From assembly GCA_047600535.1 (NCBI GenBank), contig JASGKR010000001.1, positions 2,719,638 through 2,783,637 of the forward strand: a stretch of DNA of 64,000 nucleotides, given 5' to 3'. The translations under genes and the position numbers were made by a program. Origin of the DNA: Phycisphaerales bacterium. Its GTDB lineage: Bacteria > Planctomycetota > Phycisphaerae > Phycisphaerales > UBA1924. Below are positions 1-64,000 of the stretch, piece after piece. Within the stretch, counting starts at the first letter, position 1. The number at the start of each line of letters is the position of its first letter. Under the pieces are notes generated by a model that searched no databases, was not told where the DNA came from, and was given only the letters and a program-made list of their open reading frames with translations.

Positions 1-136
1 CTCGGCTGCTACGCTGAAGATCGTCGGCAGGTTCTGGGGGTACACACCCTTAGTGGTCACCAACCACAGGAACGCGTGGCGCGGGCGTACGAGGCGGCGC
101 ACACGCTGGCATGGCGGTTGCCACAGCGTGGGAATC

Positions 137-1126
137 ATGACTGCACGAGCACCCGCTGGCATCTCACCGCCTATCTCCCACACTGACATCCGCCGCTTTG
201 CCGAGGAGAAGGTCAACCTTCCCGCCGAGGACGCCAAAGAACGTCGTGCAAAGGTCAATGATCTGCGCGAGAAGCTGGCGAAGTGGATGAAGGATCATCC
301 CGACTGCGGCATCGCCAAGTCGTACCTGTCCGGAAGTCTTGCCAAGGGTACAGCTCTCCGTACTTCCAGCGACGTAGATGTGGCGCTGTACATCACGTAC
401 GACGGCGAACGCAAAGCGAGCCGGCAACTCTCCAACTGGATCGCCGAGCGCCTACGCAAGGCGTATCCACAGATGAGCCCGGACCAGATCGAGCCGCAGG
501 AATACTCCGTCAAGATCAAGTTCAAGGAGGCGGGTGTCGACGTGGACATCGTGCCCGTCTTCTACGAGGGTGACCCGCAGGACAAGGGCTGGCTGGTGTC
601 CAAGAAATCGGGTCGCTTGATGCTTACCAGCATCCCGATGCACCTCGCGTTTACGCGCAAGCGCAAGGACGCCCAGCCGCAGCATTTCGCTCAGGTCGTC
701 CGCCTCATCAAGTGGTGGGCTGCCGAGCAGAAAGCTAAGGACGCGAACTTCAGGTTCAAGTCGTTCATGGTCGAACTGATCTGCGCCCACCTGGCCGACA
801 ACGGGCAGGACTTCTCCGACTACCGGGCTGGTATGGAGGCGTTTTTCGACTACATCGTCTCTACAGGTCTGAAGAAGCGGATCGCATTCAAGGACAACTA
901 CCCGGTTACCGACCTGCCCGCGGCGATCACCGACCCCGTGCAAATCTTCGATCCGGTAAATGCCAAGAACAACGTCGCATCGCAGTACACCGATGAGCAT
1001 CGCCGCCTGATTGTTGAGGCCGCACAGGACGCACTCGACGCCCTGAACGAGGCTCACACAGCCGCCACGAAGCAGCACGCCGTCGAAATGTGGCGAGTCG
1101 TGCTCGGCCCTTCTTTCAGAGGATAA
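137..1126 (+). CDS. cGAS/DncV-like nucleotidyltransferase (CD-NTase), CBASS cyclase. The ORF extends to 53, and 137 is the first plausible ATG.
   Basis: Pol-beta NTase motif GSLAKGTALRTSSDVDVAL (G[GS]x...DhD) is present. A downstream acidic cluster VDVDIVP gives the third catalytic residue. Length is ~330 aa. The gene is immediately followed by HORMA-sized, TRIP13-like and NucC-like genes. Confidence 0.6.
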   Translation: MTARAPAGISPPISHTDIRRFAEEKVNLPAEDAKERRAKVNDLREKLAKWMKDHPDCGIAKSYLSGSLAKGTALRTSSDVDVALYITYDGERKASRQLSNWIAERLRKAYPQMSPDQIEPQEYSVKIKFKEAGVDVDIVPVFYEGDPQDKGWLVSKKSGRLMLTSIPMHLAFTRKRKDAQPQHFAQVVRLIKWWAAEQKAKDANFRFKSFMVELICAHLADNGQDFSDYRAGMEAFFDYIVSTGLKKRIAFKDNYPVTDLPAAITDPVQIFDPVNAKNNVASQYTDEHRRLIVEAAQDALDALNEAHTAATKQHAVEMWRVVLGPSFRG

Positions 1127-1129
1127 CAC

Positions 1130-1639
1130 ATGACGCAGAGTCACACGACAACGCAGACCTTTTCTCGCACTGACGCACGCTATATCGCCGGAAAAGTTGC
1201 CGCGGACCTTCGGCAGCTTTCTCAGGCGTACGGCGAGCCCAGCGAGGACCACATCGGCAAGCTGATGGGGGAACTCACTGAGTACCTTGCGGATGGGTAC
1301 CTCGACCGGGTCACCTATGGCTTTCGCAAAGGCGAGGAGTGGGTCATTGGGCTGAAGTACAGCGCAGCGGACATCGGCTCACTGACCTCTGATGATCGCT
1401 CGGGGCGGGTTCCGCGCGGGGTCGATCGAACTGGGGCTTCCTGGTATTCATTTCTCATTCTTAACAGCAAATGGAACGCGCTCACCGCAGAGCAGCGCAC
1501 GCAGTACGAGCGGGCATTGCCGATCCAGCGATCAAACGGCGCTGAACCCTCGGCCGGAGCACGCGGTTGGATTGAGGATAAGACATACTCGTCATCCGGT
1601 GGTGGCGTGCGGTGCGCGTCGGCTGGGGGTGCCACTTGA
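1130..1639 (+). CDS. HORMA-domain-like CBASS regulator (call made from size and position)
   Basis: A 169-aa ORF starts 4 nt after the CD-NTase stop and overlaps the downstream AAA+ gene. This size and position match HORMA in cdnC-HORMA-trip13-nucC operons. No motif was verified. Confidence 0.4.
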   Translation: MTQSHTTTQTFSRTDARYIAGKVAADLRQLSQAYGEPSEDHIGKLMGELTEYLADGYLDRVTYGFRKGEEWVIGLKYSAADIGSLTSDDRSGRVPRGVDRTGASWYSFLILNSKWNALTAEQRTQYERALPIQRSNGAEPSAGARGWIEDKTYSSSGGGVRCASAGGAT

Positions 1640-2589
1640 GCAGTGTCGATTTATTCGAGGACGTCGTAACGCTGCCGGACGCACGTGGTCAAGCCAACTA
1701 TGACCGGCTTGTAGGCTTGGACGACTACAAGGCACGGCTCGTAAAGGAGACTCTGCTCCTAGTCGATCCGAGCCAGCTGAGCGACTGGAACAAGAAGCAC
1801 CACAACGGACAGCTCGCGGCCGTCGAGTACTTCCACACCCGTCCGCCTCTATTCGTCCTTGCCGGTGACGTCGGCACCGGTAAGACGGCCTTGGCCCGCT
1901 CGTTCGGGAATCAAGTCGCCAAGCTGGCCAAGGTGCGGGTTGAGTTGTACACGCTGAGCCTCAACGCACGGGGGAGTGGGGCGGTCGGAGAGATGACGAG
2001 ACTCATATCTGGTGCATTTAGACAGGTACGCGAGGCCGTTGGCAAGACCCGCGGCAATGACGGCAAGGCTGGTCGTGGAATTATCTTGCTCATCGATGAA
2101 GCCGATGCGCTCGCCCAATCGCGCGAAGCAGCGCAAATGCACCATGAGGATCGAGCAGGGGTGAACGCACTGATTCGCGGCATCGACGACCTAGCAGCTG
2201 AAAGGCTTCCGATCGCGGTCGTCATGTGCACCAACCGCTTGGACGCAATTGACCCTGCCGTACGTCGACGCGCAGCTGCCGTGTTTGAATTCGCGCGCCC
2301 AAGTCGCGACCAGCGACTTGAGGTCATCAGGGCGGGACTCGCGGGTAGCGGCTTCTCCGAACGGGTGCTCGGCCAGGTTGCCGACGCCACCGGGGAGGCG
2401 ACCGGACGCGGCTACGGCTTCACCTACTCCGATCTGACCCAACGCCTTATCCCGACGGTTGTGCTCGACGCCTTTCCCGAGCGTGGCCTGGATGGTGCCC
2501 GCGCAATCGAGATCGCAAAAAGCCTTAAGCCGACTCCTCCCTTCCGTGAACAGGCGGTAGTGGCATCGCCCGGAGGACATCATGGCTGA
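1612..2589 (+). CDS. TRIP13/Pch2-like AAA+ ATPase of CBASS type III. The likely true start is TTG at 1636, overlapping the upstream stop.
   Basis: Walker A LAGDVGTGKTAL and Walker B ILLIDEADAL are present. Length is ~320 aa. The gene sits between the HORMA-like and nuclease genes. Confidence 0.65.
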   Translation: MRVGWGCHLSSVDLFEDVVTLPDARGQANYDRLVGLDDYKARLVKETLLLVDPSQLSDWNKKHHNGQLAAVEYFHTRPPLFVLAGDVGTGKTALARSFGNQVAKLAKVRVELYTLSLNARGSGAVGEMTRLISGAFRQVREAVGKTRGNDGKAGRGIILLIDEADALAQSREAAQMHHEDRAGVNALIRGIDDLAAERLPIAVVMCTNRLDAIDPAVRRRAAAVFEFARPSRDQRLEVIRAGLAGSGFSERVLGQVADATGEATGRGYGFTYSDLTQRLIPTVVLDAFPERGLDGARAIEIAKSLKPTPPFREQAVVASPGGHHG

Positions 2590-3331
2590 GAAGCCCACAC
2601 TAAAGCGGCTATTTCAGGGCGTCCAGAAGGAACTCGGCTCAAAGCTAGAGACCGCGCGAGAGGCTCTGGATCATCCTTCTTCGAAGGGCACAAAGACCGA
2701 AGACTACTGGATCGGGATGTTCCGTAATTATCTGCCGAAACGATACGACGTTCACCGTGCATTCGTGATCGACTCTAAGGATGTGCTCAGTGATCAGCTC
2801 GACATCGTCGTACATGACCGACAGTTCTCGCCTTTTGTGCTAAACCTCGACGGTGAATATTTTGTGCCTGCCGAAAGCGTCTACGCCGTACTCGAGGTCC
2901 GACAGACCATGAACGCGGCAAATGTGGAGTACGCGGCGGGAAAGATTGGGAGCGTTCGCAAGCTGCATCGGACGAGCCTGCCCATCCGCCACGCGGGCGG
3001 CGAGTACCCGGCCAAACCGTTGCACGACATCCTCGGAGCACTCGTCACTTTTGACAGCGACTGGACACCGCCATTTGGCGATGCCTTCCGGGCGGCAATT
3101 GCGAACGCACCGGCGATCGGTCGTCTCGACATGGGGTGCGCCGCCAAACAGGGCGGCTTTGAAGTAAAGTACGCACCGAACGAGCCTCCTGCAGTTGCAG
3201 CGGAGCGCTCCGAAGCCGCGCTTGCGCTGTTTCTGCTGCGGTTTATCGCGCGGCTCCAGTCCATGGCGACTGTCCCCGCCATGGACGTCCTGGCCTACGC
3301 CCAAGCGATCCCGAGGACCGATGTCCCCTGA
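2582..3331 (+). CDS. NucC-like restriction-endonuclease-fold effector nuclease
   Basis: The 249-aa protein has an N-terminal region HPSSKGTKTEDYWIGMFRNYLPKRYDVHRAFVIDSKDVLSDQLDIVVHDRQFSPFVLNLDGEYFVPAESVYAVLEVRQ. This closely resembles the NucC family, with a PD-(D/E)xK-like core IDx...D..LEV(R/K). The gene overlaps the AAA+ gene stop. Confidence 0.6.
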   Translation: MAEKPTLKRLFQGVQKELGSKLETAREALDHPSSKGTKTEDYWIGMFRNYLPKRYDVHRAFVIDSKDVLSDQLDIVVHDRQFSPFVLNLDGEYFVPAESVYAVLEVRQTMNAANVEYAAGKIGSVRKLHRTSLPIRHAGGEYPAKPLHDILGALVTFDSDWTPPFGDAFRAAIANAPAIGRLDMGCAAKQGGFEVKYAPNEPPAVAAERSEAALALFLLRFIARLQSMATVPAMDVLAYAQAIPRTDVP

Positions 3332-4232
3332 GAAGCGACCGATTAAACGACCGCCACCCACCACGGCCACCCTACGTCGACTCCTATTGAATTGGGAGCT
3401 TATCGATAGCGACGGCGGGCCGGGGACTAAGCCCGACAGTCGTGGGTCGTGGCACCTCTTCTGCCATCTGGCCGCCGCAGGCTCAATCCGTCGCCTCTCG
3501 AACGGCGGAGCCGCTTGGGTTGGAATTCACTATGACCGGCGGAAGGAGCTGTACGAAGCCGCCGTTTTCACCACCCTCTCGGGCCGTAGAGTGTCGTTAC
3601 CCTTTCGCTCGCGCGAGACCCACCGCCTGCTCGAAGAGAGTGAGCTCTGCGCCTATATGGAAGGAGCTTCACGCGGGCACATCCTCGACCGCTCGGCGAA
3701 CGATCCGGGCAACCCGACGAAGGACGACCGCCGCCAGGACTACGACCAGAACGTCAACTCGCCCAACGACGGCGGCCCAGTCTGGGAGATGTGGACGGTC
3801 AGCCGTGACATCCGCCCAGAGAACAAACTCGGCAGTTCGCTTGTCGAAGCCTACGCCGAGCTCCTGTCTGTGCTGGGAAGCAGGTTTGCGGCAGTCGTGG
3901 CCCGTGGGCGGATGGAGCCCGAGTACGGGCACCTCCGGCAGATGTGCGCCCTAATCGACGCCGGGTTCATCACACCGGAAGAAGCGATGACCGACATCGA
4001 GGCGGTGGCCATTCCGCCAGATGTGGAGCGGATTCTGCTTGAAGCCACGCCCGAGGCGTTTGTGACGGCCGCGGAGATGCTGGCGAAGAGGCGAAAGAAG
4101 CCGTGCTATTGGATGTACAGCCGAAAAGTCTCCAGCTTCGCCAGCGCCTCGCTGCTGCGCCGACTGGTGAAGACGCTGGGGCCCGCCGTCGCCCCCGAGC
4201 CGACTCGCAAATCACGGAATCGTCGCCACTAG
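3321..4232 (+). CDS. hypothetical protein, translationally coupled to the nucC-like gene
   Basis: The ATG at 3321 overlaps the nucC-like stop at 3329-3331, giving a ~303-aa product. No recognisable motifs were found. The gene is convergent with the downstream minus-strand genes. Confidence 0.45.
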   Translation: MSPEKRPIKRPPPTTATLRRLLLNWELIDSDGGPGTKPDSRGSWHLFCHLAAAGSIRRLSNGGAAWVGIHYDRRKELYEAAVFTTLSGRRVSLPFRSRETHRLLEESELCAYMEGASRGHILDRSANDPGNPTKDDRRQDYDQNVNSPNDGGPVWEMWTVSRDIRPENKLGSSLVEAYAELLSVLGSRFAAVVARGRMEPEYGHLRQMCALIDAGFITPEEAMTDIEAVAIPPDVERILLEATPEAFVTAAEMLAKRRKKPCYWMYSRKVSSFASASLLRRLVKTLGPAVAPEPTRKSRNRRH

Positions 4233-4937
4233 GTCCTCGACGATCCCGGCCTCAACCTCTGCAAAGCGACCTTTGCCCTTCTTACCACAGGCCGCCCCAC
4301 GGACGCAGATCACGTCCGCACCAGCCGCCCACAGCTCGGGCAACTGTTCCTTGGTGATCGAACCCGCCAGCCACGCTTCCTTTCCCTCGTCGTGCATGGC
4401 CTTGCACCACTTGGCGATCGCCTTCGTCTTGTGGTAGTCCAGGAGCCCGCGACCGATGCCTTTCTCAAACGTGTCGACAAGTACGCCGTCTGCTTTCGTC
4501 TTCACAGCCAATTTGATCGAGTCTTTGAGAGGCTTGAAGAAACGGTCCATTCCGTCGTCCACGAAGACGGCGGGGAAGAGCTTCTTTTTCGGGAACCAGT
4601 GCCGAACCGTCCGCACGATCTTTTCGCCCTGATAGATCGCTGCTTCTAAGGGCAACTCCGCAAGCCCGAACTTGATCAGATCGGCGCCAGCGATCGCGAC
4701 GCCGAGCGCCGCCTGGCATGCATTGGCCCGAGAGTGCTGGATCTCGCCGATGTTTGTCGAGATCTGGACCTTTGGGTACTTAGCTCTCACCTTCGCGCAG
4801 ACTTCCGCGATGTTGAGCGGGTAGGGCGTACCGAGGGCGGAGGCCGGGTATTCGACATCTGCGATCATCGCCCCACCTTCGGCGCAGGCGAGGGCCTCTA
4901 CTGGACCGCGAACGCTTACGAGAAGTCGCTGTTTCAT
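4212..4937 (-). CDS. MfnB/DUF556-like class-I aldolase-type TIM-barrel protein, (5-formylfuran-3-yl)methyl phosphate synthase family
   Basis: Motifs present are LLVSVRG...GGAMIADVEYP, GADLIKFGL, VLVDTFEKGIGRGLLDY, and WLAGSI...ADVICVRGAACG, which together resemble MfnB. Length is ~241 aa from MKQRLL. Confidence 0.5.
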   Translation of the reverse strand: MKQRLLVSVRGPVEALACAEGGAMIADVEYPASALGTPYPLNIAEVCAKVRAKYPKVQISTNIGEIQHSRANACQAALGVAIAGADLIKFGLAELPLEAAIYQGEKIVRTVRHWFPKKKLFPAVFVDDGMDRFFKPLKDSIKLAVKTKADGVLVDTFEKGIGRGLLDYHKTKAIAKWCKAMHDEGKEAWLAGSITKEQLPELWAAGADVICVRGAACGKKGKGRFAEVEAGIVEDLVATIP

Positions 4938-6571
4938 TTCTTTTTCTTCTTTGTGACCTTCTTTGCCGCCTTCTTGGCCTTCGCGCCTTTCTTGCGCTCG
5001 ATGTGGCAGACCCGCACGTCGAAGAATTTCGCACGTAGCGCGGCGCATCCATCGTAAAGACTAAGCCGACTGAAAAACGGCAGATCATCCGGCAGCGTCT
5101 TCGTGGGCGCATCGGCGATCGCGTAGACGATCCGTAGCTGCCGGGTTGGCACGCCCGTACTGAAGTCCTTCCACGGTGCTTTCGACTTCCACTTTGCCGG
5201 GATCTTCGCCAGGACCGCATCACGGAACGGCTGCGACCCGGCAATAAGCTGGGCCGAGTTCTCCCCCTGCTTGATGAGCGCACTGAAGGTCTGGGAGCTC
5301 TTCCACGCCTTTACATGGATGAAATGACCATCCTCCGAAACGAGATCGCAGGCCTCTACGGCATTGCCATCGGCATCGACTCCCTTACGGTCTAGTGCAC
5401 AGAACCGGTCGGGCTGCTTCTTGGCGACACCGTCGTTGTACTTGCCTTCGCCCCCGCTTCCTGTCCATGGGGGTAGGTAGTTGGGGTCGCTCTCTATGTC
5501 GATGTCGATGAAGGCGGCCTTGCAGTCGTCGATGTACTGTTGATCCAGCCGGTACCACTTCCCGTCCTTTAGCGCATACGGCTTCCCGTTGTAGTGCGTC
5601 TGAAACGTCGCGAGGTGTGACAGCGGCTGCTCAACGACAACGGACCCTTTTTCGTGAAGGCCACGGACGTTTAGTTGGTCGAGCTTGAGAGAGGCCCCGT
5701 GAGCCGCCCTCGCCCCAGCGACAATCGCTTCGACGTCTAGGTCCTCTAGCGGCTCCCATTGGTCGTCGGTCCATGAAACCTCGAAACTGTGAACAGAGCG
5801 CCAATCCTCCGCCTCCGGCAGGAAGAGGCCGATCTCTTTGCACGAAACAGGCTTGAGCGCGGCAAGCAACTTGCCGTCAAGTGCCTGCGTTACCGTTGCG
5901 TCAACGACGCGCTCGTAGCGTTTGAGGGCGGCAAGTCTTGCCTTCGGTTTCTTCGCGATTGCCGCAACAAGGCCATCGCAGAGCAATTGCAGTTCCGTAA
6001 AAGGGATGATGCCGCCGATCATGCAGGAGGTCGCGCCCGTAATTCTCTTGCCGAGCGCGGGATCGTTGCTCTTTCCACCTAGCCGGTGCACGTGGTCTCG
6101 CGCTCGCTGAAGCGGAAACGTCGCTAAGTCGCCCGGCTTGCTCGCGATCTGGAGCTTGTGAAGACCGTCGAACCCGACCGCCTTCGACTCGATCTCCTTG
6201 ATCGTGTTTGCCTCCAGCAGACGGCAAGCGGCTTCGAGTCCGAAGTCCTCCTGCACGAAAGTCTTTTCCAAAGCCATGAAGCCTTGACCGTACGTCAAAG
6301 CGCAAACTCGCCCGGATGTGGTCTTGAGAATGACGACAAGTGAGTTCGAGCGGTTGAGGACTGTCTTTGGCTTGGGGATGGCGCAATGCGGGAGGACATA
6401 CTCCAGCCAAGAGGGGACAGTGGTTTTGTCGCTTTGAAAGTACGCCGTAACGGGGAACGTCACTCCGGTGACCGCGACCTGTGTATATCCGCCCTTACCC
6501 AAGCTCGACGGTGCCATCGCATCGTCGAGGTTCTTCACCGAGTCTTTGAACACGTAGATGGTGTACTTCAT
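4934..6571 (-). CDS. hypothetical 546-aa protein with poly-lysine C-terminal tail
   Basis: A long ORF runs from MKYTIYVFKD. The C-terminus is AKAKKAAKKVTKKKKK. A possible nuclease-like D..ED..IHVK motif lies near residue 420. The 4-nt overlap with the upstream gene suggests an operon. Confidence 0.5.
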   Translation of the reverse strand: MKYTIYVFKDSVKNLDDAMAPSSLGKGGYTQVAVTGVTFPVTAYFQSDKTTVPSWLEYVLPHCAIPKPKTVLNRSNSLVVILKTTSGRVCALTYGQGFMALEKTFVQEDFGLEAACRLLEANTIKEIESKAVGFDGLHKLQIASKPGDLATFPLQRARDHVHRLGGKSNDPALGKRITGATSCMIGGIIPFTELQLLCDGLVAAIAKKPKARLAALKRYERVVDATVTQALDGKLLAALKPVSCKEIGLFLPEAEDWRSVHSFEVSWTDDQWEPLEDLDVEAIVAGARAAHGASLKLDQLNVRGLHEKGSVVVEQPLSHLATFQTHYNGKPYALKDGKWYRLDQQYIDDCKAAFIDIDIESDPNYLPPWTGSGGEGKYNDGVAKKQPDRFCALDRKGVDADGNAVEACDLVSEDGHFIHVKAWKSSQTFSALIKQGENSAQLIAGSQPFRDAVLAKIPAKWKSKAPWKDFSTGVPTRQLRIVYAIADAPTKTLPDDLPFFSRLSLYDGCAALRAKFFDVRVCHIERKKGAKAKKAAKKVTKKKKK

Positions 6572-6680
6572 GGGGTGCTGCCTTGAATACATTCCGAACC
6601 TACGACTGGGAGCAGGCCGGCCGTGACCGCACAACACTAAACCTTGCCGCGGCCGATTGCTTCACAAAACGCAAAACTAT

Positions 6681-7508
6681 CTAGTCGGCCTTTTTAATGA
6701 CGCGCCGCACCCACTGCTCTAGCTCGCGACCCTCATATTTCCCCAAACGAAATTGCCGCTGTTGTACGTAGCGGTTCGCGGGGTCGCTGAGATAGCTCGT
6801 GGTAATCATCAAGCCCTTGGTCGCGCCAAAGTCGTCACGAGCCGCGGATAGCTCTCTCACCTTATCGAGGCTGACCGCACGTGTCGGACCATATTTCTTG
6901 GCTTGCCAAACACTCTTGACTGCACCGAGAATTCGGTCGTTTCGCACACCCACGACATCAATTCCGTCATCGCCTCCTTCTTTTGTGATTTGAACTTTAA
7001 AACCATCTTCCTCGAGAAGTTGTCCGATGAGTTCCTCAAACTGACGCCATGAGAGTGCGTGCAAGCTACGCCCAGCGAGAAGGTGATCTCGAGCCAGTCG
7101 AAGTACGCTCGGCGCAAGGCCGATCCACATCGGGATTTTTGGCGGCGCGACGAGGCCGGTATCGGGCTTCCACAACTTGGGCCTGCCGAGAGGGCGTACT
7201 TCCAGGATGGACTCTTTTGGCCTCCCGAGCTGCAGTAGCCACGATCGAATTTGAGCCAATAAGAGATCTGGGGAAGCCTCCCGTTTTCGTTCGACTTCTG
7301 CTTGTCCCCGGAAATCCCAGACGTTGACGTCGAAGTCACCGGACATCGACCGTAGTGCATTGAATAGATGACCGATGGCTTCGGGGCGCTGCTTTCTACT
7401 GAACCCCTCCACAAATTTCACCAGACCACCGTCCACCGATTTCGGGCTGCGTGCCGTGCGGGCTGTTTCGATGAGTGATACGGCTCTCTTGGCGACTTCC
7501 TGACGCAT
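6681..7508 (-). CDS. Mrr-cat (type IV restriction endonuclease N-terminal-like) domain protein
   Basis: The C-terminal half is WRQFEELIGQLLEEDGFKVQITKEGGDDGIDVVG...VWQAKKYG...KGLMITTSYLS. This fits the Mrr_cat PD-(D/E)xK fold with DG.D...Q.K. Confidence 0.55.
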   Translation of the reverse strand: MRQEVAKRAVSLIETARTARSPKSVDGGLVKFVEGFSRKQRPEAIGHLFNALRSMSGDFDVNVWDFRGQAEVERKREASPDLLLAQIRSWLLQLGRPKESILEVRPLGRPKLWKPDTGLVAPPKIPMWIGLAPSVLRLARDHLLAGRSLHALSWRQFEELIGQLLEEDGFKVQITKEGGDDGIDVVGVRNDRILGAVKSVWQAKKYGPTRAVSLDKVRELSAARDDFGATKGLMITTSYLSDPANRYVQQRQFRLGKYEGRELEQWVRRVIKKAD

Positions 7509-8561
7509 ACACACCTCGATTCAAGGCCAGCCCTGACAATCTACGACGGAAGCTTAAGATCTACTGACCTCGGATAGATTTAGTTGCGAGCATTTTACTG
7601 GGGCGTGCCGCTTACCTGGGAGCCTGGGACCGTTAATGGCGAAGCGGTCGAACCGGCCGATCAGTGGGCGCGTGACTTTAACCGAGCCACCGCACCGGCG
7701 GCTCAGCGAGGGTCGGTGCGGCATCAAGGCAGTGCTTCTGGGGAAAGGACTCGCTGCGGGCGACCGCTCACTGGTAGCTTGAAGCACGGGTTTCTTTCTG
7801 CACGTTCCGCGCTTGCACTCTGCAAGATTTGGTGTAGGCTCATTGGCAGTAACGGCCCACCCACTTCAGCCAGGAGCCTCGACTGCGGGCTTCTTTGAAG
7901 GGCCAGCGAAACCGGACTCGGAACCGGGAAAGAGTGATCCGAGCGGCAAAGGGGCAGCCAGACCCGCCGAATGAACTGTGACTGGCCCGCCAGCGAGCGG
8001 AACACGCGCAAATCGGAGGCATTGGTGTCGAGCATTCGGGCGCGTGCCCGGGCACCTTGTCGTCTTTGTCCGTTTCGCTCGGAACGGGCGTGGTGAACGC
8101 TCTGCGGGGTACGCCTCCGCCTGCCAGACGTTCCGGTGTGTCTTCGCGCGTTGAAGGCCGAAGACTCGTTGGAGCGTGCGATGCGAATTCCGAATTGGAT
8201 AGTGAGCCTGCTGAGTGTGGAGTGTGAAGCGTGCCGCACGACATCAAATGGGACACGGGTACGAACACGACTGAGGGTCGGGCCGTTCCCGATCATGGCG
8301 TGCTGCCTCGCCCTGTATCTGGTGGCCAAGACCATCGTGAAAGCGTGCGCGGATGCGTCTCTGCCTTAACGGGGGCGGGCGGGGCCCTCCCCGCCATCGC
8401 ATTGGCTCCTGCCCGAATAACCCCCACTCCCTGACGGTCGGGGCTCGTGATAAGGAAGGATGCACCCGTGAACGGATATCCGGAATAAACGGAACGGCTG
8501 CCGGAACCCCCGCCTCCCGCGCTGAAGTTGCGCCTTTGGGTAAACGAAGACGCTTCGGCGT

Positions 8562-8688
8562 AGTCGTGAGTGCTGAGTCCTGAGTCTCGAGTGAAGCCCT
8601 GAGTTCGGAGTCGTGAGTAGCAAGACTCCCCACCCCCCTCCCCCCCTTCCTTCCCCCACTCAGCACTCACGACTCAGCACTCAGGACT
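8562..8688. repeat. Imperfect long inverted repeat: ~8 tandem NNTGAGT units, a C-rich spacer (ccccacccccctcccccccttccttccccc), then ~4 ACTCAGN units
   Basis: Seen directly in the sequence. agtcgtgagtgctgagt at 8562-8578 is perfectly complementary to actcagcactcacgact at 8658-8674. The repeated 7-nt units allow several pairing registers. The element lies ~60 nt upstream of the 8747 ORF. Confidence 0.6.
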
Positions 8689-8746
8689 CTTCGTTCCTCT
8701 GCTCAACACTTCCCGTTTCTCCTCAACTTCCAGAAAGGACTCTCCC

Positions 8747-9439
8747 ATGCCCGTTCTCCCCAGCACGAAGCTCGGCCGCATCGAGTGGTGCGAGGCTCGC
8801 ATCGCCGCGTGGACCGCCGCGCCGACCACCATCGGCCTCACACTCGCCGAGGTCACGGCGCTCGGCGCCCAGATCAAGGATGCTCGTCAGGCCTACGACG
8901 CCGCCATCAAGGCGAAGAACACCGCCAAGGACTCGACCGTCACCAGCGACAACGAGGCCTCGACGATGACGACCCTCGCCGCCAACGCCATCAAGCACAT
9001 CAAGGCGTACGCCGCCAGCTCGGCCAATCCGGATGCGGTGTACGCCGCGGCCTCGGTCCCGCCGCCCGCCGCGCCCGGCCCCACGCCGCCCCCCGGCCAG
9101 CCGACCAATTTTACGTTCGACCTCGACACCAACACCGGCGGCCTGGTCGTGCACTGGAAGTGCACCAACCCCGCGGGCGTCAGCGGCGTGGTCTACACCG
9201 TCCGCCGCGCGATCGGCGCTGCGCCCGCAACCACGGTCGGCGTCACCGGCGAGAAGAAGTTCAGCGACACGACGATCCCCGCCGGCTCGTCGAGCATCAC
9301 GTATCAAGTCTTCGGCCAGCGCGGCAGCCAGATCGGCCCCGCCAGCAACCCGGTGACGGTGCGCTTCGGCTCCGGAGGCGCGATGCAGGTCTTTGAAGAG
9401 ACCGCGGACACGAGCGCCAACGTGAAGCTGGCGGCGTGA
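8747..9439 (+). CDS. hypothetical secreted protein with fibronectin-III-like region
   Basis: The ORF is 230 aa. A PAAPGPTPPPGQP linker is followed by a beta-rich region TNFTFDLDTNTGGLVVHWKCTNPAGVSGVVYTVRR. AGGA lies upstream of the ATG. Confidence 0.5.
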   Translation: MPVLPSTKLGRIEWCEARIAAWTAAPTTIGLTLAEVTALGAQIKDARQAYDAAIKAKNTAKDSTVTSDNEASTMTTLAANAIKHIKAYAASSANPDAVYAAASVPPPAAPGPTPPPGQPTNFTFDLDTNTGGLVVHWKCTNPAGVSGVVYTVRRAIGAAPATTVGVTGEKKFSDTTIPAGSSSITYQVFGQRGSQIGPASNPVTVRFGSGGAMQVFEETADTSANVKLAA

Positions 9440-9512
9440 GAGGTGGAGTCGCGAGTCTCTTGTCGCAAGTCGCGGGACGAAGTCCGACTGGCAAGTCTGT
9501 GAATGTGATCAA

Positions 9513-9554
9513 GGCCCCGGCGTACTGCCCGGGCCTTTTCATTTCTGCTTTTCG
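9513..9554 (+). terminator. rho-independent terminator
   Basis: The hairpin ggccccggcg-tact-gcccgggcc is followed by ttttcatttctgcttttcg. It lies 75 nt after the 8747-9439 ORF. Confidence 0.55.
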
Positions 9555-9564
9555 CATCTCGTTT

Positions 9565-9800
9565 GACGAGGCCCATGCGCAAGCTTTGGCTCGGTGTGCG
9601 GCGGAATGTGAGAACATAGAGAATCGAAACGCCGTTGCGCGAACGACCGCGCAGCCCAGGCTCGCGCCAGGGCCTCGTTAAAGCGACGACGCCCATGCGC
9701 AAGCTTGGGCTCGGTGTGCGATGGACTGTCGGGCACCGCGAGTGTTGCGGCGTCGTTGCGCAGACGACGCGCAGCCAAGGCTCGTTTTTCGGGCCTTAGA
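9565..9800. repeat. ~120-bp imperfect tandem duplication (2 copies)
   Basis: gacgaggcccatgcgcaagctttggctcggtgtgcg at 9565 matches gacgacgcccatgcgcaagcttgggctcggtgtgcg at 9685. Both copies also share a ...cgttgcgcRRacgacgcgcagccMaggctcg tail. The repeat lies between convergent genes. Confidence 0.55.
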
Positions 9801-11028
9801 ACGAGAAGTTGGTGTTCGGATCCGTCGCGGTCGGGCCTCCCGCGGGCAGGTAGCTGCCGCCGGAGATCGGGACGGGGTTGAGCGTCATCGGAACGATCGG
9901 GGCGACGGCGTTGTTGACGCCGATCACGTAGTTCGCCCCCGTGTTACCGCCGGCCGTGTGGCGGCCGACCCAGTTGAGCGTCCCGGTGATGTCGACGCCG
10001 CGGACGTTGCCGGTGGTGTGATTGCCCTCCAGGCGGTTGCGGGAGCCAGTGATCATGATCCCGCCGCCGGGGTTGGATGCGCCTGCGAGATTGTTGGTGC
10101 AGGTGTTATTCAGCAGCTCGCACTGGTTGACGGCCGCGATCCCGAAGTTCTGGTTGCCGAGCGCGGAGCAGCCGTGGATCGCGCTGCCGGTGAGGGCGGA
10201 GATCCCCCCGCCGGTGTTGGCCGTCGCCGTGCAGGCGCGGATGAGGAGGGCGTTGTTGGCGAAGATGCCGGCGCCGGTGTTGTTGTTCGACGTGCAATCA
10301 ATGACCTGCGATCCGGTGCCGACGGAGATGCCGATGCCGGCGTTGGTCGCCGCGCTGCAGGATTGGACGACGCCGGACGTGACCGTGACGATCCCGACTC
10401 CGCCGTTATTGCGGGCGACGCAGTTGCGGATGACCGCAAAGTCGCGCACCGAGATGCCGTCGGTCGTGTTGCCGTCGACCGTGCAGTCCTCGATAGTCAC
10501 GCGGTCGCCGCCCCTGATGCCGGCACTGTTGGCGATGAAGCGAACGTTGCGAATCGTCGCCATCTGGGGCGCCCCGACGGAGATGTTGATCCCGATGCTG
10601 CCGCACTGCGTCACAGTGCCGTTGAGAATCGTGATGTTGGACTGGCCGTCGAGGTACATGCGGATGCCCGTGCCCGGACCGCTGCCGCTTCCGCGGACCA
10701 TGAAGCCGTTGAGGTCGATGGTCACGTTGCTGGCGCCGATGGCGATGCCGGTCGTGTTCGCCCCTTGCACGACGTCGGCTTCGAGGTAGTAGCTTCCCGG
10801 AGCGGTGATCTCGAAGGTGCCGAACACCCCGCCGGGAGTGTTGGTGCTGTTGATGGCGATGCGCGGCTCAGTCTTGGCGATCTTGTTGTAAAGCTCCTGT
10901 GTCGTCTTGCCGGTCGGCGCGACCGCGCCGGCGGGAGGATCAAGCGGACCGAAGGCGCTGGCTGTGGCGGCGGCGACGAGGGAGGAGGCGAGTGCGACGA
11001 TAAGGCAGCGGCTGGAAGGAATGGTCAT
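9796..11028 (-). CDS. secreted right-handed parallel beta-helix repeat protein, paralog A, with Sec-type signal
   Basis: The signal peptide is MTIPSSRCLIVALASSLVAAATASA. The conserved family N-module is GPLDPPAGAVAPTGKTTQELYNKI...PRIAINSTNTPGG...APGSYYLEADV...IDLNGFMVRGSG. This is followed by many beta-helix rungs (NxxxGIxxxxS). Confidence 0.65.
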   Translation of the reverse strand: MTIPSSRCLIVALASSLVAAATASAFGPLDPPAGAVAPTGKTTQELYNKIAKTEPRIAINSTNTPGGVFGTFEITAPGSYYLEADVVQGANTTGIAIGASNVTIDLNGFMVRGSGSGPGTGIRMYLDGQSNITILNGTVTQCGSIGINISVGAPQMATIRNVRFIANSAGIRGGDRVTIEDCTVDGNTTDGISVRDFAVIRNCVARNNGGVGIVTVTSGVVQSCSAATNAGIGISVGTGSQVIDCTSNNNTGAGIFANNALLIRACTATANTGGGISALTGSAIHGCSALGNQNFGIAAVNQCELLNNTCTNNLAGASNPGGGIMITGSRNRLEGNHTTGNVRGVDITGTLNWVGRHTAGGNTGANYVIGVNNAVAPIVPMTLNPVPISGGSYLPAGGPTATDPNTNFSF

Positions 11029-11706
11029 GGCGAGAGCGTACCGGCGGTCACCTGCTACGCGGGTGCGGCGCGCGAAATTCCGCACGATTGCCTACTTCGC
11101 TGCGGGGTTGCAGTGGCGCTCCGCACGAGGCCCAAAGGCAAGCCTGGACTTTTAGCACGCTAAGCAGCTCGCCCGTGCCTTCTCCCCTTTCGCTACGCCT
11201 TCGGATTGAAAACACGGAGCTCAAAGAGAACACGGAGAAAGGCATGGGTACGGCCGCTGCCACCCCGCCCTTGCTTCCTCCACCCTACACCCCACACTAA
11301 CCGCCATTCTCAACGAACTCCACTCCGGTCTTCTCGCACGCTGCACAAGTTTCTCGCTACCACTCATGCGCTCTGCCGTTCTTTTCTCTCTATGTTTTTC
11401 TCCGTGCTCTCCGTGAGCTCCGTGTTTCACCGACTTTCCAAACAAGCCCTCGTAGCCGCCAAGCGTGCCGGGGTTTTCAAGCCGGCACCAGATTGCGCAG
11501 CTTGCCTAGTTACTAGGTGAGTTCCCCCAACTCAAGAGCTTCGTCAACCTTCGAGTCATGCACGATCTACAAAATCCCCGAATCGCGGGGCTTGCAACTG
11601 CATTCATTATCTGTATTGTGTGTGCGTCGGATGAACACCGCCGGTGTGGGCGGCCCGACATACACGCGAGCCCGTCGAGAGACGTGGCCAAAGAGGAGAG
11701 AGAGTC

Positions 11707-12518
11707 ATGAACAAGCTGACCGCTGTCGCCGTTGTTGCTATCGCCGCGCTCGCGAGCGCCGCTTCTGCCAACATCGTTTATACCACAGGTAATTACGAGC
11801 AGAACTTCAACTCGCTTGCGCTCAGCGGCACCAACCAGTCGTGGACCAACGACAGCACGATCAGCGGCTGGTTCCTCTACCGCGCGCCGCGATCTCGCCT
11901 TTCGCAATTACCACGTACAACGCCGCGCCCGGCTCTAACACCACCGGCAGCTTCTATAGCTTCGGCGCGGCTTCCAGCAACGAACGTGCGTTCGGCGCCA
12001 TCGGCTCCGGCGGCACCTACTACGGCTCACAAGCCAATGGCGCAGTGTGCGGCTGGATCGCCGTCAGCCTCACCAACGGCACCGCCGACACACTCACCGA
12101 TGTGACGATCGGCTTCGACGGCGAGCAGTGGCGCGACGGCGGCTCGAGCGGCGTCACGCCCGCAGCGCAAACGATGGTTCTCGAGTACGGCTTCGGCGCA
12201 ACCTTCGGCGCGGTGACCGCCTGGACTGCGCCGGGCGGGGCGTTCAACTGGAGCTCGCCCGTCATCACCAACACGGGCGGCGGCGCGATGGTCGACGGCA
12301 ACGACGCGGGCCGCGTCGCCGGCCGCGGCGGCACGATCAGCAACCTGGCGTGGGAGCCGGGCCAGACGATGTGGGTCCGCTGGGTCGAAGTGAACGACGC
12401 GGGCAACGACCACGGACTGGCGATCGACAACTTCTCGTTCTCGGCCACGCCCACGCCGGGTGCGGCCGCCGTGCTCAGCTTCGGCATGCTCGCCGCGACG
12501 CGCCGCCGTCGCGCTTGA
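11707..12518 (+). CDS. secreted protein with PTPGA...RRRR (PEP-CTERM-like) C-terminal sorting signal. It is interrupted by a frameshift near 11885.
   Basis: The signal peptide is MNKLTAVAVVAIAALASAASA. The C-terminus is ATPTPGAAAVLSFGMLAATRRRRA. Two overlapping ORFs (11644-12105 and 11841-12518) join with a 1-nt shift at WFLYRA|AAISPF. Confidence 0.5.
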
Positions 12519-12795
12519 CCCTACCCCACCTACAACCATTGTGAAGACCAACCGATAACAGGGCCTGGGCGTACGCCCGGGCCTTTTTCTTTCCATCACC
12601 GGCTCTACGACGTGTAGCCATTAAACGTGGCCGCAACACACATTGCACGGCGCGACATACCCGCAGCTCCACAGTCGCCGCTCGAAACTCGACCTGCAAA
12701 CGTTCTTCATCGCCTCACGCGATTCGGTATGAACGTTGGCCGATCCAGCACTTTTCCCCTTGCATGTCGCGAGGACTGCGCAGTACCGTGCCTCC

Positions 12796-13647
12796 ATGAA
12801 CGAGATCGAACGCCGCACACTCATCGGGGCCGCCGGCATCGGCGCCATCGCCGCACTTTCCAAGGCAGGACCCATCAACCCGCCGGCCGGACCAGTCGGC
12901 TCGACCGGCCGCACGCTCGATGAGGTCTACAACCGCATCCCCGCCGTCGGCGCAGGGGATGGACGCGCGGCGATCGCCGGAAATACCAACTACGGTGTGG
13001 TGCTCAACGCACCAGGCTCTTATCTGCTCACCGGCGATGTCGTCGACCCTCTCGGCAACGGCATCGTCATCGGCGCCAGCGACATCACGCTGGACCTCAA
13101 CGGCTTCGCCGTCCGCAGCGGCAGCGGTAGCGCGTCCGGCATCGCCCTCTCCCCGGGCCTCAAGCGAGTGGTCGTCCGCAATGGGCGAGTCAACGGCTTC
13201 CAGAACGGCATCCTGATCAACGCCGCTTGCCAGAACGTCGTGCTCGAAGACCTGCTGGTCACCGCGGCCCGCGTCACTGGGATCTACCTCAACAGCGCCC
13301 TGGGCGTGCGGGTCCGCCGTTGCACGGTGCAGGACACCGGCGCCACCACCGTTGCGTCCGACTCGATCTCCGACATCACCGGCATCGTGCTCAACAGCGG
13401 TGCATCCACGGTTGAGGATTGCACCGTCAACCGTCTTTACTACTACGGAACGGGCTCGGCGACTCGCCGCGGCATCTGGGCGCCGGACAGCCCGGGGAAC
13501 GTGATCGCGCGCTGCACGATTGCGCACGACGGCGCGATCACCGCGACCGGCATCGCCATCGCCGGAACGAACGTCTATCGCGACAACACGGTCGTCCACT
13601 TCAGTACGCAGTATTCGGGCGGCTTCAACGGCGGCGGGAACACCTGA
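12796..13647 (+). CDS. Tat-signal right-handed beta-helix protein, paralog B
   Basis: The Tat-like motif is MNEIERRTLIGAAGIGAIAAL. The family module is GPINPPAGPVGSTGRTLDEVYNRIP...APGSYLLTGDV...ITLDLNGFAVRSGSG. The C-terminus is YRDNTVVHFSTQYSGGFNGGGNT. Confidence 0.65.
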   Translation: MNEIERRTLIGAAGIGAIAALSKAGPINPPAGPVGSTGRTLDEVYNRIPAVGAGDGRAAIAGNTNYGVVLNAPGSYLLTGDVVDPLGNGIVIGASDITLDLNGFAVRSGSGSASGIALSPGLKRVVVRNGRVNGFQNGILINAACQNVVLEDLLVTAARVTGIYLNSALGVRVRRCTVQDTGATTVASDSISDITGIVLNSGASTVEDCTVNRLYYYGTGSATRRGIWAPDSPGNVIARCTIAHDGAITATGIAIAGTNVYRDNTVVHFSTQYSGGFNGGGNT

Positions 13648-13743
13648 GACATCGCAGAGTTTGCCATCGGCCCCCTCCCGGCATGAACCACGATTCACCA
13701 CAGCGGCCGCTCCGCATACAACCGCGGTGGTCATCACACATTC

Positions 13744-14106
13744 ATGGCCCGCTCCCCCTCTCTACCCTCAGCCATGGCCGACGACCCGCGCCTGAAGATC
13801 CCCGATGAACTGACGCGCCCGGTAGACCGCTCGAAGTTCCCCAGTCTCGCTCCCAAGGGCGATGCTGCGGGAACCGGTAAGGACAAAAAGGGCCGCGGCG
13901 ACGGGACGATGGAGCAATTGGTCAGCATCGGCGTCGTGGGGAGCAACTTCGCCCTCGCAGTCGCGGCGACAGGATTGATCGGCTGGGGCGTTCAAGCCTG
14001 GGTGCTCCCCAAGCTGGCCCCCTGGCCGCTGGTTGTCGGGTTGCTGTTGGGGGTGGTCGTGGGCGCCCTCCGGTTCGTGCAGGACGCCCGGAAGCTCATG
14101 AAGTAG
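13744..14106 (+). CDS. small membrane protein, AtpZ/AtpI-family-like, upstream of the atp operon
   Basis: The 120-aa protein has two C-terminal hydrophobic helices (LVSIGVVGSNFALAVAATGLIGWG..., WPLVVGLLLGVVVGAL). It sits directly 5' of the atpI-like gene and atpB. Confidence 0.4.
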   Translation: MARSPSLPSAMADDPRLKIPDELTRPVDRSKFPSLAPKGDAAGTGKDKKGRGDGTMEQLVSIGVVGSNFALAVAATGLIGWGVQAWVLPKLAPWPLVVGLLLGVVVGALRFVQDARKLMK

Positions 14107-14218
14107 AGACTGAAGCGCCAGCGATCAGGCACCAGCCCAGCCCGTCCCTTGTGGTGGTAGCTGTCTGGCTCCTGATGCCTGCTCGTCCACTTTCCTCCAC
14201 CTTACACCTCACCTACAC

Positions 14219-14742
14219 TTGGCCCCCTTGACCCCGGCCACCGGTCCATCTTCGTCGCCGACACCCTCAGCCACCCCGGCTGTCGGCGTTTCGTCGCTGG
14301 CGTGGGTGATGACGGCGGCGGTAATCTGCGGCGGCGTGCTGGCTGCCGGCGTGCTGGCACAGGTCACGTGGGCGAAGGGCACCCCGGACATCGCCGGACC
14401 AGCCGTGCAGGCCATTCTGGCCGTGCTTGTCGCGATGGGTGTCGGCTACAGCCTGTTCGCTCTGACGGTCGGGCGCACGCCCGCCTCGGCGCCGATGGGC
14501 CTGCTCGCCGGGTCGACGGTGCGGATGCTCGTCGCCCTCTCGATCGCGCTGGTCATGTTCTTCATGGGCGGCTTTGACAAGCCGACCGGCACCGCCTTCT
14601 GGATCGTCTTCCTCTCCGCAGCGCTGGCGGCAATCGTCGCCGAGGCTTCGTGGGGCGTGAAGAACCTGCACCGCATCGCGTCTGCTTCTCAGATTCCCGC
14701 TCCTCAGGCTACTACGGGCGCCGCGCCCGCCGAGACCCACTG

Positions 14743-14743
<1 letters not shown>
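14219..14743 (+). CDS. atpI: ATP synthase protein I-like hydrophobic protein
   Basis: The protein is 174 aa and highly hydrophobic with about 4 TM segments. Its stop overlaps the atpB start (TGATG). Confidence 0.45.
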
Positions 14744-16045
<1,302 letters not shown>

Positions 16046-16054
16046 TCAACCAAC

Positions 16055-16082
16055 GTGCGCCGTCCCGAAAGGGACGGCACAC
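16055..16082 (+). promoter_or_regulatory. stable GNRA-capped hairpin between atpE and atpF (possible attenuator or processing site)
   Basis: The hairpin is gtgcgccgtccc-gaaa-gggacggcacac, a ~12-bp stem with one mismatch. No T-tract follows. Confidence 0.4.
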
Positions 16083-16126
16083 GCTTCCGTCCTGACCGAC
16101 TTTCCACTCCGCCGGAGTTTCAAGCC

Positions 16127-16750
16127 ATGATCAGCACCATCCTCAACACCGTCGTCGTCGCCGCCCTCAGCCAGCCGGGTCACGGCGAAGCCGCCACCGC
16201 CGCCAAGCAGGTTGGCGAGCATGCCGCCGGCGCGGGCGGACACATCGAGCCCGCGGGCGTCCTGCCGACGGTGACGCAGGGCATCGTCCCGGCGATCGTC
16301 TCGCTGGTGGTCTTCGCGGTGGTCTTCGCGGTCCTGGCCGTCAAGGTCTGGCCGACCATCAGCAAGGCTCTCGACGAGCGTGCCAACAAGATCAAGGGTG
16401 AGATCGAGGCCGCCGAAGCCGCCCGCATGACCGCCAAGGCCGCCTTGGAGGAGTACCAGGCCAACCTCGCCCAGGCCCGCACCGAGGCTCAGAAGATGAT
16501 CGCCGACGCCAAGGCACAGCAGCAGGTGCAGTTCGCCGAGATGAAGGCAAAGACCGACGCCGAGCTGACCGCGATGAAGGCCAAGGCGATCGGCGAGATC
16601 GACGCCGCCAAGAAGGCCGCCCTCGCCGAGGTCTACAACCAGACCGCGACGCTCGCGACCACCGTCGCCGGCAAGATTCTGCAGCGCGAGGTCAACAGCA
16701 GCGACCAGCAGCGGTTCGTCAGCGAGGCGCTGGCGGGCATGAAGAACTGA
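16127..16750 (+). CDS. atpF: F0F1 ATP synthase subunit b
   Basis: There is an N-terminal TM segment followed by a long charged, Ala-rich coiled coil (EIEAAEAARMTAKAALEEYQANLAQARTEAQK). The gene sits between atpE and atpH. Confidence 0.8.
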   Translation: MISTILNTVVVAALSQPGHGEAATAAKQVGEHAAGAGGHIEPAGVLPTVTQGIVPAIVSLVVFAVVFAVLAVKVWPTISKALDERANKIKGEIEAAEAARMTAKAALEEYQANLAQARTEAQKMIADAKAQQQVQFAEMKAKTDAELTAMKAKAIGEIDAAKKAALAEVYNQTATLATTVAGKILQREVNSSDQQRFVSEALAGMKN

Positions 16751-16879
16751 GCGGAAGAGTCCAAAGGGTCGAGGAATCAAGGCATCGAGAAGATGCCGTC
16801 TCCTTCGCCCTTCCTTCCCCACTCTTTTCTTCTTGACCCCGCGGTCCCTCGATTCCTCGATCCCTTCCCCGAGCTCACC

Positions 16880-17506
16880 ATGCCCCTCCTCGAATCACAG
16901 CCCGACGCCGTCGCCAACCTCTACGCCCAGTCGCTCTTTGACATCGTCGTCAAGGGCGGCGAGCCGGCCGTTCAGAGCACCCTCGACGAGCTCGAGGCGG
17001 TGATGGACGTCGCCCGCAGTGACAAGCAGTTCAACGAGTTCCTCGCCAGCCGCATCATCTCGCCCGACCAGCGCTCGCAGAGCCTGGACACGATGTTCAA
17101 GGGCAAGCTGAGCGAGCACACCGTGCGTTTCCTGCAGGTGCTCAACGGCAACAGCCGCATGCACGTGCTGCCGGCCGTCGTCGCTGCGTTCGACTCGATC
17201 ACCCACAAGAAGTTCGGCCGCATCGAAGTGGACGTCTACACCGCCACTCCGCTCAGCGACAGCGATAAGGCCGCCCTGGAATCGCAGCTGCAGGCCAAGC
17301 TCGGCCGCGCTCCGGTTATCCACGCCTACACCGACCCCTCGATGCTCGGCGGCATCCGCTTCCAGATCGGCGACAAGCTGATCGACGCCTCACTGGGTGC
17401 CCGCCTTGCCAAGATTCGCGAGCAGATCTCGACCAACGGCCTCCCCGGCGTTCGCGCCGCGGCCGACCGGATCTTCGCAGCGGACCCCAGCCGCAACGGG
17501 CACTAA
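16880..17506 (+). CDS. atpH: F0F1 ATP synthase subunit delta (OSCP)
   Basis: The ~208-aa protein carries the delta-subunit C-terminal motif PSMLGGIRFQIGDKLIDASL. Confidence 0.75.
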   Translation: MPLLESQPDAVANLYAQSLFDIVVKGGEPAVQSTLDELEAVMDVARSDKQFNEFLASRIISPDQRSQSLDTMFKGKLSEHTVRFLQVLNGNSRMHVLPAVVAAFDSITHKKFGRIEVDVYTATPLSDSDKAALESQLQAKLGRAPVIHAYTDPSMLGGIRFQIGDKLIDASLGARLAKIREQISTNGLPGVRAAADRIFAADPSRNGH

Positions 17507-17621
17507 GCAACATTGCTTAAGTTCAGGTAAGTGACGGGTTTTCAGTGGCGAAAACGCCCCTTTCCGGTACGCTGTTGCCGGAGTTCGTTCGCACCCGCGG
17601 AACGTAGGGGATCGCGTCATT

Positions 17622-20600
17622 ATGAATCGCTGCCACATCGTGCGGTCGTTGGCTATCGCTGCGCTCGTCGCCGCGGCCGGTACCGGTACCTCTCTTGGCC
17701 AGACGGCCCATTGGATCGCTCCGGGCACGACCGGCGTGTGGAACGACCCGCTGAATTGGTCCGGCGGCCTGGTGCCGGGGAACGGGAATCCGGGGGCCCC
17801 CACTGTCGCGGTGATCGATCGGGCGGCTGCCGCGCCGTACGAGTCGGTGCTGGACTTCTCCGCGTCGCTGGGATCCGTGCAGATCACCGGCCCATTCGCA
17901 ACGCTGCGACACACCGCAGGCACGCTCACAACGCCGTCGGTCGCGATCGACGGCGGGACCTACCAGCTCATCGGCGGAACGGTGTCGGGCGCGGTGATCT
18001 CGTCCACAAACGGCGGCCGAGTGATGATCGGCACCGACGTCGGCAGCTTCCCCGGCTCGACGTTCATCAACTCGACCGTGAACGCACCCGCGACGCTCGT
18101 GCACGGCGACCTTCAGTTGGACTTCTCCACGTCGTTCCTCGGCGGGCTGACGGTTCTGCACCGCGGGTTCCTGACGTACACCGGCGCGGGCGTGATCCGC
18201 GGCAACATGACGCTCGACCCCAACGCGGGCGACGAGGGGCTCATCAACGTCACCTCCGCGACCGGCGCGAGCCTCTCGATCAACTCCGGCGTCACGATCA
18301 ACGGCAACACGCGGTTCCTGACCGACGGATCGGTCACCAACAACGGCACGGTCGAGCTCCATGACGTGGGCATGGACAACTCGGCCCACTCGTTCAGCAG
18401 CCTGCGTTCCAACTTCGGCACGGTGACCAACAACGGCACTCTTCGTGCTGACGGCGCGTGGATCAGCGTCACGGGCACGTCGTTCGTGCTGCCGGCGAGT
18501 GGACATCTCATCGTCGAGAACAACGCACGCATGTCGATCGGCGCTGGAAACGGTCAGGGCGGCAGCGGCTACACCCTCGCAGGCCAGATCGACGTTACCG
18601 GCAACTCGAGCCTGTCGATCGGCGGCTTTGGCAACTCCGGTTTTATCAACAACGTCAACCTTTCCTCCGACAGCACGCTTTTCATCTCGGGCATCCTCAA
18701 CAACGCGGGCCGCACGATCAATTTCACCCCAGGGATGGGCCGGATCGACGGCACCGGCGGCGTGATCAACGGCGGCACGATCAATATCCAGCCCGGCGGC
18801 CAGGCCCCGCGCCACACGCTGCTCGATGGCGTCACGGTCAACGCCGCTGAACTCGTGCTCGACTCGTCGATGCAGCTGCAGGGGGCGTCGGTGATCAACG
18901 CCCCGCTCATTCGCGTCGGCACCGGCACGCCCGCGGGCGAAGAGGGGGGCCAGCTCTTCATCTTCCCAGGCACCAACTTCGCCCTTGACGGGCGCGATGC
19001 GATTCTCGATCACGGCGAACTAAGCGGCTCTGATGACTGGACGCTCCACATCGCCGCGGGCTCGCAGCTCATCGGGCGCAACGGCGTGATGCGTTCACTC
19101 CTGTCCAACGACGGACTCGTCCTTGACGACACCGGCACAGGCACCATGATCCTCGGCCTGCCCCAGGCCGCCGGCGACTCCTACAACCGCGGCACCATCC
19201 GCACCGCCGTGCCGGGCGCGAGCATCATCGCGTCCAATATCCGCAACCAGGCAACCGGCCTGGTCGAGGCTGGCCCTGGTTCGACCCTCTGGCTCACCGG
19301 CCGCTTCGTCAACAACGGAGTGATCCGCTCCGACGGCGGCACGCTCGTCCTTGACGCTCCGATGGCCCGCAGCGCACTCGGCCAACTCCAGCAGATCAAC
19401 GGCGGCGACTTTGTGATCGCCGACCGTCTCGAGCTCGAAGGCTCGACGCTGGCGTTCGACGGCTCGACCAACGTGTGGCGCCTCGCGGGCACGATGGCCA
19501 ACGGCACGATCGATCTTCCCGCCGGCGTTCCGATGATCGTGTCGGGCGTAGCTGGCGACGGCGGCGGCCTGGTCAACCTCTCCACCGGCCCTGCGTCGCT
19601 TCAAAGCGTCACCCTCCATGGTGATCTGGACGTCCGGGGAGGAGCTCTCAATCTGCAGAACTCAACCATTACCGGGCACATTCAGGCCGCGCTCGGCACG
19701 GCCTTGCGGGTCTACGGCAATACACCCGACGCCCAGGGCCGCACGCCAATCGATCTGCGCATCACCACCGCAAGCCAGCAGACCACCACATACCTCTTCC
19801 CCAGCGGCACCACCGACTCCACCGGCTCCGTCAACCTCGCACCGACCTTTTCGTTCAACGGCGCTGGCAGCTTCACGCTCCCCGGCAACGCAGCGCTCCC
19901 GTCCATCAACCGCGGCCAGATCACCGCCGACCTTGCCGGCCAGATCCTGTACCTTGGCACCGGCACGACTGCATCGTTCACCAACCTGGGCACGGCGACG
20001 GCCCGCAACGGCTCGCGGCTGACCATCGGACCCGTTCTGAACGGCGCCGGCGGCGTCATCGGCGTCGAGCCCGGCAGCGAAACGTGGCTGACCCTCAGCG
20101 GTCCGAACACCGGCACGCTCGCCGTCGACGGCGGGCACATGCGGCTGCTCGGCACGTTCGCCGCATCGTCGATCGGGACCGTGACGCGGAACGCCGCCGC
20201 GCCCGGCCGGTTCACCATCGGCGGCACCGTAAACAATAGCGGCAACTTCCGCACCTCCGACTACGGCGGTCCGGTCGAACTGACCGGCGGCACCATCAGC
20301 GGCGGCACGGTGACGGTGAGCCCCGGCTTCCCCCTCATCGTCGCGCCTCTGACCGGAACCGGGATCAACCAGTATGGCAACGGCATCATCAGCGGCGCAA
20401 CCGTCAACGGTGCTGTCACGCTCAACGGCATCCTCGACCTGACCAACGGCGCCTCGCTCTCAAGCCCTCAGCAAACCACCACCGCCGGCGGCGCCCTGCG
20501 GTACAGCGGCGGCACGATCAGCGGGCTGAACTACACCATCGAGCCGGTCGCCAACGTCACGCCGCAGACGCGCTCGGCCTTCTACGCCAACGGCAACACC

Positions 20601-21452
20601 ACGCTGGGCGCAACCTCGCTGATCTCTGGCGCAGGCGGGCGGCTCACCGGCGGCACGTTCACCGTGCAAGGCACGCTGCGTGCCGACCGCGCCGCTGCGC
20701 CAGGCCTCAGCAACGTGCTGCTTACGCAGTTCACACGGATCCAGAACAGCGGCACGTTCCAGGCGATCAACGGCGGCACGCTCCGCATCGATTACGTGCC
20801 GCAGAGCCCCGGCACCTACGTCCTGGGCAACCTTGTCAACGGCACGCTCACCGGCGGCACGTGGCAGGTCGGCGCAGACAGCACGCTGGACCTTGGCGGT
20901 CGCACCGTGACGACCAGCGCCGCCGGAACGACGATCGAGCTCTCCGGCCTCAACGCCTCGTTCTCCGCGATCAACACCCTTCAGAGCAACGCCGGCACGC
21001 TCAGCCTTCTCACCGGCGCGGCCCTCTCGCTCCCCGGAAACCTCGCCAATACCGGCACGCTCGTTCTCGACGAAGGCCGCCTCACCCTCGGCGGCGCGTT
21101 CAGCCTCGGCACTGGAACGCCGCGCGGCACGCTCTCGGCTCGCAACCTGTCGACCGACGAGACGGCGCCGCTGGCATCATCGACCGCCGCGCTCTCCGGC
21201 ACGCTCAACGCCACGATCGACCCGACGTGGCTCCCCACCATCGGCGGCCGATTCCTTGTGATCTCCGCTCCGTCAGGAATCACGGGCCAGTTCACCACCA
21301 TCAACGTCACCGGCCTGCCCGCGGGATGGAGCGTCACACCCGCGTACGGCGCGACGCAGATGGAACTGGTGGCTATCCCGACACCGGGAGCAACAGCCCT
21401 CGCCGCGGCAGCATTGCTGGGACTTCGCCGGCGCCGCCCCGCCCGCCACTGA
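17622..21452 (+). CDS. giant (1276 aa) secreted Gly/Thr-rich beta-strand-repeat surface protein with PTPGA...RRRR C-terminal sorting signal
   Basis: The signal peptide is MNRCHIVRSLAIAALVAAAGTGTSLGQ. The body is repetitive passenger-like sequence. The C-terminus is AIPTPGATALAAAALLGLRRRRPARH. Confidence 0.7.
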   Translation: MNRCHIVRSLAIAALVAAAGTGTSLGQTAHWIAPGTTGVWNDPLNWSGGLVPGNGNPGAPTVAVIDRAAAAPYESVLDFSASLGSVQITGPFATLRHTAGTLTTPSVAIDGGTYQLIGGTVSGAVISSTNGGRVMIGTDVGSFPGSTFINSTVNAPATLVHGDLQLDFSTSFLGGLTVLHRGFLTYTGAGVIRGNMTLDPNAGDEGLINVTSATGASLSINSGVTINGNTRFLTDGSVTNNGTVELHDVGMDNSAHSFSSLRSNFGTVTNNGTLRADGAWISVTGTSFVLPASGHLIVENNARMSIGAGNGQGGSGYTLAGQIDVTGNSSLSIGGFGNSGFINNVNLSSDSTLFISGILNNAGRTINFTPGMGRIDGTGGVINGGTINIQPGGQAPRHTLLDGVTVNAAELVLDSSMQLQGASVINAPLIRVGTGTPAGEEGGQLFIFPGTNFALDGRDAILDHGELSGSDDWTLHIAAGSQLIGRNGVMRSLLSNDGLVLDDTGTGTMILGLPQAAGDSYNRGTIRTAVPGASIIASNIRNQATGLVEAGPGSTLWLTGRFVNNGVIRSDGGTLVLDAPMARSALGQLQQINGGDFVIADRLELEGSTLAFDGSTNVWRLAGTMANGTIDLPAGVPMIVSGVAGDGGGLVNLSTGPASLQSVTLHGDLDVRGGALNLQNSTITGHIQAALGTALRVYGNTPDAQGRTPIDLRITTASQQTTTYLFPSGTTDSTGSVNLAPTFSFNGAGSFTLPGNAALPSINRGQITADLAGQILYLGTGTTASFTNLGTATARNGSRLTIGPVLNGAGGVIGVEPGSETWLTLSGPNTGTLAVDGGHMRLLGTFAASSIGTVTRNAAAPGRFTIGGTVNNSGNFRTSDYGGPVELTGGTISGGTVTVSPGFPLIVAPLTGTGINQYGNGIISGATVNGAVTLNGILDLTNGASLSSPQQTTTAGGALRYSGGTISGLNYTIEPVANVTPQTRSAFYANGNTTLGATSLISGAGGRLTGGTFTVQGTLRADRAAAPGLSNVLLTQFTRIQNSGTFQAINGGTLRIDYVPQSPGTYVLGNLVNGTLTGGTWQVGADSTLDLGGRTVTTSAAGTTIELSGLNASFSAINTLQSNAGTLSLLTGAALSLPGNLANTGTLVLDEGRLTLGGAFSLGTGTPRGTLSARNLSTDETAPLASSTAALSGTLNATIDPTWLPTIGGRFLVISAPSGITGQFTTINVTGLPAGWSVTPAYGATQMELVAIPTPGATALAAAALLGLRRRRPARH

Positions 21453-21501
21453 AACTGGGGTCTACCGGCTACGATCGGCCCCGAACCGAGGAGCCCCGAT
21501 C

Positions 21502-22710
<1,209 letters not shown>

Positions 22711-22808
22711 ACCGACGCGGGACGCTGCCGTTCCGTTAGACTCTGTCGATCGAACCCAAGGCCCGCGACAACCCGCTTGCTTCGCTCCGCACTCCATCAC
22801 GGACGGCG

Positions 22809-24209
22809 GTGATCGAATCAACGGCGTTCCGCAAGGCCGCCCTCAAGAGCGAATCGGGCCGTGCGACCGCGCTGCTGGTCGTCCTTGGCCTCACGTTGAT
22901 CGCGGTCGTACCCGGAAATCTGCTGAACCACGAGGGTGATCGCACGACGCTCGTGGGCGCGTCGGGCGTGCTGTTCCTCATGGTCCTGCAGGCCATGACC
23001 ATCGTCTACACCAGGCGGCTTGAGCGCGAACAGCGGTCGATGCCGCTCGGTTACGCGGTCATTACGGTGATCGCCGAGAGCGTCGTGCCGTCGGCGATCA
23101 TCCTGATACAGGTGCTCGCCCACTCGCTGCGCCCGCACGCAGCCCTCATGACGCCGCCGCTGCTCGCATACGGCCTGCTGCTCATGCTCACGACGCTCCG
23201 CCTGCGACCGGCGCTCTGCCTGCTGGCGGGCGGCGTCTCCGCGGCGTCGTACGGCACCGTCGCACTGTTTGTATTTCTCGGGCCGGGCCGGACAGACGGC
23301 CAACCGAACCTTCCAGTCTTTGCTTACGGCGTGGTACCCGCGATGTTGGTGATGAACGGCCTCGCCGCGGCGTGGGTCTGCCGCCAAGTCCGCAGCTACG
23401 TCGAGTCGGCGGTGCACGAGGCAGAGACGCAGGCCCGTATGGACCGCATCAACCGCGACCTGGAGGCGGCGAGCGCGATCCAGCACGCGCTTCTGCCGCG
23501 TCAGGCGCCGAGCATCCGCGGCTACGACGTCGCGGGCTGGAACCGCCCCGCCGATCAGACCGGCGGCGACTACTACGACTGGCAGCGCCTGCCCGACGGC
23601 CGGTGGCTCGTCTCTCTCGCAGACGTCAGCGGTCACGGCATCGGGCCGGCGTTCGTGACTGCCGCGTGCCGGGCGTACCTGCGTGCGAGCAGCCAGTTCC
23701 ACGTCGATCTGCCGTCGCTGATCGGGCGCGTCAACGCGCTGCTCGCCGAGGACCTGCCCGAAGGCCGGTTCGTGACGCTCGCGAGCCTGCTGCTCACCCC
23801 CGACGGTGCGGCTTCCGTGCCGAGCGAGGCCGGTCTTCTCTCCGCCGGGCACGGGCCGATGCTGCTGTGGGTGCACGCCTCGGGCAAGGTCGATGACATC
23901 AACCCCGGCGACCTGCCGCTCGCTGTGCTGCCCGATACCAGCTACGGACCTGCACAGACGGTCCGCCTGGAGCCGGGCGACGTACTCGCGCTCATTACCG
24001 ACGGCTTCTTCGAATGGTCGAGCCCTCAAGGCACGCAAGGCCGGCGCGAGCAGTACGGCCTCGACCGCCTGCGTGCCTCGCTGCGAGCGCACGCTCATAA
24101 GCCCGCGTCAGAAATCGTGACGGCACTCGCCGATGACGCCACTCGTTTCGCCGCAGGCGAACCGCAACAGGACGACCTCACGGTCGTCATCGTCAAGAAA
24201 CTGCCCTAG
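22809..24209 (+). CDS. membrane-anchored PP2C-family (SpoIIE/RsbU-like) serine phosphatase
   Basis: An N-terminal multi-TM region precedes the phosphatase region GGDYYDW...SLADVSGHGIGPA...ITDGFFE. Confidence 0.75.
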   Translation: MIESTAFRKAALKSESGRATALLVVLGLTLIAVVPGNLLNHEGDRTTLVGASGVLFLMVLQAMTIVYTRRLEREQRSMPLGYAVITVIAESVVPSAIILIQVLAHSLRPHAALMTPPLLAYGLLLMLTTLRLRPALCLLAGGVSAASYGTVALFVFLGPGRTDGQPNLPVFAYGVVPAMLVMNGLAAAWVCRQVRSYVESAVHEAETQARMDRINRDLEAASAIQHALLPRQAPSIRGYDVAGWNRPADQTGGDYYDWQRLPDGRWLVSLADVSGHGIGPAFVTAACRAYLRASSQFHVDLPSLIGRVNALLAEDLPEGRFVTLASLLLTPDGAASVPSEAGLLSAGHGPMLLWVHASGKVDDINPGDLPLAVLPDTSYGPAQTVRLEPGDVLALITDGFFEWSSPQGTQGRREQYGLDRLRASLRAHAHKPASEIVTALADDATRFAAGEPQQDDLTVVIVKKLP

Positions 24210-24214
24210 TCGCA

Positions 24215-26086
24215 TCACTCGGCGCGAGTGCCGAAGAGGGCGTCCTTTTTCGCCGGCTCCTTCTTCTCTTCGGCCGGCTTGGCGTCTTCCTTCTTGGGCT
24301 CTTCCTTCTTGCGGGCCAGCATCTCCGGCGCGCACGCGAGGTTGTACGCCGTCACCGCCATGCACGTGCTCGACTGCACCAGATACTCGGGAATCGCCAG
24401 ATCGAGCTTGTCGTTCTGCGTGTGCCAGCCGTACCCGTAGTCGGCGCGGCCCACTTCGTCCCAGAAGAATCCGGGGATGCCGACACGGTTGAAGCTCGCG
24501 TGGTCGCTGCTCCCACCGCCCTGACTCGCGCCGCCCACACGCACGTTGACGTTCAGCCACTTCTGGTCCACATCGCTGTAGAACTGGTTGTTCACCGGCG
24601 CCGTCGCGGCAGCGAGATAGTCCTTCTGGTCCTCCGTGCACGGAATGCCGCCCTCGTAGTCGGTGCCGCCGTCATCGACGAAGCAGGCCGACACGCTCTT
24701 GAGCAACTCGTCCTTGTGCTTCTCGACGTACCCCTTGGAGCCCAGCAGCCCCTGCTCCTCGCCGGTCCAGTTGATGAAGCGGATCGTGCGGGCCGGCGGC
24801 TTTGCGCCGTGCTTGATCGCCGTGCTGAGGATGCGTGCCGCCTCGAGCACGACCGACGAGCCGGTGCCGTTGTCGGTGCACCCTTCGCTACCGGGCCCGT
24901 TCCACGAGTCCAAGTGCGCGGAGACGATCACGACCTCGTTGGGCTTCTCGCTCCCCTTGATCTCGGCGATCGTGTTGTACGTCGGGATCGGGCCGGCGGT
25001 GAACTGATGGTCCAGGTTCGCCTCGACTTCCACCGCCTCGCCGTCTGCGATGCGGCTGTTGGTCGCGTCGTAGTCGCTGCGACGGATGACGACCATGACG
25101 ATGTCCGGCACGTCGTCGACTTTGCGGTCCCGCCAGCCCGGCGCACTCGTCGTGCTCACGCGCTCGTCGCGGCTGCTGGAGATGAACCCGGCGACGCCGT
25201 CCATCGCCAGCCGCTGCCGCAACGGCAGTTCTTCAGCCTTCTTGCTCCCGTCCGCCAGCGACTTCTTCGCGTCGTTGAGCGCCGTGAACGTGCTCGACAT
25301 CCCTTCCTGCACGCCGCGCCGGCCCTCGGCCGGCATGGCCTTGACGAGAATCCACGCGCCCTTGAGCTTGCCGTCTTCTTTGAGCTTGGTGTATTCCTGC
25401 TCGGTCTCGGGCATCCAGATCACCGGGCCACGGACTGTCCCGCTCGTTCCCTTTGTCCACGCGAGCGTGGTGAACTGAAACTCCTTCAGCGTCGTGTACT
25501 CGGGCGGTGCGTCCGTAGCGGGCGGCTGTGTACCGCCGTTGGCTCCGCTTGTACCGCCGCCGCTTGCTCCACTCGCAGCACCTGCTCCACCACCTCCACC
25601 ACCCGCATTGTCACCGCCGCGACGCCCCCCGGCCCCCCCACCGCCTGCGGGCCGCGCGGCCCGCTTGACGACCAGCTTCGCCATGCTCGGCCCGCGATCA
25701 AACCGCGTGGTGATCTCCCCCCACTGCTCTACGTTCACGTTGCTCAGGCCCCACGCCTCATACTGCGAAGCGCACCAGCGGTTGGCCTTCTCCGCGTTGC
25801 TCGAACCCGTGAGCCGCGGCCCGATCTGCTTGGTCAGGTGGGTGATGTGCTCCATCACCTTGTTGTTCTCGCGCCCTTCCTTCAGGATGATCGCCACCGA
25901 ATCAGCGTCGCCCATCTTGATCTCGGGGACAGGCTTCTCCTCGCCGTTGATGATCGCGATCGGGGCGCCGCCAAGGGGAGCCTTGGGATGCTCAGGCTCA
26001 CCAGCCCAGGCGATGCTCGCCATTCCGCCCGCCGCCAACGCCAACGCCCCGCACGCCCCACTCACGCACCGAAGAAGACCGCTCAT
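24215..26086 (-). CDS. secreted M28-family zinc aminopeptidase with Gly-rich insert and Lys/Glu-rich C-terminal tail
   Basis: A signal peptide is present. Metal-site motifs are SAHLDSWNGPGSEGCTDNGTGSSVVLEAARIL and FINWTGEEQGLLGSKGY. The tail is EEPKKEDAKPAEEKKEPAKK. Confidence 0.75.
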   Translation of the reverse strand: MSGLLRCVSGACGALALAAGGMASIAWAGEPEHPKAPLGGAPIAIINGEEKPVPEIKMGDADSVAIILKEGRENNKVMEHITHLTKQIGPRLTGSSNAEKANRWCASQYEAWGLSNVNVEQWGEITTRFDRGPSMAKLVVKRAARPAGGGGAGGRRGGDNAGGGGGGAGAASGASGGGTSGANGGTQPPATDAPPEYTTLKEFQFTTLAWTKGTSGTVRGPVIWMPETEQEYTKLKEDGKLKGAWILVKAMPAEGRRGVQEGMSSTFTALNDAKKSLADGSKKAEELPLRQRLAMDGVAGFISSSRDERVSTTSAPGWRDRKVDDVPDIVMVVIRRSDYDATNSRIADGEAVEVEANLDHQFTAGPIPTYNTIAEIKGSEKPNEVVIVSAHLDSWNGPGSEGCTDNGTGSSVVLEAARILSTAIKHGAKPPARTIRFINWTGEEQGLLGSKGYVEKHKDELLKSVSACFVDDGGTDYEGGIPCTEDQKDYLAAATAPVNNQFYSDVDQKWLNVNVRVGGASQGGGSSDHASFNRVGIPGFFWDEVGRADYGYGWHTQNDKLDLAIPEYLVQSSTCMAVTAYNLACAPEMLARKKEEPKKEDAKPAEEKKEPAKKDALFGTRAE

Positions 26087-26141
26087 GCTGTAGCTCCGGG
26101 ATCATCCGCGCCGCCAAGAACCGGCCGCGCATCCCTTCATG

Positions 26142-26798
26142 CTACCAGCGTTCCAGCTCGCTTGCAGCGTGAAAAAGCACCCATGCACTGCGCTTGTCCG
26201 GACGCCCAAGGCCCCCCCCCACTTGGCAGTTGTGGAGCAGCGTTTCGGCGTAGACCCGCGCCTCGGGCCCCAATCCCGGCCCCCAGACGCCCGGCCCTGA
26301 CGCCATCACCCACACGTGTGCCGACCAGGGCATGTTGGTGGCGTTGTCCGGCTGCAGATTCTCCAGCAGCCAGCGGCACGCCGAATACCCACGCCTCAGC
26401 CACCGGACGCGCTGATCCTCATCCGCCGCCCGCGCTCGCGACCACAACGCGTGCAGTCCGCAAAGCTCACGCTCCCCCCACTCCTCCATTCCCACATGCG
26501 GCTTATCCGAGGCTTGGTTCGTCCAGTCGCCCAGCAATGGCCGCCCCTCACCACCGGTATCAGGCAGCACGACCGCATCCACTGGTGCGTTCCCCCACAG
26601 CTTCACATCACCGCGAGCTGACGCAGGAGCCGTCCACACCGTGCTGCGGAGAGCGGCGAACAGGCCTTCGTCGACCTCCAGCTTGTTCCGCCTCTCATCA
26701 CGGAACGTCCCCGGCGCGGGGATCGCAGGCGCTTTCCCCAGCGTCGTCTCCGCCGCGGCACGCAACCGCTTCACCCACAAGGCACGGTCGTCGGTCAT
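26142..26798 (-). CDS. hypothetical protein
   Basis: The 218-aa ORF has good coding-like composition. It is divergent from panC. Confidence 0.4.
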   Translation of the reverse strand: MTDDRALWVKRLRAAAETTLGKAPAIPAPGTFRDERRNKLEVDEGLFAALRSTVWTAPASARGDVKLWGNAPVDAVVLPDTGGEGRPLLGDWTNQASDKPHVGMEEWGERELCGLHALWSRARAADEDQRVRWLRRGYSACRWLLENLQPDNATNMPWSAHVWVMASGPGVWGPGLGPEARVYAETLLHNCQVGGGLGRPDKRSAWVLFHAASELERW

Positions 26799-26820
26799 CG
26801 CCGAACCCTACGCTCGGCGC

Positions 26821-27693
26821 GTGAAGGTGATCACCAACCCCGCCGACCTCGCCCCTTTCCGCGGCTGCACCTTCGTCCCCACGATGGGGGCACTTCACGA
26901 AGGGCACGCCACGCTCATCCGTCGAGAGAATCACGGCTACGTGATGGGAGTCCACACCGACCCCCGTACCGGAAAGGCGATCGACCGCCCGCTCCACGAC
27001 ACCGTTGTCGTCTCCATCTTTGTCAACCCCACGCAGTTCAACGACCCCGCTGATCTCGCTCGTTATCCGCGCACTCTTGAAGCCGACCTCGCTGTCTGCG
27101 AAGCGGCTGGCGCAGACGCCGTTTTCGTTCCCGAGGTGGAAACAATCTACCCCCGCGGCCTCCGTCTCCCGGTGCCGCCGCTCCCCGCCGCCGCGACCGA
27201 GCCGAAACTCGAGGACGCCCTCCGACCCGGCCACTTCGCGGGCGTCTGCCAAGTGGTCGCTCGCCTTTTCGACTTGGTAAAGCCCTACAACGCCGTCTTC
27301 GGTGAAAAGGACTACCAGCAGCTCGCCGTCATCAACGCAATGACCGACGCGCTCCGCCTCCCCGTCTTCATCCTTCCGATAGAGACCGTCCGCGAGCCCG
27401 ACGGACTCGCGATGAGCAGCCGCAACCGCTTCATCCCGCCGGACAAGCGCTCCCAGGCCGCCGCCATCAGTAGAGCCCTCTGCGAAGCCAGCGCCCCCGC
27501 CAACACCACCCCCGCAAAGGCCGAAGCCGCGATGCGCCACATCCTCCTCGAAGCGGGCTTCGCCGAGTCCGACATCCAATACGCCGTTGTCCGCGATGCC
27601 GTAACGCTGACGCCCACGACCATTGGCCCGTGCCGCTCGCTCATCGCCGTCAAGCTCGGCCCCGTCCGTCTGATCGACAACGCGCCGTGGTGA
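26821..27693 (+). CDS. panC: pantoate--beta-alanine ligase
   Basis: The HIGH-type motif PTMGALHEGH is present, with a GTG start at VKVITNP. A C-terminal pantothenate synthetase region is also present. Confidence 0.85.
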   Translation: MKVITNPADLAPFRGCTFVPTMGALHEGHATLIRRENHGYVMGVHTDPRTGKAIDRPLHDTVVVSIFVNPTQFNDPADLARYPRTLEADLAVCEAAGADAVFVPEVETIYPRGLRLPVPPLPAAATEPKLEDALRPGHFAGVCQVVARLFDLVKPYNAVFGEKDYQQLAVINAMTDALRLPVFILPIETVREPDGLAMSSRNRFIPPDKRSQAAAISRALCEASAPANTTPAKAEAAMRHILLEAGFAESDIQYAVVRDAVTLTPTTIGPCRSLIAVKLGPVRLIDNAPW

Positions 27694-27823
27694 CGCGTTC
27701 GCCCCTACCCAACTTCCCCCGCCGCCCACTCCGCGCCTCCGCGTTCTTGCCCTCTTTGAGCCCTTCGAGCCCTTCTTCCCCCGTCGAGTTCCCGCCTTCT
27801 TTTCAAGTTCCTATCCTCGCCCG

Positions 27824-29008
27824 ATGAACAAGACCCCCCTCCACGACTTCCACAACAAGTACGGCGCGAACATGGTCCCCTACGCGGGGTGGGAGATGCC
27901 GCTGTTCTATAAGCTGCCGGGTCTTGGCATCACCGGCGAGCACATCCAGTGCCGCACCAGCGGCGGGTTCTTCGACGTCTCGCACATGGGCCGCCTCAAG
28001 GTCAACGGCCGCCAGGCCGGCAAGTTCCTCGAGCGCGTGTGTACGCGGCGCATCCGCGACATGAAGCAGGGCCAGTGCCGCTACTCGCTGGTCTGCAACC
28101 CCCAGGGCGGCATCCACGACGACGTGATCGTCTACCGCATGGACGAGGACGACTTCCTCGTCGTCGTCAACGCCGCCAACCGCGAAAAGATCATCGCCCA
28201 CTTCGCGGCCGTCAAGACCGCCGAGAACTTCATCGTCAACGTCGAGGACAACACGCTCAAGACCGCGATGGTCGCCGTGCAGGGCCCCAAGGTCATCGAC
28301 TTCATCAGCAAGGTCAGCCGCGAGATCCCCACGCTCAAGCGCTACACCTTCACCGTCAAGAACCTGCTGATCGCCAAGCTCGTCGTCAGCCGCACCGGCT
28401 ACACCGGCGAAGACGGCGTCGAGGTCATCCTCCCCGCGGGCATGGTCGGCATGGCCATGAGCATGCTGATGAAGGACATCGACCCCAGCAAGGAGGGCGC
28501 GCTCGTCCGCCCCTGCGGCCTCGGCGCCCGCGACACGCTCCGCCTCGAAGCGTCGATGCCCCTCTACGGCCACGAGCTCGGCGAAGAGACCAACGCCCTC
28601 GGCACCACGCTCGACTTCGCGATCGCCCTCGACAAGGACGCCGACGCGAATCCGGTGAGCTTCATCGGCCAGGACGCCCTCAAGAAGACCCGCGACAACG
28701 GCGGCCCCGCCCAGAAGCTCGTCGGCATCATCTGCGAAGGCAAACGCTCGCCGCGCCAGGGCATGAAGGTCTTCATCGATGGCAAAGAGGTCGGCACCGT
28801 CACCAGCGGCGCCCCCTCCCCCACCCTCGGCACACCGATCGCGATGGCCTACGTCCCATCGTCAATGACCGCCGAGGGCACAAGCGTCGGCATCGATACA
28901 GGCAAGGGGGATGGAGAGAAGATCCCCGGCCGCATCGTCAAGATGCCGTTCTACAAAGCCCCCAAGCCGCAGACGACTCCGGCCGCCACCGCAACGGCAA
29001 AGGCCTGA
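27824..29008 (+). CDS. gcvT: glycine cleavage system aminomethyltransferase T
   Basis: The N-terminus is LHDFHNKYGANMVPYAGWEMPLFYK. The GcvT folate-binding domain RTGYTGEDGVEVILP is present. Confidence 0.9.
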   Translation: MNKTPLHDFHNKYGANMVPYAGWEMPLFYKLPGLGITGEHIQCRTSGGFFDVSHMGRLKVNGRQAGKFLERVCTRRIRDMKQGQCRYSLVCNPQGGIHDDVIVYRMDEDDFLVVVNAANREKIIAHFAAVKTAENFIVNVEDNTLKTAMVAVQGPKVIDFISKVSREIPTLKRYTFTVKNLLIAKLVVSRTGYTGEDGVEVILPAGMVGMAMSMLMKDIDPSKEGALVRPCGLGARDTLRLEASMPLYGHELGEETNALGTTLDFAIALDKDADANPVSFIGQDALKKTRDNGGPAQKLVGIICEGKRSPRQGMKVFIDGKEVGTVTSGAPSPTLGTPIAMAYVPSSMTAEGTSVGIDTGKGDGEKIPGRIVKMPFYKAPKPQTTPAATATAKA

Positions 29009-29042
29009 GAGCGATCAATATTCTTTGTTGTTGAACGCCGCA

Positions 29043-29070
29043 AACAGCCGCTTCACGCGGCTGTTTTCCT
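29043..29070 (+). terminator. rho-independent terminator after gcvT
   Basis: The hairpin is aacagccgc-ttcac-gcggctgtt followed by ttcc/tt. Confidence 0.6.
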
Positions 29071-29200
29071 TGGCCTCGATAGCTCCGGGCGCAGCGGCTT
29101 CCAGCAGCCAAACGCGCACTGGCCCCGAGCTTTTCATATCCATCTCTTTCTCATCACAAAGCGCCCGCGCGTCGCACATCAACAGATACCCTCACTCACC

Positions 29201-29530
29201 ATGCCCTGGCTCATCCTCCTCATCGCCGGCCTCCTCGAAGTCACCTGGGCCATCGGCCTCAAGTACACCAACGGCTTCAAGAACCTCTGGCCTTCGGTCA
29301 TCACCGTCGTCGCGCTCGTCGCCAGCGTCTACCTGCTCGCCGTCGCGGCCAAGTCGATCCCTATCGGCACTGCCTACGCCGTGTGGACCGGCATCGGCGC
29401 CCTGGGCGCGGTGATCCTCGGCATCGTGCTCTTTAAAGAGCCAGCCACCGCGCTCCGCATCCTCTTCCTCTGCACGCTGCTCGGCTCGATCGTCGGACTG
29501 AAGCTCACGGCGTCTCCGACGCAGCCGTAG
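29201..29530 (+). CDS. gdx: SMR-family guanidinium exporter (Gdx/SugE)
   Basis: MPWLILLIAGLLEVTWAIGLKYTNGF...GTAYAVWTGIGALGAVILGIVLF is near-identical in pattern to SugE/Gdx. It has 4 TM helices and the conserved Glu in TM1. Confidence 0.85.
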   Translation: MPWLILLIAGLLEVTWAIGLKYTNGFKNLWPSVITVVALVASVYLLAVAAKSIPIGTAYAVWTGIGALGAVILGIVLFKEPATALRILFLCTLLGSIVGLKLTASPTQP

Positions 29531-29962
29531 CACAGACGCGGCGCACGGAGCCGCCAACCGGAAGAGAAGAGAAGGGCGCGCGTCTTCGCCCGGAGGGCGC
29601 CACGCCGTTTGCCACGAGTGACCGCAGTCGAGCGCAGCGAGACAAGGGAACCCGTGGACGGCAAACCGACATCCACCTCTTCTCTTCCTTTGTCTCCCGG
29701 CCCGGCAGGGCCGACGTGAGTGCTCGCCAGCCCTACCGGGCTGAAGATAAAGAGAATAACCCGGTACCACGGGTTCCCTCACTTCGTTCAGTCACCCGTG
29801 GCAAACAACGCATGCCCTCCGGACGAAAGACAACGGCTCTCTCGCTCGCTATGCCTCGACACGTGGGGGCTCAGATGCTCCGAGCTACGTGAAGCGGGGC
29901 CGCCCCCACGTCATCCCCAAATCGCCTTTGCCATGGCGTCGTTCCTGTAAACTCAGCGCACG

Positions 29963-30556
29963 GTGAAGAAGCCCCGCTCATCACTCAAGATCGGCCGCAA
30001 GCGCCGAGCCGCGGGCTGGACGCTGCTCGCCCTCGGCCTGTTCGTGGCGGGTGTGTGGGTAGCAAGCGGGCGGTGGATGTTCTGCGTGAAGCTTGCGGAC
30101 CCATATCGGTATTACACGCTGAACGGAGGTCATGCCGAGATGCGAAGCTGGCGCGACACGCTTGGATGGCGCGAAGAGATGGACCATCCATGGAAAATCA
30201 TCGCGTTCAGCCGCGGCCGTTTTGATCTCGCCTGGAAGGCGAGCAGAGAATCGGATGCGAACAACTACGCCTTGGAGCCGGGTGCATGCACGTATGTCGA
30301 CCTGTCCGTGCTCACGTACTTCAACACAAAGGGCGCCCCGCCGAGCAGAGGAATCTGGCGAGTGACTCCGTGGCCTCTCCCTCTCTTCCTCTGGATTCTC
30401 GCCGCGCTGCTGCTCCGCTCTGGCATCCTCGCGCATCGGAGAGCCATGACAGGCAACTGCACCAAGTGCGGCTACTCGCTCACGGGTCTTGCAACAGAGA
30501 CTGCATGCCCAGAGTGTGGAGCCAACCACGAACGCCGGCCCACGCCGAGCACCTGA
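29963..30556 (+). CDS. hypothetical membrane protein with C-terminal zinc-ribbon (CTKCGYSL...CPECG)
   Basis: There is an N-terminal TM segment. The C-terminal CxxC-x15-CxxC motif is present. Confidence 0.5.
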   Translation: MKKPRSSLKIGRKRRAAGWTLLALGLFVAGVWVASGRWMFCVKLADPYRYYTLNGGHAEMRSWRDTLGWREEMDHPWKIIAFSRGRFDLAWKASRESDANNYALEPGACTYVDLSVLTYFNTKGAPPSRGIWRVTPWPLPLFLWILAALLLRSGILAHRRAMTGNCTKCGYSLTGLATETACPECGANHERRPTPST

Positions 30557-30980
30557 AACAAGTGACTTACAACCCTAACGCCGTAAGGATCGAACGGGCT
30601 CCGCACGCCTCCAGCACCCCAAAATCGCCTGTTTTCAAGGGTTATCCACATCCCCCGTTCGTCAGTAAATCCTCACGTTGACGCCAAAAACACGTCGTGG
30701 TATATATATCGCCATGATTCGGAGCGACTACATCGTTCTGGCTCACTCGCAGCTCAACGGCAACAACGCCCGCTCGGTCCGCCTTTCCCGGACCGGCCAG
30801 CCGACATGAGAAGCAGCTCTGTGCGCACGCACAGGGCGCCGTGTCGCCGTCACGTCCCGCTCTCCCGAGCCCGCGTGACCCAACCCCTCTAACTCAATAA
30901 CCAACCGGCTTCCCGCGCGAGCTCTCCGTTTGCGCTCCACAAGCCCTCCTCTTACGCACCCCCTCACACAAGGGACACGC

Positions 30981-33020
30981 ATGTACCTCGTCCTCGCCAT
31001 CCTCGCCGTACCTCTCGCCCTCCTCCTCATGTTCTGGCTCATGGGCTTCAGGTACGTCCCCAACAACCGCGTCGGCATCATCGAAAAACGCTTCTCAGGC
31101 AAAGGCTCAGTCCGTGGCGGCTTCATCGCACTCCACGGTGAGGCCGGTTTCCAGCCGCGCATCCTCCGCGGCGGTCTGCACTGGCTCATGCCGTTCCAAT
31201 ACATCGTTCACCGCGTCCACCTTGTCACCATCCCGCAGGGCAAGCTCGGCTACGTCTTCGCCCGCGACGGCCGCCCGCTCGAACCACGCCAATCGCTCGG
31301 TTCAAACATCGCCGCCAACAGCTTTGAAGACGTCGAGGCCTTCCTCGCCGCCGGCGGTCAGCGTGGCCCGCAGCGCCAGATCCTGCGCGAAGGCACCTAC
31401 GCCATCAACCTCGCTCAGTTCGTCGTCATCACCGAGCAGCAGCTCTACTTCCTGCGCCTCGACCGCGACGACCTCGCCACCTTTGGCGAGATGACCAAGG
31501 TCGTCCGCCACCGCGGCGGCTTCGAGCCCATCGTGATCAAGGACGGCCAAGACCTGATCGGCGTCGTCACCGTCCACGACGGACCATCGCTCGACGACGG
31601 CCAGATCATCGCCCCCGTCGTAGGTGCAGGAGGTGGTGAGGCCGGCACGACGCACAGCAACTTCCAGGACCCCGAGGCGTTCCTCGCCGCCGGTGGCCGC
31701 CGCGGCCGCCAGTTGCAGGTGCTCGTCGAAGGCACGTACTACATCAACCGCCTCTTTGCCACCGTCGAGTTTGAGCCCAAGACGATCATCGACGTCGGCA
31801 ACGTCGGCGTGGTGATCTCCTACATCGGCGTCCGCGGCGAAGACCTCAGCGGCGCCGACTACTCGCACGGCGAGCTGGTCGAAGTCGGCCAGCGCGGCGT
31901 GTGGAAGGACGCCCTCCTCCCCGGCAAGTACGCGTTCAACACCTACGCCGGCAAGGTCGTGGTCGTCCCCACCACCAACTTCATGCTCAAGTGGATCCGC
32001 AGCGAAGTCGGCGAGCACAACTTCGATCAGAACTTGTCAGAGGTGTCGCTCATCACCAAGGACGCCTTCGAGCCCAGCCTGCCGCTGAGCGTGGTCGTGC
32101 ACATCGACTACCGCAAGGCCCCGCTGGTCATCCAGCGCTTCGGCGACATCCGCCGACTGGTCGAGCAGACCCTCGACCCGATGGTCGCCGCCTACTTCAA
32201 GAACGTCGCCCAGAACCGTACGCTCATCCAGCTCCTGCAGGACCGCGCGGAGATCCAGTCCCACGCCGCGGCGGAGATGCGCACCAAGTTCTCCCACTAC
32301 AACCTCGAGCTCGAGGAGGTGCTGATCGGCACGCCTAAGAGTCCGACCAACGGCAACGGGCGTCTGGAGCAGATCCTCGAACAGCTCCGCCTTCGCCAGA
32401 TCGCGCAGGAGCAGATCGAGACCTACGCCCAGCAGGAAAAGGCCGCGACGCAGGAGCGCGAGCTCCGGCAGGCCGAGGCCTTCGCCGCCCAGCAGACCAA
32501 GCTCACCGAGAGCGAGCTGGCGATCACCGTGCAGACCAACCAGGGCAAGGCCGAATACCAGCGTGCCCTGCAGCAGGCCTCGCAGATCAAGGCGATGGCC
32601 GAGGCAGACGCCAACCGCGTCCGCGTGATGGCCGAGGCGGAAGCGGAACGTAACGCGCGAGTCGGCGTCGCCCAGGCGATCGCCGTCGAGGAGCAGGTCC
32701 GCGCCTACGGCGGCCCCGTGTATCAGCTCACCCAGAGCGTGCTGAATCGCTTCGCCGAGGCGATTCAGACATCCAAAGTCGACGTTGTTCCGAAGATCGT
32801 GATCTCCAACGGCAACGGTGGAAACGGCGGCGCGAACGGAACCGGCGGCGCCGCCAACAACGGTGGCGGCGGCGGTGGCGCCAACGGCAACATCATGGAA
32901 GCCCTGCTCACCATGATGCTCTCCGAGAAGATGCTCTCGCTCACCAGCGATGCCTCGCGCAATCCGCCGCGACCGGAAGTCGAGAAGCTCCGTGCGGAGA
33001 TCACCGCGCGAACCAACTGA
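30981..33020 (+). CDS. SPFH/band-7 (flotillin-like) domain protein with long coiled coil and Gly/Asn-rich C-terminal region
   Basis: An N-terminal TM helix is followed by the band-7 core (RVGIIEKRF...). The coiled coil is Q/E/A-rich. The low-complexity region is NGNGGNGGANGTGGAANNGGGGGGANGN. Confidence 0.75.
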   Translation: MYLVLAILAVPLALLLMFWLMGFRYVPNNRVGIIEKRFSGKGSVRGGFIALHGEAGFQPRILRGGLHWLMPFQYIVHRVHLVTIPQGKLGYVFARDGRPLEPRQSLGSNIAANSFEDVEAFLAAGGQRGPQRQILREGTYAINLAQFVVITEQQLYFLRLDRDDLATFGEMTKVVRHRGGFEPIVIKDGQDLIGVVTVHDGPSLDDGQIIAPVVGAGGGEAGTTHSNFQDPEAFLAAGGRRGRQLQVLVEGTYYINRLFATVEFEPKTIIDVGNVGVVISYIGVRGEDLSGADYSHGELVEVGQRGVWKDALLPGKYAFNTYAGKVVVVPTTNFMLKWIRSEVGEHNFDQNLSEVSLITKDAFEPSLPLSVVVHIDYRKAPLVIQRFGDIRRLVEQTLDPMVAAYFKNVAQNRTLIQLLQDRAEIQSHAAAEMRTKFSHYNLELEEVLIGTPKSPTNGNGRLEQILEQLRLRQIAQEQIETYAQQEKAATQERELRQAEAFAAQQTKLTESELAITVQTNQGKAEYQRALQQASQIKAMAEADANRVRVMAEAEAERNARVGVAQAIAVEEQVRAYGGPVYQLTQSVLNRFAEAIQTSKVDVVPKIVISNGNGGNGGANGTGGAANNGGGGGGANGNIMEALLTMMLSEKMLSLTSDASRNPPRPEVEKLRAEITARTN

Positions 33021-33059
33021 TGCGGGCTGTTTGAGTCGGTAAGTGATCGAAGGGGGGAC

Positions 33060-33116
33060 GCGGCGGGTAAGGCTCACGAGGGGGTGAGCCCACTACCCGC
33101 CGCTTTCCTTTTCTCC
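33060..33116. terminator. nested-hairpin bidirectional terminator between convergent genes
   Basis: The outer stem gcggcgggta/tacccgccgc encloses the inner stem ggctcac-gaggggg-gtgagcc. tttccttttctcc follows. Confidence 0.6.
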
Positions 33117-33155
33117 TCTTCCTTCGATTGACCGCCCCAGCGAAGCAATGGCTTT

Positions 33156-33197
33156 CCGACTTCCGACTTCCGACTTCCGACTTCCGACTTCCGACTC
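33156..33197. repeat. heptanucleotide microsatellite (ccgactt)x5 plus ccgactc
   Basis: Seen directly in the sequence. The repeat abuts the stop codon of the corrected 33196-34262 gene. Confidence 0.85.
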
Positions 33198-34262
33198 AAT
33201 TCTCCCCACACCCATCAAAGAACCCGGTGATGAACGCGATGAAATCGTTGTTGTCGAGCTGACCGTCCGAGCCCGGCTGACCTCCCGCGCGCCCACGTCC
33301 GCCCGGGTGTCGGCAGCGAAGTACCGGTTGATGTACGCGATGAAGTCGTTGTTGTCGAGCGCACTGTCCGCGCCGTCGACGCCGCCCGCACTCCCCACGT
33401 CGCTCGGCCCGCAGGGGATGTAGATCGTCCGCCCCAGCCAGCGGTTGTTCACGATCCCCATCGACGGGCTGTTGATCGTGTACCCCTCAGGCAGCACGAA
33501 GACCAGCGGCTCACCGAAGCTCGGCCCGTTGGTCGCGATGCTCGCGTTCATGTGCCAGCTCGCCCCGCCCGGCGAGTGGTCATACGCGCCGCCGAACGCG
33601 ACGCCCGACGGATTCCGCGGCGTGCCGAGCGACATCGAAACGGTAAACGGCTGGTTCACCGGAACCAGCGCGCCGACGATGCTGACGGTTCCGCTGGTCG
33701 ATGACGGCGGGTTCCCGCCGCCGATGTGCGCCGAGAACGACCCGCCCTGACCGGCAATCGAGGCGCTCGCGTTGATCGTGTACCCCGCGGAGATGACGTT
33801 CTCGCCCGATGCACCGACGATCCCAATCACGCTGAACGACGCCGACACGGGAATCGTGTTCTCAAACTGCCCCGTCCCCGTGTACGAGATCACCACGTCG
33901 CTCCACGAAGCGCTCGACGTGCCCGACCCCGCCCACGTCACGCCGTCATACCGACCCGGGAGACTCGCAATCGCATGGCGGGATCCGGCGCCGTTGGCGG
34001 AGTGCTCAATCAGCCCACGGTCGACCGACGACATGAACGACTCGTGCGCCGCGCTCCCGTTCGCCGAGACCGAACCGCACGTCGAGATCCCCAGCATCGG
34101 AAACTGGCTTGTCCGGTTATCGCCGTGGAACGTCTGCGTCCCGCCTCCGTAGAAGACGGCCGCTCCGATGTTCGTCGAGTACGTCCCCTGCGCAAACGCC
34201 GCCGCTCCAGACCCCGCCACGCCCAGCCCCCCTACCACGGCCGCCAACATCGTCGCTCGCAT
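33196..34262 (-). pseudogene. secreted protein with duplicated DNNDFIA(Y/F)I dockerin-like C-terminal module ending FFDGC. A single-nt frameshift between the two repeats makes it a pseudogene or assembly error.
   Basis: The signal peptide is MRATMLAAVVGGLGVAGSGAAAFAQG. The first repeat is GSAGGVDGADSALDNNDFIAYINRYF. Shifting +1 near 33265 restores AGGQPGSDGQLDNNDFIAFITGFFDGCGEN-stop. The annotated ORF 33093-34493 reads through into junk. Confidence 0.5.
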
Positions 34263-34575
34263 GAGAACCTCCTTCGTGAAGTACTCAGGACTAGCGGCCG
34301 CTCGCACCAGCTTGGACACCTCCCCACCAAATATCAGGCGGCCCGCACACAGAGCCCCGACCGGCAGGAAGGGGACAGCGCCCTTCCTCCCACACCGCAG
34401 GCAGGCTTCACAAACAGACCTCCACCCCCCCACCCCCCCGCCTCCCCCACTCCCCAGCAACTCCACCCGCGGGAAAAACCCTGTTCTGACCACAACCGCC
34501 GTCTAGACGTCAACCAAGCACTCCCTCACCGGTGCCCAGTTGTCAGAGACCCGCGGCGCTGTAGAGTCACAACCC

Positions 34576-35880
34576 ATGCAACACGATCTCGACCGTCGTT
34601 TCCTTCTCGGTGGCCTCGCCGGCGCTGCCGGTGTCTCCGCTCTGGCCGCCATGGCCAAGGGCGGCCCGATCACCCCCCCCGCCGGGGCCGTCGCCTCTAC
34701 CGGCAAGCCCCTCTCAGACGTCGAGCCTCGCACAGCCATCAACGCGACCAACACCCCCGCGGCCAACGGTTTCACTCACGTCATCAGCACCAACGGCTCC
34801 TACTACCTCACCGCCGACGTCATCGCCACCGGCGGCAGCAACGGCATCCTCATCAACGCGCCGCGTGTCACCCTCGACCTCAACGGCTTCTCCGTCGTCA
34901 ACAGCAGCACCGGCTTGTTCGGCATCCTGCTCAATGGTAACGACCAGAACGCCGTGATCCGCAACGGCTCGATCTCGAGCTGGGGCCAGATCGGCATCGG
35001 CCACAACGGCGGAACCGCCCCCGCCATCCACCTGGAGAACCTCTTCCTCCGCAACTGCGTGCGCGGCATCCGCGTCACCGGCCCGCTTCGCGTCACCCAG
35101 TGCACCGCGCCAACTGCTCCGCCCTCGGCTTCGAGTGCATGAGCCCTCACGCCCTCTTTGAATCCTGCCTCGCCGAGGCCTGCACCGGCGCGGGCTTCTA
35201 CCTCAACCCTTACAGCGTGGCTCAAGGCTGCATCGCCAACACATGCGGCACCGGCTTCTTCGGTAACGACGGCAGCCGCCTTATCGACTGCTCCGCCACC
35301 GCCAACACCACTCTCGGCTTCGACCTCGGCTCCGGCGTCTTCCTCCACCGCTGCACCGCTCGCGGCAACGGCACAACCAACGCCGCCGGAAACGCCAACA
35401 TCCGCGCAGGCTTCCGAACCCACATCGCCCAATGCCTGGTCGACGCCGGCGCTTACCGCGGCATCGTGACCGCCCACGCCTGCATCATCGCGGAAAACCT
35501 CGTCAGCACAACCTCGGGCATCGGCATCGAGGCCGGCGACGGCTGCACGATCGAGCGCAACAACGTCTCCAACAACACCGGCAACGGCGTGCAAATCGCC
35601 AACAGCTGCCGCGTCCACGCCAACATCATCGACTACCACCCCACCGCCGGCACCTCGGCCATCCGCTGCCTCGGCAGCAACAACTCGATCGAGCAGAACA
35701 ACCTCACCCGCGGCTCCGATCGGTGTCGACATGACCAACTCGACCAACAACGTCATCCTCAACAACCGCGTCTCCTGCACCACGCCCTTCGCCGTCAACG
35801 CCGGCGGCAACTGGTACCCGCAGATCTCCGTCGCCAACACCGGCTCGGCAGCCACGCCGTTCTCCAACGTGGTGTATTAG
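34576..35880 (+). pseudogene. Tat-signal beta-helix protein, paralog C, with two internal frameshifts (~35110 and ~35715)
   Basis: The N-terminus is MQHDLDRRFLLGGLAGAAGVSALAAMAKGGPITPPAGAVASTGKPLSDVEPRTAINATNTP. The reading frame hops through ORFs 34540-35142 and 35100-35945 and then a third frame. That third frame ends ...NNRVSCTTPFAVNAGGNWYPQISVANTGSAATPFSNVVY, which is homologous to the paralog F C-terminus. Confidence 0.55.
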
Positions 35881-36047
35881 CCGTGGCTTGGACGCCGCCA
35901 GGCTCGGCTTTGCGAGCCTGGCGCGTTGATCGCCCGCTGCAGTAACAGCAACAACCAAGCACTTTCCGCACGCTCACTCACGATTCACTGGCCGTGCGAA
36001 CCCGCCTTCGCCGCCGGTCTGAACACCGCAATCGAATACCTACACAC

Positions 36048-36992
36048 ATGACCACTCACGCCAACGACACCTCTTCCCCCACCGACAACCTCGATCGCCG
36101 CTTCCTACTGGGCGGACTCGCCGGCGCCGCGGGTATCGCCGCGCTCGCCGCCATGACGCGCCCCGCCTCCGCCGGCCCGCTCAACCCGCCCGCGGGTCCG
36201 ATCGCGGGAACCAGCCACACGCTCGACGAGATCTACAACAAGATCCCCGCCTCAGGCACTGGCGCAGGCCGCATCCCCCTCGTCGGCGGCAACCAGCCGA
36301 TCACGATCACCCAATCCGGCTCATACATCCTCACCGGCAACCTCGCCAATACCGGCAGTAACCCTCTCGCCGTCTTCGGCGCCAACATCGACATCGACCT
36401 CAACGGCTACTCCGTCTCTGGCGAACTCGAACTCTCCGCGATCGTGGTTCAGGGCCGCAACATCCGCATCCGCAACGGCATCATCCGCGAGTCCTACTAC
36501 GGCGTCGGCCTCACCGGCATCTCCGGCGTCGTGCTCGAGGACCTCATCATCGATCGCTGCCGCTTCGCCGGCATCGCCGCCAACGGCGGCACGATGCAGT
36601 CCATCAACATCCGTCGCTGCAACGTTTTCGATACCGGCGCCATCTCCCTGCCCACCGACCCGCCCTCGGGAAGCTACCGCGGCATCTACCTCAACGGTTC
36701 CGGCCACACTGTCACCGACTGCACCGTCCAGCGCATCATCCCGCCCGTCGGCGCCGCCTTCCGCGGCATCGAACTCACTGGTTCCGGCCACGTCGTCGCA
36801 CGCTGCATGGTCTCCAGCAACGCCGCTCTTGCAGGTATCGGCATCCTCTGCAGCGGCGGCACCTACCGCGATAACACCGTCGTCAACTTCACCACGCCCT
36901 ACAGCGGCGCCAGACAACGGCGGCGGCAACGCCTGACCGCAATGTCGCCCAGCGGCGATAACGCCCGCAACGCCGCCGATCCCAGGCTGTGA
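36048..36992 (+). CDS. Tat-signal beta-helix protein, paralog D. A C-terminal frameshift is likely, with the true stop near 36936.
   Basis: The N-terminus is MTTHANDTSSPTDNLDRRFLLGGLAGAAGIAALAAMTRPASAGPLNPPAGPIAGTSHTLDEIYNKIP. The family end motif YRDNTVVNFTTPYSG continues as DNGGGNA-stop in the +1 frame. Confidence 0.6.
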   Translation: MTTHANDTSSPTDNLDRRFLLGGLAGAAGIAALAAMTRPASAGPLNPPAGPIAGTSHTLDEIYNKIPASGTGAGRIPLVGGNQPITITQSGSYILTGNLANTGSNPLAVFGANIDIDLNGYSVSGELELSAIVVQGRNIRIRNGIIRESYYGVGLTGISGVVLEDLIIDRCRFAGIAANGGTMQSINIRRCNVFDTGAISLPTDPPSGSYRGIYLNGSGHTVTDCTVQRIIPPVGAAFRGIELTGSGHVVARCMVSSNAALAGIGILCSGGTYRDNTVVNFTTPYSGARQRRRQRLTAMSPSGDNARNAADPRL

Positions 36993-37073
36993 GCACGGCC
37001 GCGCAGGCTTATCCGACCTGCCGAGGGTCCGCAACAAGCTTGTACCTAGGCGATTTGCCCGTACACTGAGGGC

Positions 37074-38384
37074 ATGACCAACGACCTCGATCGTCGGTTC
37101 CTTCTGGGGGGCCTCGCAGGCGCAGCCGGTATTTCTGCGCTCGCGGCAATGGCAAAGGGAGCCGGCCCCCTCAACCCGCCCGCCGGAGCCGTCGCTTCCA
37201 CCGCCAAACCACTGGCCGATCTCGAGCCCCGCACTGCGATCAACGCCGCAAACACCCCCGGCGACGCCACCGCTGCGTTCATCATCAGCCAGCCCGGAAG
37301 TTACTACCTCACCGCCAACACGCCGGTTCCGCCCGGCGGCCAGGACACCATCCGCATCACCGCCAACGGCGGCACGGTGATCATCGACCTTAACGGCTTC
37401 ACGATCGCAAGCGCCAACAACGCCGTCCGCATCGCCGCCGCCGCCACTTCCGACGTCACCGTCCAGAACGGCGTCATCGTCAACTGCAATAACGCCGTCA
37501 CCAGCGCCGCAGTTGTCGCTCTGAACGCGCGCCTCCTCGTGTCGAACGTCCGATTCTCCAACTGCCTGGCGTGCATCTCCACGCAGTCGCCTGTCGAGGT
37601 TCGTAATTGCTCGCTCAATAACTCGTCGGGCTTGGGCACCCCCGTCGGCATCAACGGCGGCGCTCGCAGCCTCGTCGAATCCTGCCTGGTCGCCACGCCC
37701 GGCTCCAACAACATCATGCTGGGCGCCCAATCGATCGTCCGCAACTGCATCGTCAACGGCTCAAGCGGCTACTCCGTCGACGTCGGCGGCGGCTCGTTCG
37801 TCGACTCGTGCACGCTCAGCAACGGCAACACCGGCATCCGCATCGGCCAGGTGAGTGGAGGCCCCGGCGGCGCCGTGCGCAACTGCACGCTCTCAGCCTT
37901 CGCCATCGCCGGCATCAACGCCGTCGGCTCGACGATCGAAGGAAACACCATCATCACTCCCCAGACCGGCACGCCCCGCGGCATCGAGTCACAGGGCAAC
38001 TGCGACATCGTCGGCAACCGCATCGACGGCTCGGCCGGCGCCGGAGTCGGCATCCGCCTCTACAGCGGCCGCAACACCGTCCGCGCCAACGGCGTGAGCG
38101 GATTCAGCGGCACAAACGGCATCGGCATCTCGATCTTCCCCACCGCCGGCACCGGCAACGCGGGCAACAAGATCGTCGACAACGAGCTCGTCAGCAACTG
38201 GCTCCACATCGGCGCCAACGCGTTCTACAACTTCATCGCCCGCAACACCATGTCCTTCGTCGGCGCGGGCGGCAACTTCAACAACGCCGGCAATAACGCC
38301 TACGGCCCCTTCGTCCTCTGCAACAACACCGACTTGTCGACCGTCGCAGGCACCACCCACCCGCACGCCAACCTCGTCTACTGA
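37074..38384 (+). CDS. Tat-signal beta-helix protein, paralog E (full length, 436 aa)
   Basis: The N-terminus is MTNDLDRRFLLGGLAGAAGISALAAMAKGAGPLNPPAGAVASTAKPLADLEPRTAINAANTPGDATAAFIISQPGSYYLTAN...IIDLNGFTIASAN. Many N/G/S/T-rich beta-helix rungs follow. Confidence 0.7.
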   Translation: MTNDLDRRFLLGGLAGAAGISALAAMAKGAGPLNPPAGAVASTAKPLADLEPRTAINAANTPGDATAAFIISQPGSYYLTANTPVPPGGQDTIRITANGGTVIIDLNGFTIASANNAVRIAAAATSDVTVQNGVIVNCNNAVTSAAVVALNARLLVSNVRFSNCLACISTQSPVEVRNCSLNNSSGLGTPVGINGGARSLVESCLVATPGSNNIMLGAQSIVRNCIVNGSSGYSVDVGGGSFVDSCTLSNGNTGIRIGQVSGGPGGAVRNCTLSAFAIAGINAVGSTIEGNTIITPQTGTPRGIESQGNCDIVGNRIDGSAGAGVGIRLYSGRNTVRANGVSGFSGTNGIGISIFPTAGTGNAGNKIVDNELVSNWLHIGANAFYNFIARNTMSFVGAGGNFNNAGNNAYGPFVLCNNTDLSTVAGTTHPHANLVY

Positions 38385-38486
38385 GGCTCGAGCCGACCGC
38401 CATCGTTCACCGAGAGAATGTGCCTAGAGCACACCGCTCGGAAGCAAAGGGCTGGTCATCCCGTGGTTTGTCTGTAGACTGCCCAA

Positions 38487-39656
38487 ATGACCAACGACCT
38501 CGACCGTCGCTTCCTCCTCGGCGGCCTCGCCGGCGCTGCTGGCGTCTCCGCCCTTGCTGCGATGACCAAAGCCGGCCCGCTGAACCCTCCCGCCGGCGCC
38601 CTTGTCTCAACCGGCAAGACGCTCACCGACGTCGAGCCGCGCACCGCCGTCAACGCCCAGAACACGCCGCCAGTCGGCAACTACCTCTTTTCGCTCCCAA
38701 CCGCGGGCTCGTACTACCTCACCGGCAACATCTCCGTACCGGCAAACCGCACCGCGATCCTCATGCCCGAGGGGGCCACGCTCGACCTCAACGGCTTCAC
38801 CATCGCCGGCTCCGGCGCCGCTTCCAACGGCGTAGAGGCCCGCAACGCCTGCACCGTCCGCAACGGCTCGATCAATAACGTCGGCAGCGCGGTTCTCGTC
38901 GGCGTCGCTCCAAGCCTCTCCGTCACCGTCGAAGACCTGCGCGTCACCGGCTTCCTGTCACGCGGCATCGATATCGGCGGCCCCTCGGTCGTGCGCCGCT
39001 GCACGGTCAGCGGCCAGGGAATCACCGCGATCGAGCTCCAAGGCGACCACGGCGTCGTCGAAGACTGCGTCGTCAGCAATCTCGTCGCCGGCGGCGGCGG
39101 TGCGATTTACCTCAACTCCTACAGCATCGCCCGCCGCTGCCACGTCAGCCGCTGCACCGTCGGCATCCGCCTCGGCTTCGGCTCCGTGGCCGACGAGTGC
39201 GTCGCCGTCACCTGCGGCCACACCGGCTTCCAGGCCGGCCAGCGCGCCGTCGTGCAGCGTTGCTCGGCGATCAATATCACCGTCGGCGCGGCAGGCAACC
39301 CCGGCGTCGGCATCGACCTCACCGACGGCGCCGAGGCCGTCGGCTGCTCCACCCTCAGCTGCTACACCGGCATCCGAGGCTCGACCGGCGCCCGCATTAT
39401 CGAGTGCACCGCCGACGCCTGCGCGTCCGCTGCCGTTCGCCTCACCGGTCCGGGCAACACAATCGACTCCTGCCGGCTGAACCGCAGCAGCACCGGTGTC
39501 GACATGACCAATGTCGGCGGTAACTTCGTTCAGAAGTGCGTCCTGATGGGCAACGGCACCGCGTTCGCCGTCAACGTCGGCGGCAATTGGTACCCCAACG
39601 TCACGCTGGGCGCCACCAACTCCGCTACCAACCCCCTCGCAAGCGTCGTCGGCTGA
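38487..39656 (+). CDS. Tat-signal beta-helix protein, paralog F (389 aa)
   Basis: The 5' coding DNA is near-identical to paralogs E and G (atgaccaacgacctcgaYcgtcg...). The protein has the same N-module and a beta-helix body. Confidence 0.7.
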   Translation: MTNDLDRRFLLGGLAGAAGVSALAAMTKAGPLNPPAGALVSTGKTLTDVEPRTAVNAQNTPPVGNYLFSLPTAGSYYLTGNISVPANRTAILMPEGATLDLNGFTIAGSGAASNGVEARNACTVRNGSINNVGSAVLVGVAPSLSVTVEDLRVTGFLSRGIDIGGPSVVRRCTVSGQGITAIELQGDHGVVEDCVVSNLVAGGGGAIYLNSYSIARRCHVSRCTVGIRLGFGSVADECVAVTCGHTGFQAGQRAVVQRCSAINITVGAAGNPGVGIDLTDGAEAVGCSTLSCYTGIRGSTGARIIECTADACASAAVRLTGPGNTIDSCRLNRSSTGVDMTNVGGNFVQKCVLMGNGTAFAVNVGGNWYPNVTLGATNSATNPLASVVG

Positions 39657-39695
39657 ACGACTGGCCTCAGGCCCAATGCGCAGTATCCTGTCGCC

Positions 39696-40748
39696 ATGAC
39701 CAACGACCTCGATCGTCGCTTTCTCCTCGGCGGCCTCGCCGGCGCTGCCGGCGTCTCCGCCCTCGCCGCAATGACCAGCCGCGCACACGCGGGCCCGCTC
39801 AACCCGCCCGCCGGCGCCGTCGCCGCCACCGGCAAAACGCTCCCCGAAATCGAGCCGCGCACCCCGATCACCGACGCCAACACCCCGGGCACGGCCAACG
39901 TCCTCTTCCGCATCACCCAGCCGGGCTCGTACTACCTGACCGGCAACATTCTGGGCTTTCCCGGCAAGAGCGGCGTGCTCATCGCCGCCGACAACGTCAC
40001 CCTCGACCTCAACGGCTTCGCGCTCCTGGGCGTGCCCGGCAGCGGCGACGGCATCGCCGGCAACGACGTCTCCAACGTAACCGTGCTCAACGGCGTCTGC
40101 AAGGGCTGGGGCGCCACGGGCGTGTCGTTCTACGGCTCCGCCGTGCAGGGAATCCGCATCCACGGCGTCACCGCGGCCAACAACGTCAACGGCATCTATG
40201 TAGACCGCCTGGCCGAGATCAGCGGGTGCATCGCGCTTAACAACACAGTCACCGGGATCGAAGCCGGCAACAGCTCCGTAGTCACCGGCTGCACCTGCTG
40301 CGGCAACGCCAATGGCATCCGCGTGGGAAACAACGCCTGGGTGGAGGGCAACACCGTCGCCGGCGCCGCCGCCTGGGCAGGCGAGGGGACCGGCCCAGGC
40401 GCGGAGGGCATCCGCGCACGCATCGCCAGCACGATCGTCGGCAACAACGTTCGCTCCTTCGCCATCGGCTACCGCCAGGCCGCCGCCGTCTCCGGAGAGT
40501 TCGGTCTCTGCCGCATCGAGAACAACCAGTGCCTCTCCTGCAACACCGCCTACAAGATTGAGGGAACGTCCAACATGCTCCGCAGCAACACCAGCGCACT
40601 GGCCGCCGCGGCCCACTTCAACATCGCCGCGAACAACATGGCAAAGGTCGTCGTCGCCACCATGAACGGCGCGGCCTTCACCAACACCGGCGGCACATCA
40701 ATCCTTCCCACCGGCGCAGACACAAACACAAACCTCATCCTGGCATAA
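39696..40748 (+). CDS. Tat-signal beta-helix protein, paralog G (350 aa)
   Basis: The N-terminus is MTNDLDRRFLLGGLAGAAGVSALAAMTSRAHAGPLNPPAGAVAATGKTLPEIEPRTPITDANTPG...SYYLTGNI...VTLDLNGFALLG. Confidence 0.7.
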   Translation: MTNDLDRRFLLGGLAGAAGVSALAAMTSRAHAGPLNPPAGAVAATGKTLPEIEPRTPITDANTPGTANVLFRITQPGSYYLTGNILGFPGKSGVLIAADNVTLDLNGFALLGVPGSGDGIAGNDVSNVTVLNGVCKGWGATGVSFYGSAVQGIRIHGVTAANNVNGIYVDRLAEISGCIALNNTVTGIEAGNSSVVTGCTCCGNANGIRVGNNAWVEGNTVAGAAAWAGEGTGPGAEGIRARIASTIVGNNVRSFAIGYRQAAAVSGEFGLCRIENNQCLSCNTAYKIEGTSNMLRSNTSALAAAAHFNIAANNMAKVVVATMNGAAFTNTGGTSILPTGADTNTNLILA

Positions 40749-40785
40749 AGCAAACCGCCCAACTCACCCTCACAAGCAAAGCAGC

Positions 40786-40842
40786 CCTCAATTTGGCCAT
40801 TTAGCCATTTAGCCATTTAGCCATTTAGCCATTTGCCATTTG
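40786..40842. repeat. octanucleotide microsatellite (agccattt) of about 6 units
   Basis: ttggccatttagccatttagccatttagccatttagccatttgccatttggccattt lies between convergent genes. Confidence 0.85.
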
Positions 40843-40851
40843 GCCATTTCG

Positions 40852-41751
40852 CTAAGCCCCCCTCACCGCTCCCGCCAACGCCGCAGCAACCAGCGGCCCC
40901 AGCAACGGCCCAAGACTCAGAATCTTGTCCGACTTCTGCAAGTTGTGTCGCGCACACAGCAGTTTCACATTCTCCACCGTAATCGACGACCCACCCTTGG
41001 AGAACGGCACGTCGTGATCAAAGTGCAGGTTGTCCATCGCGCCGCACTGCACGCACTTCCCCTGATCACGAATAAAGACCGCCTGCTTCACCGCCGTCGG
41101 AATCTGCCGACTGATCGACAGCTCACGCTCCTCCTCCCGCGTCGTCACACCCGGCGTCGCCGTCGGCCGCAGAAAGAACCGAAACACCTGCCGCGTCTTC
41201 CCCCCACTCACCCGGCCTTTGCCCGTTGGCACATCCTTGATCACCGCATCCACCAACTCGTGCCGACCGCGATCGCACCACACCCCGTCGATGATCTTCT
41301 CATACACCTGCACGACCTCAGCCGCACCCTCCCCTGCCTTAAACCCCTCCGCCGCGGCAAAGAACTTGCCGTTATCCGTCAACTTCCCCGACGCCAGCCG
41401 CATCGGCTGATCCACCTTCTTCGCATCCTTCACCACGCCCCGCGGCCACTCCGACACCTTCCGCGCCCGGTCGTGCCCCTCATACTCAAGCATCCCCGCG
41501 TGCTCACCCTCATCGTGCCACTGGTCCTGATACGGAGCCCCCTTGCGCACAGACATCAAGATGACCGAGTACCCCGCCGCCCCACCCCGCACATTGAAGT
41601 TCATCCCCCGCTGCAGGCTCGTCTCCTCACGAACGCACATCTCGGCATGGGAGAGGATTTCGCGGTAGCGCGCGGGCATTGACCGCAGAATATCGCCAGG
41701 CGGCTTGAGTGTCTCGAGTGGAGCCCGCACCGAAGGGGGTAAATGCAGCAC
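40852..41751 (-). CDS. HNH endonuclease-domain protein with uncharacterised N-terminal domain. An alternative start is at 41679.
   Basis: The C-terminal motif is CVQCGAMDNLHFDHDVPFSKGGSSITVENVKLLCARHNLQKSDK, which gives C-x2-C...H-x-D-H...N...C-x2-H-N. The N-terminal domain (GYSVILMSVRKGAPYQDQWHDEG...LEYEGHD) is unknown and may be a modified-base reader. Confidence 0.6.
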   Translation of the reverse strand: MLHLPPSVRAPLETLKPPGDILRSMPARYREILSHAEMCVREETSLQRGMNFNVRGGAAGYSVILMSVRKGAPYQDQWHDEGEHAGMLEYEGHDRARKVSEWPRGVVKDAKKVDQPMRLASGKLTDNGKFFAAAEGFKAGEGAAEVVQVYEKIIDGVWCDRGRHELVDAVIKDVPTGKGRVSGGKTRQVFRFFLRPTATPGVTTREEERELSISRQIPTAVKQAVFIRDQGKCVQCGAMDNLHFDHDVPFSKGGSSITVENVKLLCARHNLQKSDKILSLGPLLGPLVAAALAGAVRGA

Positions 41752-41820
41752 CGTTCATCTCAGAGCGACTGATCGGTGGCACGGGAGCCGGTGCCACACC
41801 CCCGGACCGTCTTCCAAGAA

Positions 41821-43092
41821 TTAGTCTCCGCCGTCAGGCTTGTCCCGATCCCAAGCCTCCGGATTAAAGGTCGGAGAAATAGTCGGTAGCAGTTCAAGAA
41901 ATCTGTCAAAGCGAAAACCAGTTGGCGTGTATTGGGATTCGACCTCAGAAAAGATATGACGCAACATGCCAACGTCAGGCAAGTGGTAGTCCAAATAGTT
42001 AGCAATAACCGCAAACGGAAAAAGAAATTGTTCCCAGTCGGGCAAAGAATCGCTATTTGTGCCTATCAATCCGAGAAGATACTGCGTCAACTCGCACTCG
42101 TACATCAGGTACCATATCCCGTCGCTTTTGACGGCCTTTACGGGTGAATCGCCCTCAACAGGAATCGCACGAGCGGCCAGCCTAATCCGATCTGCATCGC
42201 CGCTGCGAAGTGGACGCCGTGAGTAGCCGAACTCAAAGACGTCACGATCGGTTTCCTTGGTGGAGTACCAGCTGGCCCGGTCGCCAATCAGGCCAAAGCG
42301 GAGGTCCAGTCGTCGTTGCATTACGTCAATACGCACGAGGTCAACTTCGCGTTTCGCGAAAATCATCTGGCGCAGTGCGTGGGGCACACTGGTAACGATG
42401 GGATCAGTCGGCAGCTTCAAGGCGTCGCCGAGAACCCCGATAATACTAGAAAGCGAAAGGCTGCCAACAGTCTCACGAATCAGAGACTCCGCGTGATAAA
42501 GCAGGAGCGAGTTTACGGTCCAGAAGTGCTTTAGTGACTGGATTTTCTCAACGGTCATCGTCGTTCGCGCGCCATCGGCTTCGACCGGCACAATAGCTAG
42601 CCTGCTGACTTGTCCCTCGAGTAGTTCATCACTTACGGCGCCTTCGATCATCAGAGCCGACATCAGAAACGAAGCCTCCTGAGAGGCCCAAGTAGAAGAA
42701 AAACCCCGCTCCTTCTGCATAGCCTCATGCTCGCTCTTAACGTGATCGCAGTACGCCTTGTATATTGCTTCCAACATTTTTTCACGATCGGCGCCAGCTT
42801 CGATGGACGAGCGAGCGACATTAGTCCGCGGCGCACGCGACCCGCACGCATTTGCCATAGCGCAGATAGCTTCGCTTGTGCGATAGCCGGGTGCTGTGAA
42901 CTCTACGCGCACCCCTTCGATGCAAGTGCCGACTACCCATGTGTGCGGCTTGACTCGTGACGACATCCGAATGAACGACCACTCCTTAAAATGGTCGGAC
43001 CACCGGACTGGAAAGGCGACCTGTACGCCATTCTCCTCTGATTCCACAATCTTTATCTTGCTGTGCTCGGACAAGCCAAGTTCCGCAACCAT
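41821..43092 (-). CDS. hypothetical protein, downstream partner of the HD-GHKL gene in the lower-GC islet
   Basis: The protein is ~424 aa. GC is visibly lower than the flanks. The gene lies 69 nt downstream of the 43161-44849 gene stop. No motifs were recognised. Confidence 0.45.
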   Translation of the reverse strand: MVAELGLSEHSKIKIVESEENGVQVAFPVRWSDHFKEWSFIRMSSRVKPHTWVVGTCIEGVRVEFTAPGYRTSEAICAMANACGSRAPRTNVARSSIEAGADREKMLEAIYKAYCDHVKSEHEAMQKERGFSSTWASQEASFLMSALMIEGAVSDELLEGQVSRLAIVPVEADGARTTMTVEKIQSLKHFWTVNSLLLYHAESLIRETVGSLSLSSIIGVLGDALKLPTDPIVTSVPHALRQMIFAKREVDLVRIDVMQRRLDLRFGLIGDRASWYSTKETDRDVFEFGYSRRPLRSGDADRIRLAARAIPVEGDSPVKAVKSDGIWYLMYECELTQYLLGLIGTNSDSLPDWEQFLFPFAVIANYLDYHLPDVGMLRHIFSEVESQYTPTGFRFDRFLELLPTISPTFNPEAWDRDKPDGGD

Positions 43093-43160
43093 GCTGCGTA
43101 CTGCGTCTCCTAGCGTATTTTGACCTACAGCGACTGGTTCTGTGCCAACCACCTGCACCG

Positions 43161-44849
43161 TTAGGCGCACCCGGGGACGACAAACCACTTGCGAAGGATG
43201 TTAAGAGGTCGCGTCAGCTTAGCGCTCGCCCGGAGGTGCATGCGTACCACCGTGCCATGTGGCACGATTCCCAGTTCGCTCGGGACGCCATGCTTTGGAA
43301 GCAGTTTAATCAAGTAGCGCCCATGAACTGATCGCAGGGATAATTGACGAGCATCTTCCTCTTGGGCTGAAGAAGTGATAATCTCGACATTGTCCGCGAT
43401 CATGAAAGCTGACAACAGGCCAATACCAAAACGACTAATTGGGTGGAATCCCGGGTACGTTTCTTTGAATTTTCGATCTTGGTACTTTGAGGACCCCACT
43501 TTTAGTAGGTGTTCCTGTATCACCTGCTGGGTCATTCCAGTCCCGTCGTCGCGGACCTCGATAACATTGGAGTCGCTATCCCAGACAACCTGAACCTTTC
43601 CTGAACTAACTTGCTTCCCGTCCACGGCGTCAATATGGCGCTGCAGGCGGACGGCGTCTATAGCATTTTGTGTAATTTCACGAAGTACGACATCGGTGTC
43701 GTTGTACAGCGTGTGGCCGATCAGCAAGTCTAGTATCTTCGTTTGATCAATTGAGAACGCAAACGATTCTTTGATGAACCCGTCTGTCTCGATGTTTGTA
43801 TCGTCGATTTGCCGCCACGGAAACTCGAATCGGCTTCCATGCCGCTTTTGGGAATCCGCGGCCCACGCGGCTGACTGCTTTAACTGGTTTTCCGCGTACT
43901 TCAAATAAGATGTTAGCCCGAAAAAGCCGTTGGGATTGCTGAAGTAAGCGAACACCTCGATTGTGTCTCGCGGCAGGCTGTCATCAATTGCCCCTTCGGA
44001 ATTTTTAGCGAACTTGGTTCTCACCCGTTTAACCGCGTGCTGCTTCGCCCATTCTTCCTGACTAATTGGGTCAGTTGGTGCAATGACTCTGAAAAGAATA
44101 CTGGGCGTTCTATCTTGCGTAATATGGAGGAGATCGGCAGATCGGAGCAGAATCGCAGCGTACTGGACATTTGCCGTTGCGGTATCGCTGTTGCCGTATG
44201 GCTGCGATACCTTGTACTTCGTGACATTATCCAAGTCGTTTAAATGGTGGCTCTCGCACACAAGCGCGAGGTCCTTGCGAAACTGCGGATCTAACGAGCT
44301 AAGTAATTTGTCAACTTCTGAGATTGCGGCATGCGAAACCCCCAAATGTTCGGCAGGCCTTCCAAGAATCCAGTTTTTTACACGCACGGCATGATTCTGA
44401 CGCACGAACTCTTGGTATAGATACCTTTCAAGTTCCTCGGGTGGAAGCTTTGATACCCGTGATTTATAATCAATCCCATCCTGGTCGGCAAAGAGCACTT
44501 TGTCCTTAAAAGCGGGAAACAGCGATTCTCCTCTGCGCTGGTATTCTGCTTTGGTTACCAGCATGCCAAGATCGTGGAAGTACACGGCTAGCGTGATCAT
44601 GAGCCAATCCGTGGGGCTCATGAGTTTTACGGTTGAGCTGGGAACAAGTTGCTCTACGAGTTGCAGCATTGCGTCCACATGCGAGACGTCATGCTTTGTG
44701 TATTCGTCAAATATACCATCGCGACCGATAAGTCCTGTGAGCTGTTCGATTACTCGCTTAATGTGGAGGAGTTTTAGGCCGCTGAACGAGGAGAGCTCTT
44801 CGGCCGGAACCGCCCAAAGCTCGACGTTAGTGGATAGCTGCTGGACCAA
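43161..44849 (-). CDS. HD-domain plus GHKL (HATPase_c) ATPase fusion protein
   Basis: The N-terminus has H..HD motifs (KHDVSHVDAML ... AVYFHDLGM). The C-terminus has a Bergerat fold: N-box REITQNAIDA, G1 IEVRDDGTGMT and G2 SRFGIGLLSAFMIAD. GC is lower than the flanks. Confidence 0.6.
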   Translation of the reverse strand: MVQQLSTNVELWAVPAEELSSFSGLKLLHIKRVIEQLTGLIGRDGIFDEYTKHDVSHVDAMLQLVEQLVPSSTVKLMSPTDWLMITLAVYFHDLGMLVTKAEYQRRGESLFPAFKDKVLFADQDGIDYKSRVSKLPPEELERYLYQEFVRQNHAVRVKNWILGRPAEHLGVSHAAISEVDKLLSSLDPQFRKDLALVCESHHLNDLDNVTKYKVSQPYGNSDTATANVQYAAILLRSADLLHITQDRTPSILFRVIAPTDPISQEEWAKQHAVKRVRTKFAKNSEGAIDDSLPRDTIEVFAYFSNPNGFFGLTSYLKYAENQLKQSAAWAADSQKRHGSRFEFPWRQIDDTNIETDGFIKESFAFSIDQTKILDLLIGHTLYNDTDVVLREITQNAIDAVRLQRHIDAVDGKQVSSGKVQVVWDSDSNVIEVRDDGTGMTQQVIQEHLLKVGSSKYQDRKFKETYPGFHPISRFGIGLLSAFMIADNVEIITSSAQEEDARQLSLRSVHGRYLIKLLPKHGVPSELGIVPHGTVVRMHLRASAKLTRPLNILRKWFVVPGCA

Positions 44850-45018
44850 GGTAAGCTCCTAGCGGCAGTTTACTTATTTGCCGCACACCTTTTAGGACGA
44901 TTTGTTCCGGCAAGCCGGCGGGGGAAGCACCGCCCAACCCTTTCCACTCCCCGTGCCGCCGCGCCGGCCGCTCTGGGACGGTCGGTGCTGCCTTCATGCT
45001 CGCGATTTAGACTATCCA

Positions 45019-45594
45019 ATGCCCCAAACCCTCACGGTCCTGCTTATTGTGATCGGCCTCCTCGTCCTCATGGGCGTCGCCCTGGTTGCCGCCGCCAAGC
45101 TTGGCCTCCTCAAACCCGGTGAATCCGGCGAGAAGTCCCGGCCTTACCGCCTCTGTGACCGCCTCCTCTCCGACGCCGAGCTCAAGTTCCACACCGCCCT
45201 CACCGCCGCGATGCCGATCCTCTGTCAGCGAGCCAACCGGCAAGATGCCCCACTCCTCTTCGCGAAAGTCCGGCTGGGTGACGTGCTCACACCCGATCGC
45301 AACAAGACTCCCGAGCGCAGCGGCAGTGACGGCTGGCAGGCCGCCCGCAACAAGATCGACCGCAAACACGTCGATTTCCTGCTCTGCAATCCCGCGACCA
45401 CGAAGCCAGTGCTGGTGATCGAGCTCGACGACAAGTCGCACCAGCGGCCCGACCGACAGGAACGCGACAAGTTCCTCAACGACGCGTGCAAAACCGCGGG
45501 GCTGCCCATCTGGCGCGTCGCGTGCCTCCCGCCGAACATCAATTACGACCCGCGCCAACTAGCCGCCGAGATGGCCAAGGCGCTTGGCGTCTGA
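45019..45594 (+). CDS. membrane-anchored DUF2726-like (nuclease-fold) protein
   Basis: The N-terminal TM segment is MPQTLTVLLIVIGLLVLMGVALVAAA. The core is KHVDFLLCNPATTKPVLVIELDDKSHQRPDRQERDKFLNDACKTAGLPIWRV, which fits the DUF2726 pattern. Confidence 0.5.
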   Translation: MPQTLTVLLIVIGLLVLMGVALVAAAKLGLLKPGESGEKSRPYRLCDRLLSDAELKFHTALTAAMPILCQRANRQDAPLLFAKVRLGDVLTPDRNKTPERSGSDGWQAARNKIDRKHVDFLLCNPATTKPVLVIELDDKSHQRPDRQERDKFLNDACKTAGLPIWRVACLPPNINYDPRQLAAEMAKALGV

Positions 45595-45693
45595 TGCCTT
45601 AAAGGGGGCAGTCGGGGCCCTCCCCGACACTGCATCGCGCATTTCGCCTGCGATTTCCAAGTACACTCCGCCTGCACAAACCCCGCCGAGTCC

Positions 45694-45768
45694 CAAGGCG
45701 CAGCGCAGCCTCAGTAGCGCGTCTGGTTCGGGACCAGAAGGTCGGAGGTTCAAATCCTCCCACCCTGG
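45694..45768 (+). pseudogene. degenerate tRNA-Pro(CGG)-like element
   Basis: The anticodon arm is tctgg-TTCGGGA-ccaga and the T arm is ggagg-TTCAAAT-cctcc. A D arm gcgc/gcgc is present but the D loop lacks GG and U8 is absent. The acceptor stems pair at only 5 of 7 positions. Confidence 0.3.
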
Positions 45769-45838
45769 CTGCAGCGCAACCACACAGCGCGTTTGACTGG
45801 GGATCAAAAGGTCGTGGGTTCAAATCCCGCCACCACGA
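45765..45838 (+). pseudogene. degenerate tRNA-Pro(GGG)-like element, tandem to the previous one
   Basis: The anticodon arm is tttga-CTGGGGA-tcaaa. The variable loop is aggtc. The T arm is gtggg-TTCAAAT-cccgc. The acceptor pairs at 4 of 7 positions. The architecture is the same as the neighbouring element. Confidence 0.3.
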
Positions 45839-46980
45839 GTTGGCGGGACGAATTTCCACCCCCATCCCCTAAGGACCACCACACCCCCCCCCCTAAACGG
45901 AGGTATTCACTCGGTATCCACCAAATACCCTTGCAAACACCAAACTTTTCGTGTATAATTCGATCTGAAATCAAAACCACCACCCACCCACACCAAAGCT
46001 CCGGCAAAACCCCGAGAGCCACCACACGCAAGGGAAAAGGGAAGCGGCAGGCGGACGACCGAGCCGTCAGACCAAAGGGGGACCCAACGTGCAAGCCCAA
46101 CCCACCACCGACACCACCAGCCCGCTCGCGCCACCGTCAGCCAACACCCCCACCACAACTACCCCGCCCCCACAGCGCTGCACTCCCACGCTCATCGATA
46201 GCGCCCAGGCCGACGCCATCGAAGCCCTCCAGGCGATCCTCAAAGAGACCGCCCCGCTCGACATCTTCGACGACCTCCCCGAGCGCACGCGTGCGAGCGA
46301 TCAGACCGACGACACAAACGAGTCAACCGACGCCCCGCGCCGCCACTCACCCCGCGGCCGCGCACTCCGCCTCTCCATCCGTCTCCGAGCCGCCACCGCC
46401 CTCCTGCGAATCAGGGTCGCAACTCCTTCTCCCAGCTTCTTGCTGGGAGAAGGTGCCCCTCGGTCCTCCGAGGGGCGGATGAGGGTGCCTCGTTCTTCTG
46501 ACTCCACCAATTGCCCCACGCGCACGCGCTCAGCCTCTCCAAATCCGCAATCCGAATTCCACAATCCGCAATCGCTCTCGCCCGACACCAACGACGAGCC
46601 CGCGCCCAAACCGCGCTCTCGCTCCGCGCGCGAAGTCGCCCGCGACGAAGCCGCGGCCAAAAAAGCCAAAGCCGATCGCACCCTCGCGATGATCGAGGCC
46701 GGCAACCAGCAGGCGTATCAAAACCTCCTCGAGATCCGACGCCAAGCCGACCTCCGCATAGCCGCGGAAGCAGCCGCAAACTCCGCCGCGGCAGCAGCAA
46801 CCTCGATCACAACCAACAACGCCGACAGCACGACGCCCAGCGCACACCCGCCGCCCATCCACGAACCCTCAGGGAGCGCAGCACCAAGCCCAAGCCACCA
46901 AAGGCCCTCGCTCAACGCCGCGCTCCCAATTCCCTAAACGGCTGCACGCAAGCGTCAACTGCCGACGCGCCCGTCCAACA

Positions 46981-49107
46981 TCACGGACAACCGAAGTAGT
47001 ACAAGTCGAAGAAGAGGATCTCGTCGTTAGTGCTGACGATGCCGTCAGGCCCAGGCGTTGCACCAGGCCCAGCGATGTCCGCCCGGGCGTCGCCCGTCAG
47101 CAGGTACCCCATGAAGACGGCCATGTCGTTGTTATCCACAACACAGTCGTGCCCGGGCACGCCGCCCTGCACGCCGACATCGATCGGACAGAACGGCGCC
47201 GTGGTCAACCCCAGGCTCGCCAGCGTGAAGGTGATCTTCTTGCGGATCAGCGGCTCGCCTGTGTCGAGGTAGGACCCTTCCATCACTGTGGTTTCCGGAC
47301 GGACCCGTGCCACGGCGGTGTAGATGGTAATCGGCGTCGTTGACGTAATGCCCGGCACCAGTTTGGCAAACTCGCCGCCATCGAACCTGAAGGTCATGTC
47401 GGTCGTGGCGGGACTTGTGGCCACCGAAGTGCTGACGCTGGTCGTCGGCGCCGCTGCAGCCCTCATCCAGAGCCGCTGGCCGTTGACCACCATGAGGGCT
47501 GACCCTTTCACTGTGGACGGGGCGGGTACGGTCGCGGTAGGCGAAACGCCGATGCGCAACCGCAGACTCAGGTCTGTAAACACTCCACTGCACGTCGTCC
47601 CTGCGAGCACCGTCTGGCTGTCAAACACCATGCTGGAATCCACTCGATCGGTAAAGGTGTTGTCGTACTCCTCTGGGTAGAAGAGCTTCCAGTTACCAAA
47701 AGACGTGTCGCCGGTTCCTCCGGCCACAAAGCACTTGAGCATCACCAGCCCGCAGAAGAACTGCCGGACCTTGCCCACCGGATTACCCGAAGGACAGATG
47801 TCATAGTTCGTGTAGTCTGTGAGCGAGCAGAGCGTACGTTGCTCTGATGCCCACACATGCGGAGTATCGGATGGCGATAGTGAGACTGGCCCGTCAGTAG
47901 AAAAGTCGCTTGCGGACCTGGTCGTGCCGATCCACGTCATCCCAAACGACGGGTCAAAGTACGCGGGGCGGGCCGGTATCCCAGCCAACGTGTCAGCCGG
48001 AAGGTTGATACCCGCAATCGTGTGGTTCAGGAATGTCGTGTACTGCGCCGGCTGAGCCGTGGAGTAGGTTCCGGCCGGTGGATTTGCGGCGAGCGTCGCG
48101 TTCCACTCCCACGTATTCCCCTCGCGCCCGTCAAACATCTGCAGGTAATTCATCGCCCCGCTGGAGTCGCGGATCTGGCTGTTGATGAGCAGGTTGTCAC
48201 CCCACCCCGGTTCGATGTAGAACGTCGTCCCGTCGCCCACCCCAGCCAAGCGAACCAGGCTCAGCCACCCGCGCGCCGATTGAGCGCAAACGGTGCGACG
48301 CGCCGTCGTGCTGAGCACTGTGCTGTCGCTGCCGTTCCCGATCAACAGCCGCTGCGCGATCTGCACCGGAGTTGCGTTGCCTCCTGGGCCGTATATCCAT
48401 GCGGGTCGGCCCGGCGATGGCGTAGCGACGTACTCCGTAGACATCGCACGCATGCCGGCCATCACGGCCGCTCCAACTTCCTCCGGCTTGCTGGCGCCCT
48501 TAATCCAATCCGCCAGCCTCAACAGCATGGTGCGGTTGGGCAAAGCCGCCGAGTTGAGAGTGAAAGCCGGGCTGTCGTGGCCCGATGCCGCCGGGGCCCT
48601 GTACGTCAGAGCCACTTCGTTGATCGTGACAGTGTTTGTCATCACCGCGCCTGTGCTGTCCACCACGGAGAGCTCGAGTTTGTACAGCCCGCACTTGGTG
48701 GGTAGCGACGTAATCGGAAAGATCATGCCGGCGCTCGCCGATGCGTCAGGCGGGGTGGTCACCTGCAACGCGGCATCGGTCCACGTGTGCCGAAGCTTGT
48801 AAGGCCCAGTCCCTCCGATGCCGGGAACATTGAGCTCCAACTTCAACCCGGGCACGCCTTCTACCGCCATGGCTGTGTGCAAGTCATCCCACACGATGTA
48901 CTGCAGCGGTGTGCCGCCGTTGCGGTCGTAGACGTACACCGGGTTGGTCGCGGGCGTCGGCCATGCACCGCGATCACTCAGATAAATCGGATTTGTCTCC
49001 GTCGCCTTAATCCAGTCGATGTTCGCCTGCGCCAACGCGCGGCCGGAACAGGCGAGCAAGCCGCACACAGCGGCGGCTAAAACAGTCGAACGGGTGGCGG
49101 TGCGCAT
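46981..49107 (-). CDS. large secreted protein (708 aa) with duplicated C-terminal DNNDMAVF / STNDEILFFDLYYFGC dockerin-like module
   Basis: The signal peptide is MRTATRSTVLAAAVCGLLACSGRALA. The C-terminus is GVQGGVPGHDCVVDNNDMAVFMGYLLTGDARADIAGPGATPGPDGIVSTNDEILFFDLYYFGCP. Confidence 0.65.
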   Translation of the reverse strand: MRTATRSTVLAAAVCGLLACSGRALAQANIDWIKATETNPIYLSDRGAWPTPATNPVYVYDRNGGTPLQYIVWDDLHTAMAVEGVPGLKLELNVPGIGGTGPYKLRHTWTDAALQVTTPPDASASAGMIFPITSLPTKCGLYKLELSVVDSTGAVMTNTVTINEVALTYRAPAASGHDSPAFTLNSAALPNRTMLLRLADWIKGASKPEEVGAAVMAGMRAMSTEYVATPSPGRPAWIYGPGGNATPVQIAQRLLIGNGSDSTVLSTTARRTVCAQSARGWLSLVRLAGVGDGTTFYIEPGWGDNLLINSQIRDSSGAMNYLQMFDGREGNTWEWNATLAANPPAGTYSTAQPAQYTTFLNHTIAGINLPADTLAGIPARPAYFDPSFGMTWIGTTRSASDFSTDGPVSLSPSDTPHVWASEQRTLCSLTDYTNYDICPSGNPVGKVRQFFCGLVMLKCFVAGGTGDTSFGNWKLFYPEEYDNTFTDRVDSSMVFDSQTVLAGTTCSGVFTDLSLRLRIGVSPTATVPAPSTVKGSALMVVNGQRLWMRAAAAPTTSVSTSVATSPATTDMTFRFDGGEFAKLVPGITSTTPITIYTAVARVRPETTVMEGSYLDTGEPLIRKKITFTLASLGLTTAPFCPIDVGVQGGVPGHDCVVDNNDMAVFMGYLLTGDARADIAGPGATPGPDGIVSTNDEILFFDLYYFGCP

Positions 49108-49344
49108 GTCGGCTCCTTGGTGACAAAGCGGCGGCGAGAAGATGCCGCCGGAGCCTACCGAGACGCCAATGCGATCACAACATCAAGCACAAGCGATGCG
49201 CCAAACTTGATGCAAGTACCGCGCAGCTTTTACAGGTTCTGCAACCGACTACATATCGCGAGACGCTCGAGAGTGCGGCGTGGATTGGTGTCGTCGATCA
49301 TCCGCGCCTGCCCGCTCTTTTCGTTTGAGCTCTCGCCGGCGGCC

Positions 49345-49827
49345 TTATCCCCGCACCGCGGCCTCGATCTTCGCCACGTCGATCTTCCCCATCGTCATCA
49401 TCACCTTGAACGCGCGCTCCGCGACGGCGCCGCCGCGCGCCATCGCATCGGTCAGCACCCGCGGGGTGATCTGCCAGGAGAGCCCCCACTTGTCCTTGCA
49501 CCAGCCGCACGCGCTCTCCTGCCCGCCGTTGCCGACGATCGCGTTCCAATAACGGTCGGTCTCGGTCTGGTCGTCAGTAGCGATCTGAAACGAGAACGCC
49601 TCGCTGTGCTTGAACATCTTGCCGCCGTTGAGGCCGATGCACGGCACGCCGCACACGGTGAACTCGACGGTGAGCACATCACCCTTCTTGCCGCTGGGAT
49701 AGTCGGCAGGAGCACGGTGAACAGCGCCGACCGCGCTGTCGGGAAACGTCGCGGCGTAGAACCGCGCGGCCTCCTCCGCATCACGGTCATACCACAGACA
49801 AAGCGTGTTCTTCGCGGCCTTCTTCAT
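49345..49827 (-). CDS. VOC-family (PhnB-like / 3-demethylubiquinone-9 3-methyltransferase-domain) protein
   Basis: LCLWYDRDAEEAARFYAATFPDS...VLTVEFTVCGVPCIGLNGG...GWCKDKWGLSWQI is the typical pattern of this family. Confidence 0.7.
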   Translation of the reverse strand: MKKAAKNTLCLWYDRDAEEAARFYAATFPDSAVGAVHRAPADYPSGKKGDVLTVEFTVCGVPCIGLNGGKMFKHSEAFSFQIATDDQTETDRYWNAIVGNGGQESACGWCKDKWGLSWQITPRVLTDAMARGGAVAERAFKVMMTMGKIDVAKIEAAVRG

Positions 49828-49959
49828 CGTTGCACTCCAGTGATCGCCTTTGGCGGCTCATCGTTGGCGCGAAATGAACAGAGCGTGAGTTGTGAGTGGC
49901 GAGTCGAATGCTCGCCGCTCGTCGTACGGCATACGCATCCCACCTCGTCCACCGACTGC

Positions 49960-51249
49960 TCATTTCACCCGGATCGCGCGACGAGCGAGCACTTTTCCGC
50001 CCGTACCGCTTACGTACCGCACCTCCGCCTCACCGACCTCGGCCGGGCACTTGACGTTCAGCGGCGAACCCGCGGTCGTGTTGGTGTACGCACCGTACTT
50101 CGCATCGGGCGTTCCCTTGGGCACGATGGTGATGTAGTCGCCCGCGTTGCTCGGACCCGTCCACTCGATCGAGACCGGCTTGCCCGCTTCGCTCTCATCC
50201 GGCGCGCTGAGCGTCACCGTCGCGGCGACGATCGTGATCGCCGTGCGAGCCAGCACGCGCCGGCCCTGTCCCGTTACGTAGCGCACCTCCGCTTTGCCCG
50301 CATCGATCGGCGCGGTGAGCTGTGTGGGAGAACCCTTCGACACGTCGACGTAGCTGGCGTACTGCGCATCGGGCGCATCGGCCGGCACAACCGTGATGTA
50401 GTCGCCCGCGTTGTTCGGGCCCGTCCAGGAGACCTCGAAGCGTGAACCCGCCACCGCGCGTTCCGGCGCATTCACCTTCACAGCCGCGGCCACCACCTTG
50501 ATTGCCGCGCGCGCGAGCACAGTGCGGACACCCCCCGCTCCAGGCCCCGCAGCAACATACCGCAGTTCCGCATCACCCTCCTGTGTCGGCGCGGTGAGCG
50601 TGAGCTCCGCGCCCTTGGCGGTCTGCTCATAGCTGCCGTACTGCTCATCGCCCGCGCCCTTGGCGACGATCGTCACATAGTCGCCCGCGTTGTTGGGACC
50701 CGTCCACCGCACCTTCAGCGGTGATCCGATCACGACCTCCGCCGGCCCGGCGACTGTCGCCGACACCGGCTGCACCGCGATCCGCGCACGCCCCAACACC
50801 GTGCGCGAAGGACCGGTCACATAACGAAGCTCATACGCGCCCGGCTCCATCGGCGCGGTGAGCCGCAACGACGGCCCCTCCGACGTCTGCCGGTATGACT
50901 TCGACTCGCTGGCCGCAGCGTCTGCACGCACGATGGTCACAAAGTCACCCGCGTTGTCTGGACCAGTCCAGGCAACTGCGAACTCGGCACCCGCGGACAC
51001 AGCCTCCGGCGCCGTCAACGTCGCGGCCGTCAACCGCTCAGCGACTGGAGCCGCACCGGACGCCGGCGCCGATGACGCCGCATTTGAAGCAGGCGGCGCG
51101 GGTAGCTTCGCGTTGCTCTTCGTCAGCCCCACGCTTCCATTCTGCGGCTTGCATCCCTTCAGCAAGAGAAGGAGCACAACGACGATCACCACGAGCATCG
51201 AGAGGACGATCGCGACAGTCTTACGGCGGCGGTTCGTAGAGTCGGGCAT
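49960..51249 (-). CDS. membrane-anchored protein with four tandem ~95-aa repeats
   Basis: The N-terminal TM segment is VAIVLSMLVVIVVVLLLLL. Four repeats have the pattern WTGPNNAGDY(I/V)TIV...Y..T..G.....AP...G.AE(L/V)RYV....VLAR..I.V. Confidence 0.6.
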   Translation of the reverse strand: MPDSTNRRRKTVAIVLSMLVVIVVVLLLLLKGCKPQNGSVGLTKSNAKLPAPPASNAASSAPASGAAPVAERLTAATLTAPEAVSAGAEFAVAWTGPDNAGDFVTIVRADAAASESKSYRQTSEGPSLRLTAPMEPGAYELRYVTGPSRTVLGRARIAVQPVSATVAGPAEVVIGSPLKVRWTGPNNAGDYVTIVAKGAGDEQYGSYEQTAKGAELTLTAPTQEGDAELRYVAAGPGAGGVRTVLARAAIKVVAAAVKVNAPERAVAGSRFEVSWTGPNNAGDYITVVPADAPDAQYASYVDVSKGSPTQLTAPIDAGKAEVRYVTGQGRRVLARTAITIVAATVTLSAPDESEAGKPVSIEWTGPSNAGDYITIVPKGTPDAKYGAYTNTTAGSPLNVKCPAEVGEAEVRYVSGTGGKVLARRAIRVK

Positions 51250-51547
51250 CGAGCGGAGTCTATGAATGGCGGTGAAGTGGCGGGTCGCAAGTCGCTCGTC
51301 GCGAGGCACGCGAGCTGCACGCTTTTCGATCTTGGTACTCGGCACTCGAGGCTCTGCTGAATTTGGCCACGTGGCCATTTGACTACTTGAGCTTGGGTAA
51401 TCTGGCGACTACCCGCCATCCCGGCATTTTTCCCCCCTTGCATCTCCTCCCCTCGCAAGGTACTCTCAGATCACGCCGCGGCGCGGGGTGCAATCCGCCC
51501 GTGCGGCACAACTACATACCTCCATACCGGAGGAGAGAGAGAAGAGC

Positions 51548-52207
51548 ATGCGCTACACGCTGTCTGCGTTGTCCATCGCCGCCATCACCGCCGCGGCATC
51601 CGCTCAAACCTGGAACTTCGACGCCCCGGTCTTCACCTTCGGTGAGTCGACCCCGCTGCTCGACCGCGCGGCCAACATTCCCGGCTCCACGCCCGGCATG
51701 ACCGCATCGTTCGACTCCCTGTTCGGCGCTCTGGCGATCAGCGACTCCGCCGATTTCCAACCCAACAGCCTGATGCAGGGCCAGTATCTCTTCGCACCCG
51801 GCGACGGCGTCAACGGCCCGCTGGCGCTCCTGACCATCACGTTCAGCCAGCCGGTGACCTCGGCGAGCTTCGACTTCGCCGTCAACGGCTTCGAGCCGGG
51901 CTGGAACCTCATCCTCTTCGCCGATCCCGATTTCGGCGCCGTTGATGAGGTCCCCGTGTATTCGCTCTACGCGGCCGGCGAGGTCGACACGACCGGCTTC
52001 GGCGCGTGGGGCGGCCACGTTGACTTCACCAGCGCCACGCCTTTCACCACGATCGTCATGACCGCGATCTTCGGTGACCCCACCGTCGGCACGCCCCCTC
52101 AGGCCACGCAGTTCGCGATCGACAACCTCACCGTTACCCCGACGCCCGGTGCCGCCGCGGCGTTCGGCCTCGCCGGCGCGGCTTCGCTGCGTCGCCGTCG
52201 TCGCTGA
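51548..52207 (+). CDS. secreted protein with PTPGA...RRRR C-terminal sorting signal
   Basis: The signal peptide is MRYTLSALSIAAITAAASA. The C-terminus is TVTPTPGAAAAFGLAGAASLRRRRR. The body resembles the 11707-12518 protein. Confidence 0.65.
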   Translation: MRYTLSALSIAAITAAASAQTWNFDAPVFTFGESTPLLDRAANIPGSTPGMTASFDSLFGALAISDSADFQPNSLMQGQYLFAPGDGVNGPLALLTITFSQPVTSASFDFAVNGFEPGWNLILFADPDFGAVDEVPVYSLYAAGEVDTTGFGAWGGHVDFTSATPFTTIVMTAIFGDPTVGTPPQATQFAIDNLTVTPTPGAAAAFGLAGAASLRRRRR

Positions 52208-52233
52208 TTCGCATCATCATCTGACCAGTGCAT

Positions 52234-52268
52234 AAAAGCCGAGGGCCGTAAGGCCCCGGCTTCTTTTG
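52234..52268 (+). terminator. rho-independent terminator
   Basis: The hairpin aaaagccgagggcc-gtaa-ggccccggc is followed by ttcttttg. Confidence 0.5.
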
Positions 52269-52316
52269 CGCCCCCGCTACAGCCGCGCTCCTGGCACACC
52301 CACGCGCCACGTTACT

Positions 52317-52691
52317 ATGGCACACGCCATGTACCGCATCCCCAAAGACCTCGACCTCAGCGCCGTCGTCGGCGAGTTCACCACGCAGGTGTGCGTCGGC
52401 CAGTTTGACATGCAGTTCTCGTTCGGGCGCGTGCGGTTCGCAGTCACGTCGCCCATCGAGCTGTTGCGCGGCGGCAACGTTGTCGCTCGCTGGCAAGAAG
52501 GAACATGGCCCGATGCGGGGTTCTTCGACGTCATGAACTCCGACGTCCGCCGCTGCGAGGTCGTCACCGATCGCTTGATCGTGCTGGAATTTGAGAACGG
52601 GCTCGAGATGCACCTGAAGGATGACTCGGACATGCACGAGTGCATACAGATCTGGCTCGACGATGGTCCGTTGCCGTGGGTCATCATCTGA
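52317..52691 (+). CDS. hypothetical protein
   Basis: A 124-aa ORF runs from MAHAMYRIPKD. No motifs were recognised. Confidence 0.4.
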   Translation: MAHAMYRIPKDLDLSAVVGEFTTQVCVGQFDMQFSFGRVRFAVTSPIELLRGGNVVARWQEGTWPDAGFFDVMNSDVRRCEVVTDRLIVLEFENGLEMHLKDDSDMHECIQIWLDDGPLPWVII

Positions 52692-52789
52692 AGAGGCACC
52701 GGAGTGCCACACCACATGGCGTGAGCGAGAGTGCTCCCCTCCCCACCCCCCACCCCCCACGCTCCCCGCTCCCCGCTCCCCACCGCGAC

Positions 52790-53221
52790 TCACGCCAGCG
52801 GGCCCGACCACACGAAGAGCGGCACTGCACCGCCCGCGTGCTGCCGGACTTTCTTTGCCGCGGCGGAACTTCGCGGGTCTTCGCATTCTGCGAACCCGCC
52901 GCCTCCCTTATGCGAGCCCCACATGACGATGCGGTCGGCGAAGATTTCGTCGAGGAGGCCCACGACGCTCGCGACGATCGCTTTGTCACGCTCGGTGCCG
53001 CGCAGCTTGTCGTTGTAGTTGGCGTGGTGTGTGTGCGTGAACTTGCCGACGTACACGATCAGCTCGGTCTCGCCGTCTTCGGTGATCACGATGTCGCCGA
53101 CGTCGGGGTGCGCTGCGGGGAATATGGCACTGCGGTCGCCGCTGCTGCTTTGTGTGGTGCGCAGGCCGCGGGCGGGGTGCCGCTGGGTGAGTTCGTTGAT
53201 GAGCAAGTCGAAGAGTGACAT
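52790..53221 (-). CDS. hypothetical protein
   Basis: An ORF runs from MSLFDLLINELTQRHPARGL (~143 aa). The upstream in-frame extension in the ORF track is likely non-coding. Confidence 0.4.
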   Translation of the reverse strand: MSLFDLLINELTQRHPARGLRTTQSSSGDRSAIFPAAHPDVGDIVITEDGETELIVYVGKFTHTHHANYNDKLRGTERDKAIVASVVGLLDEIFADRIVMWGSHKGGGGFAECEDPRSSAAAKKVRQHAGGAVPLFVWSGPLA

Positions 53222-53333
53222 GGGCGGTTGGTTGTAGGGCGGGCCACGCCGATGTGCGATTGGCCTTGAGGCACGCCGCCCGCAGAGCTGCCGGTGAGCG
53301 GGTGCTTGGAGGGTTCTTTTCGGCTGGAGGCTG

Positions 53334-53476
53334 CGTTGAAGAGGAGGGGAGGAGGCGGGTTTGGGGATGACGTGGGGGCGGAGGCGCGTCTGACGGCCGG
53401 GGATCTGGGAGCCCCCACGTGAGGAGGCGTGGGGACTTCGATGTACTGCCAATCAGTGGCTTGGCGATGGTCTGTG
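53334..53476. repeat. ~144-bp dispersed repeat, copy 1, containing the gacgtgggggc-N31-gcccccacgtga palindrome
   Basis: It is ~90% identical to 54136-54279. The ORF track also shows this as near-identical minus-strand peptides (IAKPLIGSTSKSP...PPDAPPPPRHPQ). Confidence 0.8.
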
Positions 53477-53507
53477 CATCCTGACGCAAGTCGCCGTTCT
53501 GTTGTCA

Positions 53508-54020
53508 TCACGGCGTTCGCCGCGGCATCAGACAGTCGAAGTGCTTGCAGACGTCGATCTCGTCCATCTCCGCGAATGAGACGTTGAGCTGCAATCCAGG
53601 CGGGATGCACGCCGCCAGCGCGGACGACAGGTCTCTTGCGTGCAATGCCAGCGCAGGGATCGCGTCGCGCTGGTACACGCTGTCGGACACGGAGGAACCC
53701 CAGTCGTAGACGTACAGGCCGCGGCGGGCCAGCCCGATGACCGACGGTGCCTTTGCGCTCATGGGATGCAGCCAGCGAAGTCCTCCCACCGGGAGTGCCG
53801 CGGCGCGTTCTTCGATCTCCAGCATCAGCGGGTGCTGCTGGACGATGCTTGGAATCGCACCCCATCCTGCAGTGGTAAAGAGCCCGACAAAGCCCTTGGC
53901 ATCGAGCGCCGGCCAGGCGTGGTCGATGCCGAAGTATTCGCTGTAGGGGCCGTGTTCTTTGCGGTTCACGGTTGAGCGTACGTGGCGGAGTGGGCCTAGA
54001 GCGTCCGCGCCGTCTGGCAT
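53508..54020 (-). CDS. hypothetical protein flanked by the two repeat copies
   Basis: The ORF is 170 aa. No motifs were recognised. Confidence 0.4.
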   Translation of the reverse strand: MPDGADALGPLRHVRSTVNRKEHGPYSEYFGIDHAWPALDAKGFVGLFTTAGWGAIPSIVQQHPLMLEIEERAAALPVGGLRWLHPMSAKAPSVIGLARRGLYVYDWGSSVSDSVYQRDAIPALALHARDLSSALAACIPPGLQLNVSFAEMDEIDVCKHFDCLMPRRTP

Positions 54021-54135
54021 CGCGCAAACGGCTCTTCAGTTTGGAGAGATCCAGCTCGCCGACGATCGTTTTCGGTGAAGCATTGATTCCACGCCCTCGG
54101 TCCTCCGGAGACAGACATCCATTCGACCGGGGGCG

Positions 54136-54279
54136 GCGTTAAGAGGGAGGAGAGAAGGCGGATTTGGGGATGACGTGGGGGCGGAGGCGCGTCTGGTGGC
54201 CGGGCACGTAGGAGCCCCCACGTGAGAAAGCTTGGGGACTTCGATGTGCTGCCAATCAGTGGCTTGGCGATGGTCTGTG
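54136..54279. repeat. ~144-bp dispersed repeat, copy 2
   Basis: See copy 1. It shares the gatgacgtgggggcggaggcgcgtctg...ggagcccccacgtgag...ctgccaatcagtggcttggcgatggtctgtg core. Confidence 0.8.
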
Positions 54280-54382
54280 TTTTGTGGGTAGAACGCACCA
54301 ATCGTCCCAAAGCGGCCGATCGGTGGCACGTTGGCACCAACGAATAGGTTCTCGCGGTGCGGCGATCACCGCATCTCTTCCA

Positions 54383-55105
54383 TCAAGACCGAGGAGCCAG
54401 AATGGCCCACTTGCAGTAGAGATTGCCCAATTCCGTCAACGCCCAACAAACCGTGGCGCCTTCCGGCTTCGCTCCGGACGTTCCAAGAAGGTGCCTCTCT
54501 CGGAGACGCGGTACCCAATAGTCAATGAGCGAAACCGGATAGGGAAGAACGACCGGGTGCCTATCCGAGGGCGACTCGGCTAGATCAAAGTACAACTCGT
54601 AATACTCTCGCTGCACGACTGTCGTCCAGTTGTACGGGAAACCAGGTGTTCGGAATCTACCGCCAGTACGGTAAATTCCTGCCAGAATCGCTAGCCCGGG
54701 CACATCGATTTCCTTCGTAACCCTCGCGGCCCACTCGGCTTCGTCCCATTGGGGAGATCCCGGCGGAAGCGCCGCCGCTCCAATGAGAATGTCGCGAAAC
54801 GCGGCCCGTTTTTCCTCTTTCTGCGCTCGCGATACATCCTTCAGAACGCTCTCGAGTAGGATCGCAAATTCCTCCTTCGTGCGCAACGACTCGATCACAT
54901 CGCCTCGAAGCCTCTTCTCGACCTCCGTAAGGGTTTCAATGACTCGCTGCTGTTGTCGTTCGGCAGAGTGAGCAAACAGCAAGTGGTAGAGCGGTTCGCC
55001 AAAGTTGGGAATGCCCTTCACAAGAGCCTGTAGAGCAATCAAGCCTGCTGGGACCAGCGATCGATCTGACGAGCGCCCGGAAGTCTCGGAGTTCTCACTG
55101 GACAT
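54383..55105 (-). CDS. hypothetical protein
   Basis: The ORF is 240 aa. No motifs were recognised. Confidence 0.4.
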   Translation of the reverse strand: MSSENSETSGRSSDRSLVPAGLIALQALVKGIPNFGEPLYHLLFAHSAERQQQRVIETLTEVEKRLRGDVIESLRTKEEFAILLESVLKDVSRAQKEEKRAAFRDILIGAAALPPGSPQWDEAEWAARVTKEIDVPGLAILAGIYRTGGRFRTPGFPYNWTTVVQREYYELYFDLAESPSDRHPVVLPYPVSLIDYWVPRLRERHLLGTSGAKPEGATVCWALTELGNLYCKWAILAPRS

Positions 55106-55284
55106 AAGTTAACGCTAGCCGCGAAAACGCGACACCGGCTTGTGAGCAGAGGCGACCGTGTCACCTCACCGGTGGCATCTCTGGCGCGCACTCGGCGTCA
55201 CCGAGTGATACTGAGCCGCGTGTTTGCTGGTGGTACGCCTCTCCCCCTTCCTTTCGGTCGGGGCTCTGTTTGAGGGTTCCGTGG

Positions 55285-56106
55285 TTACTTCACGCGGGTC
55301 AGTTCGATTCCGTGCTCGGCCCAGAAGCTCGGGCGGGTCATGTATCGGCGGTAGACGCCGATTGCGCGGTCGGGTTCGTTGGTGAGGAGCCACTCGCCCG
55401 TGGTGCTTCCTTTATCACCCGGAGTGAACGCCGCCTCCATTGCGGGGGCGGGCGCGTCGGGGGAGGGCAGGTTCGGCGGGTCGAGGAGCTTCACCGTCGG
55501 CGCGAGCATGACCGGCGCTGCGGGGACGCGGATTGACAGTGTGTCACCGTTCTGGCGCAGGCCCAGCAGCAGGTGCGCGCGGAAGCGAAGGGCGAACGGC
55601 TCGACGTCCTCTGCCTTGAGGGGGAAGCCGTCGGCGGGCTCGAACTGCAGGCAGCCGATGAGCGTTCCATCGCCGCCCTGGTCCGCGGGGGCTCCGGTGA
55701 GCGCGTAGACCCGTGCGTCGATCACCGTCGGCTCAGCTTTGTCGGCCTGCGCGGCCGCGCCTTGTGCATCGCTCTGACCTTTCGCGGCGCCGCTGGGCGT
55801 TGAGACCATGTGGAAGACGTAGACCTTGGCGGAGCCCGTCGCGCCGTCCTGCGCCTGGCCGTTTGTCAGCCGCGCCATGACTCGATCGTTCTGTGTCGGC
55901 TGGTTCGACTCGGTCACCTTCACGTCGATCCGCTCGCCGCTGGAGCCGGTGCCGGTCCACGTTCCGACGAGCCCGGGTGCCGCGGCCAGATCCGAGACTC
56001 GGAACGCCGGGTCGTCTCGGGTGCAGCCGCCCTGCAGGAATCCGGCAATCACCCCTGCGCCACCCAGCACCCCCGCAAAGCCGACGCGCCACGTTTGACG
56101 GTTCAT
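55285..56106 (-). CDS. putative lipoprotein
   Basis: The N-terminus is MNRQTWRVGFAGVLGGAGVIAGFLQGGC, which gives a signal peptide with a lipobox-like LQGGC. Confidence 0.5.
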   Translation of the reverse strand: MNRQTWRVGFAGVLGGAGVIAGFLQGGCTRDDPAFRVSDLAAAPGLVGTWTGTGSSGERIDVKVTESNQPTQNDRVMARLTNGQAQDGATGSAKVYVFHMVSTPSGAAKGQSDAQGAAAQADKAEPTVIDARVYALTGAPADQGGDGTLIGCLQFEPADGFPLKAEDVEPFALRFRAHLLLGLRQNGDTLSIRVPAAPVMLAPTVKLLDPPNLPSPDAPAPAMEAAFTPGDKGSTTGEWLLTNEPDRAIGVYRRYMTRPSFWAEHGIELTRVK

Positions 56107-56396
56107 TTGAGCCTCCATTTTCAAGCCGCAACCCATCACGCCCGACCGCCAAATCGCCGCGGTCTGTCATTTGAAGCGCCCATCCCCCAACCGGGTTCTC
56201 CATTCTTCGCTTCTTCATCCGGCCACTCCCTCTCCCCCCCACTCGCCCCACCTTTTCAGCCACTCAACCCAATCTATCCGGTCTCTATAAGCATCTTCTT
56301 CGCTCGGCAATACCCCAGAACCAACTCGGGATTCTGGCCGTCCCCACGTGCACAAGATATGTTTCTATTCCGCCCTCCCCCGACTCAGAGAGATCG

Positions 56397-59010
56397 ATGC
56401 ACCTCCACAGTCTGCTTAACTCCGTCCGTACCGTGGCGCGGCTCGCGCTGCTGCCTCTCACGGCGATCCTCTTTCTGATCGGCGCCGTCGCGCCCGCCGC
56501 CGCGCAGTCCACGTGCACGCCCGATTGGCTGCCCATGCTCGGCACCGGCCCGCGTGACGAGAATGCCTTCTGCTCCCTCGTCGCCGATCTCGACGGCCCC
56601 GGCGATGACGGTCCGACGCTCGTCATCGGCGGCCGCGGCCTCGTACTCACCCACCGCAACCACACGTGGGAAGTCCTCGGCACTGGGCTCGCCGGCGACG
56701 TCTACGCCCTCGCGATGTACGACCCCGACGGCGACGGCCCACTCCCCGCCTCGCTCATCGCCGGCGGCAACTTCTCCATCAACTCACAGTCGTGCGGCGT
56801 CGCCCGCTACGACCGCACGAACAACACGTGGGCGCCGATGACCTTCGGCATTTCGTATCCCTACGGCGTGCGGGCGCTGGCGGTCTTCGACCCCGACGGG
56901 AGCGGCCCCCTCCCGCCGATGCTCTACGCGGGAGGCGACTTCGCCACCATCAACGGCGCGAGCACGCCCTACCTCATCAAGTACGACGGAACGTCGTGGA
57001 CCTCCGGCGGCGCGTTCAACAACGTCGTGCGGACGCTGAGCGTCTTTGACGCAGACGGCGACGGCCCGCTCCCGGCGCAGCTGTACGCCACGGGCACCTT
57101 CAGCAACGTCGGCGTCCCCGCGGCACGCATCGCCCGGTTCGACGGCGCCTCATGGAGCGCGGTCGGCTCCGGCGTCAGCGGCACCATCTACCAGCTCAAC
57201 GTGGCCGACACCGATGGTCCCGGCCCGCAACCCGCGCGGCTCGTCGCCAGCGGCTCGTTCAGCGTGGTCGGCAACTCATCGCTCACCAACCTCGCCGCGT
57301 GGAACGGCACGACGTGGTCGGCGATTGGCACCTCCCTCAACGGCGCGGTGGAGACCGCGGGCCTCTATGACCCCGACGGCCCGGGCCCCGTGCCGCCGCG
57401 TCTGGTCGTCGCCGGCTGGTTCTTCAACCCCAGCCTCCCGTACCAGGCGCGCATGTTCGAGTGGACCGGCTCGGCCTGGAGTGCGATCGACAACGCCGCG
57501 ACGCTCCCCGCCGTCATCACCGGGTTCGACGTCGACGGACTCGGCCGCGACTCGCTGGTCGTCGCCGGCGGGTTCGAGCAGTTCGGCGGCGTGAACGCGT
57601 ACCACGCTGCCGCGTGGGACGGCACCGGGTGGAAGACGCTGAACACCGGCGTTGATGACTACATCTACTCAATCGCGCAGTTCGACCCCGACGGCGCGGG
57701 CGGCGCACCGCCGCGCCTGTTCATCGGCGGCGCGTTCAGGACCATCGGCGGCCAGTCCATCCGGGGCCTTGCGCAGTGGGACGGCACGGCGTGGTCGACC
57801 ATCGGCAGCGGCTTCGCCGCAACCGCGGGATCGCCCTCGGCTATGTGCGTGTACGACGACGACGGACCTGGACCGCACGCGCAAAGCTGATTGTCGGCGG
57901 CTCGTTCACCGGCGTCGGCGGCGTCACGACCGATGACATCGCCGCGTGGGACGGCACATCGTGGTCCGCCCTCGGCGGCGGCTTCCCCGGCACCCACGTC
58001 GGCGTGAACTGCCTGACCGTGTTCGACCCCGACGGTGACGGGCCTGCCCAGCCGCTGCTCATCGCGGGGGGCACGTTCGATCACGCCGGGGCGACGCCGG
58101 TCACCAACGTCGCGGCCTGGAATGGGTCGACATGGACTCCGCTGGGCGACACACTGTCCAGCGTCCGCGCGCTATCTCCTTCGATCCCGACGGGCCGGGC
58201 GGCGCACCGCCGCAACTGATCGCGGCCGGAGCCTTCACGCTCGCCAACAGCGCCCGAGGCGTGGCGCGTTGGGACGGCGCGACGTGGCAGCCCATGGGGA
58301 CCGGCATTGCGTTCGAGAACACGACAGGTGTCACGTCGCTGGCCGTCTTCGACCCCGACGGCACGGGCCCGCTGCCGGCTCGGCTGATCGCGGCCGGGTT
58401 CTTTTCGACCGGCTCGGGCGCGCCGGGCAACTCCGTCGTGCAATGGGACGGCGTGACATGGTCCGCCCTGGGAACTCAGGCGTTCGGCACCCTCCGCAAG
58501 GTCGCGGTGTTCGATCCCGACGGCGAGGGACCAGCGCAGCAACTGCTGATCGCGTGCAGTGATTCGTCTCTAAGTCAGCCGTCGCCCGTCCTTGGGTGGG
58601 ATGGTGCTACGTGGCGCGAGCTCACGGCGCCCGTCTACCACTCGCAGGTTCTCTCCTACGGAACGTTCGACCCCGACGGCGACGGCCCCCGCCCGCCGGT
58701 GCTGGTCGTCGGCGGCAACCTCCAGCAGACAGGCCGCTACGCCGCGACGCACATCATGGCGTTCGGCTGCAGCGAAGCGATCGACGTTCCTCCGCCGTGC
58801 AGCCCGGCCGACATCGGGAGCACAGGCGGCCAGGTCGGCAGCGACGACCTGCTGAACAACAACGATTTCATCGCCTTCATCACGCTGTTCTTCATCGAAG
58901 ATGCACGGGTGGACTTTGGAAGTGCCGGCGGCGTGCCGGGAGCGGACGGCCAGTTCGACAACAACGACTTCATCGCCTTCATCAACTACTTCTTCACAGG
59001 CTGTCAATAA
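56397..59010 (+). CDS. large secreted repeat (beta-propeller-like) protein ending in a duplicated DNNDFIAFI...FFTGC dockerin-like module. It is interrupted by two frameshifts (~57870 and ~58180).
   Basis: The signal/TM segment is LALLPLTAILFLIGAVAPAAA. There are about 12 repeats of the pattern (L)xVFDPDGDGPLP..LxAGGxFxxxGGxxxxxIAxWDGTxWSxLGxG. The same repeat continues across ORFs 56397-57890, 57776-58219 and 58132-59010. The end is GSDDLLNNNDFIAFITLFF...DGQFDNNDFIAFINYFFTGCQ. Confidence 0.6.
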
Positions 59011-59354
59011 CGCCACGTTTAGAACACCCGGCCAATTTCTTTCCAGTGGGCCGGCCCACCTCGCCCTCCTTCCCCCTCCCCCCGCCAGTTTCCCTTGCCC
59101 CGACTTTGCCACCCGCCTCCGAACACCCCCCCACCACCCTCCACACCCCCCTAACCCCCTACCCCCATTCCGCGATCCGGCCACAATCAGCAATCCCGAA
59201 TCCGCAATCCGCAATTCCCTCCCCCTTTCCCGTAACCCCTTGCCAGAACACCACTTGAAACCCCAACCGCCTTCTGGTACTACTCTTCACCTCGGACCGG
59301 ACGGGCCCCCATCAAAGGCCCGTGCCGCTTAGTGCCAGCCTCAAGGAGTCTCCC

Positions 59355-60203
59355 GTGCATCTGGTGACGAAGATCCTGATCGTGTTCGCCGCTCTCTTCG
59401 CTGTCCTCCTCGCTGCGCTCTCGATGGCGTTCTCGTACAACGCCGAGCAGCTCCGCAACCAGATCTCCGCCGAGCGCGCCGAGCGCGACGCGGCGAACTC
59501 CGCCCTGCGCGAGGCCCAGGCGACGGCGACCACCAGCCTGGCCAAGGCCAAGACCGACGCCGAGCAGGCCGTCGCCCGCGCCACAGCGGCCGAGACCGAC
59601 AAGGCCAACGCTCTCAACGAGCGCGCCAAGCTCATGGCCGACAACAAGAGCATCCAGCTCGAGCGCGACCGGTTCATGAACGAGTCGGCCGGCAAGGACC
59701 AGCGCCTGCAGGTCGCCACCGAGCTGGCCAAGAGCCTGCAGGATCAGAACACCAAGCTCGCCGGCGAGTTCCAGCGCATCTCCAAGGAGAACGCTGACAT
59801 GCTCGTGGCGCTCTCCGACCTGCAGAGCCAGAACCAGGTCATGACGCAGAACGTTCGCGCTCTGCAGGAGCAGCTCTCCGACGCCGCCAACGCCGCCAGC
59901 AGCAAGGCGACGGCTGCGGTCGATCCCCGCGCCGGCGCCGAGATGACGGCCGGTCCGCTGGTCACCGCCCGCATCACCAAGACCACCAAGTCCCAGAGCG
60001 GCGACACCCTCGCCGTGATCTCGGCCGGCGCCAACGCCGGCGTGAAGGTCGGGCAGCGTCTGAACATCGTCCGCGGCAACAAGTTCGTCGGCGCCCTGGT
60101 GATCCTCCAGGCCGATGCCAACGAGTCTGTCGGCCGCATCGACACGCTGGGCACCGGCAACTCGGCCATGGCCGACGACACCGTGCTCAGCCGCGTGCAG
60201 TAA
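59355..60203 (+). CDS. membrane-anchored coiled-coil protein
   Basis: AAGGAG lies 7 nt upstream of the GTG start. The TM helix is ILIVFAALFAVLLAALSMAF. A long Ala/Gln/Glu-rich coiled coil follows. Confidence 0.6.
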   Translation: MHLVTKILIVFAALFAVLLAALSMAFSYNAEQLRNQISAERAERDAANSALREAQATATTSLAKAKTDAEQAVARATAAETDKANALNERAKLMADNKSIQLERDRFMNESAGKDQRLQVATELAKSLQDQNTKLAGEFQRISKENADMLVALSDLQSQNQVMTQNVRALQEQLSDAANAASSKATAAVDPRAGAEMTAGPLVTARITKTTKSQSGDTLAVISAGANAGVKVGQRLNIVRGNKFVGALVILQADANESVGRIDTLGTGNSAMADDTVLSRVQ

Positions 60204-60234
60204 TTCTGACCTTCTGACTTCAAGGAGAACCACC

Positions 60235-60450
60235 ATGAGCCAGATGGGCATGAATCTTCCCGGCGCTGCACGCCGTCGCGCCGCCACGATGGACATCTAC
60301 ACGGGCCTGCTCTTTGTGGCCGTCGTTGCGTTGATCGCGGCCTGCGCCGTGGTCTTCATCAACGGCTCGCTGATCGGCAAGAAGGGGAGCGCCTTCGGCC
60401 TTCAGGAGCAGGGCCAGAGCGGCAAGAGCGGCCTCGAGTTCGGCAACTAA
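60235..60450 (+). CDS. small (71 aa) single-TM protein
   Basis: AAGGAG RBS lies upstream of MSQMGMNLPG. The TM segment is IYTGLLFVAVVALIAACAVVFI. Confidence 0.5.
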   Translation: MSQMGMNLPGAARRRAATMDIYTGLLFVAVVALIAACAVVFINGSLIGKKGSAFGLQEQGQSGKSGLEFGN

Positions 60451-60684
60451 GCCGGCGTGCAGGTTCGATTCGATTGACCGCGGGCGTCCTGCCCGCACAA
60501 CGCTCGGATTGAGGCGGCGCTGCTTGTGCCCCCTGAATCCCGGCCGCGACAGCGTCCCCGCGTTCTCCGACCGACAACGGACAAGCCTGAGCCGGAACAC
60601 TTCACCGGCCCTTGACTTGCGCAGCGCGGCGACTAGATTTCTCCCCCCTCGCTCGGCCTCAAACCGGGCGGCGGGGTACGCCTT

Positions 60685-60758
<74 letters not shown>

Positions 60759-60761
60759 TTG

Positions 60762-60795
60762 AAAAAGCCCCGGAATTCCGGGGCTTTTTCAATTT
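60762..60795. terminator. bidirectional rho-independent terminator after tRNA-Asp
   Basis: The perfect hairpin aaaaagccccgg-aatt-ccggggcttttt is flanked by an A-run and a T-run. Confidence 0.8.
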
Positions 60796-60989
60796 TTAGC
60801 TTTGCGGCTCGCGCCGTTTGTGTTTTTCCTGCGGGCGCTCGCTCGGCCGCCGGCCACGCAACTTGGGGCATGACCGGGCGGGCAAACGCAAAGAGCGCGT
60901 AAAGCACCGGCCACCGTGAAGCCGGTGGTGCGGCTGGATCGCCTGCCGCTTGTAAAAGCGATGTTGTGTCGCGTCGCCTGGGCGACCGA

Positions 60990-61376
60990 TTAACTGAGCT
61001 GCTTACGCAAGGAGAAGATAAAATCCTGCAGCGACAGGTTCTGCTCGAGCGTCAGCGAGTTGCCAGGCTGTCCCAGCAGGGTTTCCAGGTCGTCCAACCT
61101 CGCCAGAAATGCCGCTTTCTGCCCACTTTGCGTGAACACTGGCGGCCCCTCGGTGGCGTAATTGTCCTCGACGATCTTGATCGCGAGGGAGGGATCCCCC
61201 TCAAAGTCCGAACATTCCTTACCGAACCAGTACCGGTAGATTTTGCACAGAAGATCCAACAAGTCCTGGAGCCATTGACTTAACGGCATGTGACACCCCT
61301 TGTACGCACCCGCGTCCTTCAGGTACGCTTTATCGACCGCCTTGTGAGCATCTGATGGACGAAACAGCTCACCCAA
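60990..61376 (-). CDS. hypothetical protein
   Basis: The ORF is 128 aa and has lower GC. No motifs were recognised. It is divergent from the sigma-factor gene. Confidence 0.35.
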   Translation of the reverse strand: MGELFRPSDAHKAVDKAYLKDAGAYKGCHMPLSQWLQDLLDLLCKIYRYWFGKECSDFEGDPSLAIKIVEDNYATEGPPVFTQSGQKAAFLARLDDLETLLGQPGNSLTLEQNLSLQDFIFSLRKQLS

Positions 61377-61425
61377 CTATGCAGTCTCGGCCGCTCACCC
61401 GTAAGGAAGCCGCGGAGTTCGTTTT

Positions 61426-61929
61426 TTGCGCGAGCCGCAGATCCGCGCCCTGGCGCGGACGGTGCTCACACGGTGGGCCCGCACGATCACCAGCAGCGAG
61501 GAGGTCTTCGCGTCGGTCGCCCGGCGCGTCGACGCCGTCGCATCCCAGAAGGATCTGCGTCCTTGCTCGCCGGGACAGTTGTGGCAGTTTGTCCGCACGG
61601 TCACGCTCAACACCGCGATCTCAAAGACGCGTGCCGCGGCCCGCATGGCGCAGCTGGTCGAAGAGTCGGGGTACGAACTGACGGCGGTGCAGCGGCGCAT
61701 CGAGTCATGCTCCAGCGATGAAGAGGTCATGACCGTTCTCTGCCGCGTGGCGATGGCGCTTGGGCGAGCCGAAGACCAGGAGCTGTTTGCGCTGCGGTTC
61801 CGCGGAGCCAGCTACAACGTGCTGGCGAAGCTCATGGGCACGTCTGAAGCCGCGGTGCGCCAGCGCTGGGCCTCACTCTGCCAGCGGCTCCGCATCGCGG
61901 CCGACGAGGGGAAGCTCGATGGCGACTGA
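61426..61929 (+). CDS. sigma-70-family (ECF-like) RNA polymerase sigma factor
   Basis: The region-4 helix-turn-helix is ELFALRFRGASYNVLAKLMGTSEAAVRQRWASL. The stop overlaps the kinase start. Confidence 0.6.
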   Translation: MREPQIRALARTVLTRWARTITSSEEVFASVARRVDAVASQKDLRPCSPGQLWQFVRTVTLNTAISKTRAAARMAQLVEESGYELTAVQRRIESCSSDEEVMTVLCRVAMALGRAEDQELFALRFRGASYNVLAKLMGTSEAAVRQRWASLCQRLRIAADEGKLDGD

Positions 61930-63522
61930 CTCCAGCTTCATGCAGGGGTACGCCGCGCTTCTGTCAGCAGCCGAGCTGGTTCCGTTCGACTGCCCGTCTC
62001 CATTCGGCCCCGCCGACCGTTATCAGCTCGATGAGCTGGCGGCCATCACGACCAAGTCGTGGGTCTATCGCGCAACTGACCAGAGTTTCCTCGCAGACGG
62101 CAAGGCGCCGCGGGTTGCGGTCAAAATCAGCCGTTCACCGGGCGCGGAGCTGGAGGGATTTCTTGGGCGGCGCGTGGAGCACCCCGGCGTCGTTCGCGTG
62201 CTGGAGCAGGGGCGCACCGAGGAGGGGCACGGCTACGTGGTGATGGAGTGGGTCGACGGGGGCGATCTCTCCAGCACCGATCTGCCGTGGAGCGCTCGCG
62301 ATGCGGCCCGCCTGGTGTTGCGGCTGGCTCGCATCGTGCAGGCGGCGCACCGCGTGCTGGTGGTGCACTGCGATCTCAAGCCGTCAAACGTCCTGCTGAC
62401 GCACGATCTGGAGCCGCGGCTGGCCGACTTTGATCTCGCCCAGCGCGTGAGCGACGACTCGCAAAGCCGCAAGGGGACCTTGGCCTACATGGCCCCCGAG
62501 CAATTCCGGGGCGGGCCGGGCAGCCAGAGCGTGCAGGCGGACGTCTACGCGCTTGGGGGCATCCTGCACGTATTGCTCAAGAGCCTGCCGCCGCACGGCG
62601 ACGACGAGGAGACGATCAAGGCCGCGCTGCGGTCTGGAACGTGGGCGGAGTGCGCGGGAGTCGAGCCTTCGCTGTGCGCGATCATGCGCAAGGCGCTGCG
62701 CCCGACCTTGAACAGCGGTACATGACGGCCGAGTCTGTCGCGGCCGACCTTGAACGCTGGCTGACGCACCGGCCGATCGAATGGCAGCGCCCCGGGCCGC
62801 TCAAGCGGTTGAGGCTCTGGAGCAAACGCCGGCCGGCGGTGGCCGTCGCGGCCAGCGCGGTCGTCGCGGCCGCCGTCATCGGCGGCGCGGCACGCTGGGA
62901 GTGGGTGCGGCGCGAGCAGCAGCGCGACGCGGAGGTCGCGGCGCGGGTCGAGACCAAGGCGCAGAAGAAGGTCGACGACATCGGCGGCAACGTGCAGCGA
63001 GCGATCCTGTCGCTGGCTCGCAAGCTCACGCTCGAACAGAAAAACCAGATGAACAACGAGGAGCTGATGGCCAGCCTCTCGGTGATGGGGTGGATCAATT
63101 TCCAGGGCCCCAATCGCGAGGATGAAGAGCGCCGGACGCTGCACGACTACGGCGTGACGGTGTGGAATGAGATCCTCACCCGCTGCCAGACCCGGGCCGC
63201 GGGCGAGGCCGACAGCCTGGCGCTCTTTGCGCACATCAACCTCGCACGGCTGGCGCTGGACGAAGGGGATAACACCGGCGCGGCCAAGCACGCAGATGCG
63301 GCGGAGAAGCACTGGGGCTCGATCCTCACGCCGAACGACACGTCGACGGTGGCGCTCAAGATCGTGCGGGCCGTGCTGGCCAAGCGCAACCCCGATACGC
63401 CCGCGGGCGTAATCGACGTGGCGGGGCTCGAGCGGGAGGCGTTGCAGGCGGGCATCGGCGAGTCGCTGCTGCGCCACCTCCGCCCGACGCCCAAGGCGTC
63501 CTCGGGTAGCAAGAAACCCTGA
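61919..63522 (+). CDS. serine/threonine protein kinase with C-terminal TM and repeat region. A frameshift near 62703 is apparent.
   Basis: Motifs present are the catalytic loop VVHCDLKPSNVLL, the DFD activation segment (DFG-equivalent) and TLAYMAPEQ. ORF 61760-62725 ends ALRPTLNSGT-stop. The +1 frame continues the canonical kinase end RPDLEQRYMTAESVAADLERWL, then TM RRPAVAVAASAVVAAAVIGGAA (ORF 62641-63522). Confidence 0.7.
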
Positions 63523-64000
63523 GGTTGGAAAAAAATTTGCGTGCGCCCGAAATACGGGCTCACAGATCCGCGTGCGGCGCGTACTAAGAGATGGTGGCGG
63601 CACCGCATGCTTTTTGGACGGCCCTCCCGTGCTGTCTTCACCCTACCGCGAAAGCGGATTCAGCATGCGGTCGAGCCACTGTGGCGCATGTTTTGATCGA
63701 CGCTGCGCACCAGCGACAATCGCTGCGCCATGCGCTGATCGAAGGGTGGGGGCGCGGGGACATCACCCGCGCCCCCCACCCCCCACCCCTCCCTCCCCCT
63801 TCCCCCCTTACTTTCGCTTGCCGTCTCCCACTGCGCTTTCTCCACGCCCTGTTGGGCTACAGGGAGGGGCCGCGGGCCTGTCCTGTCGATGTTCGGATAC
63901 GAGGGCACGGCGGCGCAAGCCGTCCAAACGCGCTGTGGATTCCGCCCATTTTGACTTGCACGGCGGTCCGTCACGCGTTAATCTATGGTTGGCTGCACGC

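What the first reader, a model, noticed from the sequence alone, without database searches (positions are those of the whole stretch)
11707..52207. PTPGA...RRRR C-terminal motif in three secreted proteins: a PEP-CTERM-like sorting signal variant
Proteins 11707-12518, 17622-21452 and 51548-52207 all end in (T/I)PTPGA(A/T)A-[hydrophobic ~12]-RRRR(R/P)A. This has the architecture of exosortase (PEP-CTERM) substrates but with PTP replacing PEP. No exosortase/archaeosortase gene lies in the window.
Basis: partly seen in the sequence, partly recalled or inferred. Interest (0 to 1): 0.55.

Follow-up and report, generated by a model that had tools for sequence, protein, structure and literature searches.

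The report
Phycisphaerae P(T/A)PG variant of PEP-CTERM
Three secreted proteins in this Phycisphaerales genome end in a short tail that is a lineage-specific version of the known PEP-CTERM surface-sorting tag, with the usual glutamate lost and a glycine fixed; it is a real and tidy variant of a known system, not a new kind of system.

Summary
Three + strand genes end in (T/I)PTPG, 12-13 hydrophobic residues, RRRR and a stop. No other ORF in the window does. The first gene carries a 1-nt frameshift, so 11707-12518 is not one ORF.

The window comes from a Phycisphaerales MAG (locus tags QM783_).

The reading as a PEP-CTERM variant is supported by homology. In the large family of protein 1, the 42 closest homologues carry P(T/A)PG, exactly 14 residues, then RRRR(A) and the end. 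The 69 more distant ones carry canonical VPEP at the same position. Weak homologues of protein 2 also end in VPEP.

Across 72 unique tails on about 41 unrelated cargo families, P, P and G are invariant and Glu never occurs.

In named genomes the variant appears only in Phycisphaerae.

No locus mixes the two tail types: 16 multi-tail loci are all P(T/A)PG and 12 are all PEP.

The generic NCBIfam PEP-CTERM model reaches about its cut-off for 33 of 52 isolated variant tails. No dedicated model exists.

I found no exosortase in the window or in about 0.5 Mb of related DNA. The rest of the genome could not be searched, so the cognate enzyme is inferred, not shown.

Verdict: a new variant of a known kind, of moderate interest.

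The parts
11707..11889 (+). Protein 1, N-terminal part: predicted signal peptide MNKLTAVAVVAIAALASAASA (11707-11769) and the start of the beta-sandwich domain, in the frame of 11707.
   Evidence: Residues 1-61 of the intact homologue P0005 align to this frame. The signal peptide is judged by inspection.
11889..11898 (+). Site of a 1-nt frameshift inside protein 1, within a gcgcgccgcg run. It is probably an assembly indel.
   Evidence: P0005 residues 1-61 align in one frame and residues 65-268 in the other. A second such frameshift lies in gene 33093-34502.
11841..12518 (+). Protein 1, C-terminal part as annotated (QM783_13170, 225 aa). It is a CBM-like beta-sandwich cargo domain ending in the sorting tail.
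   Evidence: P0004 is 99% identical. The AlphaFold model of homologue P0005 has pLDDT 86.9, an all-beta fold and a C-terminal helix. Fold matches to CBM22, CBM4 and MAM are weak.
12450..12515 (+). Tail 1: PTPG-AAAVLSFGMLAAT-RRRRA. The stop codon is at 12516-12518.
17622..21452 (+). Protein 2: 1276 aa, N-terminal signal peptide, Gly/Thr/Asn-rich repetitive body, no Pfam hit.
   Evidence: Weak homologues P0124-P0127 end in VPEP tails and P0128 ends in VPSPG.
21378..21449 (+). Tail 2: PTPG-ATALAAAALLGL-RRRRPARH. The stop codon is at 21450-21452.
51548..52207 (+). Protein 3 (QM783_13350, 219 aa): signal peptide MRYTLSALSIAAITAAASAQ and a small domain with a QFAIDNL motif before the tail.
   Evidence: P0001 is 100% identical. 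The C-terminus aligns to the end of NF038120 PEP_CTERM_QFxxD, E = 1.7e-4 and below the cut-off.
52139..52204 (+). Tail 3: PTPG-AAAAFGLAGAASL-RRRRR. The stop codon is at 52205-52207.
   Evidence: As an isolated tail it scores 16.3 bits on TIGR02595, whose cut-off is 16.

Best explanation
The three tails are C-terminal protein-sorting domains of the PEP-CTERM type, in a derived form that characterises a lineage of Phycisphaerae. The consensus is [VIT]-P-[TA]-P-G-[AST]-x-A-[LV]-L-G-x-[GA]-G-L-x-x-x-R-R-R-R-(A)-end.

Proposed mechanism. Each protein is exported by Sec through its N-terminal signal peptide. The short hydrophobic helix and the cytoplasmic Arg cluster hold the C-terminus in the inner membrane, with the P(T/A)PG motif at the periplasmic face. 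A membrane-embedded exosortase-family cysteine transpeptidase then recognises the motif. It removes the helix and Arg tail and passes the mature protein on towards the cell surface or extracellular matrix.

The strict genome-level choice of one motif or the other implies that the sorting enzyme of this lineage changed specificity. It no longer needs Glu and now requires Gly after the second Pro.

Shown here: the tails exist; they sit at the PEP position in orthologues; they occur on many unrelated signal-peptide proteins; they are lineage-restricted; and they never mix with PEP tails.

Inferred from what is known of PEP-CTERM/exosortase systems: cleavage, the identity of the enzyme and the final destination.
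For: 1. Positional homology. Among the 120 best homologues of protein 1, 42 have P[TA]PG and 69 have PEP, directly after the same conserved strand. Only PEP members carry the precomputed Pfam PF07589 hit. NCBI names both a PEP member (Gemmatales) and a PTPG member (P0019, Phycisphaerales) 'PEP-CTERM sorting domain-containing protein'.

2. A second family. Weak homologues of protein 2 end in VPEP, and one ends in VPSPG.

3. Profile evidence. hhalign of tails from unrelated cargo gives 96.6% probability, E = 5.7e-10. TIGR02595 matches 33 of 52 isolated variant tails at E <= 0.015, against 45 of 61 canonical tails.

4. Typical sorting-signal behaviour. There are 72 unique tails on about 41 cargo clusters, and 62 of 73 proteins have a signal-peptide-like N-terminus. 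Tandem arrays reach 6-8 genes. The source genome holds at least 4 copies.

5. Taxonomy. In species-representative genomes the variant occurs in 6 Phycisphaerales/Phycisphaeraceae MAGs and 1 'Planctomycetota' MAG. PEP occurs in Pirellulales, Gemmatales, Verrucomicrobiota, Burkholderiales and others, and in one Phycisphaerales MAG, L013. The PEP tails of L013 (PEPASLALLGLGGLAVLRRRRR) otherwise look like the variant.

6. Exclusivity. There are 42 loci with variant tails and 30 with PEP tails, and none has both. Of 28 loci with two or more tails, 16 are all-variant and 12 are all-PEP.

7. Tight constraint. P, P and G are present in 72 of 72 tails. Spacing to the Arg run is 14 in 62 of 72. The protein ends 0-1 residue after the Arg run in 66 of 72.
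Against: No exosortase or archaeosortase gene was found in the window or in about 0.5 Mb of DNA around variant-tail genes (plus the Pfam columns). This is weak negative evidence, because exosortase genes are usually single-copy and unlinked to their substrates.

The defining, nearly invariant Glu of PEP-CTERM is absent from every variant tail.

As full-length proteins, the three window proteins do not reach the TIGR02595 or PF07589 thresholds, and NCBI annotates them as hypothetical.

Isolated tails score about as well on MYXO-CTERM models as on PEP-CTERM. HMM evidence alone therefore cannot assign the enzyme class.

Cleavage has not been shown for any of these proteins.
Confidence: 0.75

Rival explanations
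1. The signal is a sorting signal, but it is processed by a membrane enzyme outside the exosortase family. Candidates are a CPBP/Rce1-type 'myxosortase'-like protease, a rhombosortase or an undescribed enzyme. In this view that enzyme replaced the exosortase in this Phycisphaerae lineage, which would explain the loss of Glu.
For: MYXO-CTERM models (TIGR03901, TIGR03382) hit 51 of 52 and 44 of 52 isolated tails at E <= 0.015, as often as the PEP-CTERM models do. Glu is lost completely and Gly is fixed. No exosortase was seen in about 0.5 Mb of surveyed DNA.
Against: MYXO-CTERM and its relatives require an invariant Cys in the signature motif (Haft 2023, bioRxiv 10.1101/2023.06.07.544157), and none of the tails has one. 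Canonical PEP tails also cross-hit the MYXO-CTERM models, 39 of 61, so those hits reflect the Gly/Ala-rich helix and the RRRR run. Orthologues carry PEP at the same position. No recurrent protease-like membrane protein was found next to the tail genes; the only recurrent polytopic neighbour is a SpoIIE/PP2C phosphatase.
Confidence: 0.12
2. The tail is only a permanent C-terminal membrane anchor. The helix and positive-inside Arg cluster tether periplasmic proteins to the inner membrane, and no processing occurs.
For: The helix and Arg cluster alone would suffice for anchoring. No processing enzyme has been identified here.
Against: A plain anchor would not keep P-x-P-G invariant in 72 of 72 tails on about 41 unrelated cargoes. 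It would not fix the spacing at 14 residues or end the protein right after RRRR. A hydrophobic stretch of 13-14 residues is short for a stable transmembrane helix. The orthologous PEP-CTERM tails belong to a system for which exosortase-dependent sorting is the accepted model (Haft 2006, PMC1569441).
Confidence: 0.08
3. It is a chance or compositional artefact of a GC-rich genome, where Ala/Gly/Arg-rich reading frames are common.
For: GC-rich DNA does produce many off-frame P-A-P-G ... RRRR matches. In the metagenome scan 86 of 128 pattern matches were such noise.
Against: The three window tails lie in the coding frame, which has high GC3. They are strictly C-terminal and hydrophobic, and they are conserved in homologues from many samples. 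In fetched DNA 24 of 24 pattern matches were genuine tails.
Confidence: 0.01

Closest known systems
PEP-CTERM sorting domain with exosortase (TIGR02595 / PF07589; Haft et al. 2006, PMC1569441)
   Same: It sits at the extreme C-terminus and has the same three parts: a Pro-x-Pro motif abutting a hydrophobic stretch of about 14 residues, then an Arg cluster. It occurs many times per genome on unrelated signal-peptide proteins. Orthologous proteins carry PEP at exactly this position. The generic HMM reaches roughly its cut-off on about 63% of isolated tails.
   Different: The 'nearly invariant' Glu is replaced by Ala or Thr in every tail, with Ser once. The residue after the second Pro is an invariant Gly, where PEP tails have S, G, A or T. 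Spacing to the Arg run is fixed at 14, against mostly 17 in the canonical tails sampled. The protein ends 0-1 residue after RRRR. The variant is restricted to a Phycisphaerae lineage and never mixes with PEP tails. The cognate exosortase has not been identified.
Named PEP-CTERM variants that have dedicated exosortases, for example VPLPA-CTERM/XrtD, VPDSG-CTERM/XrtC, PEPxxWA-CTERM, PTPA-CTERM and IPTL-CTERM (NCBIfam)
   Same: The concept is the same: a lineage-specific change of the signature motif within the same three-part design. One example surfaced here, a Rhizobacter orthologue with a VPLPP tail and XrtD 7 kb away.
   Different: None of these models matches the P(T/A)PG tails at a useful level. 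PTPA-CTERM, IPTL-CTERM and VPLPA-CTERM are absent from the list of hits, and VPDSG and VPxxxP hit 1 of 52. No dedicated enzyme is known for this variant.
MYXO-CTERM with myxosortase (TIGR03901 / TIGR03382)
   Same: It shares the Gly/Ala-rich short helix followed by RRRR at the C-terminus. The HMMs give borderline scores of 15-21 bits.
   Different: There is no invariant Cys in the motif, the organisms are not Myxococcota, and canonical PEP tails cross-hit the same models.
PGF-CTERM with archaeosortase A
   Same: The motif is Pro-Gly-hydrophobic and directly abuts the helix. The enzyme belongs to the same superfamily as exosortase. PssA and PssD are linked to anchoring in archaea, and psd-pssA lie next to one P(T/A)PG gene in three lineages here.
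   Different: That system is archaeal and no PGF-CTERM HMM hit was obtained. The psd-pssA adjacency looks like inherited synteny in one subclade.

Membership tests
PEP-CTERM sorting domain (TIGR02595 / PF07589) | Located at the extreme C-terminus of the protein | tested here: met
   All three window tails end 0-4 residues after the Arg run. Of 72 unique variant tails, 66 end within 1 residue.
PEP-CTERM sorting domain (TIGR02595 / PF07589) | Three-part design: signature motif abutting a hydrophobic stretch of about 14 residues, then a basic cluster | tested here: met
   The tail is PxPG, then 12-13 hydrophobic residues, then RRRR. The model of homologue P0005 predicts a C-terminal helix at residues 252-267.
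PEP-CTERM sorting domain (TIGR02595 / PF07589) | Nearly invariant Pro-Glu-Pro tripeptide (Haft 2006) | tested here: not met
   None of 72 variant tails has Glu. The position holds Ala in 43, Thr in 28 and Ser in 1.
PEP-CTERM sorting domain (TIGR02595 / PF07589) | Score at or above the curated HMM cut-off | tested here: inconclusive
   TIGR02595 gives 16.3 bits for isolated tail 3 (cut-off 16). Tails 1 and 2 are not listed, and there is no hit on any full-length window protein. At E <= 0.015, 33 of 52 isolated variant tails hit, against 45 of 61 canonical tails. PF07589 hits none of the three window proteins, and none of the 42 variant homologues has a precomputed PF07589 hit.
PEP-CTERM sorting domain (TIGR02595 / PF07589) | Several copies per genome on unrelated proteins that have N-terminal signal peptides | tested here: met
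   The QM783 genome holds at least 4 copies. Single 20-kb loci hold 6-8. There are about 41 cargo clusters, and 62 of 73 proteins have a signal-peptide-like N-terminus.
PEP-CTERM sorting domain (TIGR02595 / PF07589) | Homologous proteins carry the canonical domain at the same position | tested here: met
   Protein 1 family. Protein 2 homologues.
PEP-CTERM sorting domain (TIGR02595 / PF07589) | Co-occurrence with an exosortase (EpsH/Xrt) gene in the same genome | not testable with these tools
   The MAG is not in the contig look-up. There is no exosortase in the window or in about 0.5 Mb of variant-tail loci.
MYXO-CTERM (TIGR03901 / TIGR03382), substrates of myxosortase | Invariant Cys in the signature motif, and a Myxococcota host | tested here: not met
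   No Cys occurs in the motif region of any window tail, and the organism is a Phycisphaerales. HMM scores are borderline at 15-21 bits, and canonical PEP tails score similarly.
LPXTG / sortase | An LPXTG-type motif separated from the helix by a spacer | tested here: not met
   The motif is PxPG and abuts the helix. TIGR01167 hits 4 of 52 tails, weakly.
Other named CTERM variants: PTPA-CTERM NF033465, PGAP-CTERM NF050189, IPTL-CTERM TIGR04174, VPLPA-CTERM TIGR03370, GlyGly-CTERM | A match to the dedicated HMM | tested here: not met
   PTPA-CTERM, IPTL-CTERM and VPLPA-CTERM hit none of 52 tails. PGAP-CTERM hits 2 of 52 at E about 0.004. A GlyGly-type model (MprA tail) hits 1 of 52.

The most novel reading that the evidence does not exclude
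The P(T/A)PG lineage of Phycisphaerae has a re-specified, or even replaced, sorting enzyme that no longer uses the Glu of PEP. As with archaeosortase A, it may transfer its substrates onto a phosphatidylethanolamine-type lipid. A hint is that a psd-pssA pair sits directly upstream of the protein-1 orthologue in three lineages whose outer flanks differ. If true, this would give a clean natural experiment on exosortase substrate recognition and on the still unknown acceptor of exosortase substrates.
Probability: 0.12. Interest if true: 0.7.

Novelty: new variant of a known kind. Interest (0 to 1): 0.42.

Why it matters
PEP-CTERM/exosortase is the most widespread C-terminal sorting system of Gram-negative environmental bacteria. 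Its cleavage site, its acceptor and the role of the conserved Glu remain poorly defined.

This lineage replaces Glu in every substrate, fixes a Gly and fixes the helix length. A sister lineage keeps PEP on orthologous proteins. Together they form a natural specificity switch. Comparing the exosortases of the two groups should point to the residues that read the motif.

There is also a practical gain. Current models leave most of these proteins annotated as 'hypothetical'. A dedicated P(T/A)PG-CTERM model would label a large share of the predicted surface proteome of many Phycisphaerae MAGs, including tandem arrays of 6-8 genes.

Tried and rejected
1. The source MAG could not be looked up in the contig index. 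Proteins P0001 and P0003 are not on record, so the genome could not be walked.

2. Exosortase searches found none near variant tails. I ran phmmer with the Rhizobacter XrtD from L018. I also built an HMM from 7 exosortases, three of them planctomycetal (Isosphaera, Aquisphaera, SH-PL62, taken from plasmid records). Both were run against all ORFs of the window and of every fetched locus. The Pfam columns of 9 contig look-ups showed none either.

3. Polytopic neighbours tested as candidate sorting enzymes turned out to be psd-pssA, a YihY/BrkB protein, a SpoIIE/PP2C phosphatase, a GT39-like protein and transporters.

4. A sigma-54 promoter upstream of the tail genes, as in proteobacterial PEP-CTERM genes, was not supported. 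The window gave 63 matches against 71 expected by chance, and none is well placed.

5. The held literature has no description of this variant or of exosortases in Phycisphaerae.

6. The family of protein 3 is too small to be informative, with 3 members.

7. Protein 2 has only weak homologues.

8. The fold search on the cargo gave only weak CBM/MAM-like jelly-roll matches.

9. I considered and rejected MYXO-CTERM (no Cys), LPXTG/sortase, PTPA-CTERM, PGAP-CTERM and IPTL-CTERM (no HMM match) and a compositional artefact.

Full report
**Observation**

ORF listing and a six-frame regex scan show three + strand ORFs whose last 22-27 residues have the same layout. It is (T/I)-P-T-P-G, then 12-13 Ala/Gly/Leu-rich residues, then RRRR, then 0-4 residues and a stop. 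The ORFs end at 12518, 21452 and 52207. No other ORF in the window has a hydrophobic tail of this kind.

All three proteins start with signal-peptide-like N-termini (by inspection).

The first 'protein' is not one ORF. The stretch 11707-12518 is 812 nt, and the N-terminal 61 codons lie in a different frame from the annotated 225-aa ORF (11841-12518). Alignment to the intact 268-aa homologue P0005 puts a 1-nt frameshift at nt 11889-11898. A second frameshift of the same kind sits inside gene 33093-34502. Both are most simply explained as indel errors of a single-contig MAG.

**Source**

Proteins 1 and 3 are identical to NCBI entries QM783_13170 and QM783_13350 of a 'MAG: Phycisphaerales bacterium' with a contig of 4,383,188 bp. 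A paralogue of protein 3 elsewhere in that genome (QM783_05580) ends IPTPGAAAAIGVAGAASLRRPSRRR. The genome therefore has at least four such tails.

**What the tail is**

The decisive evidence comes from homologues.

- Protein 1 belongs to a large family, with 676 hits. The domain ends in the strand GNDHGLAIDNFSFSA.
- Among the best 120 homologues, the 42 closest have [TVI]-P-[TA]-P-G, always with exactly 14 residues between the second Pro and RRRR, and the protein ends at RRRR or RRRRA.
- Another 69 have canonical (V/I/T)PEP[SGAT], with spacing of 13-22.
- Only PEP members carry the precomputed Pfam PF07589 hit. NCBI already calls one PTPG member (P0019) a 'PEP-CTERM sorting domain-containing protein'.
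- Protein 2 has only weak homologues, but four of five end in VPEP tails and the fifth ends in VPSPG.
- The C-terminus of protein 3, including its QFAIDNL motif, aligns to the very end of the NF038120 'PEP_CTERM_QFxxD' model, below the cut-off.

The tail therefore occupies the PEP-CTERM position in at least two independent protein families.

**Generality**

I scanned species-representative genomes with the protein-1 family.

- P[TA]PG tails appeared in six Phycisphaerales/Phycisphaeraceae MAGs and one 'Planctomycetota' MAG.
- PEP tails appeared in Pirellulales, Gemmatales, Verrucomicrobiota, Burkholderiales, Chromatiales and others.
- One Phycisphaerales MAG (L013) has PEP tails such as PEPASLALLGLGGLAVLRRRRR. 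Apart from the motif, these look like the variant.
- The same cargo domain is fused to other C-terminal regions in Bacteroidota and Cyanobacteria.

A DNA pattern for P-[TA]-P-G-[AST]-x-A-N10-RRRR recovered 42 further genuine tails in metagenome contigs, among 128 matches. The rest were off-frame GC-rich noise.

Pooling all sources gives 72 unique variant tails on about 41 unrelated cargo clusters, and 62 of 73 proteins have signal-peptide-like N-termini. Tandem arrays reach 6-8 tail-bearing genes (L005, L026, L141, L221).

Position statistics are as follows.

| Feature | Count (of 72 unless stated) |
|---|---|
| First Pro | 72 |
| Residue between the two Pro | Ala 43, Thr 28, Ser 1; Glu 0 |
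| Second Pro | 72 |
| Gly after the second Pro | 72 |
| Spacing of 14 to the Arg run | 62 |
| Protein ends 0-1 residue after the Arg run | 66 |

**Exclusivity**

There are 42 loci with variant tails and 30 with PEP tails, and none has both. Among the 28 loci with at least two tails, 16 are purely P[TA]PG and 12 purely PEP. This all-or-none pattern is what a single sorting enzyme per genome would produce if its specificity had shifted.

**Comparison with known models**

- On isolated 30-residue tails, TIGR02595 (PEP_CTERM) matches 33 of 52 variant tails at E <= 0.015, which is roughly its 16-bit cut-off. It matches 45 of 61 canonical tails.
- Several PEP-CTERM protein-family models also match through their tail ends.
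- MYXO-CTERM models match as often. They match canonical PEP tails too, and the invariant Cys that defines MYXO-CTERM is absent here.
- PTPA-CTERM, IPTL-CTERM, VPLPA-CTERM, PGAP-CTERM and GlyGly-type models do not match usefully.
- Profile-profile comparison of tails from unrelated cargo gives 96.6% probability, E = 5.7e-10. With the shared cargo strand included it gives 98.6%.
- As full-length proteins, the three window proteins reach no curated threshold. This explains their 'hypothetical protein' annotation.

**The enzyme**

No exosortase lies in the window. A phmmer search with an XrtD found in a Rhizobacter locus gave no significant hit. Neither did an HMM built from seven exosortases, three of them planctomycetal. 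The best window hit had E = 2.4.

None was found either in about 0.5 Mb of DNA around variant-tail genes (and the Pfam columns of the contig look-ups). No recurrent protease-like membrane neighbour turned up.

Exosortases are normally single-copy and unlinked to their substrates, so this absence says little. The rest of the QM783 genome could not be reached: the MAG is absent from the contig look-up, and the collection scans are capped. Whether a cognate exosortase exists is therefore the main open point.

**Mechanism (inferred)**

1. Sec exports the protein.
2. The short helix and the Arg cluster retain the C-terminus in the inner membrane.
3. An exosortase-family transpeptidase recognises P(T/A)PG at the periplasmic face.
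4. The tail is removed and the protein is handed on to the surface or matrix.

The cargo of protein 1 is a confidently modelled beta-sandwich (pLDDT 86.9). It has weak CBM/MAM-like matches, which fits a surface binding role.

**Verdict**

The motif is broader than stated, being P-[TA]-P-G. It is a lineage-wide, tightly constrained derivative of PEP-CTERM in Phycisphaerae. It is not covered by a dedicated model in NCBIfam release 20, and it is not described in the literature I could search.

It is a new variant of a known kind. It is useful for annotation and as a natural specificity switch, but it is not a new type of system.

Noticed in passing
window 33093-34502 (-), around 33,200: There is a second 1-nt frameshift. 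The GC-type dockerin domain of this gene breaks off after its first half and continues in another frame (...GQLDNNDFIAFITGFFDGCGEN*). Together with the frameshift in protein 1, this suggests indel errors in the assembly rather than true pseudogenes.
   Followed up: partly
window 58039-59010 (+), 46981-49182 (-), 33093-34502 (-): Three secreted proteins end in a GC-type dockerin domain (NCBIfam NF041540, 30-54 bits). The same window therefore holds two different C-terminal anchoring or sorting devices.
   Followed up: partly
L003 7851-9672, L010 4178-5812, L214 8077-9707 (upstream of the protein-1 orthologue): Phosphatidylserine decarboxylase and CDP-diacylglycerol-serine O-phosphatidyltransferase genes lie directly upstream of the P(T/A)PG orthologue in three lineages whose outer flanks differ. 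They are absent next to PEP-type orthologues and absent in the window. This recalls the PssA/PssD link to archaeosortase lipid anchoring, but it may be inherited synteny of one subclade.
   Followed up: partly
window 9796-11091 (-), 12733-13647 (+), 34507-40748 (+): A family of right-handed beta-helix paralogues shares a twin-arginine-like N-terminus (DLDRRFLLGGLAGAAG...GPLNPPAGAVASTGKTL). They flank protein 1 here, and similar genes flank its orthologues in L216 and L009.
   Followed up: no
window 45694-45830 (+): tRNA-Pro(cgg) is followed 4 nt later by a partial tRNA-like sequence (Rfam tRNA model positions 9-63, 37.9 bits). An HNH-like gene and a 3-kb stretch without a convincing ORF (41754-44896) lie upstream. 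This may be a remnant of an integration site.
   Followed up: no
window 13687-17506 (+): The ATP synthase genes for the membrane part and delta subunit (atpZ/I-like, a, c, b, delta) are followed by protein 2 and pgk, not by the alpha, gamma, beta and epsilon genes. The atp operon therefore appears split.
   Followed up: no
L005 4893-10780, L026 5066-10768, L141 365-5500, L221 3699-12766: Tandem arrays of 6-8 small secreted proteins each end in a P(T/A)PG tail. In L005 four of the tails are identical (PAPGALALLGMGGLVAARRRRA), and for three of them the first residues translated past the stop codon are identical too. This suggests recent duplication or gene conversion of the tail module. A sigma-54-type activator gene lies just upstream of the L005 array.
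   Followed up: partly
L018 13321-14985 (-): The Rhizobacter orthologue of protein 1 carries a VPLPP (VPLPA-CTERM-type) tail, and a VPLPA-specific exosortase XrtD (561 bits) lies about 7 kb away. This is a worked example of the same cargo family following the local exosortase type.
   Followed up: yes
window 17622-21452 (+): The intact 1276-aa ORF of protein 2 has no identical or close entry in the 5.8-billion-protein collection, although proteins 1 and 3 from the same MAG do. It may have been left uncalled or marked as a pseudogene in the deposited annotation.
   Followed up: no

Follow-up and report, generated by a model that had tools for sequence, protein, structure and literature searches.

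Palindromic sites and element copies in the window

The palindrome ACGTGGGGGC-N31-GCCCCCACGT occurs in the window (the whole stretch of DNA that was analysed, 64,000 nt in length) at 29861-29911, 53370-53420 and 54173-54223, in each case with a spacer of 31 nt. These are the sites reported in the first-pass annotation, the coordinates of which hold for the first two, while the third (given as ~54170-54220) had been shifted by 3 nt. Searching the window with ACGTGGGGGC-N(25-40)-GCCCCCACGT returned exactly three matches, and zero matches were obtained in 100 dinucleotide-preserving shuffles of the window. The downstream ORFs are located 52 nt (29963), 149 nt (53221) and 153 nt (54020) from the sites, in agreement with what had been reported, and on the strand of the downstream gene each site takes the form CACGTGGGGGCTC...CCGCCCCCACGTCATCCCCAAAYC. 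The palindromes form part of longer element copies, which are given here together with the neighbouring features:

29067..29148, + strand: element copy 4, diverged, of the subfamily B type (covariance model R1, 24.8 bits, E ~3e-5)
29847..29928, + strand: element copy 1 (site 1), exact pattern match, nhmmer E=2.4e-16 to the family profile; its parts, on the same strand, are the 5′ flank 29847-29860, arms 29861-29870 and 29902-29911, a 31-nt loop and the tail CATCCCCAAATCGCCTT
29963..30556, + strand: QM783_13255, two-TM protein with a C-terminal zinc ribbon, CTKCGYSLTGLATETACPECG (translation; 100% match to ncbi QM783_13255)
53319..53476, − strand: 158-nt local repeat unit around copy 2 (repeat search, 87% identity)
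53353..53434, − strand: element copy 2 (site 2), arms 53370-53379 and 53411-53420, nhmmer E=1.2e-11
54122..54279, − strand: 158-nt local repeat unit around copy 3 (block −56 to +101 from the stem start, 88%)
54156..54237, − strand: element copy 3 (site 3), arms 54173-54182 and 54214-54223, nhmmer E=1.2e-16

Scored with covariance model R1, copies 1, 2 and 3 reached 72.7, 64.3 and 83.4 bits in the sense orientation, as compared to 21.2, 19.3 and 24.6 bits antisense. Copy 4, for which the E value comes from an unfiltered search of the entire window with the same model, is additional to the three sites annotated previously. Its arms, AGCTCCGGGC (29081-29090) and GCCCCGAGCT (29122-29131), enclose a 31-nt loop; a single C.C mismatch occupies position 6 of its stem, and in comparison with the canonical arms three pairs show compensatory changes. 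Sites 2 and 3 sit within the 158-nt direct repeat (53319-53476 and 54122-54279, 87% identical), and the two copies flank an orphan gene. The repeat units include ~42 nt of extra 5′ sequence, CCATCGCCAAGCCACTGATTGGCAG among it, which is common only to the units of copies 2 and 3; it was found nowhere else in the window and in 0 of 112 loci. All four window copies lie upstream of, and co-oriented with, a gene, the genes downstream of the three palindromic sites being unrelated to each other, and scans of the window sites revealed neither a sigma-70-like promoter nor a U-tract terminator.

An oriented repeat unit with a conserved stem

The repeat unit spans ~82 nt and is oriented: a 5′ flank of 14 nt leads into a 10-bp stem that encloses a C-rich loop of 31 nt, and an A-rich tail of 17 nt follows. 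The family consensus reads, in this order, CCCTGTGCTSCCTC, ACGTGGGGGC, the C-rich loop, GCCCCCACGT and YATCAAAAAAACTGCCT, and the window copies represent a sub-type with the tail CATCCCCAAAYC. Flank, loop and tail are all conserved in an alignment of 29 copies. The edges of the element are sharp, with information content going up steeply at −14 and down past +17, and blast blocks stop at −16 to −7 and +67 to +69. In model searches, sense matches scored 43-105 bits (43-83 bits at the window sites) versus 8-25 bits for antisense matches. In the tail, the sense strand is rich in A or in C (CCUCC-rich in window copies 2 and 3), and GAGG... is read on the opposite strand. The previous description of a fixed spacing around a variable spacer is not supported by this comparison, as all three window spacers align to the conserved family loop, and loops of 32 and 33 nt also occur. 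Consequently, the common 31-nt spacing is explained by the sites being homologous copies of one repeat family, and it is not a geometric requirement. Decayed forms exist as truncated copies (L080 1608, L080 2349 and L019 5466), and a second repeat interrupts element copies in L104 and L111.

Applied to the family, RNAalifold gave the 10-bp helix as the only predicted structure, and the predicted hairpin energy is −24 to −29 kcal/mol, with single-copy fold z-scores of −0.7 to −3.3. When diverged copies were added, double changes were observed at five of the ten pairs (17 cells) with 96% of the cells paired, in a sample consisting partly of matches from a structure-aware model and representing few independent lineages. 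The stem covariation score was reached by 0 of 500 shuffles, and slid controls were 35-54% paired. G-U pairs or intermediates were absent among the stem variants, and subfamily B has a conserved, asymmetric mismatch at position 6 of the stem. In intact copies the arm sequence is exact, while the loop drifts to ~77% identity. Likewise, the orthologous copies of L002 and L033 show 82% identity over 1.5 kb and ~77% in the loop, with 20 of 20 arm bases retained, and a scan in which the arms were left free recovered three copies, all with exact arms.

Distribution and genomic position

A genome scan covering 185,579 species genomes, the counts of which are lower bounds, identified at least ~30 intact copies, distributed over four related MAGs of Phycisphaerales, two of which have at least 10 copies apiece; the window belongs to a fifth MAG, with locus tags QM783_. 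Among the matches listed, those with N=31, together with a few with N=32-33, were all found in the four Phycisphaerales MAGs, and other taxa had N=16-24 or unrelated families of their own. The same 10-mer arms with 16-24 nt spacers were observed in Actinomycetes, again among the matches listed, and these short-spacer versions are probably terminators. The enrichment test that had been proposed for the motif has a positive outcome in one sense, in that the motif is enriched across one lineage and its spacing recurs. Lineage-wide recurrence of this kind fits a dispersed repeat. Viral contigs contained no matches to the element, and Rfam returned no gathering-threshold match in the window and none at E<=10 for copies 2 and 3 or the canonical L104 copy. 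Copies are kept at orthologous positions in different genomes, and all recovered orthologous loci, which were collected by element presence, carry the element.

The copies are intergenic and occur in both orientations relative to neighbouring genes, with robust cases of each (L001, L002 and L068 versus L060, L087, L007 and L088). Crude GC3-based ORF calls, made on loci that are related, place ~18 copies in tandem, ~6 in convergent and 0-1 in divergent contexts. In L001, L002 and L068_1067 the element adjoins the stop codon of a co-oriented gene, and in L060, L087_2425 and L114_5108 that of a convergent gene; in L087_2425 and L114_5108 the element tail provides stop codons or C-terminal residues to the adjacent genes. 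With copies abutting stop codons and few or none situated between divergent genes, the promoter-proximal operator that had originally been suggested is not supported.

Association with a zinc-ribbon gene family

The element is enriched beside lineage-specific two-TM zinc-ribbon proteins carrying the signature CxxCGY...CPECG. QM783_13255, located 52 nt from site 1 and the sole CPECG gene that a motif scan detected in the 64-kb window, clusters with 11 element-neighbouring proteins of other loci and had no match in Pfam or NCBIfam that passed the cut-off. A CPECG gene adjoins the element in at least 10 of ~22 loci, and the association holds from the gene side too, as loci found via the CPECG gene (L111, L114) have the element; more than 20 of the 33 copies are without an adjoining CPECG gene. 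In L001, L002 and L068_1067 the element begins 5-6 nt past the CPECG stop codon, and the DNA block that these loci have in common ends exactly at the element 3′ edge. The spacing between element and CPECG stop is conserved in several paralogues. Blocks common to CPECG paralogue loci are 72-74% identical, and the units are therefore old paralogues rather than recently moved cassettes. Synteny between L002 and L033 runs from the element 5′ edge onward, the CPECG gene being found upstream in L002 only. Tandem CPECG arrays interleaved with elements are present in L061 and L114, one head-to-head pair included.

Comparison with known repeat systems

REPs measure 21-65 bp, their stems being ~8-15 bp and their loops 4-5 nt in length (PMC3733652, PMC3184786), and GTAG- and CGTC-tagged REP families have been described (Di Nocera et al. 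2013, PMC3733652). The element resembles REP/BIME repeats in forming G+C-rich stem-loops in intergenic DNA in tens of copies or more, with lineage-specific families and subfamilies, in its bias towards gene 3′ ends and convergent spacers, albeit judged from the crude ORF calls, and in its occasional head-to-head pairs (L114). As in REP/BIME repeats, other small elements insert into copies, and TIRs and TSD are lacking. Conversely, at ~82 nt, with a hairpin span of 51 nt, it exceeds the REP size range, and its conserved loop of 31-33 nt, its perfect stem of invariant sequence and its strong tie to one gene family are atypical of REPs. The window copies read ...CCCACGTCATC, with CGTC at the stem/tail junction, most family members have CGTT, and GTAG does not occur. 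In the window copies the CGTC runs across the end of the stem, with three bases of the four inside the helix.

Correia/NEMIS, ERIC, RPE and MIRU are small dispersed elements reviewed by Delihas 2011 (PMC3184786). In common with MITEs and such small elements, the present one is <200 nt, non-coding and dispersed, has decayed copies and can supply stop codons or C-terminal residues to its neighbours. However, unlike in MITEs, its only inverted repeat is internal and placed between conserved non-inverted ends; TIRs were rejected, as the ends CCCTGTGCTSCCTC and AAACTGCCT do not form an inverted pair. Similarly, no target-site duplication was detected, the longest word found in both flanks averaging 3.28 nt as compared to 3.26 nt in mismatched flank pairs. 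With integron attC sites the element shares the palindrome (imperfect or perfect), a centre of variable length, the location at 3′ ends of small genes that lack promoters, a probable recognition as a folded single strand and, in subfamily B, a conserved unpaired base. Still, neither the consensus nor the window copies contain the R''/R' cores RYYYAAC...GTTRRRY, and the loop is conserved in sequence. Short arrays are found (window copies 2 and 3; L087, L114), most copies are solitary, and an unsystematic look revealed no integrase. Elements of the IS200/IS605 group have sequence-specific, irregular stems that are read on single-stranded DNA by a Y1 HUH transposase. The absence of TIR and TSD and the sequence-specific stem with irregularities are reminiscent of this group and of its ORF-less derivatives (PATEs), which differ in having separate left-end and right-end hairpins instead of one hairpin per unit; a conserved target tetranucleotide was not demonstrated for the element, and no TnpA was found.

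Alternative explanations

Chance palindromes are refuted by the shuffles, the 29-copy alignment and the family profile matches, and intrinsic terminators were rejected on the basis of a 31-nt loop, as opposed to 3-8 nt, the lack of a 3′ U-tract and a terminator scan that called none of the sites. Thus, although a genome with 64% G+C commonly contains G+C-rich hairpins and the same arms recur with 16-24 nt spacers in probable Actinomycetes terminators (among the matches listed), the zero shuffle matches and the homology beyond the arms, together with this loop, leave such explanations a negligible probability. A duplex operator, in which 10-bp half-sites 41 bp centre to centre (~four helical turns) would be bound by a dimeric or tetrameric TF governing a regulon, agrees with arms that are invariant, and not merely complementary, in ~30 copies and their orthologues, as invariant sequence is what sequence-specific protein binding predicts. 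The stem variants without G-U intermediates and the placement of all four window copies, upstream of and co-oriented with a gene, point in the same direction. We nevertheless regard an operator as quite unlikely. The palindromic TF operator class was rejected from the conserved, asymmetric flank, loop and tail of an oriented 82-nt unit, the sites at convergent stop codons, where a promoter is absent, and the unrelated downstream genes; in addition, the promoter-only (divergent) spacers have few or no copies, the position-6 mismatch of subfamily B breaks the dyad symmetry that a homodimer would read, and 32- and 33-nt loops exist. Hence, of the initial proposal of either an operator or a structured stem, the compensatory double changes uphold the latter half, while the oriented unit and its stop-codon positions speak against the former.

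A strand-specific structured RNA, acting as a cis leader, a 3′-UTR element or an sRNA whose C-rich loop pairs with G-rich targets, e.g. Shine-Dalgarno sequences, would be in line with an oriented element having a covarying stem, a hairpin predicted to be stable, a conserved, C-rich loop predicted to be unstructured, CCUCC-rich tails in copies 2 and 3 and a conserved spacing to the CPECG stop codons in several paralogues. However, no conserved promoter precedes the element, information content being at background 15 nt before the stem, and no terminator follows it. Robust cases of either orientation with respect to the gene beside the element, the lack of an Rfam match, stem variants without G-U pairs and the modest single-copy z-scores also render this reading unlikely. 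A recombination site of the CxxCGY...CPECG family is more doubtful still. Such an attC-like cassette junction, at which gene-plus-hairpin units would be shuffled, duplicated and inserted, is suggested by the element following CPECG stops at 5-6 nt with the common block ending at its 3′ edge, by the L002/L033 synteny starting at its 5′ edge, by the interleaved arrays of L061 and L114 with their head-to-head pair, and by window copies 2 and 3 bracketing an orphan gene in a cassette-like manner. Folded recombination sites often have an unpaired base, and one is conserved in subfamily B. Conversely, attC cores (RYYYAAC/GTTRRRY) are absent, no integrase or recombinase was noticed when the loci examined were looked over unsystematically, most copies are not beside a CPECG gene, and the 72-74% identity of the common blocks marks the units as old paralogues. 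The breaks in synteny are accounted for just as well by dispersed repeats recombining homologously.

A probable REP-like hairpin family and its possible roles

In combination, we consider it probable, albeit far from assured, that the palindromes are the stems of an undescribed REP-like dispersed hairpin family of one Phycisphaerales lineage, probably recognised by a protein when folded. Working like REP/BIME repeats, the hairpin would fold in a single strand (transcript or ssDNA) and be bound by a sequence-specific protein; recognition of the folded form would explain both the frozen arms and the subfamily B mismatch at position 6. When transcribed within a neighbouring mRNA, the 10-bp G+C stem could serve as a barrier or processing point between transcription units. 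The copies may also act as recombination substrates, a role that would account for the frequent end of synteny at the element. The element is possibly mobile, and, given that it has no TIR and no target-site duplication, spread would need an HUH-type mechanism or gene co-duplication rather than cut-and-paste DDE transposition. No empty site of the element was found among loci gathered by element presence, and no transposase or recombinase tied to it, nor a RAYT (the Y1 transposase associated with REPs), was noticed in the same unsystematic look at the loci. A different ~80-nt repeat does have an empty site (L007 versus L088). A point against the REP-like reading is that invariant arms and orthologous retention at species-level divergence suggest a functional site selected by the host more than they suggest selfish DNA.

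More tentatively, and rather improbably on the present sequence comparisons, the folded, protein-recognised site, rather than being junk, could be functionally coupled to the Phycisphaerales-specific CxxCGY...CPECG membrane proteins, as a recombination junction or post-transcriptional control point that would drive the expansion, shuffling or differential expression of their tandem arrays. If true, this CPECG-coupled site would define a cassette system of a new kind, linked to a gene family and lacking the hallmarks of integrons.

Paired palindromes in the window

A pattern search of the window for ACGTGGGGGC-N(25–40)-GCCCCCACGT returned three matches, all with a spacer of exactly 31 nt:

29861-29911, site 1
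53370-53420, site 2
54173-54223, site 3

None of 100 dinucleotide-preserving shuffles of the window (64% G+C) gave any match to the paired pattern. The single 10-mer, with one mismatch allowed, occurred 12 times against 8.6 expected and was not enriched, so that the signal lies in the paired arrangement and not in the word. The recurrent, identically spaced palindrome described in the first-pass annotation is thus confirmed at its three sites. Its coordinates hold for sites 1 and 2, site 3 lying 3 nt further right than reported, and the distances to the downstream ORFs agree with it (52, 149 and 153 nt for sites 1, 2 and 3, respectively). A repeat search of the window showed that sites 2 and 3 are enclosed by a 158-nt direct repeat (53319-53476 and 54122-54279, 87% identity), and that site 1 resembles them solely after reverse-complementing. 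Read in the sense of the downstream gene, all three sites have the form CACGTGGGGGCTC...CCGCCCCCACGTCATCCCCAAAYC.

Distribution and limits of the element

A scan of species-representative genomes with spacer lengths N = 16–46 gave at least 107 loci. Among the matches listed, every N = 31 case was found in four Phycisphaerales MAGs (CAYOGE01, JAUXUZ01, JALHOJ01 and DASPMT01), which together also held two N = 32 and one N = 33 cases; the listed matches from Actinomycetes and other taxa had N = 16–24 or belonged to families of their own. CAYOGE01 and JAUXUZ01 each carry at least 10 copies. Once oriented, all Phycisphaerales copies have a common 5′ flank and 3′ tail, and the consensus of a 29-sequence alignment runs, from flank to tail, CCCTGTGCTSCCTC, ACGTGGGGGC, TCCTGTGCGTCCTGCCACCAGAACCGTCCAC, GCCCCCACGT, TATCAAAAAAACTGCCT. 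The spacers had been thought to differ between sites; in this alignment the spacer is a conserved C-rich loop, and hence not variable. The window copies are a divergent sub-type with the tail CATCCCCAAAYC, which was seen at locus L008 too. A profile HMM matched the window copies in sense with E = 1e-11 to 1e-16. The same sites in antisense scored 8–11 bits and unrelated hairpins with identical arms 15–17 bits, and these low scores, serving as an internal control, show that the arms by themselves do not account for the similarity.

The information content rises sharply at -14 relative to the stem and fades past +17, and, counted from the stem start, pairwise blast blocks between loci open at -16 to -7 or stop at +67 to +69. 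The repeat unit is about 82 nt. Its two ends are not inverted repeats of one another, and no target-site duplication was found, the word common to both flanks averaging 3.28 nt as compared with a null of 3.26 nt. The element had no match in viral contigs, and nothing relevant on the 10-mer or on repeats of Phycisphaerae came up in a full-text literature search.

Truncated copies lacking the 3′ arm occur at L080 1608, L080 2349 and L019 5466. In L104 and L111 a different repeat of ~80 nt (core TTCRTGCGCTCCGCTCCYGAA) sits inside the 3′ arm, as if it targeted the hairpin element. This second repeat is absent from the window; its presence in L007 and absence from the orthologous spot of L088, L039 and L109 amounts to an insertion polymorphism.

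Occurrences of the second, ~80-nt repeat
L007 1727-1747
L041 1421-1441
L077 4718-4738
L087 1451-1471
L104 3146-3166
L111 ~8590-8615

Other short repeats were also observed. Inverted, low-complexity GAGTGCTGAGTCNTGAGT repeats are found at window 8562-8688 (5 matches versus 0.02 expected), and this motif also comes after the tail of the element in L060, L110 and L114. A 33-nt motif with CAGAGCCCCGACCGG is present at window 34342-34374 (+) and 55244-55276 (-), the two being 88% complementary. In L007, L088 and L039, a similar sequence is found directly past the stop of an 816-aa gene, and the motif could represent either a further small repeat or a signal resembling a terminator.

Compensatory changes in the stem

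Folded individually, the copies form the 10-bp stem and leave the loop largely open (-24 to -29 kcal/mol, z-scores -0.7 to -3.3), and the 10-bp helix was the sole structure predicted by RNAalifold, with no further pairing within the loop or from flank to loop. The flank motif CTGTGCnnCCTC is repeated in direct orientation within the loop; a flank–loop interaction via this motif was rejected, as there was no convincing covariation across copies. Intact copies cannot show covariation in the stem because they were collected by their arms. Diverged members were found by searching the loci and the window with profiles and covariance models.

Diverged members of the element
window 29067-29148 (+), subfamily B, hairpin at 29081-29131, arms AGCTCCGGGC/GCCCCGAGCT, N = 31
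L060 1572-1677 (-), subfamily B, arms GGGTCTGGGC/GCCCCGACCC
L114 4250-4355 (+), subfamily B, arms GGGTCCGGCC/GGCCCGACCC
L114 5108-5213 (-), subfamily B
L114 5227-5332 (+), subfamily B, arms GGGTCCGGCC/GGCCCGACCC
L068 6077

With these included, both-side changes were seen in 5 of the 10 stem pairs (17 cells) and 96% of cells were paired, in a sample that comprises few independent lineages and several diverged members found by the structure-aware model. The covariation score was reached by none of 500 shuffles, and pairing fell to 35–54% when the partner was slid by 1–3 columns. No G-U intermediates occur among the stem variants of this alignment. In combination, the compensatory changes support the structured stem that had been offered as one reading of the palindrome.

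None of the six variant copies has a base pair at stem position 6, where C.C, T.C or A.C is found instead. Subfamily B comprises five of them and is defined by common TCYGG/CCCGA arms (in full GGGTCCGGSC/GSCCCGACCC, with AGCTCCGGGC/GCCCCGAGCT in the window copy) and a C.C or T.C mismatch at position 6. In L114 two subfamily B copies stand head-to-head, 14 nt apart, beside tandem genes for a two-TM zinc-ribbon protein (CPECG genes).

Frozen arms and a drifting loop

Orthology between L002 (CAYOGE01) and L033 (JAUXUZ01) begins at the 5′ edge of the element, with 82% identity over 1.5 kb; 7 of the 31 loop positions differ between them and no arm position does. The arms are likewise kept while the loop drifts in L007/L088/L039/L109 and in L077/L101. 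A metagenome scan keyed on loop and tail, with both arms left free, retrieved three contigs, each with exact canonical arms, and added little diversity. Furthermore, profile searches of ~240 kb of related sequence found essentially no copies with one to three arm changes. Such copies would be far more numerous than perfect ones had the arms drifted as fast as the loop. Their near-absence thus indicates that the arm sequence itself is constrained within each subfamily, beyond the need for pairing, and this conservation points to recognition by a protein.

Genomic position and neighbouring genes

Judged from crude, heuristic, GC3-based gene calls in the related loci, about 18 copies lie between tandem genes (10 sense and 8 antisense), 6 between convergent genes and 0–1 between divergent genes. 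The position is better supported where the neighbour belongs to a recurrent family. In L001, L002 and L068_1067 the element starts 5–6 nt past the stop codon of a co-oriented gene; the DNA block common to these loci is made up of the element and the final ~100 nt of the gene before it, and ends at the element's 3′ edge. In L060, L087_2425 and L114_5108 the tail abuts or overlaps a convergent gene's stop codon.

An all-against-all comparison of neighbouring ORFs gave one dominant cluster of 12 two-TM proteins, basic at the N-terminus and with a CxxCGYxLxGL...CPECG zinc ribbon at the C-terminus, for which neither Pfam nor NCBIfam had a family above cut-off. The sole CPECG gene in the window is 29963-30556, 52 nt downstream of site 1, its product being 100% identical to QM783_13255 of a Phycisphaerales MAG. 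The 4.38-Mb contig of the latter holds at least 10 further paralogues (including QM783_12755, _17255, _17270, _19250, _19255 and _19265), and the family is lineage-specific, expanded and often in tandem arrays. A search starting from the genes located the elements of L111 and L114 within about 110–260 nt of CPECG genes; the majority of copies have no CPECG neighbour. The genes flanked by copies 2 and 3 are mutually unrelated, and the 170-aa ORF is an orphan: among 5.8 billion proteins, no homologue was found beyond its own record, QM783_13365 (annotated as 153 aa).

Small ORFs between element copies in the window, belonging to no family
52790-53221 (-)
53508-54020 (-)
54383-55105 (-)

A second recurrent neighbour family was observed, of ~230–420 aa with an Fn3-like C-terminal half, most members ending in ...LAA or ...IAA and none falling in a Pfam family.

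Members of the Fn3-like neighbour family
L007 156-1112
L033 5418-6122
L061 1825-3090
L067 4072-4533
L068 5040-5741
L087 4304-5074

Elsewhere in the window, an array of paralogous beta-helix-type genes with repeated 100–177-nt segments, together with a gene with about 10 FDPDGDGP (FG-GAP-like) repeats, occupies 34540-40748 and 56397-59010. tRNA matches lie at 45694-45768, 45773-45830 and 60685-60758; the second, 5 nt past the first, covers model positions 9–63 only (37.9 bits) and may be truncated or unusual.

Nature of the element

Several identities were considered and set aside. No Rfam family covered the element, either at the gathering threshold for the window or at E ≤ 10 for window 52600-54500 and L104, and promoter and terminator scans at both window locations called no sigma-70-like promoter or U-tract terminator; an intrinsic terminator and any Rfam family were accordingly rejected. 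ECF-type (GAAC-N14-CGTT) and sigma-54-type (GG-N9-GC) promoter readings of the consensus, made by eye, were both rejected, the spacing being too short for the former and wrong for the latter. A coding function was rejected since ORFs running through the element (e.g. 52790-53452) have a low-complexity translation, and is also opposed by the 1–2 nt variation in loop length and the placement directly past stop codons. The element falls outside the defined REP families, whose size, loop and tag it does not fit; nor is it a MITE, having neither TIR nor TSD, or an attC site, as it has no core sites.

What emerges is a lineage-restricted, multi-copy, oriented intergenic repeat of ~82 nt. Its hairpin is maintained by selection, its arms are frozen while its loop drifts, its edges are sharp, and it has decayed relatives. 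It lies in either orientation to its neighbours, prefers gene 3′ ends and is statistically tied to one gene family. Among known behaviours, that of REP/BIME-like elements fits best. On such a model, a sequence-specific protein would recognise the folded single strand, as DNA or RNA, the hairpin would influence transcript ends, and the copies could serve as recombination substrates; the last role would account for the frequent stops in synteny at the element.

The frozen arms and the link to a gene family are not fully explained, and some probability is therefore retained by other readings. One is a duplex operator, the other suggestion of the first-pass annotation. The arrangements abutting stop codons, on co-oriented as well as convergent genes, cannot be reconciled with an operator that must be promoter-proximal or with an obligatory 5′ leader, and the operator reading is not supported. 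Some probability likewise stays with a strand-specific RNA, and with a site of cassette-type recombination serving the CPECG family.

The general phenomenon, as represented by REPs, BIMEs and MITEs, is well known. The original observation is real, and the REP/BIME-like repeat adds a new family to an already known kind of element; a coupling to the family of zinc-ribbon membrane proteins, which would be of greater interest, has a minority probability. For annotation, such sites need to be masked or given a repeat-family label, and not read as operators or riboswitch candidates; the covariance model from this analysis would detect them. To our knowledge, there is hardly any documentation of small dispersed hairpin repeats from Planctomycetota/Phycisphaerae. 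The combination of frozen arms with a drifting loop, a compensated-arm subfamily with a conserved mismatch, and a tie to one expanding membrane-protein family makes this a tractable case for studying the persistence of such repeats and their possible use by the host.

Follow-up and report, generated by a model that had tools for sequence, protein, structure and literature searches.

The locus raises the question of whether the fall in GC content at about 41.8–44.9 kb of the 64-kb stretch of DNA analysed here (the window) marks a horizontally acquired defence or signalling islet of four genes, inserted at tRNA-Pro genes and containing a two-gene HD-GHKL system, as a sequence-only reading had proposed. 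The drop itself was borne out by windowed GC, which is 0.48–0.56 across approximately 41.75–45.0 kb versus 0.62–0.70 on both flanks. The lowest 3-kb GC of the window starts at position 41801 with a value of 0.519, while elsewhere in the 64 kb it is 0.649 ± 0.024 with a minimum of 0.574. The gene at 41821–44849 has a GC of 0.51–0.54 and a GC3 of 0.57–0.58, compared with a GC3 of 0.77–0.89 in neighbouring genes. The HNH and DUF2726 genes, which had been counted as part of the islet, each show a GC3 of 0.80, which corresponds to native composition, and both lie outside the low-GC region. The low-GC stretch is one gene only and not a four-gene islet. Its features are as follows:

41821..44849, minus strand: HD-CE/Hsp90-like ATPase gene with a one-base frameshift, about 1,009 codons once repaired (homologues, C insertion, composition)
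43161..43169, minus strand: frameshift site, reading TGC GCC TAA
43878..44711, minus strand: HD-CE phosphohydrolase domain, residues 47–324 of the 562-aa ORF (Pfam PF24391, E 1.8e-55)
43221..43763, minus strand: Hsp90-type GHKL ATP-binding domain, residues 363–543 (NCBIfam, PDB, hhalign)
41821..43164, minus strand: C-terminal half, an Hsp90 middle/GHKL transducer-like region followed by an alpha-helical part

As assembled, this stretch contains a 562-aa ORF, covering the HD and ATP-binding domains, and an overlapping 455-aa ORF that encodes the remainder of the ATPase, with an overlap of 28 nt between both frames. The first frame ends in ...WFVVPGCA*, and the other frame runs on as LTVQVVGTEPVAVGQ. 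The family consensus at this junction, WIVxPxCxVxVxxDxxxPxxIGF with a near-invariant Cys, needs TGC GCC (C)TA ACG, which means that one C is missing at 43164/43165. Adding this C yields a 1,009-aa ORF without any other stop, and the repaired ORF aligns in a single HSP spanning the junction with 29 homologues. In the genome scan, all 27 full-length homologues are single ORFs of 1,008–1,277 aa, most of them 1,014–1,047 aa. The 562-aa ORF matches residues 1–560 of a 948-aa homologue and the 455-aa ORF, from its residue 2, matches residues 556–942. An exhaustive search with the C-terminal half found matches only at positions ~550–1040 within proteins of ~1,030 aa; every full-length representative of the family is fused, with no separate partner gene. 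A single polypeptide of ~1,010–1,050 aa is absent from the window as assembled and appears only after one C is inserted. All family-invariant residues of both halves are retained, and the frameshift is the sole lesion. The ORF pair thus reads as two genes because a single missing C shifts the frame: the 562-aa and 424/455-aa ORFs are halves of one gene, and the two-gene system is an artefact. What had been taken for a 424-aa partner of unknown nature 69 nt downstream is this gene's own C-terminal half, read in the other frame.

The window copy would be either inactivated, or intact in the organism and mis-assembled. If inactivated, it would be a recent pseudogene, given the single lesion and the full set of conserved residues. 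That the frameshift is purely an assembly or base-calling error, and that the organism carries an intact, functional gene, is a realistic prospect that we place somewhat short of an even chance. The single lesion and the complete set of invariant residues in both halves point this way, as do the position of the missing base in a short C run and the source of the window: the 4.38-Mb contig belongs to a metagenome-assembled genome, and single-base indels are found in assemblies of this kind. However, this C run has just 2–3 bases, unlike a typical long homopolymer, and in the few other window genes checked, Pfam models are matched over their full length without a break, which argues against general indel noise. 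Such an error is a sub-case of the best explanation and does not contradict it. A genuine two-gene HD-GHKL system, consisting of a 562-aa enzyme and a 424/455-aa partner in a four-gene islet integrated at tRNA-Pro, is largely refuted and now very unlikely. The assembly does have two ORFs, public annotation lists both proteins (562 and 423 aa), a Saccharibacteria homologue is split too, though at another point, and tRNA-like elements lie 845 nt away. Yet all 27 full-length homologues are fused, one base mends the frame, and the sole ATG start of the second ORF would remove the first ~30 residues of a folded domain. The islet part fares no better, given the native GC of the HNH and DUF2726 genes, the synteny of the HNH gene in relatives, and the lack of a nearby integrase-family match, an att repeat or a second copy of the tRNA 3′ end. 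Programmed −1 ribosomal frameshifting that would join both ORFs in vivo has a negligible probability. The 28-nt frame overlap and the C/G-rich run (GTC CCC GGG) just upstream would suit it, but no X XXY YYZ heptamer is present, slippage at CCC-GGG would skip the near-invariant Cys, and the switch would have to occur inside GCC right before the stop, where re-pairing is impossible; moreover, no homologue requires a frameshift.

The repaired protein consists of an N-terminal HD-CE domain, an Hsp90-type GHKL ATP-binding domain, an Hsp90-middle/transducer-like region and a helical C-terminal region, in this order. The HD-CE domain scores 188.9 bits against a cut-off of 27 and covers profile positions 1–262 of 263. 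Its invariant residues H53/D54/H57, H92-D93 (FHDLGM), H153, H201 and D239/H242 are all present, and a sequence-profile search found no PDB relative of this domain. The ATP-binding domain contains the E..N..D (REITQNAIDA), DxGxG (DDGTGM) and GxxGxG (FGIGLLS) motifs, and the 562-aa ORF matches Pfam HATPase_c_3 with an E-value of 4.9e-11. The NCBIfam HSP90 and HtpG models match with E-values of 7e-29 and 2e-25, over their first ~170 positions only, the N domains of TRAP1, Hsp82 and HtpG in the PDB with E ~1e-15, and hhalign against an HtpG gives a probability of 98.7. This confirms the HD and GHKL fusion that had been read from the 562-aa ORF. The C-terminal half carries the invariant motif P..TNVARS, with R126 of the 455-aa ORF, at 42808–42825, and all family-invariant catalytic residues (the HD His/Asp residues, GHKL motifs I–III and the R126 loop) are occupied. 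Since the C-terminal half is an Hsp90 middle/transducer-like region, the 562-aa ORF alone would be an incomplete ATPase.

In comparison with Hsp90, HtpG and TRAP1, the family has the N-terminal ATP-binding domain with all Bergerat motifs, and its best sequence matches are found there. The domain that follows finds Hsp90 middle-domain structures as its top structural matches, while the middle and C-terminal regions of the protein are not detectable in a sequence comparison with HtpG. The Hsp90 catalytic loop reads N-L-S-R-E-x-L-Q, and the conserved family loop N-V-A-R-S-x-L-E resembles it. In contrast to Hsp90, the family protein carries an extra N-terminal HD phosphohydrolase of ~330 aa, and it stays below the cut-offs of the HtpG/HSP90 equivalogs NF003555 and NF010683 (89.4 versus 371 and 100.8 versus 455). 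Hsp90 is universal, whereas the HD-CE/Hsp90-like family is rare, patchy and mobile. With the GHKL-coupled conflict nucleases (BbrUII/HgiDII enzymes, MzaB, MORC/paraMORC), the family shares the principle of coupling a GHKL ATPase to a hydrolase or nuclease, and the genes of both are mobile and sporadically distributed. Partial HMM matches were obtained to NCBIfam restrict_BbrUII (E 1.2e-16), PADLOC REase_II (E 4.5e-7) and MzaB (E 6e-4), but the match is limited to the ATP-binding domain, with scores of 60 and 18 against cut-offs of 550 and 850. These nucleases use PD-(D/E)xK, Mrr or HNH domains, whereas the effector here is an HD domain, and a methyltransferase partner is lacking here. The HD-CE domain also weakly matches positions 699–905 of the PADLOC model RT_UG24 (E 4.7e-8), corresponding to the COG3294 C-terminal phosphohydrolase of UG24 reverse transcriptases. 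UG24 has been predicted to be defensive, with this C-terminal phosphohydrolase as the effector (PMC9226505); in the present protein, by contrast, HD-CE is N-terminal and ATPase-coupled, without a reverse transcriptase. PADLOC-DB v2.0.0 gave no full-length model match, only partial ones in the HD (RT_UG24), ATPase (REase_II) and HNH regions, and nothing for the C-terminal half or the DUF2726 protein.

The two flanking genes are:

40852..41679, minus strand: SRA-HNH protein, 275 aa (SRA-like ~41155–41679, HNH ~40930–41112)
45019..45594, plus strand: DUF2726 protein, 191 aa, with an N-terminal transmembrane helix (Pfam PF10881, E 3.1e-28)

The 275-aa protein had been described as an HNH nuclease with a novel N-domain. 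The HNH assignment stands, as both motif and fold are present although the Pfam score, 21.2, falls just short of the cut-off of 21.4, while fold comparison identified the N-domain as an SRA-fold reader of DNA modification and so not novel. A hydrophobic C-terminal tail follows. In comparison with the SRA-HNH type IV endonucleases TagI and ScoMcrA, the protein has no detectable sequence similarity beyond matches in the HNH region, and the hydrophobic tail sets it apart. It is unusually well conserved, with 57–83% identity across many Planctomycetota, and keeps a TAT-signal beta-helix gene as its neighbour in relatives that do not have the HD-Hsp90 gene. Being lineage-conserved, of native GC and syntenic, it belongs to the backbone and not to an islet; we predict it to be a resident restriction enzyme of a type IV-like kind, marking a defence slot whose content varies. 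The Pfam match upheld the DUF2726 assignment of the other flank, whose gene is divergent to the HD-Hsp90 gene. Its relatives in metagenomes share no more than 48% identity and are not associated with tRNAs. An orphan protein flanks the locus on the tRNA side. Upstream of the locus, beta-helix paralogues are found.

The HD-Hsp90 gene is compositionally foreign and was probably horizontally acquired on its own. This follows from its foreign composition, its absence next to the orthologous SRA-HNH gene in the nearest available relatives and the mere 59% identity of its closest homologue. In SRA-HNH relatives of 83% and 74% identity, the beta-helix neighbour is kept and NERD+HTH or GmrSD replaces the HD-Hsp90 gene. 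These relatives, three loci in all, are too distant for fine synteny. Of the proposed horizontally acquired islet, what remains is the foreign HD/GHKL gene, with the HNH and DUF2726 genes excluded by their native GC.

Beyond the DUF2726 gene lie two tandem elements:

45694..45769, plus strand: tRNA-Pro(CGG)-like element 1, full cloverleaf (ARAGORN; Rfam 46.4 bits, full-length)
45773..45838, plus strand: tRNA-Pro(GGG)-like element 2 (Rfam 37.9 bits, model positions 9–63 only)

ARAGORN and Rfam confirmed two tandem tRNA-Pro-like elements with intact anticodon and T arms and broken acceptor stems. ARAGORN calls element 1 alone and leaves element 2 uncalled; the Rfam gathering score is 29, and a control tRNA-Asp in the same window reaches 70.6 bits. 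Element 1 has A3·C70 and C6·A67 mismatches that leave 5/7 acceptor pairs, C8 instead of U, no G18-G19, and G73. Element 2 does not have a 5′ acceptor strand of its own, as its positions 1–8 would overlap the end of element 1; with bases borrowed from element 1, it forms 4/7 acceptor pairs. It also has C8 and a D loop without G, while its D, anticodon and T arms are intact; the anticodon and T arms are perfect in both elements. In the tRNA-Asp control, the seven-pair acceptor stem, U8, G18-G19 and A73 are all present. TRF reports a 70-nt period with 1.9 copies and 78% matches, and the copies are 80% identical over 49 nt. The pair is a separate, degenerate tandem feature. Both elements share C8 and the missing G18-G19, and the stem differences between them are all compensatory; therefore, on a rather improbable reading, the pair could represent functional non-canonical tRNA-like RNAs and not decayed genes.

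The pair had been regarded as the classic signature of integration-site remnants, and this signature is absent. As in tRNA-linked islands, element 1 is called as a tRNA-Pro(CGG) and scores above the Rfam threshold, but the present locus differs in having no integrase, no distal direct repeat and a foreign gene that does not adjoin the elements: the pair is 845 nt from the HD-Hsp90 gene, beyond the DUF2726 gene of native GC. The ORFs scanned at 46.1–52.9 kb yielded no match to an integrase family, or to any Pfam family; the tRNA 3′ segment has no copy elsewhere in the 64-kb window outside the two tandem elements, and no repeat on the flanks of the low-GC gene exceeds chance expectation. Without an integrase and an att-type repeat, reading the pair as an integration remnant is unsupported.

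The HD-CE/Hsp90-like family is rare and patchy, occurring in Cyanobacteria, Actinomycetota, Bacteroidota, Alphaproteobacteria, Myxococcota, Saccharibacteria, Firmicutes and one archaeon. It is nearly absent from plasmids, where the search gave two distant matches, and phage records contained no full-length match. A gene for a SLATT_2 membrane effector is located immediately downstream in 8 of the 29 loci, and a tyrosine integrase adjoins the family gene in five. Among 134 neighbours, genes for HmaC, SduA, AriA (two), ZorD/DpdE-like proteins and methyltransferases were observed, and the Sphingomonas copy has AbiTii and a resolvase alongside. In most loci (about 16 of 29), both the SLATT partner and the integrase are missing, and housekeeping genes make up many of the neighbours. 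The window copy is followed downstream, after 69 nt, by the SRA-HNH gene and not by SLATT_2, and the ORFs scanned at 35.9–52.9 kb gave no match to a SLATT family. Given the SLATT_2 partners, the integrases next to the gene and the known defence genes scattered among the neighbours, the suggested role in conflict or defence is plausible. Our literature search found no paper on this family or tying it to defence, and we regard it as an uncharacterised, modestly interesting candidate defence gene.

Combined, the locus is probably best explained as a single frameshifted foreign HD-CE/Hsp90-like gene, acquired alone and encoding an ATPase-gated HD hydrolase, with the tRNA-like pair as a separate feature. 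The intact protein would be an ATP-driven GHKL clamp or sensor whose ATP-dependent dimerisation would be completed by a putative catalytic-loop arginine of the middle domain (TNVARS). The dimerised ATPase would gate the N-terminal HD hydrolase, which may break down nucleic acid or nucleotides, either an invader's or the infected cell's. Where a SLATT_2 gene is present (8/29 loci), the protein may cooperate with a membrane-pore partner. A rival view, which we consider unlikely, gives the family no defence role: it would be a specialised chaperone or an enzyme of nucleotide signalling, gained for physiological reasons. One example would be an Hsp90 paralogue that uses its HD domain to hydrolyse a second messenger. 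In favour of this view, signalling nucleotides are common substrates of HD domains, the closest similarity of the ATPase domain is to true Hsp90/HtpG/TRAP1, and many homologue neighbourhoods are housekeeping. SLATT domains, in turn, have been proposed to respond to nucleotide signals (PMC7159879). Against a physiological role speak the patchy distribution, the adjacent integrases, the foreign composition here, the known defence genes near several loci, and HtpG/HSP90 equivalog scores far under the cut-offs (89 versus 371; 101 versus 455).

A further reading goes beyond the gated hydrolase favoured here and is advanced only tentatively, as a rather improbable one: the gene would belong to an undescribed anti-phage or abortive-infection system, alone or with SLATT_2, and, separately, the tRNA-Pro-like pair would possibly be functional non-canonical RNAs. 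Sensing would then fall to the Hsp90 ATPase, which might, for instance, clamp a phage protein or nucleic acid as its 'client' and would switch on the HD hydrolase and, where present, the SLATT membrane pore. If this holds, it would be the first case of a true Hsp90-class ATPase serving immunity in bacteria.

The region holds four things: a frameshifted gene for a protein with an HD domain and an Hsp90-like ATPase (HD-Hsp90), an SRA-HNH gene, a DUF2726 gene and a pair of tRNA-Pro-like elements. These and the surrounding features are:

4934–6637, minus strand: DUF6119, a family of unknown function; full-length protein (E = 3.4e-95, positions 2–523 of the 524 in the profile), its gene adjoining a 4-HFC-P synthase gene
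35994–40748, plus strand: right-handed beta-helix proteins, four tandem paralogous genes
40852–41679, minus strand: SRA-HNH gene, 275 aa
41821–44849, minus strand: HD-Hsp90 gene, seen as ORFs of 562 aa (43161–44849) and 455 aa (41821–43188)
45019–45594, plus strand: DUF2726 gene (Pfam match, native GC), 191 aa, N-terminal membrane helix
45694–45769, plus strand: tRNA-Pro-like element 1, anticodon CGG
45773–45838, plus strand: tRNA-Pro-like element 2, anticodon GGG
46089–46937: low-complexity Pro/Ala/Thr/Ser-rich ORF, 282 aa, no Pfam match
46981–49107, minus strand: 708-aa secreted protein, annotated in the source as GC-type dockerin domain-anchored

The GC drop that the sequence-only reading had pointed out is real. 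In 500-nt windows, GC content is 0.48–0.56 over about 41.75–45.0 kb versus 0.62–0.70 on both sides, and the 3-kb minimum of the 64-kb window, 0.519, starts at 41801, while 3-kb windows outside the low-GC region have a mean of 0.649 ± 0.024 and a minimum of 0.574. GC3 is 0.58 in the 455-aa ORF and 0.57 in the 562-aa ORF, compared with 0.80 in both the HNH and the DUF2726 gene, 0.88–0.89 in the beta-helix genes and 0.77 in the gene of the 708-aa protein. The compositional anomaly is thus confined to a single coding region, and the neighbouring genes look native. Of the proposed low-GC islet, only the low-GC gene remains; the HNH and DUF2726 genes do not belong to it.

The two low-GC ORFs had been taken for a two-gene HD-GHKL system, with a separate 424-aa partner 69 nt downstream. 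By BLASTP, the 562-aa ORF aligns to residues 1–560 of the best homologue, P0002 (948 aa), and the 455-aa ORF, from its residue 2, to residues 556–942 of the same protein. In a collection of 5.8 billion proteins, homologues on contigs long enough for the complete gene have 940–985 aa. Twenty-seven genome loci, which span Cyanobacteria, Actinomycetota, Bacteroidota and Saccharibacteria, and two more that were retrieved individually carry the homologue as a single ORF, 1,008–1,277 aa long by longest-ORF call and mostly of 1,014–1,047 aa; the exceptions are L002, where the copy has 951 aa, and L023, from a Saccharibacteria metagenome-assembled genome, where it is split. Both window ORFs match the same homologue ORF, at positions 1–560 and about 550–1010. 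With the 455-aa ORF as query, an exhaustive HMMER search across 1.84 billion representatives returned 360 proteins, 273 of them at E ≤ 1e-10, and every full-length match is 1,011–1,069 aa long and is matched at about 550–1040. The Saccharibacteria copy (L023, 2154–5008) consists of two ORFs of 706 and 269 aa, and its split point differs from that of the window copy.

At the junction, the minus strand reads TGC GCC TAA CGG; frame 1 ends with KWFVVPGCA-stop, while the other frame carries on as LTVQVVGTEPVAVGQ. The family consensus here is WIVxPxCxVxVxxDxxxPxxIGF, so the frame switch must lie between the Cys codon and CTA. With one C added after GCC (43164/43165), the ORF runs to 1,009 aa without a further stop, and each of the 29 homologues gives a single HSP with it that spans the junction (residues 5–1002 in the case of L026). 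Taken together, the alignments and the one-base repair show that the 562-aa ORF and its supposed partner are the two halves of one protein, and that a single broken gene stands in place of the two-gene system.

Regarding the cause of this break, two points speak for a very recent lesion or an error: it is the only lesion in the gene, and the family-invariant residues are all intact in both halves. General indel noise is made less likely by other genes of the window, which match full-length Pfam models (4HFCP_synth, 1–223 of 228; DUF6119, 2–523 of 524; pantoate ligase; peptidase M28). Programmed frameshifting is unlikely and was rejected on the sequence, because a slippery heptamer is absent and the switch point would have to lie immediately before the stop.

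The fusion of HD and GHKL domains recognised in the 562-aa ORF was borne out by profile searches. Pfam HD-CE (PF24391) matches residues 47–324 with an E-value of 1.8e-55 and HATPase_c_3 matches with 4.9e-11. The NCBIfam HSP90 and HtpG models match with 7e-29 and 2e-25, over the first ~170 of their ~600 positions only, and the N domains of TRAP1, Hsp82 and HtpG in the PDB with E-values of ~1e-15; for the HD region, the profile search of the PDB gave no match. By these similarities, the 562-aa ORF comprises an HD-CE domain and an Hsp90-type GHKL domain. The second half was modelled with AlphaFold2 from 36 sequences, with good confidence (mean pLDDT of 87, pTM of 0.86). The best 50 Foldseek matches of this model are all GHKL proteins, led by TRAP1 (E = 2.8e-3, probability 0.90–0.98) and followed by GyrB, ParE, Hsp90 and MORC3. 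Since hhalign of the family profile against an HtpG sequence recovered the N domain alone, the middle-domain assignment comes from the fold comparison, which suggests with moderate confidence that the second half is the Hsp90 middle/transducer region. It contains an invariant stretch, P..TNVARS.LE, whose arginine is R126 of the 455-aa ORF and which we take to resemble the Hsp90 catalytic loop. If TNVARS is this loop, the 562-aa ORF by itself would lack the arginine required for ATP hydrolysis.

The two supposed islet partners are resident genes. Relatives with 83% (L035) and 74% (L036 and L037) identity were compared, and at all three loci the convergent beta-helix gene with a TAT signal is kept beside the HNH gene, as in the window; a homologue of the beta-helix paralogues thus adjoins the SRA-HNH gene in contigs from related Planctomycetota. 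The other neighbours differ: a NERD protein and HTH_73 in L035 (1848–2906) and an inserted GmrSD_N gene in L036 (9620–11419) and likewise in L037, while the HD-Hsp90 gene is absent beside the SRA-HNH gene at all three. Hence, the HNH gene is backbone and its surroundings are a variable slot. This gene, encoding a type IV-like enzyme, marks a variable Planctomycetota slot collecting nuclease-type genes (GmrSD, NERD, HD-Hsp90), and the differing flanks suggest a defence hotspot anchored on it. The C-terminus of the SRA-HNH family (window 40852–40930) is a conserved hydrophobic Gly/Pro/Ala-rich tail, SLGPLLGPLVAAALAGAVRGA, which AlphaFold renders as a long helix of low confidence. Possibly the tail anchors the protein in a membrane, which would be uncommon among restriction enzymes. 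The last beta-helix gene and the SRA-HNH gene converge, their stops (40748 and 40852) leaving a gap of 103 nt in which an 8-nt microsatellite lies at 40791–40849 (ATTTAGCC × 7.5, 94% matches). Each of the four beta-helix paralogues starts with a near-identical twin-arginine signal, MTNDLDRRFLLGGLAGAAG...

On the other side, the Pfam match confirms the identity of the DUF2726 gene, and its native GC marks it as resident. No DUF2726 relative close enough for synteny was found; metagenome relatives are at most 48% identical and show no tRNA linkage. A search of the 5.8 billion proteins for homologues of the 708-aa protein returned only the protein itself at E ≤ 1e-10. As no syntenic relatives of the tRNA side were found, neither an intact tRNA locus nor an empty insertion site was seen. 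The stretch 45850–47000 is strongly skewed towards C and A, with an AT skew reaching 0.47 and a GC skew near −0.3, and has a near-consensus sigma-70-like promoter, TTGCAA-17-TATAAT, at 45931–45959, ahead of the 282-aa ORF. A ctRNA_pGA1 match at 46424–46486 was taken as chance (23.8 bits versus a gathering score of 45).

The tandem tRNA-Pro-like elements are present and degenerate. ARAGORN makes a single call, tRNA-Pro(CGG) at 45694–45769, whereas Rfam detects both: element 1 with 46.4 bits and element 2 with 37.9 bits as a partial match (45773–45830, model positions 9–63); for comparison, the tRNA-Asp elsewhere in the window reaches 70.6 bits. According to TRF, the repeat unit is 70 nt long and present in 1.9 copies (78% matches). 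On direct reading, element 1 has the mismatches A3.C70 and C6.A67, C8 and G73, and lacks G18-G19; element 2 lacks its own 5′ acceptor strand and has a D loop without G. C8 and the missing G18-G19 are common to both. Of the ten positions at which their 49-nt cores differ, two fall in the anticodon loop; the other eight, in the anticodon and T stems, are all compensatory and preserve pairing, so the elements descend from functional isoacceptor genes or remain constrained. Together, the common odd features and the compensatory changes suggest that these features were inherited from a shared ancestor and that the structure is still constrained, not simply decaying. Minimum-free-energy folding gave no cloverleaf and unremarkable z-scores, a test that weighs little for tRNAs.

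These elements had also been read as integration-site remnants. The ORFs scanned at 46.1–52.9 kb gave no integrase-family or other Pfam match, the tRNA 3′ segment has no further copy within the 64-kb window, no repeat above chance was found in the flanks searched around the low-GC gene, and the native-GC DUF2726 gene separates the elements from it. The integration-site reading and its att duplication are therefore not upheld. The individual features of the sequence-only reading are real, while the system assembled from them does not exist.

The low-GC gene is a horizontally acquired, frameshifted member of the HD-CE/Hsp90-like family. The family is rare (about 270–360 clusters at 50% identity) and patchily distributed over many phyla, almost absent from plasmids and without full-length matches in phage records. 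At 8 of 29 loci, a gene for a SLATT_2 two-transmembrane effector directly follows, overlapping or with a gap of at most 24 nt, and a tyrosine integrase lies upstream at five Bacteroidota and Saccharibacteria loci, at 91 nt to about 2.1 kb. The 134 neighbouring ORFs include HmaC, SduA and a ZorD/DpdE-like protein (one each), two AriA and several methyltransferases; AbiTii and a resolvase adjoin the Sphingomonas copy. Such telling neighbours are absent at about half of the loci. HNH and DUF2726 homologues occur near none of the 29, and these genes were accordingly rejected as functional partners. A weak match links the HD-CE region to the HD portion of the PADLOC model of UG24, a defence-associated reverse transcriptase class whose C-terminal phosphohydrolase (COG3294) has been proposed as its effector (PMC9226505). 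Spread, SLATT_2, integrases, defence neighbours and UG24 likeness together point to a mobile conflict gene. Caution is called for by the near absence from plasmids, the missing full-length phage matches, the loci with no telling neighbour, and PADLOC-DB v2, in which a model of the complete protein is lacking. It also follows from the literature, in which we found nothing on this catalogued, uncharacterised family and, as the one relevant item, the mention of COG3294 as the UG24 phosphohydrolase. It is reasonable to regard the gene as a candidate defence gene.

Coupling of a GHKL ATPase to a nuclease recurs in bacterial and eukaryotic immunity, as in MORC proteins; the present family would be an Hsp90-class member with an HD effector. 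By analogy with other GHKL machines, our best guess is that the protein would act as an ATP-driven dimeric clamp or sensor, which might gate an HD hydrolase acting on nucleic acid or nucleotides, with the SLATT pore as a conceivable optional second effector.

The unassigned two-gene HD-GHKL system was a false lead that is now stopped. Of use beyond this locus is the family itself, well delimited, rare and mobile, in which an HD hydrolase is joined to a complete Hsp90-like ATPase, often accompanied by SLATT_2, and intact homologues in cultured Sphingomonas, Streptomyces and Dyadobacter make this family experimentally accessible.
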